Source: Raja brachyura | Taxonomy: Eukaryota | Assembly: GCA_963514005.1 (NCBI GenBank) | Contig: OY740801.1 | Location: forward strand, 23,684,001 to 23,748,000 | Reading direction: 5' to 3' | DNA: 64,000 nucleotides | In this document: piece after piece, positions 1 through 64,000 of the stretch | How the letters are laid out: every line of letters begins with the position of its first letter | Position numbering within the stretch: position 1 is the first letter of the stretch | The notes under the pieces: generated by a model | What the model was told of the DNA's origin: nothing | The model's input: the letters and a program-made list of their open reading frames with translations, nothing else | The model's database searches: none | Made by a program: the position numbers and the translations under genes

Positions 1-2212
1 GATGGTTCAGTGGTCCCTGCTGTCATGAGCCAATAGATCAGCCTGGGGTATTTTGGTGACGGGTAAAATAAATTATTCTCTTGCTGATTAATTTTTTGCC
101 TGCTACAGGCCAGGAACATTGAGCCAGTTTAACCAGTGCGATGGGGCCACCCAGGCACTCCACGTGCACCAGTCTATTCTCTCTCCTTGCTACTTTTAGT
201 AGCTTCTACTGTATTACTCAGCATGGAGTAGAAGTGATTTGTCAGCTGAGGGAGGACAGTGGGTGGTGATCTCACACAGAGCATGAGGTTCTTCTCAGTA
301 TACAAGGAACTGAAGGATTGATCAGATGTTGTTTCCATGTGTACCTGGCACCTGTTGTTCTTTTCCACTGGCCCCTCAAAGTTGTTAATGACTTCACTTT
401 CAATTTGTCATTCACTCATGTTTATAAGAATGTTTCTATATTTTCTTACAATACGGGCCTAATCAGTTTGTGCTGCCTCTCTGAGCAGACTTCAGATCTA
501 TTTTCCCACTTGTTTTCCTGCAACCCATTCTCCCTCGTGCTCATCACCTCCTCCGCATCCTCCCTCCACCAGCTTGTCTTGGTAATGGGGGGGGGGGGGG
601 GGGGCGTGAGGTTGAGCACTGAAGGGCACCTCAGGCAGTTACAGTGCCCGGAGCCGTGTGGCAGCAGGATTTGATGCGATTTTATCAAATGACACTGCTC
701 AACAGGCCAGATGTAGGAAAGGGGTTTCTCCTGACTAGTGAGGACTAGAACTAGGGTGTCATGGTCTCGGAATACGAGCATGAGAAGTTTCCTCTTTGAG
801 CATGTTGGAAATCTCTTCTACTGAACACTGTAGACGGAGGCATGGTTGATGTGGCCAAGATGGGTGCAGCTTGTACAACACATGCCTCACAGGTCCAGTG
901 GGTTCAGTTCTGACCTGCAGCGTTGTCTGTGCAGAGTTTGCATTTAAGATATGGGTGCATATGATTGCTCTGGGAGCAAACAATGTGAAGGAATATGAGG
1001 TGAGCAGGTGTTGAGGTGGAGGATCAGTCATAATGGGCCAAGAGGCTACCCTCTGGGTACTTTTGTTGATGTGCTCCAGAATTGATAAAGGATGTACTCG
1101 CTGATCAGATCCTCTCTCCCCTTGTCATATCAAAGCTAATCCAAAATGGAACTGCCTTCAGAGAAATGTCGGGCAATTCCTTTGAGGAGTTGAAGCCTGA
1201 CAAGAGTGCGCACTGTAAATGGGAGGATAATACATAGAATGTAGAAAAATAGGTGCAGGAGAAAGCCATTCGGCTCTTCGAGCCAGCCCCGCCATTCAAT
1301 GTGAGCATAGCTGATCATTTAAAATTAGTACCCCGTTCCTGCTTTTTTCCCCGTATCTGTTAATTCCTTTAGCTCTAAGAGCTAATATTGGGCAGAGGAT
1401 GGGAACGGGGACCTTGGGGATTGTCCACATATATAGAAAGGCAGTAGAACATAAATGGGATGCTCTCAAATGTGTATGGGATGTTTTATTTTATTGGGGC
1501 ATAGGATATAAGAACAGGGAGGTTATGTCAGAACAACATACAACACCAATTTATTTAATTGTATACTTGACATCAGTGCAGTATCTATGGAGAAAGCAGC
1601 CTGCTGATAGACGAAGGACACATCAAACGATGGTGTTTGGTCAGAATACAATGGATCTCTGCTTGAGGGAGTGATTATCTGGGTTGCATTTCTGAGGAAT
1701 GCCGTGTGCCTAGCCGCTTGCCATACTTCCTACATAAAGAGAGCTGTTGTCATTAATGAATTGCTAGTGAGGAGCAGCTGAGTGTCATATGCTCTCCAAT
1801 TTATATAACATTCTCAACACATTTGACACAATCACAAACAATTTTGTGCCTTTGCCTGAAAATCAGTTTGTGGTTTAACAACGAGGTTATGGCCTGCTGT
1901 ACCTTACTGGCCAAAGAAACACGACTATTTACCCTGTGGAGCGGTGATATTGGCTAACCTGCCAGACAGGGCACCGCCACTGCTTTAAATGTAGGTTTAT
2001 TATTGTCACGTGTACCAAGGTACAGTGAAAAGTTTTGTTTTGCATGATAATACTAAAGATAAATACAAGTGTCAAACTTGTACAATAGGTAGAGCAAAGG
2101 GGAAGATACAGAGTGCAGAATATAGTTCTCATCAGTAGTGCATCAGTTCCATGGGCAAAGTCCAATGGTGAATCGTACAGAAAGTAAAGCAAAGTCCAAT
2201 GGTGAATCCTAG

Positions 2213-2835
2213 CATAGAAACATAGAAAATAGGTGCAAGAGGAGGCCGTTTGGCCCTTCGAGCTAGCACCACCATTCATTGTGATCATGGCTGATCATCC
2301 ACAATCAGTAACCCGTGCCTGCATTCTCCCCATATCCATTGATTCTGCTAGCTAGCCCCTAGAGCCCTATCTAACTCTCTTTTAAATTCATCCAGTGAAT
2401 TCCCCTCCACTGACTTCAGTGGCAGAGAATTCCACAAATTCACAACTCTCTGGGTGAAAATGTTTTTTTTTCATCTCTGTTTTAAATAGCCTCCCCTTTA
2501 TTCTTTGACTGTGGCCCCTGGTTCTAGACTCTTGCAACATTGGGAACATTTTTCCTGCAACTAGCTTGTCCAGTCCTTTTATAATTTTATACGTTTCTAT
2601 AAGATCCCCTCTCACCCTTCTAAATTCCAGTGAATACAAGCCCAGCCTTTCCAATCTTTCCTCATGTGACAGTCCCACCATCCCGGGGATTAACCTCGTG
2701 AACCTACGCTGCACTGCCTCAATAGCAAGGATGTCCTTTCTCAAATTAGGGGACCCAAACTGCACACTATACTCCAGATGTGGTCTCACCAGGGCCCTGT
2801 ACAACTGCAGAAGGACCTCTTTACTCATATACTCA
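2213..2835 (-). mobile_element. CR1-type LINE 3' fragment
   Basis: ORF 2388-2828 (LYRALVRPHLEYSVQF...VQRRFTRLIPG...SLEFRRVRGDLIETYKI) plus catagaaa tail repeats. Confidence 0.92.
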
Positions 2836-5207
2836 AGCTTATGGAAGAAACATTCGGAAACCTAATAACAGAGGGCACAAAGCTATCCCGAGTATGGTGG
2901 TTCATCCTTTAAAACTTCTGTACCTTCTGCTGGACGTGAGCAGAGAAAATGAAGTTTGAGTGGGCTGGACAAGTATTTTTGGCTGTTGTCTGAGGCAATG
3001 TGGAGTATAAATGAAGTCAATGTTGGGAGTCTGGTGTGTGTTATTTACTCACTGCAATTTCTTGCGGTCTTGGGCAGAGCTATTCCCAAACAAAGGTGTG
3101 AAGCAATCTGATACAATGGTTTCTATGGTATATCTAGAAGTTTGTAAAAGTCACTCGAGACGTGCAAAATTTCCTCGGACTCCTCAGGAAGTATACGTAT
3201 TGGGGTGCTGCCACGGCTGTTGCATCAGTGTGGTAGGTGCACAACTGATTATTGGTTATATTAAAGCCATGGAACTTGAAGCAAAAGTCCACAATAACAG
3301 TAGACTCTTCACATGTGGCACGATAGAGCAAATGATCTGGTGTTGTCAAAGGTGTAGCCCACCTCAACTTTGCTCATGCCTCATTATTTACCCATCAGGT
3401 TTTGACAGGACGGGCTGCAGGCATGGAAAGAATAACAAATTTGCCTGTGGGACTAAGATACTGATTGACAAGGTCTGTTTTTTTTTTTGGCACAATGCTG
3501 TATGGCAGTGAAGCTTGGAATATTCAGTGTCCATGGTGTATTCTTGGCCTTTTATGTTAGGTTGTTTTATCCTGATACATTAGATTGGTGGGGACCTGGA
3601 ACACCCAGCCAGGGTTGGTGGTAGAGGCAGATATTGTAGTAGTGTTTAAGTGGCTTTTGGATAGGCACATGAAAGTGCAGGGAATAGAGGGATATGAATT
3701 ATGTACAGGAAGATGAGATCAGTTTATTTTGGCATCGTGTTTGGCACAAACATTGTGGGTTGAAGGGTCTATTTTTGTGTTGTACTGTTTTAGGATGTTC
3801 TATGTACTTTTCAAATGCAGAATTCTCAAGCAACCCAGCACTTACCAGGCAAGAACACCGCACTGGAGTAACTCAGTGGGTCAGGCAGCAACTCTGGTGA
3901 AATGTAATCGGTGAAAGAGTGAAATGTAAAGCTGGAGGGAAGGATAAGTGTGGAATGGCGGAAAGTGATCTGTGGCTTCTTCTGCCGCCATTTCTGCTCT
4001 TGGCTGTGGTTCCAGCGATTAATTTAGGAGAATGTTGGGAATGAAGCTTGTGAGAGTGTGTGTGGTTAGTATATTTTGTGTTTGGTTGACACCATGCAGC
4101 TGGACTCTCATCAGTTATCTGTAAAATAGCTTGAATGTGCCAGTCTGCAGGCAAAGGGGTTTGGCTGTGTTGATTAAAGCAGAAACCCAGGCACTGTTTT
4201 GGTTTATTATTACCGAGATGCAGTGGGCAAAATTTGTTTACGTACATCGATTCAAATCGTACTGCACATGAGTACTATCAAGCCCTGCACTGGTACAACA
4301 GGTAGTGCGTGGAGAAAAATGCTGGAGTACAGAATGTACTATACTTAGTGCGGCACAGTGATGCAATGGTAGAATTGTTCGACCTACAGAGATCATATTT
4401 TCTCAGTTTTTTTCCCCACACTCCAAAGACGTGCAGGATTGTAGGTTAATTGGCTTCTGTAAATTCTAAATTGTCCCTAGTGGGGGTGATGGTTGGTCGG
4501 AATGTAGGATGGGCCGAAGGCCTGTTTCCATGCTGTATCTCTAAAGTGTTAAGACCATTCAGCATTTATGGCATTACATGGAGGCTGGAACAGCTGGACT
4601 ACGCCCTAGATTATGGAAGGATGGTTCAGCGAGGAATAAACTGTTCTTCAATCCGGTACTACATGCTTTCAATTTTTGTATCTTCTGCCCAACAAGAGAG
4701 CAGGGAGATAGACTGACTGGATTGTAAAAGTTCCTTGTTTATGCCGGCAGCATGAAGTTAGATGCAGTTAATTGGGGGAGGGGAGTCTGATCTCCATGAT
4801 GAACTGTGCGACATCCACAAGTCTCCGCAACTCTTACGCCCTTGGGACAGAGCAGCTGCCGAACCATGCAGTGATGCATCCCGATAGGGCACTTTTTATA
4901 GTATGTCTGTAGAAGTTTGTCAGTTGTTGGAGTTCTTTAGTCTTCTGAGGAAGTAGAGGTGTTGGTGTGCTTTCATGGCTGAGGCCTCAATGTGTTTGGT
5001 CCAGGAAAGGTTGGTGATATTTTTGCCTTGGAACTTGAAGCTCTCAACCATCGCCATTTTGGCACCATTGATGCTGATTGTGCCAATTTCCTTGCAGTGT
5101 TATGCAAGTGAAATTCTCCATCTGCGTGAGACTGAGACTGCAGGAAAGTGGCAATGTACCAGGAGTTTGTTGTTAAAAATGAATTAGGATCAGCGTTTCC
5201 ATATTGT

Positions 5208-5376
5208 AGATAGACATAAAATGCTGGAGCAACTCAGCGGGACATGCAGCATCTCTGGAGAGAAGGAATGGGTAACGTTTTGGGTCGAGACCCTTCTTCA
5301 GAGTTGATGGATGAGTTACTCCAACATTTTGTGTCTACCTTCGATTTAAACCAGCATCTGCAGTTCATTCCTACAC
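5208..5376. mobile_element. Short PLE-derived element with 14-bp TSD
   Basis: Partial inverted arms. Minus-strand hammerhead-like core at 5274-5301 with GAAA changed to AAAA. TSD cgtttccatattgt at 5194-5207 and 5377-5390. Confidence 0.8.
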
Positions 5377-7779
5377 CGTTTCCATATTGTGCTGTTGTGG
5401 GTCATTTCATGAGACTGCAGCTGATTGGGATGAGGATAAAAAAATGTAAAATTTTTTTGGTACACAATCTGTACTCCAAATCTTCCATGCGCAGCAGAGC
5501 TCTAAACAACTATGGTATTTTTCTACATACAGTTCGTGGAAAAATGAAGTAGACTTCAGCCTGTAAATAGGTGTGACCCAGAGCTAAAATCAATAAATTG
5601 TTAAAGACCAAAATAGTTATGGAGATGGGTAATATGCTGCTTTGATTAGTCATGGATGTGAGTCAATCAAATCGAGCTCAGTAAAGCATTGTACTTTGCC
5701 CCTGTGATGTATGTTAACCTCTGCCTTTGATTATTCTGTCAGGGTAATATTATTTTCCTTGTTAGGAATTTGAGAGTGCTGACTGATAAAGGAAATAGGA
5801 ATAAAGGAATTTAAATCCATGGTTAGTTAATGGGATTAAGGTTTGGTTGGTCCCATTGGGCAGTTTTGCTCTGCAATCTATGCATTGTCAACAACTAGAA
5901 GGCAGTTCTGTGCTTTGGGCTCATGCCTGTTTGGAGCTGGATCAGATCTCTGGGTGGGGGGGTTGGGCATTTCTACTTGATTGCAGGCCAACACAGCTTC
6001 ATGTAGAGGCTGAAGCTGCTCAGGATGACTGTGTAGACAGTTATTGGTAACGTGAGAAGCAGTGATTTCTTTGCCACTTGCTTACAGGTCACCTAAGGTT
6101 GAGGAAGAGAAACTGAGTTTCAATTTTACTGCTTGTAACATTGCAGTATTTAGGCCCACAACCACCGAGAGGGTATAGAACTGATGTTTTAAATTCCCTT
6201 GTTCTGTCATTTTCTTTTTCTTTGCTACATTCAGATCAACCAAACTGCACACCTACACTTCTGTGTGAGTTAGTGAGAAAGAGACCCTTGAGTAATTTGG
6301 GGCTGTCAGCATGTAAATTTAGGTAAGAGTGTGCATGGACTTGCAGTCATGAATGCTGATTGAAGCTGGCAATTTGTGGTGTTGAACAGGACCGTTTTTC
6401 GATGTTTACTGTGGAACTGCCTTTGGCACACCAAGATATCCCGAATAACAAGATGGCTTCAAGAATACTTTGTTCCGCTGAGATGTAGCAAAGGCCATGG
6501 GTTGCGGAAAGGTAGAATGTTGATCTTGAATGTGATCTTGTCGCAGATTCACTTCTATTTATATGAATTTAAACCTCTGTTCTCGGACACAAATGTTGGA
6601 ACTATCAATACAAAATTGAGTCAGCTACAAATATGAGGCAGTTGAGTCTGGATGTTCCTCTAAACAGCTCCTTCTCTCGTGTCTGTGTATCTCCGCACTC
6701 CCTGTCTTCTATTTTGCAATTTCTTTACAATTTTCCCTTTCCAGTCCGACTTGCCACCTGCTGAACCCTACTTTTTAAAAAAACTTTTTTGTGTTCGTTT
6801 TTTTTGTTGTAGGCTGCACTTATTTTGACTCATCAATAAAATCAGGGACTGAGACAAATACTGGAAGAGTCGGGCAACATCTGTAGTAACAGAAATAGTG
6901 AAGAGTGTTTACCTGTCATGTGTACCGACAATGGAACGGTAGAATTATTTCTTACGCAGCATTACAGGTCCATTAATGCAATAACATAGAAATATATATA
7001 TTATATACAATAACGCCATAAATTAATCGTCAGTAATACTCTGTCAACCTCTGAGTCTGTGAACCTCCTTATTTGTTATCAGTTTTTATCTTTAGTTTCA
7101 GATTTCCTGCATGTGCAGGTTTTCATTTACATAGACAAATTTCTTCTCCAGTTCTGAGGCCTGCCAGTGCACCTCTTGCCCCCTCAAGATTGTGCCAGTA
7201 TGTTTCAAGATGCCAAAAAGAAATACATTTTAAGTGGCATCAGGCTGCATTTGTTGAACCGATTATTGAATCTGATGGAGCAACATCTTTACATCAACAT
7301 TATGGCCAGTTATCTGCTTTGTAGTTTATTGCATTGTGATGTATTGTAGTTACACTTAACTACTATATTTAATTACTTACTGTTACACATTTAAGGGGAA
7401 TAAATGAGTTCTAAAGTGGTTCATTATAAAGGAGCAGCAGTGTGATCAGTGAATGAATGGTGGTGTTCATTATATCTTTGCTTTATAGCCACGAGATGAA
7501 GTTGATCAGCTGTCGAGCATTTTGGAGGCCACTTTAGTTATAGTTTTGTGAAACGAGATAAGTTTGGTTAAGTCGTACAGCGTGTGATCACTTATCAAAG
7601 AGCAATCATGATCAGTGTAGTGTTGAAAGGAGAAATGTGAAACAGCTACCCGGCTTTCTAAACTTTTTATTGTAAACTGTTTTTCTGACCTATTTTCTAT
7701 ATAATGAGGGGGAGAACATTATGATAAATAAAGACAATCTCCTTTGTATGTAACTATTGTAGAGTTGAGAGATGTTTAA

Positions 7780-8270
7780 AATAATTTGTGATGTAGAAGC
7801 CTGAAGGATAAGACTCCTGCAGCCACAAGCATGTTACTAGCACTGCACCATCTAGGTATCCTTAGCAGTGTTCTCATGGAATCATTTTAGGCCACCTTTA
7901 GTCTCTGCAAATTTGTCTTTCCGTGGTTTGACCATGGGTGCAAAGTATAGAGTGGTGTGCAATATGCTCTAAACAGAGACATCTTCACCACATACGTACA
8001 TGCACCAAACTTGCGCAAGAGAATATTTGCCTGTGCATTCAGCATACATCATTGCCTATAAATATCCTCATCATCTGTCATTTGTTCTGTAATAAAATGC
8101 CCAAGATATTTTTCCTTATTACAGACACTAAGATTATTGTTAACCAATTTAAAATCGGGACATTTCAGACATTTGTCCTCTTTGGTTCTACAAATCATAA
8201 CAGCACTCGTACAAGCATTGATTATATTTAATGTCATGTTCCACACCATACACAGAACATATAGTAAGGA
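7780..8270 (-). mobile_element. Non-LTR retrotransposon RT C-terminal fragment (RTE-X-like)
   Basis: ORF 8049-8249: CPDFKLVNNNLSVCNKEKYLGHFITEQMTDDEDIYRQ, a KYLG thumb-region motif. Confidence 0.6.
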
Positions 8271-8300
8271 GCTGCTGGAAACCAGTAAAGATTAAAGCCA

Positions 8301-8517
8301 GGGGGTTACACAAAAAGCTGGAGAAACTCAGCGGGTGCAGCAGCATCTAAGGAGATAGGCGACGTTTCGGGTCGAGACCCTTCTTCCGTCTGAAGAAGGG
8401 TCTCTACCCGAAACGTCGCCTATCTCCTTCGCTCCTTAGATGCTGCTGCACCCGCTGAGTTTCTCCAGCTTTTTGTGTAACCCTCGATTCTCCAGCATCT
8501 GCAGTTCCTTCTTTAAC
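8301..8517. mobile_element. Short palindromic PLE-derived element with 14-bp TSD
   Basis: Near-perfect inverted arms of about 85 bp centred near 8388. TSD aaagattaaagcca at 8287-8300 and 8518-8531. Confidence 0.85.
8390..8417 (+). ncRNA. Minimal type-I hammerhead ribozyme motif (putative)
   Basis: CTGAAGA-A-GGGT-CTCT-ACCC-GAAAC-GTC: CUGANGA core, stem II, GAAA, palindromic ACGU stem III, GUC cleavage triplet. Stem I is weak. Confidence 0.6.
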
Positions 8518-11500
8518 AAAGATTAAAGCCAAACCTTTTTAGGAATAAAGCTAGGAAATATTTCTAAAGTGGTAGAAAATCAGAAGTCTTACACAAACAA
8601 TAAACCATAAGTACTAATTTTGCATTAAGAAATGATTTTCATTAACAGATGTTATGAAGAGATATCAAACAATAGTGGATAAATGGAGTGGATGGCAGGT
8701 TTACAGGTTTATAAAATAGTAGTGGGAATACAAGGGGCCAGATACATGCCCTCTGTTGTCTAGTTCTGGTGTGTAGAGCTGTGGCCCGGAGACACCATCA
8801 GGTGAGTGGCTTCCATTTCATCAAATGTTTATAAAACTAGAGAGTTTAATATGTAAAATGTGTAAGCTGGAAGAGGGTAGAAGTGTTGTATGCATTGTTG
8901 TTTGGTCTTTTATTGGCTTGCTGGAACACCACACAAGTCATGTTTTGATAAAGGAAATAGCTTGTCTGGTTTTATGGTTTCGCTATTGCTGTGGAAGTAC
9001 CATTTCACTTGTTCAACTTGTTCAACACTTCACAGGCTTGGTTCCTCTCCTCTAATAATCCATGTGGCTGAAATAATGAACAAATAGATTCTATCGATAC
9101 AGCACCTTTACTGTGTGTCTGAGGAAGAGGAGGGAGGGGGCACCTACAGGAATGTTATTGTTGAATATTAGTCCACTTCTGATCGTCAGCAATGTGATAT
9201 CGAAGTAATCTCCAGTGCCCATGTGGGTGTTTTGCCTGAACTACGCAGCTCCAACCAAGGCTTTAGCACAGCCTCAGACCAAAGATCGGCCAAAGAGCTA
9301 AGTTCCAAAGTGAGTAAAGTGTGAGCACTTGAATATGTGTCATGGAGCCATGGGAAAGTGAAGATTATTGGGTATCAAAAGAGAAGCTCTCCACAGATTA
9401 GAGCTTGACCTTTTGGTTAGAATACTGCATGCAGCTATGGTCAACCCACTGCAGGGAGAATGTGATAGCATGAGAACGGGTGTGGAGCAAATAACCAGGA
9501 TGTTACCAGGGAAGGAGAATGATGGTTATGAGTAACTTTAGGTTATTGTTTTCTTCACAACAAAGGAATATATGTTTTGGCAGGTTTAGCTGAGAGTGAG
9601 AGTGAAATGGAGAGCTATTTCCCTTGGAGAGATCCTATGCTGGGGACACATTGAACTTGGGCAGTGGACCGAGGATGAAAGATTGACCATAGCTGATGGG
9701 GAGTAGAATTGTGGATCTCTGCCCCGAAAGGGTTTGGATGCAAAGCACTTCAGGGCAAGATGCCTGTGTAATCTGAAACTGGTAGGGCTCTGGACAACGA
9801 GCTAGCAACTAGGGTTACCTTGAATAACATGCCTTTCACGCTGTATAGATGTTGTGGGCCTTCTAGGCTCCTTTAGGAGCCATTGGTTGTATCATTCCCA
9901 CGTGGGAGGCAGTATGCAGTTTTGATGGCTCAGAACGTTTCAGCCGACCCAGTCTCTGCTTGTAACGCAAGCCGTCCAGTCCCAGCAACATAAACATCCA
10001 AACCAAACAAAACGTCTTTGTGATTCTTTTCTGCATCTTCCAGCTTCATTGTATCCTTCCTATATTGCACATAATATTCCAGGCTCGGTCTTGCCAAAAT
10101 CCTATGCAGCTGTGATATGATGTCTCAACTCTTGCACTCAGTTATCCTGCCCAGTTAAAGCAAATGTGCCAATACATCCTTCATCTTGTCTAGCTGGTCA
10201 GAACTGTGCAGGAACTCTGTATTTGTCCCCCTAGGTCACTGTTCTACAACGCTCCCAGGTCCTGTCATTGCCTGTGCAAGTTCAGCTACAGTTTAACCTC
10301 CCCAAATGCATCATTTCACATTTGCCCGAGTTAAATTCCATCTGCCATGCCTTTGCTTATTTTCCCAGTTGATTTAGGGCATATTGTGACCTTCGACAAC
10401 TTTCCCCACTGTCCACCACATTGCAGAGAAATGGATAGGATGGTTTTGGAGAAATACGAGCCAAATGCAGGAAAATGAGACTAGCTCAGGCAGGCAGGCA
10501 CCGTGGTCAACATAAATGAGTTGGACCAAAGGGCCTGTTTCTCTGCTGTGCATCTCCAAATCTTCTAGGAAACATTGAGAATGTATTTTCATAAAGTGGC
10601 AGTTCTTTCTGAAACTTTGGTATCCAAAGCAAAGTTTCTTACCCCAATGTATAGCTGATGAATGACTACAAACACTGGCCCCATAGCAGAAGGGTCCATG
10701 TCGCGAGGCTGGAAACTGGAAGTATCTTGAGTTAATTCTGCTACCACCGTCATCTATTGCAACAAGTGATGGCTCCCACTGATTGTCGCCGGAAGCTTGC
10801 ATCCTTTTCAGGACGGACGATGACAGCGAATTCAACATTTGAAACATGGGAGATGGTTACAAAAGAAGACGACTACAAACACTAAACTTATTTTGCTCTC
10901 TGCAGTTGATCTGAGTATTATAACTGCAGTTTTTCAGACTAGAGTGTTCATTTCCTATCTCATGTGTAATTCGCACAGACCACATACTGTGATCATTTCA
11001 CTCTGCATGAGATTAGCCCAGCTTCTCAATTGCCTGATGGCTGAGAAATGACCAATGGTTGTGAAATGCAACTCTCTAGTTTGTAAATAACACTTGATAT
11101 GCAGAAGTTGCACAATGTTATAAATAGCTTTGGGGAGGAAAGGAGGGTTTGAGTATTGTATGTATGTCCATGCTTGAGAATCTTAACATGGCTCACTATT
11201 CTTTTGTCTTGGCACGTTAAATTTTCTTGACTCCTAATGTATTTTTCGTCTCATCTGTATTGCAATGCAACTACTTTTTAATTGTGGTATTTTGGGTAAG
11301 GCCAGCATTTATTGCCCTGGTGAAAATGTTAATATGCTACCACCACAAACTGCTGCAGTACTTTGTAGAACCTTCGGCAAGACTGCTGTTGACTCGGCAG
11401 TTGCAGAAATTAGCAACAATGATTATATTTTCAAATTTATCTACAGTACATGTGATTGAGCACTTGGTATTCCTATGTTATTCTATTATGCTCTTCCAAG

Positions 11501-12339
11501 TGATGGAGATTGCTGGTTTAAATCTGTTGTTAGAGGAGCCTTGGTGAATTGCTTCATTACAGCTGCAGTGTCACTGGTGAAGAGAATGCTTAGACTGCAC
11601 GATTGCCTGACAAATGCAGCAGGCCGCTTTGACCTGGATGATGAGTATTTGATATTGGTGGGACTCATTTATTATATAGCACGGAAGTGTGCCTTCGCCC
11701 CAAATACTATTCAGTTACATTCTTGATTTGTCTTGTTCATTTGTAAGTTGGGAGTGGGCCTTTGTTTGCAGTGTCCAGCCTCTAACCTGATCTTGTAGCC
11801 CTAGGTCACTGTTCTACACACTCCCAGCTTAAGTAAGATTTGCGTTCCTAAAGTACATAAGAACCACCAGGGCAGGGTCCTAAGTCCAGTCATCTTCACC
11901 TGCAAATTCAGTGATCTTTCCCTACTGTAAGATCCAAACTGAAGTTAGAATATAGAACAGTACAGCACAGGAACTGGCCCTTCGTCCTACAATACCTGTG
12001 CCGAATATGCCAAGACTAACTATTTTCTGTCTGCAGATACTTCACATTCCCTGCATATCCACGCGTTTATCCAAGTCTCTTATATACCCGTATACATTGC
12101 CCCGACCAATGAAGACAAGCATATCATGTGCCTTCTTTAATACAGTTTGATAATTCCATATGTTCCGTCCTATTTACATTTCTTCAGTAAATGAAGCATC
12201 TATACCGCAAGGTATGGGCAGCAATCGAGTTGCCCAGCTGTGTATCAAGTAACATTTATGCTACTGAAGTGCCAAAACCAGGCCTACAGCATTCAAAGTA
12301 CTTGAGAATCCAATTGTCTTGAGCTCACTATTTTTAATA

Positions 12340-12528
12340 CTAGACACCAGGTGCTGGAGTAACTTCGTGGCTCGGGCCGCATCTGGACATGGATAGGTGA
12401 CTTGAATCTGATGAATTTTCCTATCTGAAACATCGCCTATCCATGGTCTCCAGAGATGCTGCCTGGCCTGCTGTGTCACTCCAGCAGTGTCCTTCTTTGT
12501 AAGCCAGCATCTGCAGTTCCTTGTATCT
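12340..12528. mobile_element. Older palindromic PLE-derived element
   Basis: Inverted arms (tgctggagtaac.../...cactccagca). CTGATGA...GAAACATC core at 12408-12434. cagcatctgcagttcc tail. Confidence 0.65.
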
Positions 12529-13264
12529 GCATTTTCAGAGGGCTTGACGGCCAAAAGCTCCAATATTTACTATAATTCAGAACGGGGAGCTGAGGCCTCA
12601 CAATCCAGACTTTGCACCATTTGATGAGGATACCAGCGTAGTGTAGTTGTGCTTCTGATGCTGTTCGTGATGTGCAGTCCCTAAGCTTGGAAATGCTCCC
12701 CTGCCAAGCACTGTTCAACTAGGTGGCTCATGTCTAGTGGCTCATGTTGAACTCCTTTTTATCTAATGGTGTTCTATTGTCATCTTCACCCTCGGAACTA
12801 ATTTAATCGTCAACGTGAGCAAGATCCCAGAAATGTTGAGTAAGCTTTGCAGAAGACGGATGCATGTGATTCTGTAATCTAGCCAAATCTTGTTCTGTGA
12901 GGCCTCTCTGGTTTGTATTCAAGGGATGGTTTAGACAGCACTAACATGGGCTGTTTGCTTTGAGCTACATTGCCATGCCAAGTGAGTAAGAACAGTCTGT
13001 GCAAGTGAGAGGTTTTCTGATGACGGCATGGTGGTATTCAGCCTGGCCCCTAAACTCTTCCCACGTTTGCAATGCACTCTGAGCTGTGCAGCATTCAAGT
13101 AAGAAGGGAAATTTGCTCCCCGTTTGATGTAAAAAGGAAATAAGGTGGTGTTAACCCTCAATTGAAAAAAATAGTTTCATTTCAGACTCCTTTCTGGCTA
13201 TGGGTTAAGTGTTTGAGTTTTTCAAAATGCCTGACTGAATCAAAAGCTGGAGTGCAATCATTAG

Positions 13265-13398
13265 GGGTACACAAAAGGCTGGAGAAACTCAGCGGGTGCA
13301 GCAGCATTGTCAGTGTACAGTACAGAGACAACGAAATGCATTGGGAGATAGGTGACGTTTCGGGTCGAGACCCTTCTTCAGACTGGAATGCAATCTTC
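13265..13398 (-). mobile_element. Short PLE-derived element with 14-bp TSD
   Basis: TSD agtgcaatcattag at 13251-13264 and 13399-13412. Single arm, interrupted by about 37 nt of foreign sequence. Confidence 0.75.
13354..13381 (-). ncRNA. Minimal hammerhead ribozyme motif, intact core (putative)
   Basis: Reverse complement reads CTGAAGA-A-GGGTC-TC-GACCC-GAAAC-GTC. Confidence 0.6.
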
Positions 13399-14905
13399 AG
13401 TGCAATCATTAGTATGGAGCATTGTAAGTGGTGTAACGTTGGTACGATTTGTTTGATTCCTCTCTTGATATAGTTTGAATTGCAAGGAGGTCAACACTTC
13501 CCTTCTCTCTCTCTCTCTCCTTGTTTCTGCTGCCCCCTTACCCCAGCCAGTGTCAGTGAGGTCACATTCACACTGAACTCTTCTGCTAAAACGCAGATTT
13601 ATCCAGGCGTGTTGGGGTGTACCCACTGTTTTGTGGTTTGTCACTCCAGGATGTTTTTTAAATTGCAATTGAAGATGGTGGCTATTCCTCTTGAATTGTT
13701 TTTTACTCTGGTTCCACAATTTTTTGATTAACATTTTTTCATTTGGTTCATTCTCCAGTTGGCTTAAAAAATATTAAATCTTCATGGATGTGTGAAGGTG
13801 GTGAGTGGATGAGTAAATTAAGGAAAATATGTTGGGATTGCATATCCTTCATACATTTTAACCATGAGTTTATCCATGTGTACATTTAACTAAATGTTAC
13901 CTGCTCAACACCATGTTGACTCAGCGCCTTGGCAGGGGTTGTGACATTGATCCAGTCCTCAGAGTTAAAGTGAAATCTTAACGAATTGTGCAGTCTGCAT
14001 GCACAATGGATAGTTTTTCAAGATCTACTCCAGACCATATTGAGTCATACGAGTAAAACTGGGGCAGTATGGTAGATGAATGACCCCAGCTTTCTGACAA
14101 AGATTTTCAGCTTTTGGATATGGTCAGGATCAATAACATATGTTGCAATTCTTGCAGAAATTTTAGAATAGTTGAGTTGCATAGCACAAACAGGCCCTTC
14201 AACCACTATGTCTATGCTACCCATCATGCCTGCTGTACTAATCTCACGCCTGCATTAATTCCATATTTCTCTATGCCTTGCTCAATTATGTGCCTGTCAA
14301 GATGCCATAAATCTTGCTGATTATCTCAAAGTTGTGACCGGGTATTTGCTCGTTCCACTTGTATTTCAAGTGTTCCAAAATTCCCCAAAACGTTGCCTCC
14401 ATATTTTGTCGAACCTCAACTTTTAAGTCAACTACAGGTCATCCTCAGATTACATATCTTGTATACATGGGAACAAGTGTTTGGGAGACACATAGTGGAT
14501 TTGCTGGCTACTACCGGGCTGCTAGCATCTTCTGCCATGTGGGAATTTGGTTAATAGTAATATCTGACTGATTGAGTTAACACCTTGGTTACCCTTTGTT
14601 GCGCTATGTTTTTAAATCTGTAACCGGACGACTGCATTTCCAATTTGCAACCTGTTTAGATTATGAACAGCACTCGGGAAGACACTTCATGTGGAGGATG
14701 GTGTTGCCTAATCTCTATTCTCTAGTTTAAATCTTCCCAAACTCATCTGAACTTGCTAATAAGAACCACCCATTGTAGTTTAAGGCACTGTTTAAGAGAT
14801 ATGCATTATCCTGCATAATGTACTTTGAGAAGTTTTTTGAATGATTCTCAATAGCTCAGCTTGCTCTCTGGATAGCTCCATACACTTAATGTTTGTTTCC
14901 CCCAG

Positions 14906-14996
14906 GCATCTGAAGAGGCTTCTCTGCGTGCGCTGGAGAGTCTTATGACAGAATTTTTCCACAGCTGCACGACAAACGAACGGAAAAGGGAAATCG
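14906..14996 (+). CDS. XPO6: XPO6 exon 2 (91 nt)
   Basis: tttcccccag|GCATCTGAAGAG...GAAATCG|gtaagt; ASEEASLRALESLMTEFFHSCTTNERKREI. Confidence 0.96.
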
Positions 14997-17900
14997 GTAA
15001 GTGCCTGGAGATGTCGAATAATTCTAGCTCATCGCCACATTCTTCGGGAGTTCTGATAATCTGACGGGTTACTTAGTATATAAAGAAAGGAACAACCCAC
15101 ACTATCAACCTGTTTTGGATGATGTCTTTCCTGTCTGGCAGCTGCTGCGATACTAACAAGTGCCTGTTGTGAACAGAGACCTGACGGTCCTCTGTTAGGG
15201 TTAGAATTTGCTCACTTGCCCTTCTCCCTACCTGCTACAGCAGGGCCCAATTAATCAAGCTTAAAAACATGCCTTAGTGTGTGGCAAGCTCAGGAGGTGG
15301 GGCAGTATCTGATGTACAGTTATTGTTCCGGTTCAGTAATCTTTCATCAACTGTGTCAGCACTAAACTGGTTGTGGTAGAAAAAGGAGAGGAAAGAACGG
15401 GGTGGAAGATCTATGATTAAATGACAGAAAGAAGACAACCAAAACAAATAGGTTTAAAATCATGATCTAAATTTTCTGGTTCTGATGAAAGTTCATTGCT
15501 CTGAAATGTTTAACTGTGTTTCCCCCTTTCCAGGTGCTGCATTTTCAGTTTTTGTTCCAGATTTGTTATGTCTGCAGTTTGTGCCTTGTTAATTACTTTT
15601 GAGCAAACTAGGTAACACAGTGGTGCAGCAGGTAGTTCCAGCAATCTAGATTCAACCCTGACTTTTGATGCTGTCTCTTTGGAGTTTGCAAGTTCTCCCT
15701 ATAGAAATTTAGAAAAATAGGTGCAGGATTAGGCCTTCCAATATGATCATGGTTGGTTATCTAAAACCAATATCGCATTCCTGCTTTATTCCCATATCCC
15801 TTGATTCCTTTAGCCCTTAGAGCTAAATCTAACTCTCTCTTGAAAACATCCAGGGAATTGGCCTCCACTGCCTTCTGTGGCAGAGAATTCGACAGATTCG
15901 CAACTCTCTGGGTGAAGAAGTTGTTCCTCATCTCAGTCCTAAATGGCCTACCCCTTATTCGTAAACTGTGACCCCTGGTGCTGGATGCCCCCAACATCAA
16001 GAACATTTTTCCTGCATTTCGCCTGTCCAATCCTTTAAGAATTTTATATGTTTGTATAAGATTCCCTCTCATCTGTCTAAATTTCAGTGAATACAAGCTC
16101 AGTCGACACATTCTTTCATCATATGTCAGTCCCGCCATCCCGGGAATTAACCTGGTGAACCTACGCTGCACTCCCTCAATAGCAATAATGTCCTTCCTCA
16201 AATTAGGAGACCAAAATTGCACACAATACACCAGATGCAGTCTCACCAGGTCCCTGTACAACTGCAGTAGGACCTCCTTGCTCCGAAATTCAAATCCTTT
16301 TGCAATGAAAGCCAACATGCCATTAGCTTTCTTCACTGCCTGCTGTACCTGCATGCTTATTTTCAGTGACTGATGTACAAGCACACCCAGGTCTCATTCC
16401 ACCTCTAATTTGACACCATTCAGATAATAATCTGCCTTCCTGTTCTTGCCACCAAAGTGGATAACCTCACATTTATCCACATTATACTGCATCTACCATG
16501 CATCTGCACACTCAGCCAACCTATCCGTGTCACTCTGCAGCCTCATAGCATCCTCATTGCAGCTCACACTGCCACCCAGCTTTGTGTCATCAGCAAACTT
16601 GGAGATATTACATTTAATTCCCTCGTCTAAATCGTTAATATATATTTTAAATATCTGGGGTCCCAGCACCGAGCCTTGCGGTACCCCACTGTTTGCTGCC
16701 TGCCATTCTAAAAAGGACCCATTAATTCCTACTCTTTGCCTCCTGTCTGCCAACCAGTTTTCTATCCATGTCAATACTCTACCACCAATACCATGTACTC
16801 TAATTTTGCAAGCTAATCTCTTGTGTGAGACCTTGACAAAGGCTTTTTGAAAGTCCATATAAACCACATCCACTGGCTCTCCATGATCCATTCTACTTGT
16901 TACATCCTCAAATAATTTCAGAAGATTAATCAAGCATGATTTCCCCATCATAAATCCATGCTGACTTTGACTAATCCTGTCACAGCTTTCCAAATGTACT
17001 GCTATAACATCTTTAACATTCGACTCTAGCATCTTCCCCACTACCGATGTAAGGCTAACTGGTCTATAATTCTCAGGTTTTTTTTTTCTCTTGCGCTCAC
17101 ATTGGCTACCCTCCAGTCCACAGGAACTGATCCAGAGTCGAGAGAACATTGGAAAATGATCACCAATGCATCCATGATTTCAAGGGCCTGCTCCTTGATG
17201 CAGACCATCAGCCCCAGGGGATTTATCTGCCTTCAGTCCCATAAGTTTACCTAACACCAATTCCTGACATGTGAATTCCCTTCAGTTCCTCCCACCCACT
17301 AGATCTGCGGACCCCTCGTATTTCTGGGAGATTGTTTGTGTCTTCCTTGGTGAAGACAGAACCAAAGTACTTGTTTAACTGTTCTGCCATTTCCCGTTTC
17401 CCATTATAAATTCACCTGTACACACAAAATTCTGGAGTAACTCAGCGGGACAGGCAGCATCTCTGGAGCGAAGGAATGGGTGACGTTTCGCATCAAGACC
17501 CTTCTTCAGACTGATCAGTCTGCATTTTGTGTCTACCTTTGATTTAAACCAGCATCTGCAGTTCTTTCTTACACATAAATTCACCTGTCTCTGATTGTAA
17601 GGACCTACATTTGTCTAATCTTTTCCTTTTTACATATCTTTACAAAGAAGCTGTTGGAGTCTGTTTTTATATTCCCCTCAAGCTTCCTTTCATGCTCCTT
17701 TCGCCCCCTCTTAATTAACCCCTTTGTCCTCTTCCGTTGAGTTCTAAATTTCTCCCAGTCCTCCGGTTATTTGCTTCCTCTGGCCACTTTATATGCCTGT
17801 TCTTTGGATTTAACACTATCCTTGGTTTCCCTCGTCAGCCACTGTTGAGCCGCCTTCCCCGTTTCATTTGTTTGCTAGACGGGAATTAACAATTTTTGGG

Positions 17901-20900
17901 GTTCATCCTTGCGGTTTTTAAATCTTTGCCATTGCATCTTCACCGTCAACTCTTTAAGTATAATTTGCCCGTCTATCCTAGCCAATTCCCATCTCATACC
18001 TTGAAAGTCTCCTGCCTTTAAGTTCAGGACCCTAGTCTCTCACTTTCCATCCTAATGCAGAATTCCACCATATTATGGTCAATGTTGCCCAAGGGGCTTT
18101 TACACAACAAGATCGCTAACTAATCCTTCCTCATTACACAATACCCAGTCTAGGATGGCCTGTCCTCTAGTCGGTTCTTCTACATATTAGTTTAAAAAAA
18201 CATCCTGTATACATTCCAGGAAATCCTCCTTAGTGCTGCTACCAATTTAATTGGCCCAATCTATTTGTAGATTAAAGTCACCCATGATAACTATGATTGT
18301 ATTTCTTTCCTCCAGGTGCTCCAGTTTCCTCCCACATCTCAAGGACTGTAAATTTCCCCTCATGTAGGTGGGTGCTGGGAGAATCAGGATGGAGTTGATT
18401 GGCATGTGAAAAATAGTAAGCGGGGAAATATTTGGGGGATAGGATTGGCTGAGAACAGGCATAGACTCAATGGGCTGAATGGCCTACACGATTGTAATGA
18501 AATATAGTATGAAATGAAATTGAGTTTACTAAATTGTAAGACGCTTCAACGGGAAGAAATATTTGGAAACCATATGAATCTGGGATGGAGGAAAATAATC
18601 CATGAAAATAGAATAAATAATAGAGAGGAATGGCAGAGTAGTAAGGCTCGGAATACTTTCCCCAATATTATCTTGGAAGGTGGTGTTGTTGCTCATTGAT
18701 GTTCACCCGTGTAACCACCATAGTCCACAGTGACTGCATTCCTTTATGTTAATTCTCTTTGTTAACAGTCTACTATAATTCACCAGACTTTGTCGTAATC
18801 ACAACTTCTTTCTCATTCTGTCTTTCTAGATTTTACACACTATTAGCATTTGCCTACCTGTTCACCGGTTGATCTGCTTCCAAACTACTGACTGGGCTAT
18901 TGTGATGGTGGTGTGTCATATCTCTTTGTCTTGTGTCAAATGCTTGCCTCACTGTGACTATTCTTTATCCTACAGAAGAGTTGTTGAATAATTTTGCACA
19001 ACAGATTGGAGCATGGCAGCACTGTATTTACTTCTTATCCAACACTCGCAATGAGTATGTCATGATGTACAACTTGACTGTGTTTGAGGTGAGTCTAGAC
19101 TGTTGGCCAAACATCGCAGGAAATGTGTTGAAGTGTAAGGTCATTGGGTAACCTGGGCCTGATTTAGTTGCGTTGCACAAGGAAACCTTTATGTACGAGT
19201 TACAAAATGGGGCCTGGGGATTGTGAGAGAAGGGGGTAAGAGATCTTCTGAAATAGATGTTGCCTCTGGTGTAGATAGTAACAAATCACTTGGTATAAAA
19301 TGGCTGATTTCTTTTAGTTTGCAGTACTATGGATAAACATGTACAAGGTCATTTCAGTTACACCAATACCAATAATGCACAAAACGGTCCACAGCACTGT
19401 ACAAAAGAAAAGCATCCTTAAATGGGAGCGCGGATAATGAAGTTGCTAGTAATGAAGTTGCTGCTCTGTAGTGGCACCTTGTGATGTTTGCATAATTTTA
19501 TGTAATGTTGTGGCTCGTGTGTTTATACATATTTTATGTAGGTTAGAGGTTGTATAAATTTTATATTTGAAAATTCCATTGCTCTTTCCCATCCAGAACC
19601 TGATTAATAAGATGTGGCTGGGAGTTCCTTCTCAGGACAAGATGGAGATTCGAAGCTGCCTACCTAAGCTTCTGTTGGCACACCACAAGACAATGCCATA
19701 CTTCATCCGCAACAAGTTATGCAAAGTAATTGTGGATATTGGTCGGCAGGACTGGCCAATGTTTTACCATGACTTCTTCTCCAGCACATTGCAGGTAAAG
19801 TGGAGAAGTGAAACGTGCTCCCTCGATCTGCCTACACCTGTAATTACTGGTCAACACAGGCAATCATTACTTTGTGTGTGTGTAATTTATTATGAGAACT
19901 GCTTCCTTGTTTCACTCCTAAATGGCCTCACCAAGGGAATGTCACCATATTCTAAATTTCCATGCCAGAGGAAATATTTTCTACACTCTATGGAATTGAT
20001 TGGCTATTTAAAACGTTAATTAAATTGCCTTGCAACTTTTAAGTTCTAGTGCATTATTCCAGTTGACACTTATGCGTCTCCTATCATGGTTAGCCACATC
20101 TTTATTGCCTGTGGTCGGGAACTTTTAGTTTGCAGCTGATAAAGTTAACATTAGGTTGTTTCCCTTTGATTTGCAAGAAGGTGTGGTATTTTGTCATGAT
20201 CTTTGTATTCTAGTGAGATGAATTAGTAATGTACATCATGTAGATCCAGTCATCTTTGATGTTCTCGCCTCGTAATATTGCCTATTTATCTTATTTTGTC
20301 ATGTTAATGTCTTCCAATTTCAGTTAATCCAGGCTCCTTCCACCACGCCTTTGGGTCTAATCATGTTGAAGACCACCTCGGAGGAGTTAGCATGCCCACG
20401 GGAGGACCTCAGTGTGGCACGTAAGGAGGAACTCCGGAAACTGCTGCTGGATCAAGTGCCAGCAGTGCTGGGTCTTCTGACAGGTCAGTATCAGAGGTAG
20501 AGCAATCCTGGGTAAACCTTGGCAGGCTTATCTTCCATGCTGTAGGTAAATATCGCATATAGAACTTTTACCAGAACCATACAGGACAGTATTTCAATCT
20601 CAAGCTCCTAAAACATGTTAAATCACTAAAATCAATGATAATTATTGTCTGTTTGAAAATAAACTGAATTAACTGTTTTTAAAACCATATAACCATATAA
20701 CAATTGCAGCACAGAAACAGGCCTTCTCGGCCCTTCAGGTCCGTGCCAACCATTTATTTTCCCCTAGTCCCTCTACCTGCACTCAGACCATACCCCTCCA
20801 TTCCCTTCCCGTCAATATACCTATCCACTTTACTTTTAAATGCTACAATCGATCCTGCCTCCACCACTCCTGCAGGAAGATCATTGTATAGTATAGTAGT

Positions 20901-23900
20901 TATCGGGAAAGAGCAATAAAATTGGATTTGTGTCACTAAGGTTGAATCAATGTAAGCTGGCAATTAAATTGGACAGATCATTATAATCATTTGAGAGACA
21001 TCTAAAAAAATGCACTGCATTTGGGAGTATTGTTTATGTTTTACCTTCCCCCTTCCCTGATTCAAATCCTTTAATTTTGTGACATTTATTCCGAGTTAAC
21101 TTGGCTCAGTTACTTGGCCTTTGGTGTTGATAGGCTCAGAATTTCAGAAGTTGAAAGCACAAACATGGCTGAGACTTCACTGCATTACTGAGGAAGAGCC
21201 GTGTTGTCGGAAGTCCCGCGTTCTTTATTGAACAATAAACGAAGGATTCATTCATTCTGTCAGAAATGTAGGACCTACCATTATGACCATTAGGTTCCCC
21301 TGATGTCCTTGCCAACAGTCCTCTCCAGCAACACCACAGTCTGTGTCACCATGGTCCCAATGTTAGCCTCTGGGTCTTCCATTTCTGACTGGATAAATTA
21401 ATGTAGCCAAATTACAATTAAAACACAAAGTACTTGTGCTATAACACTAGGATAAGCGCTCAACTAAGAAAACCATGCCCAAAGCCAAAGTACTATCTAA
21501 ACTTGTACCAATTTATGATAAGGACAATAAGTAATTCTAAATGTAATGAGCAGCTGTATACATGTTAACAAGCTCATTTAAAAAAACTGATTGTTTAAAT
21601 ACAAGTATATCATTGGGGTTATTAAGTGAGCACCTCCCTTCATTGGTGTATTATTGAGTTAGGCCCACCACACCTCAGGATTGCTCAACAGTTAGCTCTG
21701 GTGTCCCAGAACCCCCCTCAATACCCCCTCTCACCACCTACCAGTATCTACTAAATAAAGGAAACTAGACTATTAATTCACTCCTACAAATGCGAAACAC
21801 CTGCATCCTATCTTCCATTTATCTTAGCCCATCATTAAACTCGTAACACCACAAATATCAACCTTGGATAAAACCGTGATATGCTTACGCAGACTACATT
21901 TACAAAGAAATACGCAAACTGCATGTTATACATTTTCTTTCTGCCCCCAACTGATGCTATTTCTTTTCCACCAAATCCACCTTGCTCTGCTGCCTCTAAC
22001 CTCTGCTTTAAGGCCTGATGCAAACTGTCCTCAAATTCCTAGCTCTCCAATAGCGATGTGCTTGATCTCGCTATGAAACCTCTACAACCCACCTCTACCT
22101 GACATACTCTTGCTCTCCATCTTCACTGCTCAACCTCTGCTGCCAACTCTACATATCTGAACTTTTTCCTTTCATAAGCCTCATCCACTAAGTTCTCCCA
22201 AGGCACTGTCAGTTCTATAAAATACACTATACGCTGACTAACTGACCAGAACATTTTACCAGGCCAAAAAGTAGCACTAATTATTTCCTGCAGAACAACA
22301 AGTTTTCCTCCAAAATCTACCTGCAGCTACCAATTATTGGCTCCCCATAAATGGCCTAACTCATACCTTTCTGAGAACTTCCCTCCTTTCCCTTTCTCTC
22401 CTTTGTGAACAAAATGAATTGCTACACTCTCAGCCCTGATGCCTACTGAATTCACGTGCTCTCCTCCTCTCAATTGCTGCAGCTACGCACTTTAAGACCT
22501 GGTTATACCACCAAGTATACTGACCCTGAGAATGATTGGTCCTACATCCTGACAAAATATGCCTCCACGTTGCCACTTCTGAACACAGGGAAGGAACATG
22601 CCGAGTCCCCATTAGCCCATTGTTTGAGGTTCTGCAGTAATGCAATGAAGTGTCAGCCAAATTCGTTCGTTCAACTTCTGAAAATCATCTCGGGGGCGTT
22701 TCCAGATTTTCTCACGTGTGAATACATTGATTATGAAATACTTGCGGGAGTCCAAATAAAATTGGTTTCATAAATGTTCATAACTAGGAAAATGATAAAA
22801 ACCTATTTATGGAGGTGTATCAAATGTATAAAACATGGGAAATATAACCCTTATGTTATCAAAACTTTCAAGTTTTATCTGTGTTTTGTGGAGGTGGGAA
22901 TGTATCTGGCAGTCACTTGTGTACCACTTTACCTCAAGTAATAGTATAATTGATCTCAGCCAAAAAAACTACTGGTGTTTCATCTCATTGCTGTTTTTGG
23001 AGATTCTTTACATCAAATGACCATTTTGTACAGAATGAATGGGATTGCAATTCATCCTGTTAAACGGTGTGGGAGACTCCACAATACACAAGTTTGGGCA
23101 AGTGAGAATTCCCTTCCACTTCCATCTCAACATCAGATAATAGAGGCAGGCTGTCGAGTTTTTAGAAACCATCGAATGACTGGAAAATAGATTTTCAGTA
23201 ACCTAGAAAGAAGTATTTGAAAAACAATCAGAAGAGCTGCTGCAATAAATGGGAAGAGAGGGAAAAAGCGGACGTCAGTCCTATAGGGGCTGATAGCAGG
23301 AATTAATTCTTAAGGGATTGGACGGGCTCGATGCAGGAAAAATGTTCCCCATGTTGGGGAAGTCTAGAACCAGAGGTCACAATTTAAGAATAAGGGGTAG
23401 GCCATTTAGGACTGAGATGAGGAAAAACCTTTTCAGCCAGAGAGTTGTGAATCTGTGGAATTCTTTGCCACAGAAGGCAGTGGGGGCCAATTCACTGTAT
23501 GTATTCAAGAGAGTTGGATATAGGATATAGCTCTTACGGCTAACGGAATAAAAGGATTTGGGGAGACAGCAGGAACAGTGTACTAATTCTGGATGATCAG
23601 CCATGATCATATTTAATGGCGGTGCTGACTCGAAGGGCCGAATGACCTACTCCAGCACCTATTTTCTATGTTTCTATGATAATTCTGGTTAGTTGTGAGA
23701 TGGCTGGTATTTTGAATGTATTCCTGGAGATGATCGGCATTTGAAGTGGAGGCCTGTCTCGACTCCGCCTGCATGAACACGCAGGATCTGTTCGATTTCC
23801 TGCTCATTGTTGGGAGACCTGATGCGCAGCCCTTTTTATTTCTAACCTGTGTGTAGATAAGGCTGTGGGCATAACACTTCAGTAAAGATGCTTTGTTGCG

Positions 23901-26900
23901 GGTACAGAAGATAGTGAAGAAAATAATTTTATAAAATACATGGATATGTTGGAGATTCCTTGTAATGGAAGTTGTGAAGAAATTGGATGTTAAAATTGCT
24001 AAAGGGTTCAGACGGTGTATAGATAGATAACCGTCTCCTGCATACTGGTGTATAAATTTGGAGAACTGCCCGGCAGACTGCTCGTGCAAATCCTGATATA
24101 GTTGTACTCCAAGAATCATTTCTGGCAAACAATATTGCAGGCTTCTCCATTGCATTGCTTGTGTAATGGTAGTACTGACTCAACAAAAAGATTGGACAGG
24201 CAGGAAGGAGTAGCCCCGCGAATTCCCAGTTTTGATTTCAGACCCAATGAAGCTCTGGCATGTTGAACAAGGAAGCTTTCCTCAGTTGATGAATCTGTGC
24301 TCCTTGTGTTGAGTACTTGGAAGCAGAAGTGGAGAGGGTATAGAATATTGTTTGGAAGGAGGACCTCATTGATCATCAGGAATGTACGTACGGCAGCACC
24401 AGTGCTGACTTGGCATAATCCTAAACGGCACATCTGCCAGATTAGGTCCGTGTCAGGTGGTGCATGAACCAGCTCTGATTATAAACATCTTGTGGCCCAT
24501 CTGTAGCTGGTGCATCTGTACTTGAAGCCACTGGTAGAAGGGACCACAACACAGTCCTTATCAAGGCGGTCAAGCACTCGGGCCCTCCATGTTGTGTGGC
24601 ATTACAGTTATGTTAAATAAGATGGATTCAGCACAGTTCTGACACCTCAAAATCAGGCGTCCACAAGGCACCACAGGCCGTCAGCAGCAGAAGTATAAAG
24701 CTCAGTAATCTGTACCGAATTGGCCCAGAATATCCCTTACTCTGCCATTATCATTTCCAGCTAACCAGTGGATCAAGCCTGGTTCAGTCAAGTGTTAGTT
24801 TGTTGTTATGTGTACCAATGCAGCAGAAAACATTTTTACATGCTATTCAGGAAAATCATACCATACCCGAGTACAACAGGTAGTGTAAAAGATAAAATAA
24901 GAGTGCAGAATATACTGTTAGAGCTGAAGAGAAAGTACAGATTTTAAAAAAATGTTTCATGGGTCACAGTGAGTTAGATTGGTAGATCGAGAATTCATCC
25001 GTAGCTTATGAGAGGTCAGTTCAAGAGATGGATAACACTGGGGAAGAAGCTGCTTTTGAATTTGAAGCTTTTGTATCTTCTACCCAATGGGGGGGACAAG
25101 GGAGAATACCTTGAGTGTAATGCGCCTGTCCCACTAAGGAAACCTGAATGGAAACCTCTGGAGACTTTGCGCCCCACCCAAGGTTTCCCTGCGGTTCCCG
25201 GAGGTTTTTGTCAGTCTCCCTAATGGTCGAAAGTGGTTTCCGTTTTAAAAATCGGTAATTTTTTAGTCTAAGCCAGTTGCGATGCAGTTGAAGGTGGTTG
25301 CCGGGTGACAAAAACCTCCGGGAATCGCATGGAAACCTTGGGTGGGGTGCAAAGTCTCCAGAGGTTTCCATTCCGGTTTCCTAAGTGGAACAGGGACATA
25401 TTTGCTGCTTCCCCAAGCTAGCGTGAAGTAAGGATGGAGTTGAAGAGGGGGGGCTGGTTTGTGTGTTGTACTGGGTTGCGATATCAACTCTGGCATTTCT
25501 TTCTGTCCTGAGCCGAGCAGTTGCCAAACATCTGGATAGGATGCTTTCTATGGTGCGTCTATAGAAATTGGTAAGAGTCATTGGAGGAGGTACAGGTGTT
25601 AGTGTGCTTTCTTGGACCGAGTGTCAATGTGGTTGGACCAGGACAAATTGTTGGTGTTTGCACCGAGCAACTTGATGTTCTCTGCCATCTCCACTTCAGC
25701 ACCACCAGTATAGGCTGGGGCGTGTACTCCAACCTGCTGCCTGAAGTCAATGACCAGCTTCCTTTTGCTGACATTGAGGGAGACGTGTTGTTCTAACACC
25801 ATGTTACTTTGTGCTCTATCTCCTTGTGTCATCTGCAAATCTGTAAATGAATTTGGTCTTTCAGTCATGAGTATATCGTGAGGGACTGGGAACACATCTT
25901 TGTATGGCACTGATGTTAGAATGATTGTGGAGGATGTTTTGTCACATATCTTAAGTGGAGCTAGAGAACTTGCAGAAAAGATTTACAGGGATGTTGCCTG
26001 GATTGGAGAGCTGTAATTACAAGGAGAGATTGGATAGACTGGCTCTGTTTGAACAAAGAAAACTGAGATGACATGATTGGGGGTGTATAAAATTGAGTTA
26101 AATGGTTTTTTTCCCCCACAGCTAAAATTATGGAGAAGTTTAAAGGGGATCAGAGGGGTACATTTCTCTGGAATGAGCTGTCAGAGGAGGGGTGGAGGCA
26201 GGAACATTTAAGAGACATCTGGACAGGTACTTGAATGAACGGGGATTAGAGGTTATGGAATTAGTGCAGGCAAGTGGGATTAGTATAGACAAGCATGATG
26301 GCTGGCATAGATGCAGTGGGCCGAATGGCCCATTTCTATGTTGTGCAACCGATTCTGTCTCGAAATCGCCCTTTTCCGTGTGACTTATTTGAGTCTCGTA
26401 AATGTAAATGAGTTTTTACACCTATTCAGCTGAGACTATCCACATAGAAGTCAGCTGTGCGGGTTTCCTCCCCCATTCAATAAACTTCCTATTTTGCAAC
26501 ATTCTACTTCCTGTGTGGAACTTATACAGGCTTCTCTGGGAAGCGCCAGGATATTGATGTGCTGAAGATTCCCAGTGGAGCTGTTCCAGCCACTGGCTGT
26601 GTGCACTCGTGCTGATCCAGTCATGCAGGTCAGCAACGATGTACACAACATGCAACACATTTGTAGACAGTAATACGAGACTGTCAGCGGGCCTTTTGTG
26701 ATGAATGCCCATTTGGTCTTTCACAAGACTTGCTGAAATAACAAGGATTTATTTGCTGTTTCATGTGCTCTTCTGCTTATCATTTCTAGTAAACGCTAAG
26801 TATTGTGTAAGTGGAACTGCTGCTCTGAAGTGTTGATTAAAGCTCTTTCCATTGTGCTTTGAGGAAGGTGTCTGCTAGTGAATATTGAAATTAGCCAGGT

Positions 26901-29900
26901 ATCCTTCAGGAGATATCTCCGGTTTGAGCTATAGAAATGAAATGTGTAAACACGGCACACAATCATGAGTTATAGAATGGGGCTGTCTCATTGTGTGGAA
27001 GATTAAAAAAAAGCCTAAATCAAGGACTGGAGTGTAGAAGCTTCACATGGCATTGTTGCAATTGAAATACCATTCTGTGCCAGGAAAGCACAGTATCCCC
27101 CTGGTTAATGTTCATTTGGAGGGTGAAAGGACAAAGTAGTCCACACAACAATGGCTGCTCTTGTTACTGTTCTATGTTTCTGCCTATTGTAGGCCATTCG
27201 TCACCTGAAACTCAGCGTTACGCTAATTTTGTGGTGCTAGTTAATATTCATGAGTAAACTCTACATGTAAGGGTTAGAATTTCTCAATATTATTTTTCTT
27301 TGCAGGTATTTTAGAGACCATTTGGGATAAAAACAGTGTTACGGCTGCTACTCCACCTCCCTCCCCAACGTCAGGAAATAGTGGTAGGTGTTACTATTGG
27401 TTGCAATGCTTGTCACTTGGCCATGACCAGTCAGTCTGAGCACAGGAGGTAATTCTCATTAAACATGCCCATCTTGCTGCCAACCATGTGTTCTGAAGTT
27501 GGGACTGTGTTTCTGAGGCGTGAACACATGGGATATACTCTTTCTCAAATAAATAGTTGAGGTGTATAGCAAGCAGAGGGAAAGTTTAAAAGGTTACACG
27601 GTAGTAAGCTCGGAATGCATGATTACTTTTTGGACGAATACATAATGACTTATTGTCTCGAAGAAACTGAGTTTTTCTAACTTTTCCAACCCTTAACTTT
27701 GGGATTTAAAGCAAGACTACTAACCAGGAGCATTAACTAAAATCAAATAAAAACTGCAGGTGTTTGAAATCTGAAATATAAACAGAAAATGGTGGAAATA
27801 TTCAGCGGGTCAAACAGCATGTGTGGAGAGGAAAATGGTTCATATTTCAGACTTTTCATTGGAATGTGGACATCAGATTATTTTTAAATTGCAGAGGAGG
27901 AGGCGTGGCAAGAGCAAAGCATTTGTGATGGGGTGGTGGAGGAGGTACAAATATAGGGAGATGAATGAGGAAAAAGAATAAAGAAAAGAAAATCATTGCA
28001 GGAGCTGAGGGAGAACACAGTAATTGTTAGAAATCTGAAGGGAATGCTGGGCAGCAACATTGGTGAAAAGTTTAAAATGGAGTTGACATTGCAAGTAACT
28101 CCCTTGCATCAGAAATGGCCCGTTCTGACAGGCAAACACTGGTTATCTGAAACTGTTGTAATCTGTGTTAAATTGAAGATGTGCAATGTTTCTTGAACAT
28201 GCTTTACCCTCTGGAACACTGCAAGAGATTAAAGACGGGTCAAAATGACAGTGGTATGCAGACTTGGTGATGGGTAACGGAGGCTCAAAGTTCTGCAGGT
28301 GTTCATCCAATCTGCAACCGGAAGAAAAGACGAAGCAGTGAGCTCTGAATGCAGTAATTAAGTGGATGAGTCATTGCTCCATCCAAAGAAGTATGTGGGT
28401 TACTAAACGGAGGCACAGGACGTGGTGAAAGGCCAGGTTCTGCATCTACACTTGTGTGGGAAGGTGCCATGAGAAGGGGAGGTGAGAGATTGAATCTGGT
28501 TTTTGGCATTCTCTCCGACTTCCTGTTTCATTCTACCATCCCCATTAGCAACCACTCCTCTTCACACCACTATCACTTCCAGTGTCTCCTTCAAATCCCA
28601 TCTCCTCCCACCATCCTGCAGGTGAATTGGTGATTTACTTGCACTTCTACTTTAGTGTAGTGCATTTGGTGCTGTACAGCAGAGAAGCCAGAGGTGAGCT
28701 GGGTGGCAGCGTTACAGACCCCCTCCATGTTCACACGGGTAACCCAAGCCAACTGTTCCCTGTCACTAATTCCCCACTTCTGTCTTTGGTCACTTACTCA
28801 GCTCAGGATGTGCATAAGAAACAGGAGCAGGCCATTCAGCCGCTCGACCCTCTGTAACATCACGGCTGATTTTGGCCTCCACAGCACTTTCCTGCTCTTC
28901 CCCCGTACCTTGTAGTTTATGTCTGTCAATTTCAGCTTTGAATATATTTAGTGACTGCCTCAACTCTCTGGGACGCTGAGTTAGAGATTTATGATCCCTT
29001 TGATATATTTTTAAAAATCTCGCTCTTTTTTCACCTAGTTCAGAAACTGTTCCATAATTGTAGATGACCTCATGAGAGAAAATATCCTCTCGGCATTTCA
29101 CCCTACTGATTTTTGATTATTTATTTCCCCCCCCCCCCCCCCTCTATCGTGTGCCCTGGTGCATGGATCACTGCTACCCTGCAGTGTGCTGCTTCATTAT
29201 GGTCTCTGGGCCCTGTCATCTACAGATGCATAGTCTGCAGTAACCACTGAGCTTGTACAGTGGCTTGGGGTGGGGGGGGGGGGGGAGCTGAACAGAAGCT
29301 GAGGAGATGGCAGCTCCCATTGCACCCAGCAGGAGTTGATGAGAGATGTGGGATCTGGGCAGTCCATCAGCATGGAGCTGTCTTTATTTAAGCCCAGCAA
29401 TGACCTGCACCAGACTTGACGGAGATAGCATTTCCTCGTGCTGTCTAGAAAGCAGACCTGAGCCTGGATGACAACACTGAGTATCTGCAATGCTTCCCCA
29501 GCTCTCTCAGCATGTCCCTCTGTACTGACCCATGCAACAATGAGAACTTTAACTGTTTCATTGCCGTAGCAGTGCCCACAGAGGGCAGAGCCACAGCCGA
29601 GTTCCCAGCCAGCATGGGTATGTGTTCAGTCCAGTTACCAGTACGGCAGCATTATCAGCTATAATTACTCATTCAGAATGAGATTGCCTCTTATTCCAGT
29701 ATGTGGAACCAACCTGCACCAAGGGTCATTAATTTAATCCAGGGATCAAGCAGGTGACCCACTGAACTGCCTATGATACTTAAATCCTTAAAATCCTAAA
29801 TCCTTTAGTGATACACTAAAATTGGTGTACTACAGCATCAGTCTTGCTCCATAAAGTTATATCAAAATTTCCTTTTTTTAACCATACTCTATATTCTCTG

Positions 29901-32900
29901 CAGTCAAGGCTGCCATTCCATTCACTTTGGTAACTACTTGCTGAACCTCTAGACCAACTGTCTCTGTTTCATGAACTGAGTTCCCATTATGACACATCTT
30001 GTAGTTTTATTCGGTGTTAAGTATGTTTTTAATCATTCTTGTTCTAACAGAGTTTAATATAAACTTAAGGATGAGCATCTCGTCTTCTGAGATATTTTTG
30101 GAGGTGAATTCTGTACAGGTGAATTTCTGTTACCTGAATTGCCGTAAAGTGAGGGTCGCCTGCACTGTTTACAAAAATTTCAGCTAACCAGCCTTTCTGG
30201 TTTTATCAGTTCTGATGCAAGGTCATTAACCTGTAATGATAACTAATTGTTACTCTCTCCTTAATGCTGTTGATCAATCAAGCATTTCAGGCATTCTCTT
30301 TTGTGCCAGACTCTCAGCAATTGCTGTGTTCTGCATCTCATGGTTCCAGTTTTCTTTTTCTGTTCACATTTATCTCCATCCGTCTATACCACCTTCAGAG
30401 ACCCGCTATGATTAATGAGCTTTCATCGCCCTTCCTCAGAAGACAGCACATCAGCTGTTATCTGAATTCTACTGGGCTCCACTCTTTATCACAGATACTT
30501 CCTTTTTGTTCTGTCCACTAGTTGCCTTTCTCAGCAATTGAATACCCCCTTGTTTATCTATTTTTTCCAATTCTGATGTAAAGCCCTTGACCCTGACACA
30601 TTAATTTTATTTATACCCTCACAGATTCAGTCTGATTGCTGAATATTTCCAGTATTCTGTTTTCATTTTGGAAGTTTTAAGTAAATAGTTCAATGATTAC
30701 CTTCTACAGATATCAGTGCTGATTCAGTATACAAATTACTTAAAACTACTTCCAAATTATAAACAACAACTTGCAGTTAAAGCACAAACTGCTGGAGTAA
30801 CTCAGCAGGCCAGGCAGTTTCTCTGGCGAACATACACAGGTGATGTGTTAAAGAAGGAACTGCAGATGCTGGAGAATCGAGGGTTACACAAAAAGCTGGA
30901 GAAACTCAGTGGGTGCAGCAGCATCTAAGGAGCGAAGGAGATGGGCGACGTTTCGGGTCGAGATCCTTCTTCAGACACAGGTGACGTTTTGGGTTGGTGT
31001 CCTGACCCAAAACATCATCCACCCATGATCTCCATAACCTGCTGAGTTACTCCAGCACTTTGTCTTTTTTTGTAAAGCAGTATCGACAGTTCCTTGTTTC
31101 TATCAATTTACAGATCTTCAGTTGTAGTGTATGATGGTTCCTCAGAAATTTGAGGCCAAACATTCATTTTCACCTTCACTGACTAGACCAGTGATCCTGA
31201 CTCCTCCAACTGTTGTTCTGACTGCCTCTGATCACAGTAGCAAGGATCATTTATCACCCCACCACCACCACCCTTCATGCTCCTTGTCCCCTGCTGCAGA
31301 TGTATGACCATTACCTGACTAGCCATCTTTGGTGTTACATCCAAATCTTGTCTTTGTCTCAACAAGGCCTGGGTTATTAATTCTACTCAACAATATTGTT
31401 CTTGATAAAATATGAGATTCCAGTTTGTCTACCTTCTCCTTTAAGTCAAAAACATCTTTCTGTAGGTCTGAAGTAGGGTCTCGACCCGAAATGTTGCCTA
31501 TTTCCTTTGCTTCATAGATGCTGCCTCACCCGCTGAGTTTCTCTAGCATTTTTGTCTACCTGCTGTAATATGAGCTCTTCCAAATTCTTGCTCATTATGT
31601 TTCAACAACAGTATTTTTCTGTGCTTTTTCTCCAAAAGGTTTTACTACTTTACTGATATAAATAATTCAAAGCCAGTTCTTCCCCAAATGTTATTTATGT
31701 AACCGAGTGTTAACTTGCCTATGATCTTGAGTAGATCTGAATTGAGCCTTTTCTAGCCAATATCTAATTAAATACTGCTGGGATTTGGCTTGTAGGGGAA
31801 TACCCGCTGCTTGTGCCCACCACTAACATCATGCAAGTTTTCAGAAGGTTTCTATTCATTATATCAGCATAGTTTCAGAATAAAAAAACCTTTATGTTGC
31901 ATTAGAATCTTTAAGTGTGCTGTTCATAGATCAAAGACAGGCCCTTTGTCCCATAATGTCTGGGAGGAACAAGCCCAACTCTGAACCCGCTGCAGATAAA
32001 TCAAATCCCTCCATTACCAGCATATCCATATGCCTATGCAAAAGTCACTTAAAAGCCACTATTGTATTTGCCTCCAACACTAACTCCAGCAACATGTTTA
32101 CGGCACTTACCACCCTCTGTCTTGCCCTACTCGTCTCCTTTACACTTAGCCCCTCTCATCTTAAAACTGTGCCTCCAGTATTTGACTTTTCTACCCTGTG
32201 GAAAAAGGTTTTGACTGTTTACACTATCTATGCCTCTCATAATTTTACATACTCTGTTGTAAACTGGTTGAGGCATTTAAACATGTGCATGAGAAATAGA
32301 AGCCAAAGTAAGCCATTTGGCCGTTTATACTTGCTCCATATTTAATAAGGCCATTGATTTTTTGATTTTTTTTAATTTAACCTTGTGCCACTTCCTGCAC
32401 AAACCTAATTTCCCTCGATTTCATGTGATGAACAGCCTGATTCTTCACAACCCTCATTGGTCAATAATTCCTCACGTTCTCAGCTATCCTCAATAGTTGA
32501 CCTCTTAATTTGAGACTGATTCCTAACCTGATAGGACCTGTAATAACGTTGAAAGTTTCGACGAAATGACCCTCAATTTTCAAATTCCGAGTATATTCCT
32601 TGATCTTATACTCTGTCCTGCAGCACAAACTCCTCCATAGTCAGAATTGATCTGGTGAGATTTGATTGCTCTCCCTCTGTCACGTCAATGATCCCTTGGG
32701 TAGGGAAGCTGGGCCTGTATGTGATCAAGGTGTGATCTCATCAGACCCCCCCCCCCCCCCCCATGTAGTTGCAGTTACAACATCTTGTAGTCTCATTCTC
32801 TTGCAGAAAAGTCCAACATGCCATTTGTCGCCCTGTTGCTTGCTGCACTTGCTGGTTAACTTCCGGTGATTAGTGTACAGAGACACCCAGACTCTTTTAA

Positions 32901-35900
32901 ACGCCATCTTTAAACTACTTGGAAAATTGCCATTCCTACAAAAGTGGATGACCACGTTATTCTACACCCTGTGCCTGCTCTGGCCTTGCCCATTCACTTG
33001 GCCTTGGCACCTTGACATCTTGGCACACTGCCACACTGCATTGGATCATCAGAAAATCTATGTTATACTTGGCTATCTCAATATTGTTGATGTAGATTTG
33101 GAACAGCAGAGCCCCGGCACTGCTCCCTGTGGCATCATGTGACCTACAGCCTCCAGTACAAAAACAGCCCACTCTTCTTTTGTTTACAGATTAATTGATT
33201 GTTGTGTGAAACCTTATCAAAGCCCTCGCAGTCCAAAGATACAATATCACTCTTTCCTTTAGCCTTACTCTTAAACCTCAAATTCTTAACATATTTGTCA
33301 AACATGATTTCCTTGTCATTAATCCATGTTGACTCTGTCCAACATATTTACTGTTTCTAATTAAAATGCAAGCTGTTAAAAGACTCTAGCGAGCGTTCCA
33401 GGAGCAGATCTGGAATGGACTTCTGGGGCCTGACACCATCTTAACTCCATCTTACCCTACCCCTACATTCCTTTCTTTAACACCCATAAATCTATTTAAC
33501 CTCTGTACTAAATGGATGGCCACAATTGTTCTTGGATATAGATCCTTCCATCCTGCACATCCTCCACGGTTTCTGCCTTGCTAGTTCCCTTAAAAAATTT
33601 GTTTCGATGAGATCACTATTCAATTTCTATACTTTTGGAAGTATTGATCAGTCATCTCTCCTCATTGGGCAGTCTTCATAGCCCAGGAAAGTGTTTAAAG
33701 AACTATATCACACTCCTTGAAAGGCAGGCATACCCTTCTTTAGCAAAGGAGATCATATTGTAGAAGTCTGAAAATGGTCTTGTGAAAATTACAGGCGGCA
33801 CAGTGGCGCAGCAGTTGAATTGCTGCATTACAGGGCCAGAGACCTGGGTTCGATCCTGGTTATGGGTGCTATCTTTAGAGTTTGTATGTTCTCCCTGGGA
33901 CCACGTGGGTTGTCTTTGGATGCTCCGGTTTCCTCCCACATTCCAAATGTGTACAGGTTTGTAGGTTAATTGGCTTCGGTAAATTGTCCTTAGTGAGTAG
34001 GATAGTTCAAGTGAATGGGGTCACTGCTGGTCAGCGCGGACTCGGTGGACCGAAGGGTCTGTTTCCACTATATCTCTAAATTCTAAAGAAAATATTACAT
34101 AATAGCAGTATGATTTCTTCTCTTTTATACTAAAGTCAATTTTGAAATAAATCATAATGTACCATTTTCCCATGTTCAAATCAGAAAGCCTTCCCATCTC
34201 AGTATCAGCTGGAATCTGGCTGTGGTAGTGGAATACAACAAGACATGGCCTGTTTGGTCTTGCAGAGAATATTCACTCGATGCCAAGTTCGAGGCTCTCC
34301 ATATGTTTTCCAACTGAATAGTTAATTAAATTATTGTTGAGATTAATGTCAGACAGTGGTAGAAGAGGCACCAACTGAGCATTGTTGAGGAATGCTGTGC
34401 AAATTGCCTTATAGCTTTCACCAAACCATACCCTTGTTTGATGCCCCTGTAAATGTTTTGTTCTTCAGTCTCTCTCCATAAATAAGTACCTTTACTTCAT
34501 ATAATCAGCTTCGTGATTACTGCCAGTGGGGGTTGTCTAATGGTTATACCATGTTAAATTGTTGTTGCTGTACTTCAATGTGGAGCAACATGCAGTAAAA
34601 CGTGTAATCCCCGATGACTCAGTATCCAGCTCACCGTCTCTGTGCAACTTGCTGAGATTCGTGCTTGCCCTGGGTCTCTCCAAGTTCAACGGGGAATTTA
34701 TTATTGTACTCTGACATTATAATGATCTAATGTCCAGTGTGCTGGGAAAATAATATTTGAATAGCATCCAACAGTCCATAAAATCAGCCAGTCAGGCACC
34801 ACCAAAGTTGCAGTGATACCGGATTATCAGTTTTGCTGTAGTCTGTTAGCTGCTGAAGAATCAATTGGGTGTCTACTACTTTCCAATGGCTTTTGTAACA
34901 GAAAATATTACTGATATAATCCGTTAGCACAAATAACTGAGGTGCTCCCCACAATAAGTCAAATTATAATTTAAAAAAATGAAAAGCAGTGCACTCAGAA
35001 GTCACTAAGATTTAATTCACAAAGGTTATTATCCCACTTCAGAATTTTGTTTCAGGCATTCTTTGTCCTCAAATGAATTGATTAAACCATGTGTTTGTTG
35101 GGGAACTGGATGTGTATCATCCATAGAGTTGATGTTTACTCCAGTTTGGGTATCCAAAATCAGAATATGTTTGGGATTCGCACAAAATTAGATGTATGAG
35201 TCTTGGACCAATTATTTCCATGTGCTGTCATTGTAAAATTGAAGCATTTCAAGACCATCTACAACTGGAGGGGATGTTCTGGTGCTAGCAAAACCATATC
35301 CAATTAATAAGACCTGTAATAATATCAGTGGCTGGATTCCAGATTTATCCATCATTCAAATGCTGCTCATTTCCAAGGAATTTGGATTAGATTTTTATTT
35401 GAAGCATAAAATAAAATGGCCATTCTTGCCAAATCTATAAAGCAGTTGTTAGAACCGAAATGTTTACAGTCCATCCCCAGATAACGAACAGATTCTACTT
35501 TATAAACGTCCATAAGTCATAAAATACACAAAAATCACCCATGTGCCAAAATCACCAGCTTTGGTGGTGCCACGCTGGCAGATTTTACGGACTATTGGAT
35601 GTTCTTCAGTTGCCGACTGTCTACAAAAAGAAACAGTTACTGAAAGCGGAGAGAGTGGGGAAACCAGTTCTGCTGAGTGTACATACCTTTGTTACTGTCA
35701 GATTTCTCAATGTTCACTATTATGGGAGCTCAATTGTATGTAGAGGTGCAAATAAGTTGGGCTTTTGGAACCTGGGACGGCGTGTATTGAGTTACAATAT
35801 TTGTGAAGTCTTTACAATGTGTACTAGTGTCTAGCAACAACACTAGTATCTACTTTTGTGCATTTTGCTGAGCGTATCAATGATCCTGAACTGTGCAAGA

Positions 35901-38900
35901 CTAATGGTTTTCTTTTCTGTTAGGTGATTTGCTTAGCAGCCTATTGCAGGCTCCCCTAGCTGCCAAATTATTAAACCAGCCAATTCCAATCTTGGACCCA
36001 GAGAGTGAACACGTTTGTTCTCTGGCTCTGGACTGTCTCACTCATCTCTTCAGCTGGATCCCACTCTCCACCAGTATCACCCCTACGCTCCTCACCACCA
36101 TCTTCCATTTTGCTCGTTTTGGCTGTGACACCCGTGCCAAGAAGTTAGTTGCTGTGAATGGAAATGGCCACAACAACAACCTGATGCCAGAGCGGGGCAA
36201 GCTGGGTGTGCTGGCCATGTCTTGTATTAATGAACTCATGTCGAAGAACTGTGTCCCTGTGGAGTTTGAGGAGTATCTGCTGCGCATGTTCCAGCAGACC
36301 TTCTACTTGCTGCAGAAAATCACCAAAGAGAACAATGCACACTCCATAAAGAGTCGTTTAGAAGAGCTGGAGGAAAGGTAAGCTATGTAGTGAGCATCAT
36401 ATAGTTTCAGTTCTTGGAAATTAAGAATATGGATTGGTTGCAGGGTAAGCAACCAGTGTGTGGGATTTGTGTGCACAAGATTCAAACTTTGCTTACATTT
36501 GTGTAGGCCATCCTTGTATTCTTAGCCGACCATCAATTACCCGTTCACACTAGTTCGACGTTATCCCACTTTCTCATCCACTCCCTATACCCTAGGGGCA
36601 GTTTATAGAGGTCATCTTTGGGATGTGGGAGGAAACCAGAGCACCCAGAAGAAACCCATGCAGTTACAGGGAGAGAATGCAAACTCCACGCACACAGCAC
36701 GAGAGGTCGGGATCAAACCCAGGTCTCTGATGCTGTGACTCAGCAGCTCTACTGCCGTGGATGTTATACCTGCAGTCATAAAATGGCACAGAGATAAGCC
36801 AACAGGCCAATTGTAGCTGCAGTTGTGGGGAAGGTTCTAGAAACAGTCAGTTGGTTAGGTGTGGGTTGATTAGAGAAAGTCAGTGTGGATGTGTTAAAGG
36901 CAAATGTGTGTAATTAACAATAGAGTTTCTTGATGATGTAACAAGTGGATTGATGGGAGTAGTTCAGGCAGTACATGTTAATATTTAATAGTGCTGCCTA
37001 ATTGTCTTTGTGTCAAGTTAGAAAGGCATGGAAAGAAAATTGGCCCAGTGGATAGAACAGTACAGCATAAGAACAAGTCTTTTGGCTCACGATGTCTATG
37101 CCAGACATGATGCCAACATAATCTAATCTTCCCTGCCTGCATGTGATCTATATCCCTCAATTGCCTGTATATCCACATGAAGTAGTCATGGGGAAACTGA
37201 CTGAAAGGTTCAATGAAAGTTTGTCAACTTGAAACATTAACTTAATTTTGCTCTCCATGGGTACTGCTTGACCCTGCTAAATATTTCCTGCATTGTTTTG
37301 AATGTAATTGTGAAATATTGTTTTAAGACTGAAGGAAAGTGTACAGTGATTTCCCTGGCGGTCAGTGTTAGGACTATTGCATTTTATAATGACCTTTGCT
37401 AAACAGAGCAAAATCTCCAAAGCAGCTGATGACACAGAACTAGGTGGTGAAGGAAAGGGCTTCAAGAGATGGAGACAGACTGGTAATATCAACGGTGAAT
37501 GTTTAATTTTGAGTGATGGGAGGTGTTGCATTTTAGTTGGAAAAATGAGAAAATGAAATATTAACCGGAGGGTGCACTCTTGCAAGGGTTACGAGGGCAC
37601 AAGATCGGGGGACACTGTTCATTCAAACTGGCTGGACAGGGTTAGAACATTAATTTATGAGCACACTGGGGGTTTTGACCATAAGACATCGGAGCAGAAT
37701 TCGGTCATTTGGTCCATTAAGTCTGCTCCACCATTCGATCAGGCCTAATCTATTTTTCCCTCTCAACCCCATTGTCCTGCCTCCACACGGTAACGTTTGA
37801 CACCCTTACTGATCAACAACCTATCAATCTCCGCTTTAAAAATACCCAATGACTTGGTCCCCACTGCCTTATGTGGCAATGAATTCCACAGATCCACAGA
37901 TTCCTCCTTGCCCTTGGTGTCTGGCTTGGGTGGGAGTGAAAGCAAATTCAATTATAAGGTTCAAAGTGAAAATGGTTTAGTTCTCGGAAAGGAAAGAGAT
38001 GCAGGACTGGGGGAGTGGGACAAGCTATGATTGCATTTCCATGTAATTAGTATGAACTTGAAGGGCTAAATGTCCACCTTCAAAGCAGAATCATTCTGGG
38101 ATTCAGTTTCAGCAGGTTATAGTTGCAGGACTTGATCCATTATAATGTAAACAACCCATAATTAGTAACAATAACGTTGCAGCTCCCTCCAAAACATTTA
38201 GTGAGTTATTGAAGAATTTGTCGTGGTCTTTGTTTACCATTGTGTTGAATCTCTCATCATTTCCCGTGTAGCTATGTGGAGAAGTTCACGGACTTCCTGC
38301 GCCTGTTTGTCAGCGTGCATCTGCGGAGGATCGAGTCCAACTCGCAGTTCCCAGTGGTAGAGTTCCTCGGCCTTCTCTTCAAGTACACCTTTCATCAGGT
38401 GAGACTGCTCTCGTGCTCCAATCGCACTGCCCTCTCCTGTAGCAGCACTGTGGCGCCGGTTTCTGTTTGTTACCTTACTCGTTTGTAGAGGCAACAAAAA
38501 TATTTTCTACTGTTTTTTTTTTTTTTCCAGCCTAGTCACGAGGGTTATTTCTCTTGCCTTGATATCTGGACGATATTCCTGGATTACCTGACCAGTAAAA
38601 TCAAGAGCCGGCTGGCTGATCGGGATGAGGTGCTCAACAGGTCAGCTGCTGCTTTCTAGTACTCCTGCAGCTTCTGCATCGCCAGAGATCTGTGCGTTAG
38701 GCAAGATGGCATTCCTATACAATTGTCCAGTGGTTTAGCAACCTGTGGTGGTGACTTTTGTGAAACTGCCTCCCTCCTCGTTGGGCTTCTTTCTCAACCT
38801 TTTTATTTTCTGCATGAATACTCAAAGGTATCTTGATTTGTATTTGTTGAATTAAAAAAAATACTTGGTAGTAGTTTCTATGTAACGATGGCTGGAAATG

Positions 38901-41900
38901 GCAATTGCCTATGTTGCCAGTGTGACTGAATTAGGAGCATTTGGCTAGGGCCAGACCTGTACAGTGTCTTTTTGTTCTTATTGTGTGAAAGAATATCACA
39001 ATTTTTATCACTAATAGTTGATAGAATGCAAATATATCTGAATCGTCCGATTGGAAAATGTTTAATTTATAATCTCTAATGATGTAGTTTTAAGTGTTTG
39101 TTTTAATCAACATCCACTATGATGTAACCCCTCCTTGTCTCTAACTTCTGCAATCTTCAGGTCTGTGTTCTTCTAATTCTGGCTTCTTGTGCATCCACAA
39201 TTACCCTTGCTCCATGATAGGTGAGCACGTGATACATTGTCAAATCAGCTGAATGTGGTCACTGCTGACCTTCTGTTAAGATGTTTTATATTGGGGAGAG
39301 GGACAGGTTCAGTCTGGGTTTCACTGCCGTCTTCTTCGGCAGCTGTGTGTGTGTGTTGGTGACTGATGTAGAGCTAGGCTGGGAAATGCAAAGGATATAA
39401 GTAAACACTGGGCTAGATCTGGATTTGGACAGGTTTGCAGTGCTGAAGTGAACATGATTTCCTGTCATTCCAAAGCCACAAACTCAGAATTGCTTCAAGC
39501 CAAGGCTGTCTCTCCCCTTTAGCCTTGTACCGTTCGTTATCTCCCTGGTATATGGTTCCATACATACAAACAAGCGTTTGGAAGACGGGCAGGATGCATT
39601 TGCCAGCTGCTACATAACTGCAGACATCTTCTGCCCGGTGGGAATGAGTCATTCTGTGTGCCTTCTCTTCCCATGCCAACAATAGCAGCGATCCAGGAAA
39701 CATGTTGCTTGTTATTATTTGTAGAATGTAGGTTCTACATGCACCTTGTTAACCAGAAACTCTGCTTGAGTCACACCAAGTGTTCTGCTGATGCCTCGTT
39801 AACGGCAGATGATGGTTTACAAAAAAAAAACGCAAAGTGCTGGAGTAACTCAGCAGGTCAGGCTGGTCAGCCAGCATCTCTGAAGAACATGGATAAGTGA
39901 CATTTTGGGACAAACCCTTCTCCAGACTGAGTGTAGTAGAAAGAGAGGCGGGTTGGAACAGAAGTTTCCTGCTTACTGGATCTCGGGCTCTGTCGGCACA
40001 GCAGCCTCGTGACTCCTGACTTCATGATCCGAGCCAGCAGATTCCTGAAAAACAGCAACTGGGTGGGATTGGAGGAATATTGGTGGGCAGTCGCGGAACT
40101 GGCAGAAAGAAGGAAAGTGAGACGTTTTTTTTTAAAGTGAATTTGCAACTATATCTCAGATTACTCGGGGGCACCCACCCAGGTCCGATGTGGAAAAACT
40201 TCTGACTATTTGAAAATTTTGAATGTGTATCAAATGCATGTAAACACAAAGAACTGCAGGTGCTGGAATATAGAGTAAATCGCAGAGTGCTGGAGGAACT
40301 CAGTGGGTCAAGCAGCATCCATGAATGTTTTAGTTCGGGCTGATGTAATCCGTTTCATATGAACTGTTAAAGTTACTTGGAACAGATTCTCCCAACTCTC
40401 TCACACAAATGGGGGAGGTGAAATTTGTCTGCAGCGAAGCATTGGTTTTGTTTGAAAAATGCTTTAAAAACATTTAATGTGGAGCAAACCTTCTCGCCTT
40501 CAGAGCTGCAGTAAAATGGCCAGAGCCGTCGATTTGAAGAGCAGGGCCCTTGCTGTGCTCTCACTGTCCTGGGGTATTTAACGGCACTTTCCTTAACCCA
40601 TTGCAGTGCCTGCTGGAAGTGAGAGGTTAATGAAGTGGTCTGAGGCACAGGTGGATATAAGAAACCCGGGCATTCTGACACTTGGCAAGCTGGGTATCTG
40701 TAACACTAAAACTACTATTCTCTGCCATTCTTGACAAAGATAGATAAAACAAGAAATAATTTCTGCAAAAGACCACAGCATGACTTCTCTGTTGTTATGA
40801 GTTGTGTGGAACTGAAAATAGTGCTTCTTGGGATTTCTGTGACAGTAAAGACCAGCGCGGCTGCTGTGCGCAGTCCCTTATCGTGTAGCCAGTGGATGTA
40901 GTTCTGCTTTGTAAATTGCTGTGCAAGTGTTATGAGTAAGAGATGACTTGCCGACACTTCTTCCTCTTGCAGCTACATTCCACTGCAGTGAGTTGTTGCA
41001 TAGTGTGGAACTCCTGGCAAGCATGTTGTATCTGCTTGTCAGAGCTCTCGGGGGAATGTCGAGGCTACGCTGAACGCGACGGTCATTAATCCTCAGTGTT
41101 CTGAATTATGTGTTTCTTTTATTCAAACATTTATGAAACATTTTGTTCCAGAATGTATTAGTTTATTGCTCACAGCTGCTCTCTTGTTTATGTAGTTGAG
41201 ACTGCACTGATAAAGGGGCCTGAAGTTTATATGGCACAGTGACTAGAGCCACAACCTCTGTATCGGAGAAGCAGGTTCAACCTTGACCTTGGGTACTGTC
41301 TGTGTGGAGTTTATACTTCCCTGTGACTGTGGTTTCATCCACAAGACATGTTGGTTGGTTAATCCTAAATCATGCCTAGTGTATTGGGGAGTGGTAGGAG
41401 TTATGGACAAATGTAAGAACGTGATCAGTGGTGTATTGAGCGGCCTGTTTTCTGGAACTGTAATGTTACGTTCCAATGTTGTGAAACTGTATGCTGCACT
41501 CTGGTGTTTTTCTCCTTGTACTTGTATTTGGGTTGGTTGTACAATCTCTACAAATTGTACAAATTATAGTATAATCTGATTAATTGCATAACATGCAAAC
41601 AAAAGCTTCTCACTGTATCTCTGTGCACGTGATAACAATAAATCAGGACGAAAACCAATACCAAAATGTTTTTGTGTGCAGGGGGCACAATGTCCTTTGA
41701 GTAGTGGTGCCTACTGCAGCCAGAAACCATGCATGGCCCCAGGTCCTGAGTCTTGTTCTGGCAACAGTGTCATATCTCATGACTTCATTCTGTTTTCTTT
41801 CTGAACCTAGTGACCAACTGATCGACAGTGAGTAACACTAAAAATAAAGACACTTCTAGAAAGTCCACTGCTGAGGGGGAGATTTTGGCTTTTCTGTAGC

Positions 41901-44900
41901 AGTGAATCTCCACTTGGAGCAGGTTACTGCTACAGGACAAGTAGGCAGAGGTAGTGAAAGTCAAACTTGATGTGTATTGATGGCAGCCACCAGGCTTCCT
42001 GCCTTAATTTATTGAGTGCCAGAGTTTATTGCCTTGCGAGTCACTGTCTGCTGCTTCTTTTCACAGGTACAAAGGCGCATTGGTCATGTTACTGACTGAG
42101 GTCTTGCATCGTGTACAGTTCCGCTACAACCAAGCGCAGCTTGAAGAACTTGATGATGAGACACTGGACGATGATGTGAGTGAACCAGGGTGCGCAGTGT
42201 TGTTCAGCTGTTCAAGTTGTGTTCAACTGTTCCCGCAGTTGAAGTTGTTCTTGTGAAAGAAACAAGACCTAATCTAGCAAAACACAGTGTTGGAGGAGCT
42301 CAGTGGGTCAGCAGCATTTGTGGAGGGAATGGTCCTGACCCAAAACGTTGTCTGTCCATTTCCTCCACTGATGCTGCCTGACCTGCTGAGCTCCTCTTGC
42401 ACCAGATTCTAACATCTGCACTTTATTGTGTCTCCTAATATAGAAAGTTTCTCAAAGAAAATTTGTTTATTTTTATAAGCAGCTTCCCATCCACCCACTG
42501 CCAATCTATGCAGGAAGATAGATGTACAGTCTGTGCTGGGGTGGTTTTTAATCTTTGCATGCTTGTGTAACCTGACCAGCATCTTGTTAAAGTTCATTTT
42601 GACACACACACGTTCCAGTTTCAGTGGGACTGCTGGCATTCTGGTGTGTGAGTTCAGCTTCTTCCAGGTTTAGGTTTGTTGTTGTCACGTGTACCCCCAA
42701 GGTACAGTGAAAATAGTTATTTTGCATGTTATTAGATCAGATAATACTATACATAAACACAATCAAGTCAAACTCAAGAACAACAAGTAGAGAAAAGGGA
42801 AAGATACAGAGTGTAGAATATAGTTCTTAGCATTGTAGTGGTTCAGTTCCATAGACAAGGTCAAATGTCCATTATGGGGTAGAGGTGAATTGGGCAGTAC
42901 CCTAGCTTATTTAAGGACTATTCAGAAGCCAAGCAACCAACAGGCTTGAGGAGCTGTCTTGTCTAGTGCTGCTCCGGGGTTTAGGTGTCAGCTGGATGTA
43001 GCCATCCCTGAGTATTTGTTTTCTGGGCTCGGGCACTATTACTACTGAGTCAAGTTGGGTCCTGCTGGGGTTGCAGTAGTTAAAAGTAGAAGGTGTGGCA
43101 GCAGGTTCGCATTCCAAGATATTTGATGCCTGTGGCAGTAATAAATTGAGCCAGTAATGTGGATCAGACATTGAGACTTGTGATTCCACTAAAAAGTGAG
43201 CCCTGCACACTCTACCTGTCAGGTGATTTTGGCCAGCAAAGAGTTTAGTATTAATTCTGAAGGCATTGAACTGTGTCACGAAAGATCTGCACGGTGACTG
43301 AATATTGCAACACTCTTGCCTGTGTCATTCTGAATTCCTCCCAGAAAATAGGACCTGCAGCCACATGAACAACAGTTGGCTTGGTTGGAAGAATGTAGGC
43401 ACAAGGAACTGCAGATGCTTGTTTACTAAAAACAAACAGTGCCGGAGTAACAGCGGGTCACGCAGTGTCTTTGGAGAACATGGATAGGTGACATTTCTGA
43501 TCTGAAGAAGGACCCCGACACAAAATTATGCCAAACCATGTTTGCCTGACCAGCTGAGTTACTCCAGCACTTTGTCTTTTTTGTTCAGTAGAATTCTACA
43601 GTGCATTTCCTGATTAGTGTACAAGAGTCAGCAGTATGCTTAATGTAGTCACTGTGGCAGGAAATGAGGGAGCTATTTTGTACATGAAGCTCCCTCACCC
43701 CATTGGGGCTGCCTGTGGGGTCTGAGGATGTTCATCAGCTTTACCCTTTGCTTGCAGCAACAGACTGAGTGGCAGCGTTACCTGCGGCAGAGCTTGGAGG
43801 TGGTGGCCAAAGTGATGGAGCTTCTCCCGTCCCACGCCTTTTCTACAATCGTAAGTAGCATAGCGGAATATTGCATTAACACACCAACCCCAAAGTTAGC
43901 CATGTTTTCACTGTAATCTCTGTGTTAGCTGGACAGAGCCACCCCACTCCCCACACCATCCGGGTTGGGACCACCCCACAGGATGTAAAGCAGAGCAGAA
44001 ATAGACCAATGGTTCTTGAAGCCTGCACTGGCAATCATTAATGTCTTGGCTGTGCCACCACTTTCCAGCTCTTGTGCCTACCCCTCAAATCCTTTGTGGA
44101 CCTCAGTGAGTGGATAGGGCCACTGTCTCACAGTACCAGAGACCAGGGTACAATCCTGTCTGTGTGGAGTTTGCAGGTTCTCTCTGTGACCACGTGAGTT
44201 TCCTCCCACATTCAAAACGCGTGCAGGTTTGCAGGTTGATAGGCTTCTGTAAATTGTCCCTAGTGTGTAAAAATGTATTGGTGTGTGGCGTGGACTTTGT
44301 GGGCCTCACAGGGCCTGTTTCAACGCTGTATCCCTAAATCAAACTGAAGTTAGATGAGTTCCCAGGGTCTGTTGATTGTTTAAAAAAATTCATCCTGTGC
44401 ATCATCTATTGGACTAATGGACTGTGGTCCCCCAGGGGATTGAAACTGGCCTTGGTTTAACTATGCATTGGTGATGTGGGCTGACTGGGTCTGGCAGTCG
44501 TCTTGTCCATCATTGTCACGGGGATCAATCTAACTTCCCAGAGTTGAAAGACGCTTGACTCGCCGCTCCACAGTCCCTGCGATAAGATTAAGAATGGGCG
44601 GTACTTGTACTAAAATTCCTCAATAGTTTTTGAGCTGCTTTCATTGCTTTCTGTCCCTAGTTTCCCATCTTGCAGGATAACCTTGAAGTTTACCTGGGTT
44701 TGCAGCAGTTTGTTGTCACCACTGGACAAGGTAAGTGGCTGGACTGCTGCTAACATGTAACTACAACATTGATGTTGGCTTTTGTAAGAAACATCTGTAA
44801 ATATGAAGATATTTAACCTTGTAATCACTAGAATTATAAAATGTTAATGCTGCAAGAAAAAGAGGCAAAATGCTGGAGAAACTCAGCAGGTCAGGCAGCG

Positions 44901-47900
44901 TTCATGGAGAACGTGGATCGATGACGTTTCAGTTCAGGACGCGTCTTCACCCGAAAAATCACCTATCCATGTTATCTAGTGATGCTGCCTGACCTCCTGA
45001 GTTACTCCACTTTTTTTTGCAGACCAGCACTTGTGGTTCTTTGTTCTATTTATTGCTGCAAGAAGCTAACTTGTTAAAAAGTGATGTTAAATTTGCCACA
45101 ATTTGAGCAAGTGAATATAAAAGGAGTTGAAATGCAAGCACTCTTAGAGAAACGTGTTCTAATCTTGCATCTGTTTTAGGTAGATTTGTAGACTAGCTGT
45201 GGTTACGCTGATTAAGGAGACTTGATGCAATATAAGCACACCTATAGCATTTGAGACAAAGGCATGGAATTGTTTAGCACAAAAATAACTCTGACCCAAC
45301 TCATCCATGCCAAGCGTGGTGCCTGTCTACACCAATCTAATTTCCTGCATTAGACCCGTATCCCTCTAATCCTTATCCATGTACCAGTCCAAACCATTTT
45401 TAAATATTGTAATTGTATCTATCTCTACCACCTCCTCTGGAAGCTGATTTCACATTCCCACCACCCTCTTTGTGAAAACACAACCCTTGGATTCCCTTTA
45501 AATTTATCGCCTTCTATTTTAAACCTATACTCTAGTTTTAAACTCTTACATTTTGAAAGAGACTCTGGCTATCTACCTTATCTACACCCCTCATCATTTT
45601 ATACACCCCAGCCTTGTACATTCCAGTGAGCATAAACCTAGCATTTACAATCTGTCCTTATGACTGCAGCCACCTTTGCTGGCAGTACTGTGGTGAATGT
45701 TTTCTGCACTTTCTCTGATGCTACACCCTCCTTCATGTAGTGTGGTGACCAGAACTGTGCACAATATTTGAGTACAGCCTGATCAAAGTTTGGTGCAGCT
45801 GCAACATGACATCCCAACTCTTATTTTGGTTTGGTTTATTATTATTCTTGCATGTCACTATCACCGAGATAGTGAAAATGCATACCACACGAGTAGTATC
45901 AAACCACACATGACTACAACAGGTAGTGCAAAAAGAGAATGGAAACAGTACAGAACATAGTATTACAGTTGCAGAGAAAGTGCAGATAACAAAAATGCTG
46001 GGGCCGCAGTGAGGTAGATTGGGCGATCGGGAGTATATTCAGTGTTCCGGGGGCAAGCATGCTGAATGCCCTCATTACTGCCCTACTACCTGTGTAGTCA
46101 TTGGCGAGCTCAGACTGCATGGTGTGTGCAGGTTTGATTGCTCAGCTATAGGAAGAACATCATTAAATGGAAATGGGTGGCGAAAAGTCTCGCCTGGATG
46201 TTAACTGAGTGTGCGGGCTTGTTATAGCAAGAGGTTGGATAGCCTTGGATTTTTTTCTTTGGATTGTAGGTGGTGACCTTATTATGGTACACAAGATCAT
46301 GAGGGGCATGGAGAAAGTGACCACTCTGTCTTTTTGCCAGGATTGCGGATTCTAAAATTAGAGGGATTTGGCTTAAGGTGAGAGGGGAGAGATTTAAGAG
46401 GGACCTCGGGAACAATTATTTCACTCTGAGGGTAGTCCATATCTGGAATGAGCTGCCAGGCGTTGCTATAGAAATGAACACAATTATGTCTTTTAAACAA
46501 TGGTTTGATATATGGATAGGAAAGATTTAGAGGGCTATGTGACGAGCCCAGCAGGCCAAATTGGGCCAAAGGTCCTGTTTCTATGCTATAAAACTCTGTG
46601 CATATTTACTGTGCATGTCTTGTTAGCATTTGTCATCCCAAAACTGCATTATTATCTCCCTGATTGGATTATATGCCAACTGTCACTGCTCTGCCCAACT
46701 TTCAAACTGATCTATGTGCCACCTATCCTTTCACAACCTCCTTCGTTGTCATCTACTCCAATCATTTTTGTGTTGTCAGTAAATTTACTAAACTGTCCGG
46801 CTGCCTTCTCATCCAAGTCATTTTGTTAAACAATGGTCCTAGCAGTGATCCCAGCGATACACCATTGGTGTAGGAAATAACTGCGGATGCTGGTTTAAAT
46901 TGAAGGTAGACACAAAATGCTGGAGTAACTCAGCGGGACAGGCAGCATCTCTGGAGAGAAGGAATGGGTGACGAGTCGGGTCAAGACATCACCAGGTCCT
47001 TCTCTCCAGAGATGTAGAGATGAGTTACTCCAGCATTTTGTGTCTACCTTTGAGATACATAATTGGTTACAGACTTCCTGTCTTGACCATCTGAACATGG
47101 AGATTCGTGTCCATGAACCAAAACGTCACCTGTTCATTTTCTCCAGAAATGCCTGACCCACTTAGTTGCTCTAGCAGTTTGTGTCTATCTTCCAATCTCT
47201 ACCACTGTCCTTGTCTTCCTACCACCAATTTGGATCCAGTTTGCCTGCACACCTTGTCACAGTCCATCATCGGTTATACCAGTAAGTGGGGGGGGAAACA
47301 AAGGGCGTGAATGGTTGTATTGGTGAGATGAGAATGTCATCAATATCTCCTCACAAGGACCTGGTGACTCGGGTAGTGGTTTCGACTGAGATTAGTTGCA
47401 CATTGCGGCACTGGCTATAGTGATGGCAAAGGTGCAGGGCTTTCCCCTCGCTTGGACTGATGTATATGCGCAATGGCTTAACGTGTGCCTTGGTGTTTCA
47501 TCACAGATGCATTGTTCTTTAGTTCACAGACTGAATATCACAGCAGAGAATGACTGTCGCCGTTTGCATTGCTCGTTACGTGATCTCAGCTCGCTCCTTC
47601 AGACCAGTGGTCGCCTGGCAGAGTATTTTATTGGGGACGTATTTGCTGGCAGATTTAATGATGCGCTCAGAGTAGTGGAAAGGTAAGACCTATTTAAATT
47701 GCTAGCTGAGTGCTTCAATAGTTGCTGGATCAATGAGATCTTGTGTGCTGTTTATTTCATTTTAATTGTTGCTAAAAATTTGGCGGGGAAATAACAATGT
47801 TTAGCAAATACTCAGCTAGTAAGAATTTCAAGGTCAGTTTATTGTCACCTGTACCAAGGTACGGTGAGATTTGAGTTATATTACAGCCGTACTAAGTGTA

Positions 47901-50900
47901 AAGCAACAAGGCAGAAAACAATAGACAATAGGTGCAGGAGTAGGCCATTTGGCCCTTCGAGCCAGCACCGCCAGTCAATGTGATCATGGCTGATCATCCC
48001 CAATCAGTACCCCGTTCCTGCCTTCTCCCCAATATCCCCCTGGGTCTGCTATTTTCAAGAGCCCTATCCAGCTCTCTCTTGAAAGCATCCAGAAAACCTG
48101 CTTCCACCACCTCTGAGGCAGAGAATTCCACAGACTCGCCACTCGCTGTGAGAAAAAGTGTTTCCTCGTCTCCGTTCTAAATGGCTTACTCCTTATTCTT
48201 AAACTGTGGCCTCTGGTTTTGGACTCCCCCAACACCGGGGACATGTTTCCTGCCTCTAGCGTGTCCAAGCCCTTAACAATCATATATGTTTCAATGAGAT
48301 CCCTTCTCATCCTTCTAAACTCCAGAGTGTACAAGCCCAGCTGCTCCTTTCTCTCAACATATGACAGTCCCGCCATCCTGGGAATTAACCTTGTAAACCT
48401 ACACTGCACTCCCTCAATAGCAAGAATGTCCTTCCACAAATAAGGGGACCAAAACTGCACACAATACTCCAGGTGTGGTCTCGCACAAAACCACATAAAA
48501 GTTATCATAAAAATCCATCACAGTGGATTCCGCATTGCTCACTGATGGAAGGCAATAAAGTTCAATCTTCCTCTTTGTTCTCCTGCGGTTGGGGCAGTCA
48601 AGCCATCCGCAGTCGGGGCGATCAAAGCCCCCGCAGTCGGGGCAACCGACGAGGGAAGCCCCCGTTAGGGTGATTGAAACTCCCACGTTGGGGCGGTTGA
48701 AACTCCCCAGTCGGCCTCTTCTTACCAGAAAGCGCGGGCTTCACGATGTTAAAGTCCACAGGCCCTGTGGTTGGAGCTTCAATCCCCCGCAAAGGGATCG
48801 CAAGCTCTGCAATGTTAAAGTCCCGCAGACTCAGGAAAGGCCGCCAACTGCACAATGTTAGGACGCAGTGAGGACAGAGATACGATACGGGGGAAAATCG
48901 CATCTCCGTCGAGGTAAGTGATTAGGGAAAAAAGTTTCCCCAAACCCCCCTTACCCCACATAAAACAATCCAAGGAACACTAAAGCATACTTTTAACACA
49001 TACTAAAAATAACAAAAAGAAGAAAAGACAGATAGACTGCTGGCGGTGCCATCCGGTGTTCAGCAATTCAGGGAGAAACAATTAATGGTACAAGATGTTA
49101 AAGGTCGTAAAGTGGTAACATCATCACAGTTTCTCTCTCCATTGATAGTACCCGACCTGCTGAGCATTTCCAGCATTTTCAGTTATGCCTTTACTAAATA
49201 ATGCCATTGATTTATTTACAATTGAATTTTCAACTCTCAAAAGTTTTGTTTGTGCCGCTATAATAATCCTCTTGATGATGTGCCAGAATAACTAAATATT
49301 TTTGTACTGTTTTCCAATTTCCTGATTCTCAGCTGACAATGTTTTACCCATGGAGTTCGGTCACCAATACCTTGTGCAGCCTGGACTGTATTCATACTAA
49401 AACCAAACTGTCAAAGCGTTTCATACTGTATCTCCTGAGGCCTGGCTTTTGATGTCTTAAGTTGTTTTTTGTGACCAGAAGAGGAAGGATCCAACTTTAC
49501 TATAAATTTCTATCCAATCCTTACACCCTCAGTCTTCTGCAATGTAGGGTATGCAAGCCTAGTTTCTAATCAGGGGGTTGGCTTGGGAATTACAGACAGG
49601 CCCTCCCTGTTTAGAACTATCTATTTGCCGCTACACGTAAGTTTCTCTCATTGCAGTCCTGCTCCAAATGTGTGTATGTTTAATGTGTTCTAACATCTAT
49701 ACATTTATTGCTGATTTCTCAGGCTAGTGGAAGTGACATCGTATGGGTCCCAAATCAAGCTGTACGATATGGAAACAGCAGTGCCATCTGTGCTGAAGCC
49801 AGATTTGATTGATGTGTAAGTACACAGTTGATCCTGTCGGCTAAATCTGTTTTGCATGTTGATATCAAAAGATGGACAAAATGGCACGCGTCTCTCCTGG
49901 TCATGCCCTGACATACCAACGGAAAGAAGCTAAACTGATCAAAAATGTGCTGCTGCTTGGCTTTGCCTTGAACTTAGCAATGGATTTGCCTGATCGAGTA
50001 TGGTCGTGTCCACTCAGCAGACAGTTACTGAAAACTTTAATCTGAAAACGTGTTGACAATAACTGTCCAGCTAAAGACTACCTGTTTGTCAGTCTGTGCC
50101 AACTCAGTGCAGCATAGAGGGAACGCCTGGACAACCTGTCCAGTTACTCAGTCCAATGTGATTTCCTCCTTATTGGGGACGGTGTTTGTTTTGAGGGTGG
50201 CAGGAACATGTTGAGGCAGAAGGTCAGCCTTATAAAAGGACTGGACAAGCTAGATGCAGGAAAAATGTCCCCAATGTTGGCTGAGTCCAGAACCAGGGGG
50301 CCACAGTCTTAGAATAAAGAGGAGGCCACTTAAGACGGAGGTGAGAAAAAACGTTTTCACCCAGAGAGTTGTGAATTTATGGAATTCCCTGCCACCGAGG
50401 GCAGTGGAGGCCAAATCACTGGATGGATTTAAGAGAGAGTTAGAGGGGCTAATGGAATCAAGGGATATGGGGAGAAGGTAGGCACGGGTTATTGATTGGG
50501 GACAATCAGCCATGATCACAATGAATGGCAGTGCTGGCTCAAATGGCCTCCTCCTGCATCTATTTTCTATGTTTCTATGTAACCTGAATGGATGGTGAAG
50601 CAGACTCAGTGATCCTACCTTTCATGACCACAGGGCTCTACAACCAATCGTTTGCTACACTGAGGAAATCTTGATAACCAGTCATATAGGAAAATCGTAC
50701 TGAGCAACATAAAGTCACAGTTAATCTGTTCTTAATGCCGATTGAACAAATAAATACTCTGCCAACAAAGCAGGGCGAGTGTACATTCTGTCTGCACAGA
50801 CACAGCTATTCACGTTGTTACCTCACGGCTCCAGAGACACTGGTTCAATCCTGACCTCTGGTGTTGTCTGTATGAAATCTGCATGTCTCCCTGTGACCAT

Positions 50901-53900
50901 AGGGTGATGAGCAAACTGACCCTGCTTTGTTGGCCAAGTATTTATTTGTTCAATTGACATTTCCAGAACAGATTAACAGTTAATTTTTCTTTTGCCCTCG
51001 GTTTTCTGGTTTCCTCACACATCCTAAAGAAGTGTGGGTTAATTGGCAGCGTAAACCACCACGTGCGTGTGGGAAGAATTGTATAATTTTGGGGTAGAAC
51101 AACGGATGGGAATGTGGGGGGTATAAAACCGATTGTGTGAAAGTGGGTGTTTGATGGTTGGCAGAAAGGGCTGTTTCCATGCTTCATTGCTCTGACCTTG
51201 GGTTAGCGTTGACGATGGCTCTTCTGGCAGTGCCGCAGCAGCTCATTACTTACTTGAACCCCCACTGTGGTCATCTCTACAATGGAACTCAACCTGCCAG
51301 CCTCCGACGGGGATGTGCTGCCCACTGAACCACCCGTGAGCACAGGGTTGTGTCGACTTGCACGTATGATGAAGACCAGGTCAGGGTAGAAGTCCCTCGG
51401 CTGCCTTCACCCAGGGTCTGTGTGGACTCGGAGTGGAGTTGGGGCCTTTCATGAATCTGCTTTACAAATCCTTATGGTTGAACTACTGGTCTTGTCTTGC
51501 AGCCACGCACAGTCACTGGCCGCGTTGCAGGCCTACGCCCATTGGCTGGCTCAGTTTTACAGCGAGGTTCAGCGGCAAAACCCAGAGCAATTTGTCTCTC
51601 TCATCTCCACTGCTATGGAAGCCACTGCTCCCCTCATCAGCACAAAGGTATGTCAGCAGCGTCACTGAACTCTGACAACACACAGAGCAGGTGCTCAATG
51701 AACCAACACTTTCATGGCTACTCAGCTTTTTTTTTTAATTGCTATTTTTAAATTTTAATTAAAATTAAATTTCCCTTGCTGCCATTGTGGAATTTGAATT
51801 GTGTCTCTGGAGCGGATATTGAGAACTCATACACCAGTGCAAGACTGCGTGAGATTGCCTTGTTGAATGGGGCGGTGAGGGGCATGCGCCAGAAAGCCTT
51901 ATGTTCCACATTGAGTTGTCTCGGCAGGTGCCAGAGAAGCTGCTGCTCTCAGCGTGCCATCTGCTGCTGTCGTTGGCCACTACCGTACGGCCCGTCTTTC
52001 TGGTCAGGATACGAGCCGTGCAAAAAATCTTCGACAGGATCACCGACGGCTCTGCTCGCCAGCTCCCCCAAGAGGTAGGTGGGAGAATCTGACGAGCTGC
52101 TCAGAATGAATTGGCAGAACTTGGCTGAATCAAAACTGCTCACTAGGCATGTCACTGATAAAAGATAAAAGATGCTATCTGTCAAAGGTTCCCAACTGCT
52201 CCGTACAGCTGTTTGTAAACTTCAGGATATAACCTTGGCTATCTGAACACAAAATGTATTTGTGTAGGAAAGAACTATGCCTGCCTCTTTGTAGGGTACG
52301 TCGAACAATCACTGTTCCAGGCGTACACTGACCCTATCCACGAACTCTACCTCTTCTACATTGATGACTGCATTGGTGCTACCTCCTGCATCCATGCAGA
52401 ACTCACTGACTTCATCAACTTCATGACTAATTTCCATCACAGGAGACATACTATTGACCGGCATCTATTACAAACCCAATGACTCCCATAGCTATCTTGA
52501 CTAAACTGCTTCTTGTAAAGACTCTATTCCCCCAACTCCCAATTCCTCCATCTATGCCGCATCTGCGCCCAGGATAAGGTTTTGCATACCAGGTCATCAG
52601 AGATGGCCTCATTCTTTAGGAAACGGGGGTTCCCATCTTCCATTATAATTGAGGCTCTCACTAAGGTCTCCTCGATACCCCGCAGCTTCGCTCTAGCTCC
52701 CCCTCCCCCCATTCGTAACAAGGACCGAGGCACCACCCCCCCCCCCCGTCCCGTCCCGTCCTCGCCTTCCACCACCCAATCAGCCATTGCATACAGCATA
52801 GAATTCTCCAACGTTTTCGCCAATGGGATCCCGCTACTGACCTATTTACTGGTTGCTCAGCACTTTAACTCCCCCTCCCATTCCCAACCTGACCTTTCTG
52901 TCCTGGGCCTCCAATGTCAGAGTGAGGCCCAGCGCAAATTGGAGGAACAGCACCTCATATTTTGCTTGGGTAGCTTACACCGCAGCAGTATGAACATTGA
53001 TTTCTGTAACTTCAAACAGTCCTTGCTTTCCCCCTCTATCCCCTCCACCTTCCCAGTTCTCTCACCAGTCTTACTGTCTCTGACTACATTCTATCTGTCC
53101 CGCCCACTCCCCTGCCATCAGTCTGAAGAAGGGTCTCAATCCGCATCGTCACCAATTCTTTTCACCAGAGATGCTGCCTGTCCCACTGAGTTACTCCAGC
53201 ATATCGTGCGTACAAAATGTATGTATTCAGTTCAGAGATACACCTTGGAAACAAGCCCATCGAGTCTGCACCAACCACTGATCACTCATTTACACGCTAA
53301 TTTTATGTTATGCTACTTTCCATCCACTCCCTGCACACTGGGGGAATTTATAGGTGGCCAATTAACCAACACCTGCATGTCTTTGGGATATGGGAGCAAA
53401 CCAGAGTACCCACAGGGAACTCACACGGTTATAGTGAGAACATGCAAACTCCACACTGACAGCATTCAAGGTCAGGATTGAACCTGGGTCTCTGGTGCTG
53501 TGAGACAGCAGCCCTACCTGGTACTGTTGATTTGGTTTCTGGTTATGATGCGAGGATTGTAGTGAGACGAGTCACCTCTGCTGTTTGGGTATACGTGTGT
53601 AACTGGGTTGATGCTGTGCTTCCCCCCCCCAGGGTAAGGTACTGGTGTGTCGGGCCTTGTCCAACATGTTGCTGCTACCGTGGCCAAACCTCCCTGAGAG
53701 TGAGCAGCAGTGGGCTGGCCGTTCTACCAATCATGCCAACTTAATATCCACCCTCACCAGAGAGTATCGGCAGCTGAAGGACAGTGCGGGACTGTCGCAG
53801 AACAAAGTGGCTCTGGGGGCCAGTGAGTATATCCCTGCACCTCTCCTGTATGTGCTGGATTTAAATCCCTCTGCAGCCATTTCTGCCCTACTGCTTGAAC

Positions 53901-56900
53901 AGTGCGCCGTGTCGAGAAATACACAAGTTCTTCCTGTAAACAGCAAACCCATTGAGGAAACATGTTCAAATCTTTAATAGCAACAGGATGAATCAGAAAC
54001 AGGAAGCGCCGTGTAATGCTGGAGTGCAAGATTTCTGGTGCCACGAGTAACCTTGAACTTGGGCTGTGCCTTATCACAGCCTGGCACTGATTAATTGCCT
54101 TGGGCATGAGGGTACAGGCAAACAGTCCACCACCAACGTTAAATGCTCTTTTCTTTTGAGGCATTGGTGAACATTCAGCAGTGGTTACAGCTGAGTTTCT
54201 AGGATGTAACTATTTTGCATTTATTTAATTGTATAAATTATCCCTGTGTGTTTCAGCAAAAGCAATTGTGCAAGACACGCTGAGCATCCTGAGGTACATC
54301 GTGGAGAACGTGTCTGGGGAGGTGACCAAATCCCGCCAGATCTGCTACCAGTCCCTTCAAGAGTCGGTGCAGGTCTCCCTGGCCCTCTTCCCAGTCTTTA
54401 TTCACCATCCGGGTACGGCAGTCTTTAGTTTACAGAGATAAGACCAGAAAAGGTAGAAATACTCGCGTTGTACGGCATCTGTGGAAAGAGGAATAGTTCG
54501 GGTTTAGATCAGTAACATTCCTTCAGAGCTGAGCAAAGTCAAACATACCTCAAGTTACAGAGGAGGGTGGAGGGGACAAAGGGATACATGTGATGGGAAG
54601 GAGGCCACGAGAGAGTGAATGACATGAGTGGGGGCAGGTGATCTGTCGGGGATTGCAAGTAGGAGACAGATGCTGCCTGACTTGCTGGGTGTTTCCAACA
54701 CTTTCTGCTTCCAACGTCTGCAAATTTTTGCCACTTACTTACATGTACTTGAGGTTCAGTGAGCAGCGCTACCCGTGGCTTCAGGGGCACATTGTTTGGG
54801 TTCCACTTGCAATCTGCCTGGAACTTCCTCGAATGAGATGAGGACATAAGGAACTGCAGATGCTGCAATCATGAAACGTAAAATGCTGAAGCAACATCTC
54901 TGGCGAGCATGGATAAGTAATGTTTTGGGTTGCGTCTGAAGAAGGGTCCCGGCCCAAAACATCACCTCTCCATATTCTCCAGAGACACTGTCTGACCCAC
55001 TAAGTTGCTGCATCACTCTGTTCTAATGGTGAATGTGGGTGTTACGCCCCCAGCTTTGGCGTCGTCCCACTGCCCAATCAGATCAAGTAAAGGATCCAAC
55101 TAAATTGCATCCCATCTGACCCGCCACAAAGATGCATTGCAATTAAATCGATACTGAGAGTGGTAGGTTTTTGTTGGCTAACTGTTATAGATTTGGAATA
55201 AAGGTACGCAAGATAGGTTTGGTTAAAGACCAGCCAGTTTAATATCAGTTAAAACTAGAACCTCCTGGTCCTGTAATTATGACCCCGAGTACCACCAGTG
55301 AGGAACATGTTGTCGGGTGTTCCCTTCACAGGAGGTTGGTTCCTTCTCAATCACATAACATGGTATCCTGACTTCATTCTTATCGGGGGTAGACAAAAAT
55401 GCTGGAGAAACACAGCGGGTGAGGCAGCATCTATTCCTTTGCTCCATAGATGCTGCCTCACCCGCTGAGTTTCTCCAACATTTTTGCCTACCTTCGATTT
55501 TTTGCAGCATCTGAAGTTCTTTCTTAATCATTCTTATCGGGCGTTCCTTCTTACCAGTGAGGTACTCTGCCAGTTATCAACCTGCTTTGTCTTGCAGGAC
55601 TTCTAGGGCTGAGGTGCCTGACTGATATCCAGTCTTATAGTAACTTGCACGGTGGCGCAGCGGTAGAGTTGCTGCCTTTCAGTGCTTGCATTGCCAGAGA
55701 CCCGGGTTCGATCCTGACTACGCGAGCTGTCTGTACGGAGTTTGTACGTTCTCCCCGTGACCTGTTTGGGTTTTCTCCGAGATCTTCAGTTTCCTTCCAA
55801 ACTCCAAAGAAGTGTAGGTTTGTAGGTTAATTGGCTTGGTAAATGCAAAAATTGTTCCTCGTGTGTGTAGGATAGTGTTAATGTGCGGGGATCACTGGTC
55901 GGCGCGGGCCGAAGAGCCCGTTTCTGAGCTGTATCGCTAAACTAAACTGCAAGATGTGTTATGTAGTTTTGTTTTAGTGATACAGCATGGAAAACGGTCC
56001 TTCCGCAAACCGACTATCGATCACCCATTCACACACATACTATGTTAAACCACTTTCTCATCCACTCCCTTCACACTAAGGACAATTTACGGAGGCCAGA
56101 TAACCTACAGACCTACGCGTCTTTTAGATGGTGGGAACTGGAGTACCCGTAGAAAACCCATGCTGTCACAGGGAGTACGTGCACACTCCACACAGTCAGT
56201 CCCCAAGGTCGGGATTGAACTCTGGACTCCAGTCCTGTGAAGCAGCGGCTCTATTGGGGCTTGGAAGGTGGGCTGGAGGTGTGCGGGAGCCACATTTGGT
56301 GAAATCCTGCTATCTCACGTTCCATAAGAAATAGTGCATTGTTTAATATGTTTTCAAGGATACATCTGGGAATACTGGAATATCAGTACTTTTGTGATTG
56401 GCATCTGTAAAAATGTCAGAAAGTGGGTAAAGCTGATCAAATCTCCGTGACATTAAGTTGTGGTTGCAACTTTAATTCCAATTACCTTTTACGAGCACGG
56501 ATTGACGCCATGTAGCATGAGTCCACCCATGGTAGATGTGTGGTGTCCTACTGTTCCAACTGGGTGCAGGCTGAAGTTGTCCCCTCTCCCTTCCAGGTAT
56601 CACAGATGAGATGCTCAGCTTCTTCCTCACTTTGTTTCAAGGCCTCAGGGTGCAGATGGGAGTTCCCTTCACAGAACAGATCATCCAAACGTTCCTCAAC
56701 ATGTTCACCAGGTAAGTGGCCTTGTCGACGTGAATGGTGAGACCCTGGGCTTTTAAAGATGGGTTGTGGAGTTCGTTCGCTCGTGTGTCGGACGATGTCG
56801 CTCGCTGTTGGCTTCTGTCATCGTCCAACATGTGGACAGAATTGTCGCCCGATGCATCACAGAGTGTATCGTGTTGTCGCTTCCACGGATCGCCACAAGG

Positions 56901-59900
56901 AACCTTCTGTCATGATCCCTGGTTGTGGAGTGAGAGGAGACTTTCCTGCAAGTGGGTCAGTTGTGGCTGGAAAATTGGTGGTGCTTTCACAACCTTCTTT
57001 CCAAAGTGACTGCATTCACATTCTCCTCCTGCCCTGGCTGTGAGATCACACACGGTTTGTGGAAGTGATTCCTCTATCTTGCCATGAGCCCTGTGTATGA
57101 CGTGGGACTTCCCTTCTGTTCCACAGGGAGCAGTTGGCCGAAAGCATTCTTGAGGAGGGCAGTGGGGGCTGCCGAGTGGTGGAGAAGTTTCTGAAAATCC
57201 TGCAGGTGGTGGTCCAGGAACCAGGGCAGGTGTTCAAGCCGTTCCTCCCCAGCATCATTTCCCTCTGCATGGATCAGGTCTACCCAATCGTAGCAGAGGT
57301 AAGGCTCTCACTCTCTCACTTCCAAAGCTGCTCTAGTGAGCTGTGCAGGTGCATCACTACATCCTGAAGGCAGCCTTGTGTCATAAAAATATTTGGGGTT
57401 TCTGCACCTCACAGATCTGTCAATGTCCCATTGAGTATTATTAGCTGTCTGAGGGGTGGAGGGGGAAAGCAGAGGTAATGGTAAAGGCCATTCTTAATCT
57501 TTTTGAATGAAGAAGCACGTTTAAAGGACTGGATGTTGTGTGCTGTGTTCTATTCCATCTGCGCAACTTATGCTGATATTCTTGCTCACCAGCGGTCCTC
57601 GCCCGATGTGAAGATGGAGCTGTTTGAGCTGCTTTACCAGATTCTGCACAACAACTGGCGTTTTTTCTTTAAATCCTCGGTCTTGGCGAGTGTTCAGCGT
57701 GGAACAGCTGAGGAACCGATGGAGAATGAAGGCCAGTTTAGTTCTGCCATGCAGGTAACGGGTTACTGATTGTGGTCCTTGGTAGTTTGTCCGTTGCCCC
57801 AAGATTGCTCTCCCTAACTAACTGGTTAACTTAATTAGTACCAGGTTATGGAGAATTGCAAAGATCCTGTGCTTCTGTTCAGGTGAATTCACTTGTGAAC
57901 ATTTAATCCTTAATCAATGTGGCAAACTGTTTGGAAAGCAAAAAAAAAACTGCGCTGGAAATCTGAAATAACAACATGCTAGAAATATTCATGATCTTGC
58001 GTTGTCGTTCTTTGTCATACACCCAAGTGGGGCAGGGTGCAGGTGCAATGAAAACCTTGTTTCAGTGTGAAATAATTGCATCTGTAACGTACCCACTCGT
58101 CATATCTGATATTTTCTGTTATTATGTCGCCAACTATTTATACAGTTAAATCTCAGTTGAATATTTTGTTGATTTGTTCAACAAAACTATTTGCTGAATC
58201 ATGATACGAGCAAGTTGACTGCTGAGATTTCTATGTGACAAAGAAGCTGTACCTTAATCGGTACATGTGACAATAAACAGACCTTAAAACCTCAACCGTG
58301 CCCAGTTTTCAGCAAGTACTTGGCTATATGATGTTTTCTGGAAAAGTCTGGAAGATTGGGTCTGTGTGAATGCCCATTCTTTGCACAGTGCAACTGCCTG
58401 CTGACAGTATGACCATAAGCTGCCTCCATCTCTGCATGCGCTAATTGCAGTGAAGTGGTGTTAACATCACGCACGTGGCCTTACTCCAGAGGGTTCACTG
58501 ATGCCCTCGGCTGCACACTGGTGCTGAAACAGCCAAGAGTGCTGTGATTGTATCATGAGCAGTCTGTGATGAAGCCTGGCATTCTGCACCCTAATGCTTC
58601 CTGTTCTTTTGCCAGGCCTTCGGACAGTCCTTTCTCCAGCCCGACATTCAGATCTTTAAACAGAACCTGTTTTACCTGGAGACACTTAACACCAAACACA
58701 AGCTGTACCACAAGGTGAGTGCTGCTCAGCTGTACTATGTGCAGTCATTTAGGACGGGTCTCCTCACTCTGACATTTTGCCCCTCATCCTCCTGGCACAG
58801 TTGCCGCATCTCCCAGACAGAAGGTGAACTGTGCACAGTCCTATACAGTCATCGGGTAATACAGCATGGAAACGGGCCCTTCAGCTCAAAGCCCTTGCTG
58901 GCCAAGGTGCCCAGCCTACGCTGGTCCTTCCTGCCTGCGTTTGAACCATATCCCTCTAAACCTTTCCTATCCAAGTAGCTGTCCAAGTGCTTTTCAATTT
59001 TTGTGTTTGTACATGCAACAACTACCTCCTCTAGCGGCTCATTCCATATACCCACCACCCTCTGTGTGTAAAAGTTGCCCTATTCAATCTTTCCCCTCTC
59101 ACCATAAACCTATGTCCTCTGGTTCTTGATTACCCTGCTCTGGGTTTAAAGACTACATTCACCCTAACTATTCCCCTCATGATCTTATACACTTCCGTAA
59201 GATCACCCCTCAGCTTCCTGTGCTCCAAGGAATAAAATCCCAGCCTGCCCGACCTCTTCCTACAGCTCGGGCCCTCGAGTCCTGGCAATATCCTCGTAAA
59301 TCTCCTCTGCACCCTTTCCAGGTTAAGCCTGAAATGCTGCATGTCTGCGACAGTTTATAGCAGTTGGAACTGCGAAAATTCTTGTGGCATGCAAAGAAAT
59401 ATGTCATGAGCTTCACCCAAATGTATACTTTGCCTATCAATGCAAAACCAAATTACAGAGGGGTGCAGATTATTTATAAACCCAGCTAGAGTGCTAAAAA
59501 TAGATTTCTCAAGGTGGGGGCGAGCAGATGACACGTACTGGACCTCCATGCAAACACCCTTGAATCAAGCAGGTTTGAGTAAAATACCTGAAGTGTGATC
59601 ATAATGTAATTGTGCGTGTGTGTGTGTTGAGTTTGAGAATAAGTCGGTTAAGTCTGACGTAGAATCTGAATGTAAATGCAAACCACTTTAGATAGAACTG
59701 GATAACTGGATTAAAAGATTTAGTTCAAGATGACCAAAAGAAACCATTGAAAGAACTAACGGCTGCAGTTGCCGTCTAATCCTGGCCTCTGTGTGTGTCA
59801 AGCTACTGAGCTCTGCTGAGAGACCAGTGCAAAACAATGAAATTAAACCAGGGCAGAGCATTCACAGGACCATGGGGAACATGGTGAGGCAGAGAGACCA

Positions 59901-61888
59901 CAAGGGTTCAAATACATACTCCCCTGAAAGTAGCAGCATAAATGGGCAGGGCCATGATATTCATTGAGAGCAGGAGTTGGGACATCATGGTACAGTTGGT
60001 CAGGCCACACGTGTGGAGTATTGTGTGCAGTCTCTGCTACGTTATAGGAATGATGTGATTAAGATGAAGTGCAGGGGAGATTCATAAGGATGTTGCATGG
60101 AGGCCTTAAGTTATACAGAGAAACAGGAAAGGCTGGATCTTTTTGTCCCAGGAGAAAAAGAAGGCAAAGAACTGACACTATAGAGATATATAAAATTAGA
60201 CGGGCCTGGTGAGAGATTACAGATGCTGGAATCATGAGCAAAAAGTTGACAGCTCGAGTAACTCAGCAGGTCAGGCAGCATCTGTGGTGGGGGGGGGGGG
60301 ATAAAATAGACAACATATCAAGTCGGGACTCTATGCAGATAGATACACTAGAGGGTGCAGGTTTAATATGCGAGAAGTTTAAAAGGGGATCTGAGGGGTA
60401 CATTTTTCATACACTATTTGGGGTCTGAAATGAGTGGTGGAGTCAGGAAGAATGACAGCATGTCAGAGGTATCTAGACAACAGTGTTACAAGGAAATGTG
60501 AAAGTAATGCAGGCAAGTGAGGTTAGTATAGGTGGGCATGGTCAGCATAGTTGTGGTGGGCCAAAGGCCCTGTTTCTTTGCTGTAAATCTCTTGCAAGCA
60601 GTAACCTCATAATTGCCAGTACAGTGTCGTGTTCCTTCTATTGCTTACTTATCTTCTTGCAGACAGCAAGGAACTATAATTGTAGTATTTAATTACTGCA
60701 ATGTTGGAGGGTGTCAGGAAGACATCCTTTTATGTTTATATAGCAACTGAGAGCCCTTTCCGCTGTGATCCGTTTTAGAGTGCAGCCGCTGCAGCAGCCA
60801 AAAATGTTCCAAAAATAACATTGACTGCCTAGTAATTTATTTGAAAGAATATAAACAGTTGAGAGACAACAGGGACTGCAGATGCTGGAATCTGGGGCAG
60901 CAAACAAGTGGAGGAACTCAGCAGGTCAAGCAGCATCTGTGGAGTGACAGGAATTGTCGATGAGGTTCCTGGTCAATTTACTGCTTCAGCCGTGTAAGGG
61001 GTCCAGCAGAGTGGAGGCGTTAACAGTTTCAAGGACTTTGCTACATTCATATGCAAAATCAGTGATTTACTTTAATTTAGAGATACAGCATGGAAACGGG
61101 TCCGTTGAATCCGTGCTGACCATCGATCACCCATTCATACTAATTCTATGTTATCCCACTTTCTCATCCACTCCTTACACAATAGGGACAATTTACAGGA
61201 GCCAATTAACCTACAAATCTCCAATGTCTTAGTGCCCGGTGGAAACCCATGAGGCCACGGAGCATGTGCAAACTCCACACAGACAACACCTGGGGTCGGG
61301 ATCGAACGTGGATGTCTGGCGCTGTGAGGCAGCAGCTCTACCCACTGTGCCCATGTGGTGCCCACCTGCCTGAAGGGCAGTGGTGTTCAGTAGCAAGTGC
61401 AGATTATCTAAACTGCAGTGTATAGCGAGGGATGAATCCTGCTGTGCAAGTGGTACTCGTCTGCCCGACTCGCTGAATCCCTCTGCCACTGTGTGTTTTG
61501 CTCATGGCTCTAGTACCTGCATACCTCCATGGTACTGTTCCAGTCTGCTAGCTGTGACTAGGGCAGGGCCTTGTTGGTCTCCATCAAGGTCAGGCTTTCA
61601 GACTCTGAAGTTACTTTACCTCTTGCTCACTGTTTGTCTTTTTTGTTTCCCTGCCAGAAAATCTTCCGGACAACCATGCTCTTTCAATTCGTCAACGTGC
61701 TGCTGCAAGTGCTGGTGCACAAGTCTCACGACCTGTTGCAGGAGGAGATTGGCATTGCTGTGTACAACATGGCCTCTGTGGACTTCAGCAGCTTCTACGC
61801 TGCCTTTTTACCCCACTTCCTGGTCAACTGCGATGGTGTTGACTCCAATCAGAGAACAGTGCTCGGAAGAAACTTCAAAATGGACAGG
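14906..61888 (+). CDS. XPO6: Exportin-6 gene, multi-exon (human-equivalent exons 2-23; start-codon exon and final exon not in window)
   Basis: 22 GT-AG exons with consistent phases sum to 3273 nt (1091 codons), from ASEEASLRALESLMTEFFH to ...VLGRNFKMDR, matching vertebrate exportin-6 as recalled. Confidence 0.98.
15701..18297 (-). mobile_element. Long CR1-type LINE fragment (ORF2 RT)
   Basis: ENYRPVSLTSVVGKMLE, QHGF, SGVPQGSVLGP, KFADDTKL, the C-terminal CR1 motif, and IMGDFN (APE domain) near 18290. Confidence 0.95.
17420..17574. mobile_element. Short PLE-derived element inserted into a CR1 LINE, 14-bp TSD
   Basis: TSD ataaattcacctgt at 17406-17419 and 17575-17588. Minus-strand hammerhead-like core at 17482-17509. 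Confidence 0.82.
18976..19088 (+). CDS. XPO6: XPO6 exon 3 (113 nt)
   Basis: cctacag|AAGAG...TTTGAG|gtgagt; EELLNNFAQQIGAWQHCIYFLSNTRNEYVMMYNLTVFE. Confidence 0.96.
19597..19794 (+). CDS. XPO6: XPO6 exon 4 (198 nt)
   Basis: atccag|AACCTG...TTGCAG|gtaaag; NLINKMWLGVPSQDKMEIRSCLPK...DWPMFYHDFFSSTLQ. Confidence 0.97.
20324..20483 (+). CDS. XPO6: XPO6 exon 5 (160 nt)
   Basis: tttcag|TTAATC...CTGACAG|gtcagt; LIQAPSTTPLGLIMLKTTSEELACPREDLSVARKEELRKLLLDQVPAVLGLLT. Confidence 0.96.
21620..22660 (-). mobile_element. HERO/R2-group non-LTR retrotransposon remnant (zinc knuckle + restriction-like endonuclease)
   Basis: Minus strand: LC...WRHILSGC...QGQYTWWYNQVL, then IVYFIELTVPWENLVDEAYERKKFRYVELAAEVEQ*RWRARVCQVEVGCRGFIA (22230-22069). 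Left boundary approximate. Confidence 0.82.
23305..23678 (+). mobile_element. CR1 LINE 3' end
   Basis: DAGKMFPMLGKSRTRGHNLRIRGRPFRTEMRK; ends in (tttctatg)2. Confidence 0.9.
24050..24780 (+). mobile_element. Ancient decayed LINE, APE endonuclease region
   Basis: Frameshifted remnants resembling PDIVVL.ESFL and .DESVLL motifs. Confidence 0.45.
24790..25950 (-). mobile_element. Rex1/L2-like LINE 3' fragment, interrupted by a MITE (related pieces at about 1993-3290, 4700-5080, 42670-43000)
   Basis: Minus-strand peptides ELVIDFR-like, NNLSWSNHIDT..KKAH and LTNFYRRTIESIL; related copies carry a tttattattgtcacgtgtacc-type 3' terminus. Confidence 0.75.
25121..25398. mobile_element. MITE / non-autonomous DNA transposon with ~90-bp terminal inverted arms
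   Basis: cctgtcccactaaggaaacctgaatggaaacctctggagactttgc... is mirrored by ...gcaaagtctccagaggtttccattccggtttcctaagtggaacagg. The same peptide appears in opposite-strand ORFs. TSD not resolved. Confidence 0.85.
27306..27383 (+). CDS. XPO6: XPO6 exon 6 (78 nt)
   Basis: tttgcag|GTATT...AGTG|gtaggt; GILETIWDKNSVTAATPPPSPTSGNS. Confidence 0.95.
30779..31100. mobile_element. Nested PLE-derived elements (younger arm 30847-30974 inside an older palindrome)
   Basis: Inner copy flanked by acacaggtga(t/c)gt at 30834-30846 and 30975-30987. Minus-strand hammerhead core at 30947-30974. Confidence 0.72.
31462..31561 (+). mobile_element. PLE-derived arm with decayed hammerhead
   Basis: taggt-CTGAAGTA-gggtctcgaccc-GAAATGTT-gccta: stem I (taggt/gccta) and stem II pair, but the core is mutated. 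Confidence 0.65.
33794..34082 (+). mobile_element. tRNA-derived SINE (HE1/V-SINE-like)
   Basis: ggcggcacagtggcgcagc...ggttcgatcc...ggtttcctcccacattccaaa. Confidence 0.85.
35924..36377 (+). CDS. XPO6: XPO6 exon 7 (454 nt)
   Basis: ctgttag|GTGAT...GAAAG|gtaagc; GDLLSSLLQAPLAAKLLNQPIPILD...KSRLEELEE. Confidence 0.97.
37680..37900 (-). mobile_element. CR1 LINE 3' end (more decayed CR1 pieces near 1235-1385, 20686-20885, 25960-26345, 45260-45825, 46150-46600, 59900-60590, 62420-63120)
   Basis: LWNSLPHKAVGTKSLGIFKAEIDRLL motif on the minus strand. Confidence 0.8.
38272..38398 (+). CDS. XPO6: XPO6 exon 8 (127 nt)
   Basis: cgtgtag|CTAT...CATCAG|gtgaga; SYVEKFTDFLRLFVSVHLRRIESNSQFPVVEFLGLLFKYTFHQ. 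Confidence 0.96.
38531..38640 (+). CDS. XPO6: XPO6 exon 9 (110 nt)
   Basis: poly-T ccag|CCTAGT...AACAG|gtcagc; PSHEGYFSCLDIWTIFLDYLTSKIKSRLADRDEVLN. Confidence 0.96.
42067..42175 (+). CDS. XPO6: XPO6 exon 10 (109 nt)
   Basis: ttcacag|GTAC...GATGAT|gtgagt; RYKGALVMLLTEVLHRVQFRYNQAQLEELDDETLDDD. Confidence 0.96.
43395..43585. mobile_element. Degenerate palindromic PLE-derived element (similar copies near 39810-39930, 40245-40340, 42275-42430, 54843-55020, 60215-60330, 60865-61000)
   Basis: Shares aactgcagatgct...ggagtaac and gagttactccagca motifs with the better-preserved copies. Confidence 0.6.
43758..43850 (+). CDS. XPO6: XPO6 exon 11 (93 nt)
   Basis: cttgcag|CAACAG...ACAATC|gtaagt; QQTEWQRYLRQSLEVVAKVMELLPSHAFSTI. 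Confidence 0.95.
44661..44730 (+). CDS. XPO6: XPO6 exon 12 (70 nt)
   Basis: tccctag|TTTCCC...CAAG|gtaagt; FPILQDNLEVYLGLQQFVVTTGQ. Confidence 0.94.
44859..45049. mobile_element. Older palindromic PLE-derived element
   Basis: Inverted arms. Flanks ttaatgctgcaagaa (44844-44858) and ttattgctgcaagaa (45050-45064). Confidence 0.65.
46870..47053. mobile_element. Palindromic PLE-derived element
   Basis: aggtagacacaaaatgctggagtaactc.../...gagttactccagcattttgtgtctacct. Flanks gatacaccattggt (46856-46869) and gatacataattggt (47054-47067). Confidence 0.72.
47523..47682 (+). CDS. XPO6: XPO6 exon 13 (160 nt)
   Basis: tctttag|TTCAC...GAAAG|gtaaga; VHRLNITAENDCRRLHCSLRDLSSLLQTSGRLAEYFIGDVFAGRFNDALRVVE. 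Confidence 0.95.
47918..48482 (-). mobile_element. CR1 LINE 3' fragment nested in another LINE 3' region (about 47825-49050)
   Basis: RPHLEYCVQFWSP...RTETRKHFFSQRV. Confidence 0.9.
48585..48715. repeat. GC-rich degenerate ~22-24-bp tandem repeat
   Basis: gcggttggggcagtcaagccatcc / gcagtcggggcgatcaaagccccc / gcagtcggggcaacc... Confidence 0.55.
49723..49815 (+). CDS. XPO6: XPO6 exon 14 (93 nt)
   Basis: ttctcag|GCTA...GATGT|gtaagt; RLVEVTSYGSQIKLYDMETAVPSVLKPDLID. Confidence 0.95.
50230..50579 (+). mobile_element. CR1 LINE 3' end
   Basis: GHSLRIKRRPLKTEVRKNVFTQRVVNLWNSLP; tttctatgtttctatg tail. Confidence 0.9.
51503..51647 (+). CDS. XPO6: XPO6 exon 15 (145 nt)
   Basis: cttgcag|CCAC...ACAAAG|gtatgt; VHAQSLAALQAYAHWLAQFYSEVQRQNPEQFVSLISTAMEATAPLISTK. 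Confidence 0.96.
51928..52074 (+). CDS. XPO6: XPO6 exon 16 (147 nt)
   Basis: cggcag|GTGCCA...CAAGAG|gtaggt; VPEKLLLSACHLLLSLATTVRPVFLVRIRAVQKIFDRITDGSARQLPQE. Confidence 0.95.
52263..53211 (+). mobile_element. Penelope-like retroelement remnant (RT core, C-terminal endonuclease region, 3' end with decayed hammerhead)
   Basis: From 52276 the frame reads YACLFVGYVEQSLFQAYTDPIHELYLFYIDDCIGA (YIDD at 52357-52368). Later: SEMASFFRKRGFPS and VAQHFNSPSHS...RKLEEQHLIFCLGSL, typical of the PLE GIY-YIG tail. Internally deleted and frameshifted. Flanked by acaaaatgtat (52249-52259 / 53212-53222). Confidence 0.88.
53633..53822 (+). CDS. XPO6: XPO6 exon 17 (190 nt)
   Basis: cccccag|GGTAAG...GCCA|gtgagt; GKVLVCRALSNMLLLPWPNLPESEQQWAGRSTNHANLISTLTREYRQLK... 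Confidence 0.95.
54257..54412 (+). CDS. XPO6: XPO6 exon 18 (156 nt)
   Basis: tttcag|CAAAA...CCGG|gtacgg; TKAIVQDTLSILRYIVENVSGEVTKSRQICYQSLQESVQVSLALFPVFIHHP. Confidence 0.95.
55388..55527. mobile_element. Palindromic PLE-derived element lacking the hammerhead centre, 14-bp TSD
   Basis: Inverted arms of about 45 bp. TSD tcattcttatcggg at 55374-55387 and 55528-55541. Confidence 0.8.
55647..55948 (+). mobile_element. tRNA-derived SINE (HE1/V-SINE-like)
   Basis: A box tggcgcagcgg, B box ggttcgatcc, central gtttgtacgttctccccgtgacc domain, CR1-like tail, taaactaaact end. Confidence 0.88.
55972..56252 (-). mobile_element. tRNA-derived SINE, reverse orientation
   Basis: Reverse complement of the same SINE family (caactccacacag-like segment, gggattgaac B box). 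Confidence 0.78.
56597..56711 (+). CDS. XPO6: XPO6 exon 19 (115 nt)
   Basis: ttccag|GTATC...ACCAG|gtaagt; GITDEMLSFFLTLFQGLRVQMGVPFTEQIIQTFLNMFT. Confidence 0.96.
57127..57298 (+). CDS. XPO6: XPO6 exon 20 (172 nt)
   Basis: ccacag|GGAG...GCAGAG|gtaagg; REQLAESILEEGSGGCRVVEKFLKILQVVVQEPGQVFKPFLPSIISLCMDQVYPIVAE. Confidence 0.97.
57593..57754 (+). CDS. XPO6: XPO6 exon 21 (162 nt)
   Basis: caccag|CGGTCC...ATGCAG|gtaacg; RSSPDVKMELFELLYQILHNNWRFFFKSSVLASVQRGTAEEPMENEGQFSSAMQ. Confidence 0.96.
58616..58714 (+). CDS. XPO6: XPO6 exon 22 (99 nt)
   Basis: ttgccag|GCCTTC...CACAAG|gtgagt; AFGQSFLQPDIQIFKQNLFYLETLNTKHKLYHK. Confidence 0.97.
58845..59322 (-). mobile_element. CR1 LINE 3' fragment
   Basis: LERVQRRFTRILPGLE...SLEHRKLRGDLTEVYKIMRG. 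Confidence 0.85.
61075..61352 (-). mobile_element. tRNA-derived SINE, reverse (others: 36520-36757 -, 53240-53515 -, 63255-63502 -, 4350-4545 +, 41255-41470 +, 44105-44345 +, 50800-51190 +)
   Basis: tgcaaactccacacagac...gggatcgaac...ctgtgaggcagcagctctacccactgtgcc. Confidence 0.8.
61658..61888 (+). CDS. XPO6: XPO6 exon 23 (231 nt)
   Basis: ctgccag|AAAATC...GACAGG|gttagt; KIFRTTMLFQFVNVLLQVLVHKSHDLLQEEIGIAVYNMASVDF...LGRNFKMDR. Confidence 0.96.
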
Positions 61889-63143
61889 GTTAGTTCTTGG
61901 AATGCCTGTGGAATCGCACAAAGGCGCTGGAATGTCAAATGTTGCTGCAAGTTTTGCCACCACTGACAAAGGGAATGCTTAAGCATGTCATAGTGTTTAG
62001 TCAATGCAATATTGTAGTGTGTTCTGTTTAGTGGCTGTGAATCCTCCATGGAAAGTGATATCTGAGAAAAATGATTCACGTACACTTCCTCTGAAACAAG
62101 GAAGAAGATGCATCTCCTCTGAAGAATGTGCAGTGTTTGACTGGGGATGGTGTGTGACCAGCACAAACAGGTTGCTTTTCAAGATTATGATGTTGGTTAT
62201 CAGGAAAAGACAGAACTTCATTGTTAGCCAAGTGATAACACAATGTTTAAACATAATATGATTGGCCAGAGTGGTATTATTTGAGGAAGAGAAATGTAAC
62301 TGCTAGAGGAGTTAAGAGAGAACCAGAGGATGTAGTGTATTTGGATATTCACCAACTAGTTACTACACGAGGATTCATGGGGTTGCGGGCAATATTAGAG
62401 TAGATAGGTGATAGTTTAGCATAGAACGTGAGAACGGGTCCTTTGGCCCACAATGTCCATGGCAAACATGATGCCAGGTGAAACATCTTCTCTGCCTGCA
62501 CGTGATCCATACCCATGTGCATATGTAAAAGGCTCATAAATGCCACGAGCGAATCTGTCTCCACCACCACTGGAACTATGTTCCAGGTCCCCACCCCCGT
62601 GTTAAAACTAAAAATAAATTAAAAATCCCACGCATTTCCTTTAAATTTTGCCCCTCTCACCTTAAAACTGCGACTTATCCGTCCTGGGGGAAAAAAGGTT
62701 CCGACTGCCCCTATCTGTGCATCTCATCATTTTATATACTTCTATCAAGTGCAAATTTATCCAACCACTCATAATAATTAATTCCCTCTAATCCAGGCAA
62801 CACTCTGTTAAACCTCCTCTTCACCCTCTCCAAAGCCTCCACACCAATCCTGTTTTGTGGTGCCCGGAACTGGACCAAATATTCCAAAATGTGGCCCAAC
62901 TAAAGTCATAATGCTGCATTGTGGCTTCCTCACTCATATACGCAGTGCCCTGACCAATGAAGGCAAGCATACCATACGCCTTGTTTACCACTCTGTCTAC
63001 GTGTGTGGCGACTTTCAGGGCAACAGGTTAACTGAAAGCATGATAACTGGGCCTTTGTCAGGTTGGCAAACCTTACTCAGTGGTGTGCCAAGGGGATCCG
63101 TTCTGGGGGCTTGGCATTTATTCTTGATAGTAATGATCCAGGT

Positions 63144-63210
63144 CAGGGGTCTCCAAACTATGCCCTGTGGGCCACATCCGGCCCGCCATGAGATGTTATC
63201 CGGCCAGCAG
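63144..63210 (+). mobile_element. hAT (Charlie-like) DNA transposon left terminus
   Basis: CAGGGGTCTCCAAACT...GGGCCACATCCGGCCCG terminal motif. Confidence 0.55.
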
Positions 63211-63834
63211 CAAGCTCTGAACACGTTCCGTGCAGCGGGTTTTGTGGTAGCGCAGCTTTAGCGATACAGTGCGGAAACTGGCCCTTCGGCCCTTCGAAGC
63301 GATGCCCGTACGCACAGCTCTGTCCTACACACACTCGGGACAAATTCAATTAACCTGCAAATATGGTGTGTGGGAGAAAACCAGAGCACCCGGAGAAAAC
63401 CCACGCAGGTACAAACCCCATACAGACAACCCGTAGTCTGGATGGAACCTGGGGCTCTGGCGCTGTGAGGCAGGGACTCTTCCGCTGCGCCACAGCGCCA
63501 CTGCTCCTGTGTTGCAAAGGCAAGTTGTGTGGGATGGTTGTGTTGGGTGGGAGTGGAGCGAAGGGTAGGGGATGGAGGGGGGGAAACTAGTTGCGGCAGG
63601 GTCGGCCTGGGTCGATGTGTAACGGTCTCCCCCCATGAGGGTGACCCGTGAACAGCTCCCGCTCCGAGGCGTCACACTGACCTGGACCTTTTGACCGGGG
63701 CTCCGCCGACGAGGCCAGGGGAATCGTCCCCTGCACTTTCTCTCGCTCTCTCTGGCTCTGTGTGTGTGTGTGCCCGTTAGGTGAGCATTATTTGTGCGTG
63801 GGTCTTTGTTAATATGCCTGAGGGGGGTCACAGT

Positions 63835-64000
63835 GCGTGGAGAGAGAGAGAGATAGCGTGTGAGAGAGCGTGTGTGTGAGAGACTGTGTATGTGTGTGTG
63901 AGAGAGACTGTCTGTGACTGACTCAGATTCTGTGTCTGTGACTGTGTGTGTGTCTGTGACTGTGTGTGTGTCTGTGACTGTGTGTGTGTCTGTGACTGTG
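63835..64000. repeat. (GA)n/(GT)n microsatellite grading into a 16-bp tandem repeat (gtgtgtgtctgtgact)n
   Basis: Directly visible; continues to the window edge. Confidence 0.92.

Follow-up and report, generated by a model that had tools for sequence, protein, structure and literature searches.

Target-site duplications of 13-14 bp around Penelope-like inserts in 64 kb of the Raja brachyura genome

A 64,000-nt stretch of the Raja brachyura genome (contig OY740801.1, positions 23,684,001 to 23,748,000; here, the window) contains short inserts bounded by direct repeats of nearly equal length. Do these repeats record a fixed stagger in the cutting of the target, and would such a cut also explain why many of the inserts consist of two inverted arms? 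An earlier note on this DNA had proposed that they do, by way of a strict 14-nt stagger made, for example, by a dimeric GIY-YIG endonuclease (EN).

We scanned the whole window, without bias, for maximal exact direct repeats spaced 40-1500 bp apart, and compared the counts with Markov nulls. Exact 14-mers numbered 8, against 0.65 expected. Five of the eight are the perfect pairs of the earlier note (inserts B, C, E, F and W; Table 1), which we recovered in place, extending at neither end and lying precisely on element boundaries; about 3e-5 such boundary pairs are expected over the 25 loci of the family. The imperfect pairs that it had named (I, P and Q) are also real, and its target sequences are unrelated to each other, as claimed: they share no common motif and are 66% AT, compared with 56% in the window. 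The note missed the pairs 52249/53212 and 42268/42434. Two other exact 14-mers (60220/60879 and 60260/60915) reflect homology between family copies and are not target-site duplications (TSDs), and the last (19311/20122), which spans a host exon, was taken as chance. Repeats of 10 and 11 nt showed no excess (103 against 104 in the null, and 22 against 29.4); those of 12 and 13 nt were somewhat over it (15 against 9.1, and 5 against 2.25), partly through repeat-internal matches. Only repeats of at least about 10 bp could be separated from chance. As a control, weak in that it used self-BLAST boundaries and old copies, we took 25 non-PLE repeat intervals, and just one of them was flanked by a repeat over the null (44092/44295); this pair was rejected, since its right copy lies inside a SINE-like body and 14-nt repeats with one mismatch occur 14 times per window by chance alone. 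We also dropped a repeat at locus X (p=0.028), which is 23 nt long with 6 mismatches and lies 20 nt away from the boundary. A single null pair reached a score of 32 and is likely the nested H/I pair.

Table 1. Family inserts with boundary repeats, borderline ones included, and the parts of insert T.
Feature	Position	Strand	Description
Insert B	5194..5390		14-bp TSD 5194-5207 / 5377-5390; left arm inverted, tail-less; right arm direct, tailed
Insert C	8287..8531		14-bp TSD 8287-8300 / 8518-8531; two arms, near-symmetric, 97% identical; predicted intact hammerhead core at 8390 (+)
Insert E	13251..13412	-	14-bp TSD 13251-13264 / 13399-13412; one tail-less arm
Insert F	17406..17588		14-bp TSD 17406-17419 / 17575-17588; two arms, right arm internally deleted
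Insert I	30834..30987	-	13-bp TSD, 1 CpG-type mismatch, 30834-30846 / 30975-30987; one tailed arm
Insert J	31424..31564	+	one tail-less arm 31466-31561; ambiguous 14-nt repeat 31424-31437 / 31551-31564
Insert N	42268..42446		old two-arm copy; 13-bp repeat 42268-42280 / 42434-42446, 2 mismatches
Insert P	44844..45064		14-15-bp TSD (44844/45050), 1 mismatch; two arms, older subfamily
Insert Q	46856..47067		14-bp TSD 46856-46869 / 47054-47067, 2 mismatches; left arm tailed, right arm tail-less
Insert T	52249..53224	+	13-bp TSD 52249-52261 / 53212-53224, 1 mismatch
PLE RT core (YIDD motif) and thumb	52276..52730	+	broken by frameshifts and stops
GIY-YIG EN-region piece, C-terminal part	52843..53022	+	51% match to P0007
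3' pseudo-LTR arm of T	53115..53211	+	decayed hammerhead core; same sequence family as the short inserts
Insert W	55374..55541		14-bp TSD 55374-55387 / 55528-55541; arms joined via 4-nt microhomology

The key to the identity of the inserts is insert T, which consists, over 950 bp (52262-53211), of a 15-nt inverted tail end and a 5'-truncated, internally deleted remnant with coding pieces for a reverse transcriptase (RT) and a GIY-YIG end. For the RT piece there are 18 protein matches with identities of 56-71%, some of them to shark proteins carrying RVT_1 (57-66% for the named shark proteins); the catalytic half of the EN is missing from the window copy. Among nine full-length relatives scanned, seven match both RVT_1 and GIY-YIG and two GIY-YIG only, several below the curated cut-off. 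Since the arm that makes up the short inserts also ends this RT/GIY-YIG remnant, the short inserts are Penelope-like elements (PLEs). Judged by sequence, they and T are one GIY-YIG PLE family, as the earlier note had supposed, and the repeats are its TSDs; we take the family to be Poseidon-type from domain order and anatomy. The pattern of a putative intact minimal hammerhead core is kept in 4 family copies, with 1 match outside the family. A direct Pfam search did not pick up the PLE pieces in the window, and Rfam gave no family at threshold, with only hairpin-type matches by E-value. The first homolog search returned no match, the atlas only unnamed clusters, and pattern scans of a bacterial and archaeal genome collection no family match. 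Within the window there is no full-length copy and no tandem array of the family, the copies being solitary or inverted pairs. Identity as a non-LTR retrozyme fails, as tandem units each with a type I hammerhead were not found. An APE-type LINE or SINE was likewise rejected: the junctions are AC-rich element sequence and poly(A) is absent, whereas L1 primes on poly(A). We do not claim an 8-bp stem between arm and tail, which is 86% paired without covariation.

A boundary repeat is present at 10 of the 25 family loci, with a length of 14 at six, 14-15 at one and 13 at three; the length claim is drawn from 10-11 loci in one window. A fit to nine loci that allowed for chance extension gave a mean repeat length of 13.5. 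In the same fit an SD of 1 lay 2.2 log units below the best and an SD of 2-2.5 lay 6-7 below, and the addition of loci J and N strengthened the narrow-length result. Taken alone, both are borderline: the repeat of N has a null p=0.028, and that of J has 1 mismatch and an 11-nt overlap with the element end. A 'strictly 14' likelihood was set aside because it ignores terminal mutation. By the fit, the true stagger is 13-14 nt with an SD below about 1. The narrowness that the earlier note saw is therefore upheld, and its 'exactly 14' is too strong, as the repeats are 13-14 and sometimes apparently 15. No repeat was detectable at 14 of the 25 loci. Most of these are decayed, with 69-83% identity to their closest copy (locus K left out; one 52-nt fragment, 90%), and we assume that the repeats of the 14 loci were lost through decay. 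Second copies sought farther away from these 14 loci yielded only scattered two-mismatch 13-mers, taken as chance.

The length is set on the DNA side, because at site 1, the putative internal start of reverse transcription, the end on the side of the element shifts over 11-22 nt while the repeat stays at 13-15. By-eye reading of the alignment indicated the same length across about four sequence subfamilies. The repeats of single-arm copies (13251, 30834) are as long as those of two-arm copies, and the narrow stagger is therefore independent of the two-arm structure. One of them, insert I, is nested within an older copy, H, and the base past each end of its repeat is the element's own. Removal of I leaves a single target copy in unduplicated family sequence, a surrogate empty site.

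Twelve inserts have two arms, with 5' truncation, an inverted pseudo-LTR (pLTR) and a tail of about 35 nt. In all eight that also have a boundary repeat, a 3' end of the element lies outermost on either side, with the tail on one side and without it on the other; independent choice at the two ends would give this with a probability of 0.5^8 = 0.004. Three of the remaining four agree with this pairing and O is ambiguous; the tail state of C+, F+ and T- was taken from the alignment. Each arm of B, P, T, O and V has sequence absent from the other; in T the two arms measure 15 nt (tailed) and about 935 nt (tail-less). Later deletion within unstable inverted repeats could imitate this pattern of neither arm containing the other. 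The inner junctions are mostly microhomology or filler, with palindromes the exception, and the junction filler of E resembles target DNA. In older inserts the arms are 65-76% identical, no closer to each other than to other copies. Only in the young C and W, whose arms are 97% and 94% identical, respectively, do the arms thus point to one RNA template.

We think it probable that these are 5'-truncated PLE inserts whose TSDs come from a coupled double nick 13-14 nt apart, both 3' ends of which prime cDNA on element RNA. The GIY-YIG/RT protein would nick both target strands in one coupled step, leaving 3' overhangs of 13-14 nt, and each free 3' end would prime reverse transcription on element RNA: one primer would start at site 2, the tail end, and its counterpart at site 1, about 35 nt upstream. 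Microhomology or repair synthesis would then link both short cDNAs head-to-head, and one-arm copies may represent a single successful priming. The least certain step is that a protein dimer on one RNA would set the spacing. With an assumed groove offset, idealised B-DNA places the cut phosphates of a 14-15-nt 3' stagger on the same helix face, about 48-51 A apart, a geometry that would fit L1 equally. A dimer on one RNA that makes a concerted 13-14-nt double nick and reverse transcribes from both nicks simultaneously, with the tail end as the start for one subunit and the internal site for its partner, is a tentative proposal, possible rather than probable. The dimer itself is plausible by analogy with a lizard relative, for which dimerisation is a published prediction (PMC11167929). 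The earlier note had suggested that the dimeric cut may account for the two arms; priming on both strands fits the anatomy, but the dimer is unsupported as stated, since one-arm copies have the same repeat length.

We consider it unlikely, though well short of negligible, that a single protein acted sequentially by target-primed reverse transcription (TPRT), with the second nick at a preferred though not fixed offset set by its footprint, as in L1, the second arm supplied by twin priming or a second molecule, and the narrow spread owed partly to small sample and detection bias. Human L1 duplications peak at 14-16 bp and span 10-17 bp in culture (PMC2912911), close to the 13-15 seen here; a peak near 14 thus needs no dimer, and the earlier note's contrast with variable APE duplications was overdrawn. 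One-arm copies of the same length, the invisibility of short TSDs and a review that describes second-strand cleavage by PLEs as variable (PMC8557442) also agree with sequential action. Against it, the spread that stood in for L1 (the SD of 2-2.5) fits the nine loci poorly. L1 twin priming gives non-overlapping arms, whereas the arms here overlap in sequence, and the strict pairing of one tailed with one tail-less end needs coordination between the ends.

Fold-back self-priming, in which one cDNA (or an antisense template) folds back to make the inverted arm and the EN then cuts at the tail to resolve the intermediate, so that the TSD comes from the target cuts and target priming is confined to one end, seems to us improbable. 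Self-priming has been proposed for the rotifer Penelope (PMC3846280), EN resolution of the tail has been suggested (PMC8557442), and the inner junction of F is a 16-bp perfect palindrome, as fold-back would leave. However, the very unequal arms of T, the private sequence in each arm of B, P, O and V, the preponderance of microhomology and filler, and the extension of both strands by a related protein in vitro (PMC11167929) all argue against it. Still less credible is an origin as MITE-like DNA transposons bounded by terminal inverted repeats, in which a DDE transposase would make a fixed duplication: short inverted-repeat inserts with a near-fixed duplication do look similar, but the ends differ by the tail in every bounded two-arm insert, the inner junctions vary, and one-arm copies carry the same duplication. 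This reading is already largely refuted by insert T, where the arm of the short inserts terminates an RT/GIY-YIG remnant bounded by a 13-bp repeat. Chance matching, or repeats already in place before insertion, we regard as very improbable; N and J are borderline individually, but the excess of exact 14-mers, five of them on element boundaries, and the surrogate empty site at I speak against it.

The near-fixed stagger of a PLE is a modest new point, from one window. None of the text consulted describes a PLE duplication that is fixed or 13-14 bp long; one may be recorded in Repbase/Dfam notes, in figures or bioRxiv supplements, or in subscription papers. The stagger bears on how PLEs cut the second strand and on how their inverted one-tailed ends arise; a review passage treats duplication length as variable (PMC8557442). 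If the dimer proposal is right, TPRT would here be obligately two-ended, and one step would account for the tail and inverted pLTR of PLEs as well as for a fixed duplication like that of a transposase. A 13-14-nt stagger with strict one-tail pairing makes sharp predictions for the Poseidon protein of Anolis carolinensis (PAc) in vitro, namely the nick spacing and the start site on each strand, and thousands of natural copies in a shark or ray genome could make the idea testable by computation alone. Two-end priming from a defined staggered cut, if true, would be relevant to RT-based gene insertion tools.

The family resembles minimal PLE hammerheads and non-LTR retrozymes in its predicted minimal type I core, which lacks loop 3 and has one extra base ahead of stem II, and in that motifs from truncated PLEs lie scattered singly or as close pairs on opposite strands (PMC4209133; bioRxiv 10.64898/2026.07.22.740005). 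Unlike retrozymes, its copies are not tandem arrays; the available text of these two sources reports no TSD lengths. Human L1 with twin priming shares the duplication peak and inverted insertions joined by microhomology, and differs in its APE endonuclease, its TT/AAAA preference and its broader range of duplication lengths, which are shorter in truncated copies (PMC2912911). The Penelope of Adineta vaga has inverted pLTRs within the TSD, an optional 31-bp tail and head-to-head junctions, as here; in contrast, its TSDs are 8, 9 or 10 bp or none, and antisense-template fold-back is proposed for it (PMC3846280). A length of 14 is thus not general to PLEs. Canonical EN+ PLEs share the 5' truncation, the inverted truncated copy at the 5' side and the often one-ended tail, and their TSDs are described as variable, unlike the narrow lengths here (Craig et al. 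2021, PMC8557442).

A close comparison is PAc (Frangieh et al. 2024, PMC11167929), for which dimerisation is predicted and whose purified protein cuts and extends both strands and starts reverse transcription at two sites, one on either side of the tail. PAc prefers ATT, a motif that the 14 nick contexts here do not show, and the available text of that account gives no TSD length or nick spacing and draws no connection between the pair of start sites and the opposite ends of a single insertion (PMC11167929). Like PAc, the family combines an RT with a C-terminal GIY-YIG, a pLTR hammerhead and an optional tail of 30-40 nt between two RT starts in AC-rich sequence (PMC11167929).

We mapped the family of Poseidon-type Penelope-like elements (PLEs) in the window by BLAST and profile, and compared the flanks of its 25 loci with 600 mismatched flank pairs. 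Boundary repeats are a real feature of these inserts, being present at 10 of the 25 loci (see the table). The five repeats reported as 14 bp in the earlier note are indeed exact 14-mers that cannot be extended at either end; in an unbiased window-wide scan for exact direct repeats with copies 40-1500 bp apart, they account for five of 8 observed 14-mers (0.65 expected), two others reflecting homology between family copies and one lying across a host exon. Locus X scored like N, the borderline case, and was dropped, having 6 mismatches and a position off the boundary. Locus J (31424-31564) has an ambiguous 14-nt repeat overlapping its own end. Its terminal 11 nt match sequence located 31 nt upstream of where it starts, which is either a target site with homology to the end of the element or a remnant left by an older copy. 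No boundary repeat was found at the remaining 14 of the 25 loci, most of which have only 69-83% identity to the nearest copy. Removal of I and one repeat copy gave a surrogate empty site, which aligns to other family members without the duplication. The target sequences are mildly AT-rich, and no common motif was found among them. The young copy I is nested within H, an older member of the family (30775-31103 for the pair), and Q lies next to another, R (46856-47192 for the pair); both placements would fit homing into the element's own pLTR.

Coordinates of the repeat-bounded inserts and other features
Feature	Position	Strand	Description
B	5194		repeat 14, perfect
C	8287		repeat 14, perfect
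E	13251		repeat 14, perfect
F	17406		repeat 14, perfect
W	55374		repeat 14, perfect
Q	46856		repeat 14, two mismatches
P	44844		repeat 14-15, one mismatch
I	30834		repeat 13, one mismatch
T, repeat	52249		repeat 13, one mismatch
N	42268		repeat 13, two mismatches; borderline
T, insert	52262-53211		broken RT core with YIDD motif, thumb, last part of GIY-YIG domain, terminal arm
Exportin-like host gene exons	19611-19793, 35905-36381, 61562-61966	+	weak Xpo1 match
CR1-like LINE fragments	2210-2861, 15648-17179, 47916-48517, 50230-50579		RT

The proposal that the duplication is exactly 14 bp holds for the mode, but the length is really 13-14. The repeats of I and T are 13-mers rather than decayed 14-mers, because the bases immediately outside them are the element's own on both sides. 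A fit to nine loci, with chance extension allowed, gave a mean of 13.5; an SD of 1 was 2.2 log units below the best fit and SDs of 2-2.5 were 6-7 worse, a pattern unchanged once J and N were added, in a small sample where repeats under ~10 bp are undetectable. Rotifer Penelope copies are described as having duplications of 8-10 bp or none (PMC3846280), which would make any fixed length a property of individual families. As a weak control, no convincing duplication was found in 25 intervals at non-PLE repeats of the window. No long flanking repeat was detectable around its CR1-like fragments. An exact repeat of 13 bp (15 bp if one mismatch is allowed) bounds 194 bp at 10664-10883; this sequence is unrelated to the PLE family, has no other copy within the window, and is possibly an insertion of another element, captured sequence or chance (~2 such 13-mers are expected).

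The earlier survey of the family overlooked T, whose terminal arm is that of the short inserts and whose RT piece has 18 protein matches at 56-71% identity. Among nine full-length relatives scanned, seven match both RVT_1 and GIY-YIG and two GIY-YIG alone. Four family copies retain, as a sequence pattern, a minimal hammerhead core of a kind described for PLEs (PMC4209133); an Rfam search of the window did not detect it. Judged by the content of T, the domains of its relatives and these cores, the short inserts are severely 5'-truncated PLE copies, and their classification as a separate MITE or SINE was rejected on the same evidence. The database protein P0021 has a rhodopsin-family receptor domain and, at its end, a stretch with 75% identity to the end of the element's endonuclease region; the gene model probably extends into a PLE copy.

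In two-arm inserts, the element's 3' ends form both outer ends, facing the target. In 8 of 8 repeat-bounded cases (B, C, F, N, P, Q, T and W) the ~35-nt tail is present at one end, and the opposite end terminates ~35 nt earlier; three further old two-arm copies agree, and O is ambiguous. Measured from a fixed landmark, the tail-less end varies over 11-22 nt and the tailed end over 11-13, while the repeat stays at 13-15. Several repeats overlap the element end by ~2 nt, an overlap expected from pairing of primer and template. E and I, with repeats of 14 and 13 bp, are one-arm copies. E (13247-13430) shows signs, in its sequence, of template switching to target DNA: filler at its junction (13383) matches the left-repeat sequence (13247) at 12/13 positions, and its 36-nt internal extra (13303) begins like the right flank (13418), also 12/13. 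The tail resembles a degenerate repeat of the preceding segment (arm and tail of C, 8387-8517). Both start sites come after a CCAGC box and have an AC-rich motif at their end, an arrangement that could provide one RNA with two binding sites. No covariation was found in a conserved 8-bp stem to the tail.

These structures probably arise when both target strands are nicked at a spacing of 13-14 nt, which would leave 3' overhangs. Each 3' end would prime cDNA synthesis, with one start at the end of the tail and the other at the internal site. Repair would then join the two cDNAs head-to-head, and where a single priming succeeded, the product would have one arm but an unchanged duplication. Only the young C and W have nearly identical arms, so a single RNA template for both is suggested at most. 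Fold-back self-priming has been put forward for rotifer Penelope (PMC3846280) and accounts for F, the one insert with a palindromic inner junction (W has microhomology; B, Q and D have filler). However, it fails for T, B and P unless later deletions are invoked; the tailed arm of T is 15 nt and the other ~935 nt, and B, P, O and V have sequence private to each arm and absent from the other. The weakest link of the two-nick mechanism is the dimeric endonuclease. In ideal B-DNA, two cuts with a 14-15-nt stagger lie on the same side of the helix, but human L1 duplications also peak at 14-16 bp (PMC2912911), and the same argument applies there.

The window appears to be intronic DNA from a cartilaginous fish; sharks supply its closest named protein matches, and it contains exons of an exportin-like gene, presumably XPO6. 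Most inserts are probably in introns of this gene; two-arm copies such as C, if intronic, would give ~90-bp RNA hairpins.

The element type is known, as are the inverted arms and one-ended tail of PLEs, whose duplication length is described as variable (PMC8557442). In the open-access article text and preprint main text covered (among others PMC2377424, PMC8969392, PMC12910113, PMC5718144, PMC12602865 and bioRxiv 10.64898/2026.07.22.740005), we found no report of a near-fixed PLE duplication length, or of the two start sites serving opposite ends of a single insertion. The inserts have a duplication length tighter than the literature implies, together with a testable pattern of two-ended priming. 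The lizard PAc protein fits the proposed mechanism: it is described as cutting and extending both strands and starting reverse transcription at two sites on either side of the tail, and it is predicted to dimerise (PMC11167929).

Follow-up and report, generated by a model that had tools for sequence, protein, structure and literature searches.

Penelope-like elements (PLEs) of the EN+ Neptune type encode a reverse transcriptase (RT) followed by a C-terminal GIY-YIG endonuclease and carry a hammerhead motif in their terminal repeats (pLTRs), and their published insertion anatomy comprises a target-site duplication (TSD), an inverted 5′-truncated copy on the 5′ side and a 30–40-bp tail at one end (PMC8557442; PMC3846280). 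The minimal hammerhead (min-HHR) of metazoan PLEs combines CUGANGA, a bulged nucleotide, stem II, GAAA and a palindromic stem III, and truncated PLEs leave single motifs or opposite-strand pairs 100–700 bp apart (PMC4209133); the one supplementary file of that study that we searched contains none from cartilaginous fish. For Poseidon of Anolis, a tail delimited by a pair of internal RT start sites, extension of both target strands and uncut RNA as the main template have been described (PMC11167929), while the origin of the inverted copies and one-sided tails and the role of the hammerhead are stated to be open (PMC8557442; PMC11167929). Finally, non-LTR retrozymes, which are non-coding, pLTR-related and bear a type I hammerhead, co-occur with PLEs in the only chondrichthyan examined (Li et al. 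2026, 10.64898/2026.07.22.740005). The inserts that we describe here, in a 64-kb stretch of Raja brachyura DNA (the window), have much in common with these systems, but also differ from them. Unlike EN+ Neptune-type insertions, they mostly consist of two pLTR ends only, with a 5′ boundary sharp at the hammerhead core; in vitro, Poseidon, a member of a different PLE clade, shows no strand preference between its start sites, whereas nearly all of the present inserts use a single one for each arm; and while retrozymes are by definition head-to-tail tandem units, no such units were seen in the window, the copies being dispersed and either single or head-to-head.

BLAST seeded from the window yielded 22 insert loci after merging, or 23 once one is split, in line with the more than a dozen related inserts that a sequence-only reading had placed at 5208–55527 (Table 1); further members lie beyond that range, at 3863, 60210 and 60871. 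The 23 loci amount to 3,999 bp, or 6.2% of the window, the 950-bp coding copy included. About half of them, rather than most as had been proposed, carry the hammerhead core, which is spanned by 11 arms. All inserts had been called intronic, and 18/23 indeed lie between matched coding exons of XPO6; the other five (at 3.9–13.4 kb) are upstream of the first matched coding exon, and since this exon begins at a splice acceptor with codon 2, they are probably located in intron 1. The family is very abundant, with 82,000–91,000 contigs placed per sequencing run. The exact 28-nt core had 0 matches in metagenome and viral contigs. Rfam microRNA matches at 55380–55500 are weak, scoring well under the gathering thresholds, and stem from the hairpin shape.

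Table 1. Inserts, coding remnant and host gene in the window (coordinates of the window; empty strand cells where none applies to the whole feature)
Position	Strand	Feature	Core, tail and other details	Flanking repeat
3863..3914	-	old arm fragment		
5208..5376		two-armed, subfamily A	core 5274-5301 (-); right arm tailed	TSD 5194-5207 / 5377-5390
8301..8517		young two-armed, subfamily B	intact core 8390-8417 (+); right arm tailed; truncated antisense core 8361-8388; whole insert predicted to fold into a single long hairpin	TSD 8287-8300 / 8518-8531
12341..12522		old two-armed, subfamily D	core 12408-12434 (+); stem II degenerate	
13265..13398	-	single tail-less arm, subfamily B	exact core 13354-13381; interrupted by 34-nt foreign filler	TSD 13251-13264 / 13399-13412
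17420..17574		two-armed, subfamily A	core 17482-17509 (-); short right arm tailed; 16-nt palindrome at arm junction	TSD 17406-17419 / 17575-17588
30780..31095		old two-armed (D)	split by young copy	
30846..30974	-	young single tailed arm, subfamily B	core 30947-30974; 97% identity to the 8390 arm	direct repeat 30834-30846 / 30975-30987
31466..31561	+	single arm, subfamily C	decayed core 31468-31495	
39800..39930	-	old single arm (D)	ends at TCAGT ahead of decayed core	
42280..42425		old two-armed	without core start	
43400..43585		old two-armed (D)	decayed core from 43502 (+); left arm tailed	
44859..45050		old two-armed (D)		11-bp direct repeat 44848-44858 / 45054-45064
46868..47050		two-armed, subfamily A	left arm tailed; without core start	
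47106..47192	+	old single arm		
54848..55025		old two-armed (D)	decayed core 54936-54963 (+); left arm tailed	
55388..55527		two-armed, subfamily C	coreless; right arm tailed	TSD from 55374 / 55528 (first 14 bp exact)
27745-27850, 40248-40323, 49134-49179, 54668-54735, 60210-60289, 60871-60989		other old fragments		
52262..53211	+	decayed PLE body, internally deleted		TSD 52249-52261 / 53212-53224 (13 bp, 1 mismatch)
52262-52276		PLE body: 15-nt inverted tail stub	read by eye	
52273-52437	+	PLE body: RT motifs including YIDD		
52531-52720	+	PLE body: thumb		
52843-53013	+	PLE body: end of GIY-YIG endonuclease		
53123-53150	+	PLE body: hammerhead core	preceded by 3′ UTR, followed by arm	
53100..53122	+	GC-box-like CCGCCC (-23 from C3) and initiator-like TCAGTC	just before core	
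14907..61888	+	XPO6 (exportin-6) coding exons, batoid host gene		

The Penelope origin suggested by the sequence-only reading is borne out by a physical link: the copy at 53123, listed there as a decayed motif, forms the 3′ UTR of an RT + GIY-YIG remnant. Positions 52273–53013 match the RT, the thumb and the end of the endonuclease of RT + GIY-YIG proteins of 813–946 aa, with the GIY motif itself deleted; C3, the start of the core, sits 110 nt past the endonuclease match (53013 to 53123), and related loci have the 3′ motif in the same region. A HMMER scan with the remnant gave 190 matches at E<=0.001, the best being ray/skate proteins and the 813–946-aa proteins, and the window pieces matched the alignment of those proteins with E=1e-20 and 8e-15, while a comparison of the remnant with Pfam found nothing and a word-index search returned no longer relatives. 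A zinc-finger-like linker (CX2-5CxxC) is present in 42/47 matched proteins bearing a GIY-type motif, those of rays and skates included; it is deleted in the window copy, the Neptune assignment resting on the relatives, and Nematis has the same linker motif. Subfamily A arms run on into the coding copy; the 64-kb window contains no coding partner for subfamilies B, C and D, and neither a full-length ray element nor a 5′ pLTR was seen. We are nearly certain that the short inserts are PLE ends, probably the pLTR ends of a Neptune-type element.

Exact 14-bp TSDs flank four inserts (5208, 8301, 13265 and 17420), and repeats of 11–17 bp with 0–1 mismatch flank four more (30846, 44859, 52262 and 55388). 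With a cut-off score of at least 11, repeats were counted at 8 of 24 intervals, as compared to 0.7% of 300 random control intervals, and the insert ends are thus not due to chance; a ninth interval above the cut-off (31466) was left out because its repeat is offset from the insert. An inverted 5′-truncated copy is found in 11 two-armed inserts and, as a stub, at 52262. The arms stand head-to-head and both come from one subfamily, and exactly one of them is tailed, as judged by script for 10/11 inserts and by eye for the eleventh and the coding copy. The tail of ~35 nt corresponds to two 3′ start points ~35 nt apart, one per arm. Furthermore, the hairpin junction is different in every insert, which argues that hairpins arise at insertion and that no hairpin master is copied. 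Since the junctions are insert-specific, the coding copy has the same anatomy (TSD and inverted tail stub) and tandem units are lacking in the window, we favour short PLE products over a separate non-autonomous family of hairpins, the two options having been left side by side in the earlier reading.

All nine hammerhead motifs lie where that reading had put them. The one at 13354–13381 (-) is exact; the other called intact, 8390–8417 (+), has one change, in the loop; 30947–30974 (-) has a single stem II mismatch; and those at 5274, 12408, 17482, 31468, 53123 and 54936 are decayed. The assignment to the minimal type-I hammerhead is supported: all 11 core positions and H17 (CUGANGA / GAAA / NUH) are kept in 5/11 core-spanning arms, and the bulged A, G10.1–C11.1 and an ACGU palindrome at 15.2–16.2 are present as in the published motif (PMC4209133). 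Stem II, spelled there with a 2-nt loop, comprises 4 bp and a 4-nt loop, since two nucleotides are too few to close it, and is complete in 13354 and 8390. Stem I, correctly described as short but given as 2–5 bp, has 2 bp beside the core, as reported for D. virilis, and the upstream UTR gave no extension in a constrained fold. The Rfam scan of the window recovered no hammerhead match at E<=1. The earlier reading had named a core no more conserved than its flanks as a result that would speak against it, and this holds in part: the core shows no higher conservation than the arm (9/110 vs 35/323, p=0.47). Outside CpG, the core has been retained better than stem II (5/100 vs 13/70, p=0.009). No template ends at the GUC cut site were seen, nor, in an RNA run that is a weak test, any read ends at 53150/53151. 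The core of two-armed inserts is predicted to be trapped in a duplex, and ribozyme activity of these copies to be blocked. In the short inserts the motif would be a passenger, decaying at about the rate of the arm.

The 5′ ends of the arms are not random. Among the arms reaching C3, 12/13 stop 0–6 nt upstream of the core (P=2.5e-9 with a conservative stop rate), as do 8/9 events bounded by a partner arm or a TSD (P=3e-6); 22/35 arms halt before reaching the core. Owing to this pile-up, the extreme truncations once proposed are not random ones. The shared boundary falls at 53117–53122, and 5/5 strand-switch joints among the 15 listed (of 390), from four sequencing runs and three organisms, start at 53118 or 53120. 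Immediately upstream of the core we recognise CCGCCC and TCAGTC, which resemble a GC box and an initiator. The same stretch is also readable as a polypyrimidine/CAG splice acceptor. An origin of the boundary from spliced RNA (CAG acceptor at -4 to -2) was rejected, as arms ending at -1/-2 are without a common upstream exon.

In distant Neptune-type relatives a TATAWA box begins 37–42 nt before C3 in 4/17 families (0.67 expected), in an interval set after one case had been seen, with 13/17 families lacking the box there and some families being related; by analogy, this position fits a start a few nt ahead of the core. Against such a start, D. virilis Penelope has its own at 371, C3 at 496 and, in between, an intron of 75 nt (PMC2377424; PMC4209133 supplement), which leaves ~50 nt from start to C3 once spliced, as compared to the 3–6 nt proposed here. 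Core-spanning second copies of the distant relatives, from loci selected for long ORFs, extend 46 to at least 200 nt upstream (3/3). Inverted copies of these relatives that seemed to end 3–9 nt before the core by ungapped extension were discarded, gapped BLAST having run at least 200 nt further. A poly(A) RNA run, a weak test, displayed no pile-up of read starts at 53118–53120. As the boundary lies ~30 nt upstream of the cut site, the templates would have been uncut RNA, which indicates that such RNA serves as template in vivo.

Overall, we consider that these inserts are best explained (with a probability of roughly 0.6) as pLTR ends with ~14-bp TSDs, likely run-off copies, arising with no hairpin-shaped master. 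As to the mechanism, we lean towards cDNA synthesis on the first ~90–130 nt of uncut element RNA. Transcription would begin immediately ahead of the core, at the initiator-like TCAGTC, the RT-endonuclease would nick both target strands ~14 nt apart, and each free 3′ end would prime on the RNA, one per internal start site. Priming in the 5′ pLTR would reach the RNA 5′ end after 90–130 nt, like strong-stop DNA, while priming in the 3′ pLTR would alternatively give long copies such as 52262–53211. The two cDNAs would then be joined head-to-head via microhomology or filler, and the hairpin would be born at this step.

A true non-autonomous, SINE-like family, with solo pLTRs transcribing a ~130-nt RNA from TCAGTC and PLE protein supplied in trans, would also form its hairpins at insertion. 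It would account for the fixed boundary, for short ends at 22/23 loci against a coding end at one, for an RNA depth, summed over both strands, of 10,172 for the arm as compared to 1,178 for the endonuclease end and for the lack of an ORF for subfamilies B, C and D in the window; moreover, rotifer pLTRs act in trans (PMC3846280). We nevertheless regard it as unlikely, given the continuity of subfamily A arms with the coding copy and the GC-box-like element, its role inferred, which the short inserts lack because it sits on the far side of the boundary, upstream. RNA over the core is also strand-symmetric (1,570 vs 1,549), as expected inside host transcripts, although a 130-nt RNA would be lost from that library. 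Somewhat less probable still is ordinary 5′ truncation, where cDNA primed in the 3′ pLTR ends as the RT stalls or folds back at a sequence or structure just upstream of the hammerhead, with no transcription start. PLE insertions are heavily 5′-truncated (PMC8557442), 22 arms end ahead of the core, the boundary is set within a small palindrome (junction at 17411), and in subfamily B pairing is possible between the tail and the first part of the core. However, the single arms with TSDs (13265, 30846) stop at the same place with no fold-back, the stop is just beyond the structure and not ahead of it, and the pairing was found in both folded B arms, while the A and C arms that were folded, neither of which contained both tail and core start, did not show it.

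A retrozyme-like cycle, in which a dimer cut after GUC yields unit RNAs or circles as templates, is very improbable: while the match to the published motif and the better keeping of core over stem II would suit it, the sharp boundary upstream of the cut site points to uncut templates, tandem units and cut-site read ends (a weak test) are lacking, and in three copies the dimer fold is less stable than the cofold minimum by 4.6–19 kcal/mol. As for a MITE, that is, a DNA transposon derivative with terminal inverted repeats, small size and hairpin shape are what recall one; the arms are unequal, with a one-sided tail, single-armed copies have TSDs, and the RT-endonuclease ORF continuous with an arm at 52262–53211 rules this reading out.

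Published work already covers this class of element, its ribozyme motif and the inverted anatomy; what may be new is the 5′ boundary 0–6 nt ahead of the core, of which we found no published account and which provides a testable mechanistic clue. It is doubtful that batoid genomes have been filled by a self-propagating, Penelope-driven, SINE-like RNA of ~130 nt starting at the hammerhead; there, a dimeric PLE enzyme would couple priming from both target nicks, using two start sites on one RNA, and each hairpin, if this were true, would be a record of a whole integration intermediate. For annotation, the risk is that such inserts are mistaken for MITEs or microRNA hairpins. These abundant minimal insertions, in which starts and 5′ boundary are fixed and TSDs measure 14 bp, would make it possible to test two-site priming and run-off on a genome-wide scale.

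All nine hammerhead motif sites of the sequence-only reading are present, in position and in strand. BLAST with seeds taken from the window yielded 22 loci of the insert family after merging, and splitting 47106 from 46868 gave a final list of 23 loci, totalling 3,999 bp (6.2% of the window). We aligned 35 arms – each arm being one copy of the end of the terminal repeat (pLTR) of a Penelope-like element (PLE) – and sorted them by eye into at least four subfamilies, labelled A-D: two B arms are identical at 122/126 positions, an A and a B arm at 73/89. The host gene is batoid exportin-6 (XPO6), the largest exon matching sawfish and skate XPO6 at 99%; 18/23 loci are situated between matched XPO6 coding exons, and the remaining five, upstream of the first matched exon, are probably in intron 1.

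As judged by sequence, the parent element of the inserts is itself present in the window, as a decayed coding copy (see the table, which also lists other repeats). With its thumb-plus-endonuclease (EN) frame, a full HMMER scan yielded 190 matches (E<=0.001), of which 150 were listed; species were looked up for ten, four being rays or skates and one a sea urchin, and the five long proteins among these ten all carry Pfam GIY-YIG, four of them RVT_1 too. Against an aligned set of 13 such reverse transcriptase (RT)/EN proteins, the two pieces from the window score E=1e-20 and 8e-15. Among the matches listed, 42 of 47 EN-motif proteins have a CX2-5CxxC linker, assigned to Neptune and Nematis in the available text of PMC8557442. 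A 13-bp duplication, differing at one position, flanks the coding copy, which begins with a 15-nt inverted tail stub, joined (by eye) over 4 nt of microhomology. Two proteins among the relatives, P0003 (a Rhinoraja neuromedin-U receptor 1 model) and P0007, are host gene models ending in PLE endonuclease sequence; these ends could be annotation capture or exonisation.

Features of the inserts, their parent element and neighbouring repeats (window coordinates; L/R, left/right arm; (-), minus strand)
Feature	Position	Observation
Coding copy (PLE body)	52262-53211	
Frames: RT (NYACLFVG...YIDDCIG), thumb, GIY-YIG endonuclease end	52273-53013	Damaged: deletions, stops, one frameshift
Hammerhead core, then arm, in coding copy	53123	110 nt downstream of EN match
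Sequence directly 5' of core	53080-53122	Branch-point-like CTGAC, pyrimidine run, CAG; resembles 3' splice site
Tail, ~35 nt	8452-8517; 46868-46935 (-); 55462-55527	Imperfect repeat of preceding unit: CCAGC..., about 15-20 nt, ending TAC/TAAC
Foreign filler, 34 nt	13309-13343	Replaces part of arm; copy otherwise young
Recurring short internal deletions	8303L, 12341L, 43543R, 46986R, 54848L	One arm of two-armed inserts; several with flanking microhomology
Nested insert	30780-31095	Young subfamily B arm within older subfamily D hairpin; target duplicated
XPO6 coding exons	14906 to 61888	
Fragments of a second retroelement, LINE-type (presumably CR1/L2)	2.2-2.9, 15.7-17.2, 23.3-23.7, 47.9-48.5, 50.2-50.6 kb	RVT_1 match at 16493-17179, E=3e-25
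Another short dispersed family (repeat families D9, D10, D12, D15, D17, D19)	4408, 33928, 36528-36753, 44198, 53380-53518, 55789-56255, 61118-61342, 63364-63483	One copy begins ~170 bp past PLE body; we take these to resemble elasmobranch SINEs
TATAWA in Neptune-type pLTRs of metagenome loci	36-42 nt upstream of core	L009, L016, L049, L024, L035, L052

Direct repeats of 11-17 bp stand at the ends of 8/24 intervals, exact over 14 bp in four, a repeat score reached by 0.7% of 300 random intervals; a ninth, at 31466, is offset from the insert and was left out of the count. Eleven inserts are two-armed, the arms lying head-to-head and (by eye) belonging to the same subfamily, and no two hairpin junctions are alike. 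Counted from C3, the first core nucleotide of the hammerhead, the arms have two 3' start points, roughly +83 to +99 and roughly +113 to +133; two arms score shorter, at +77 (3863L) and +79 (42327R). By script, exactly one arm carries the tail in 10/11 two-armed inserts; by eye, a one-armed tail also fits the eleventh (42280) and the coding copy. As the tail imperfectly repeats the preceding unit, the two RT start sites may follow a common RNA signal. The inserts match PLEs as described in the available texts of PMC8557442, PMC3846280 and PMC8969392: an inverted 5'-truncated copy with a 30-40-bp tail at one end. In vitro, according to the accessible part of PMC11167929, the tail has an internal RT start site on either side, extension proceeds on both target strands and uncut RNA serves as the main template. 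The filler suggests a template switch at insertion.

Thirteen arms reach C3, of which 12 end 0-6 nt upstream; only the coding copy continues. At the hand-tallied stop rate near the core (14 stops in 581 nt), the chance of such ends is P=2.5e-9, and P=3e-6 for the nine events with the boundary set by partner arm, target-site duplication or ORF. The GUC site lies ~30 nt downstream of the boundary, so the templates of these arms were uncut at that site. The boundary coincides with TCAGTC, which we take to fit the initiator consensus, and CCGCCC at -23 is GC-box-like. Sequencing data were placed on 52270-53240 (reads and contigs from 4 of 23 listed runs, three organisms; each run contributed 82,000-91,000 contigs, and of 7,335,232 RNA reads 14,737 were placed): among 15 of 390 joints, the strand-switch joints (5/5) begin at 53118 or 53120. 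One RNA run had no read-start peak at the boundary or cut site, which is weak evidence, the library being fragmented poly(A) and perhaps of another species. As far as the available texts go, helix I marks the end of the intron in the D. virilis pLTR (PMC4209133), D. virilis Penelope transcription starts within the pLTR (PMC2377424), and a rotifer pLTR has a TATA and an initiator-like TCACT (PMC3846280).

Related elements bear on how general this boundary is. A hammerhead-like motif occurs in 22/80 metagenome loci, and 4/17 families drawn from those 22 (some of them related) have a TATAWA beginning 37-42 nt ahead of C3, versus 0.67 expected, for a position range picked after the fact. Second copies spanning the core (3/3) continue upstream beyond it, for 46 to at least 200 nt, which counts against the boundary being general. 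A one-sided tail is also seen in L049.

The sequence link, the target-site duplications, the two start points (one per arm), the unique junctions and the sharp boundary are observed; that the inserts are PLE ends has a probability of roughly 0.95. As to how such ends arise, we lean slightly towards a run-off step: the boundary would be where the element RNA has its 5' end, priming in the 5' pLTR would give run-off cDNA of 90-130 nt, and two target nicks would each prime, one per start site, both cDNAs then being joined head-to-head. The scheme can be likened to strong-stop DNA and to L1 twin priming. It is unlikely that a short master RNA was mobilised in trans, and slightly less likely again that the RT stalled; passage through a retrozyme cycle is very improbable, and a MITE origin of the inserts has next to no probability.

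This kind of element is already known: single minimal hammerheads from truncated PLEs, plus opposite-strand pairs, are reported in the available text of PMC4209133. In the literature searched, mostly at listing level, neither this batoid family nor a 5' boundary situated at the hammerhead was described, and 'Penelope' is absent from the available text of the little skate paper (PMC10115646) and the mobulid preprint (10.64898/2026.10.27.761883). The main text available of a retrozyme preprint (10.64898/2026.07.22.740005) has hammerhead tandem repeats in one chondrichthyan, and its supplements may bear on novelty; the family may already be catalogued in Dfam/Repbase.

Rfam gave no hammerhead match in the window. 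All core positions are kept in 5/11 arms, with a full 4-bp stem II as well only in 13354 and 8390; stem I is 2 bp, and G12, within a CpG, is altered in 4/11 arms. The 8300-8518 insert is predicted to fold as a single duplex (-171 kcal/mol, z=-25) with a stem II probability of 0.0, and in three single arms the predicted value is <=0.06. Scored against one intact copy, in arms chosen by a recognisable core start (a selection favouring the core), mismatches number 9/110 in the core and 14/80 in stem II (p=0.07), or 5/100 versus 13/70 outside CpG (p=0.009). The expectation that the core would be better conserved than its flanks across copies was not borne out: 9/110 compares with 35/323 in the arm block, scored against its own majority (p=0.47). 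With core and arm mismatch rates this close, we infer that the copies look like the neutral decay of a motif maintained in masters.
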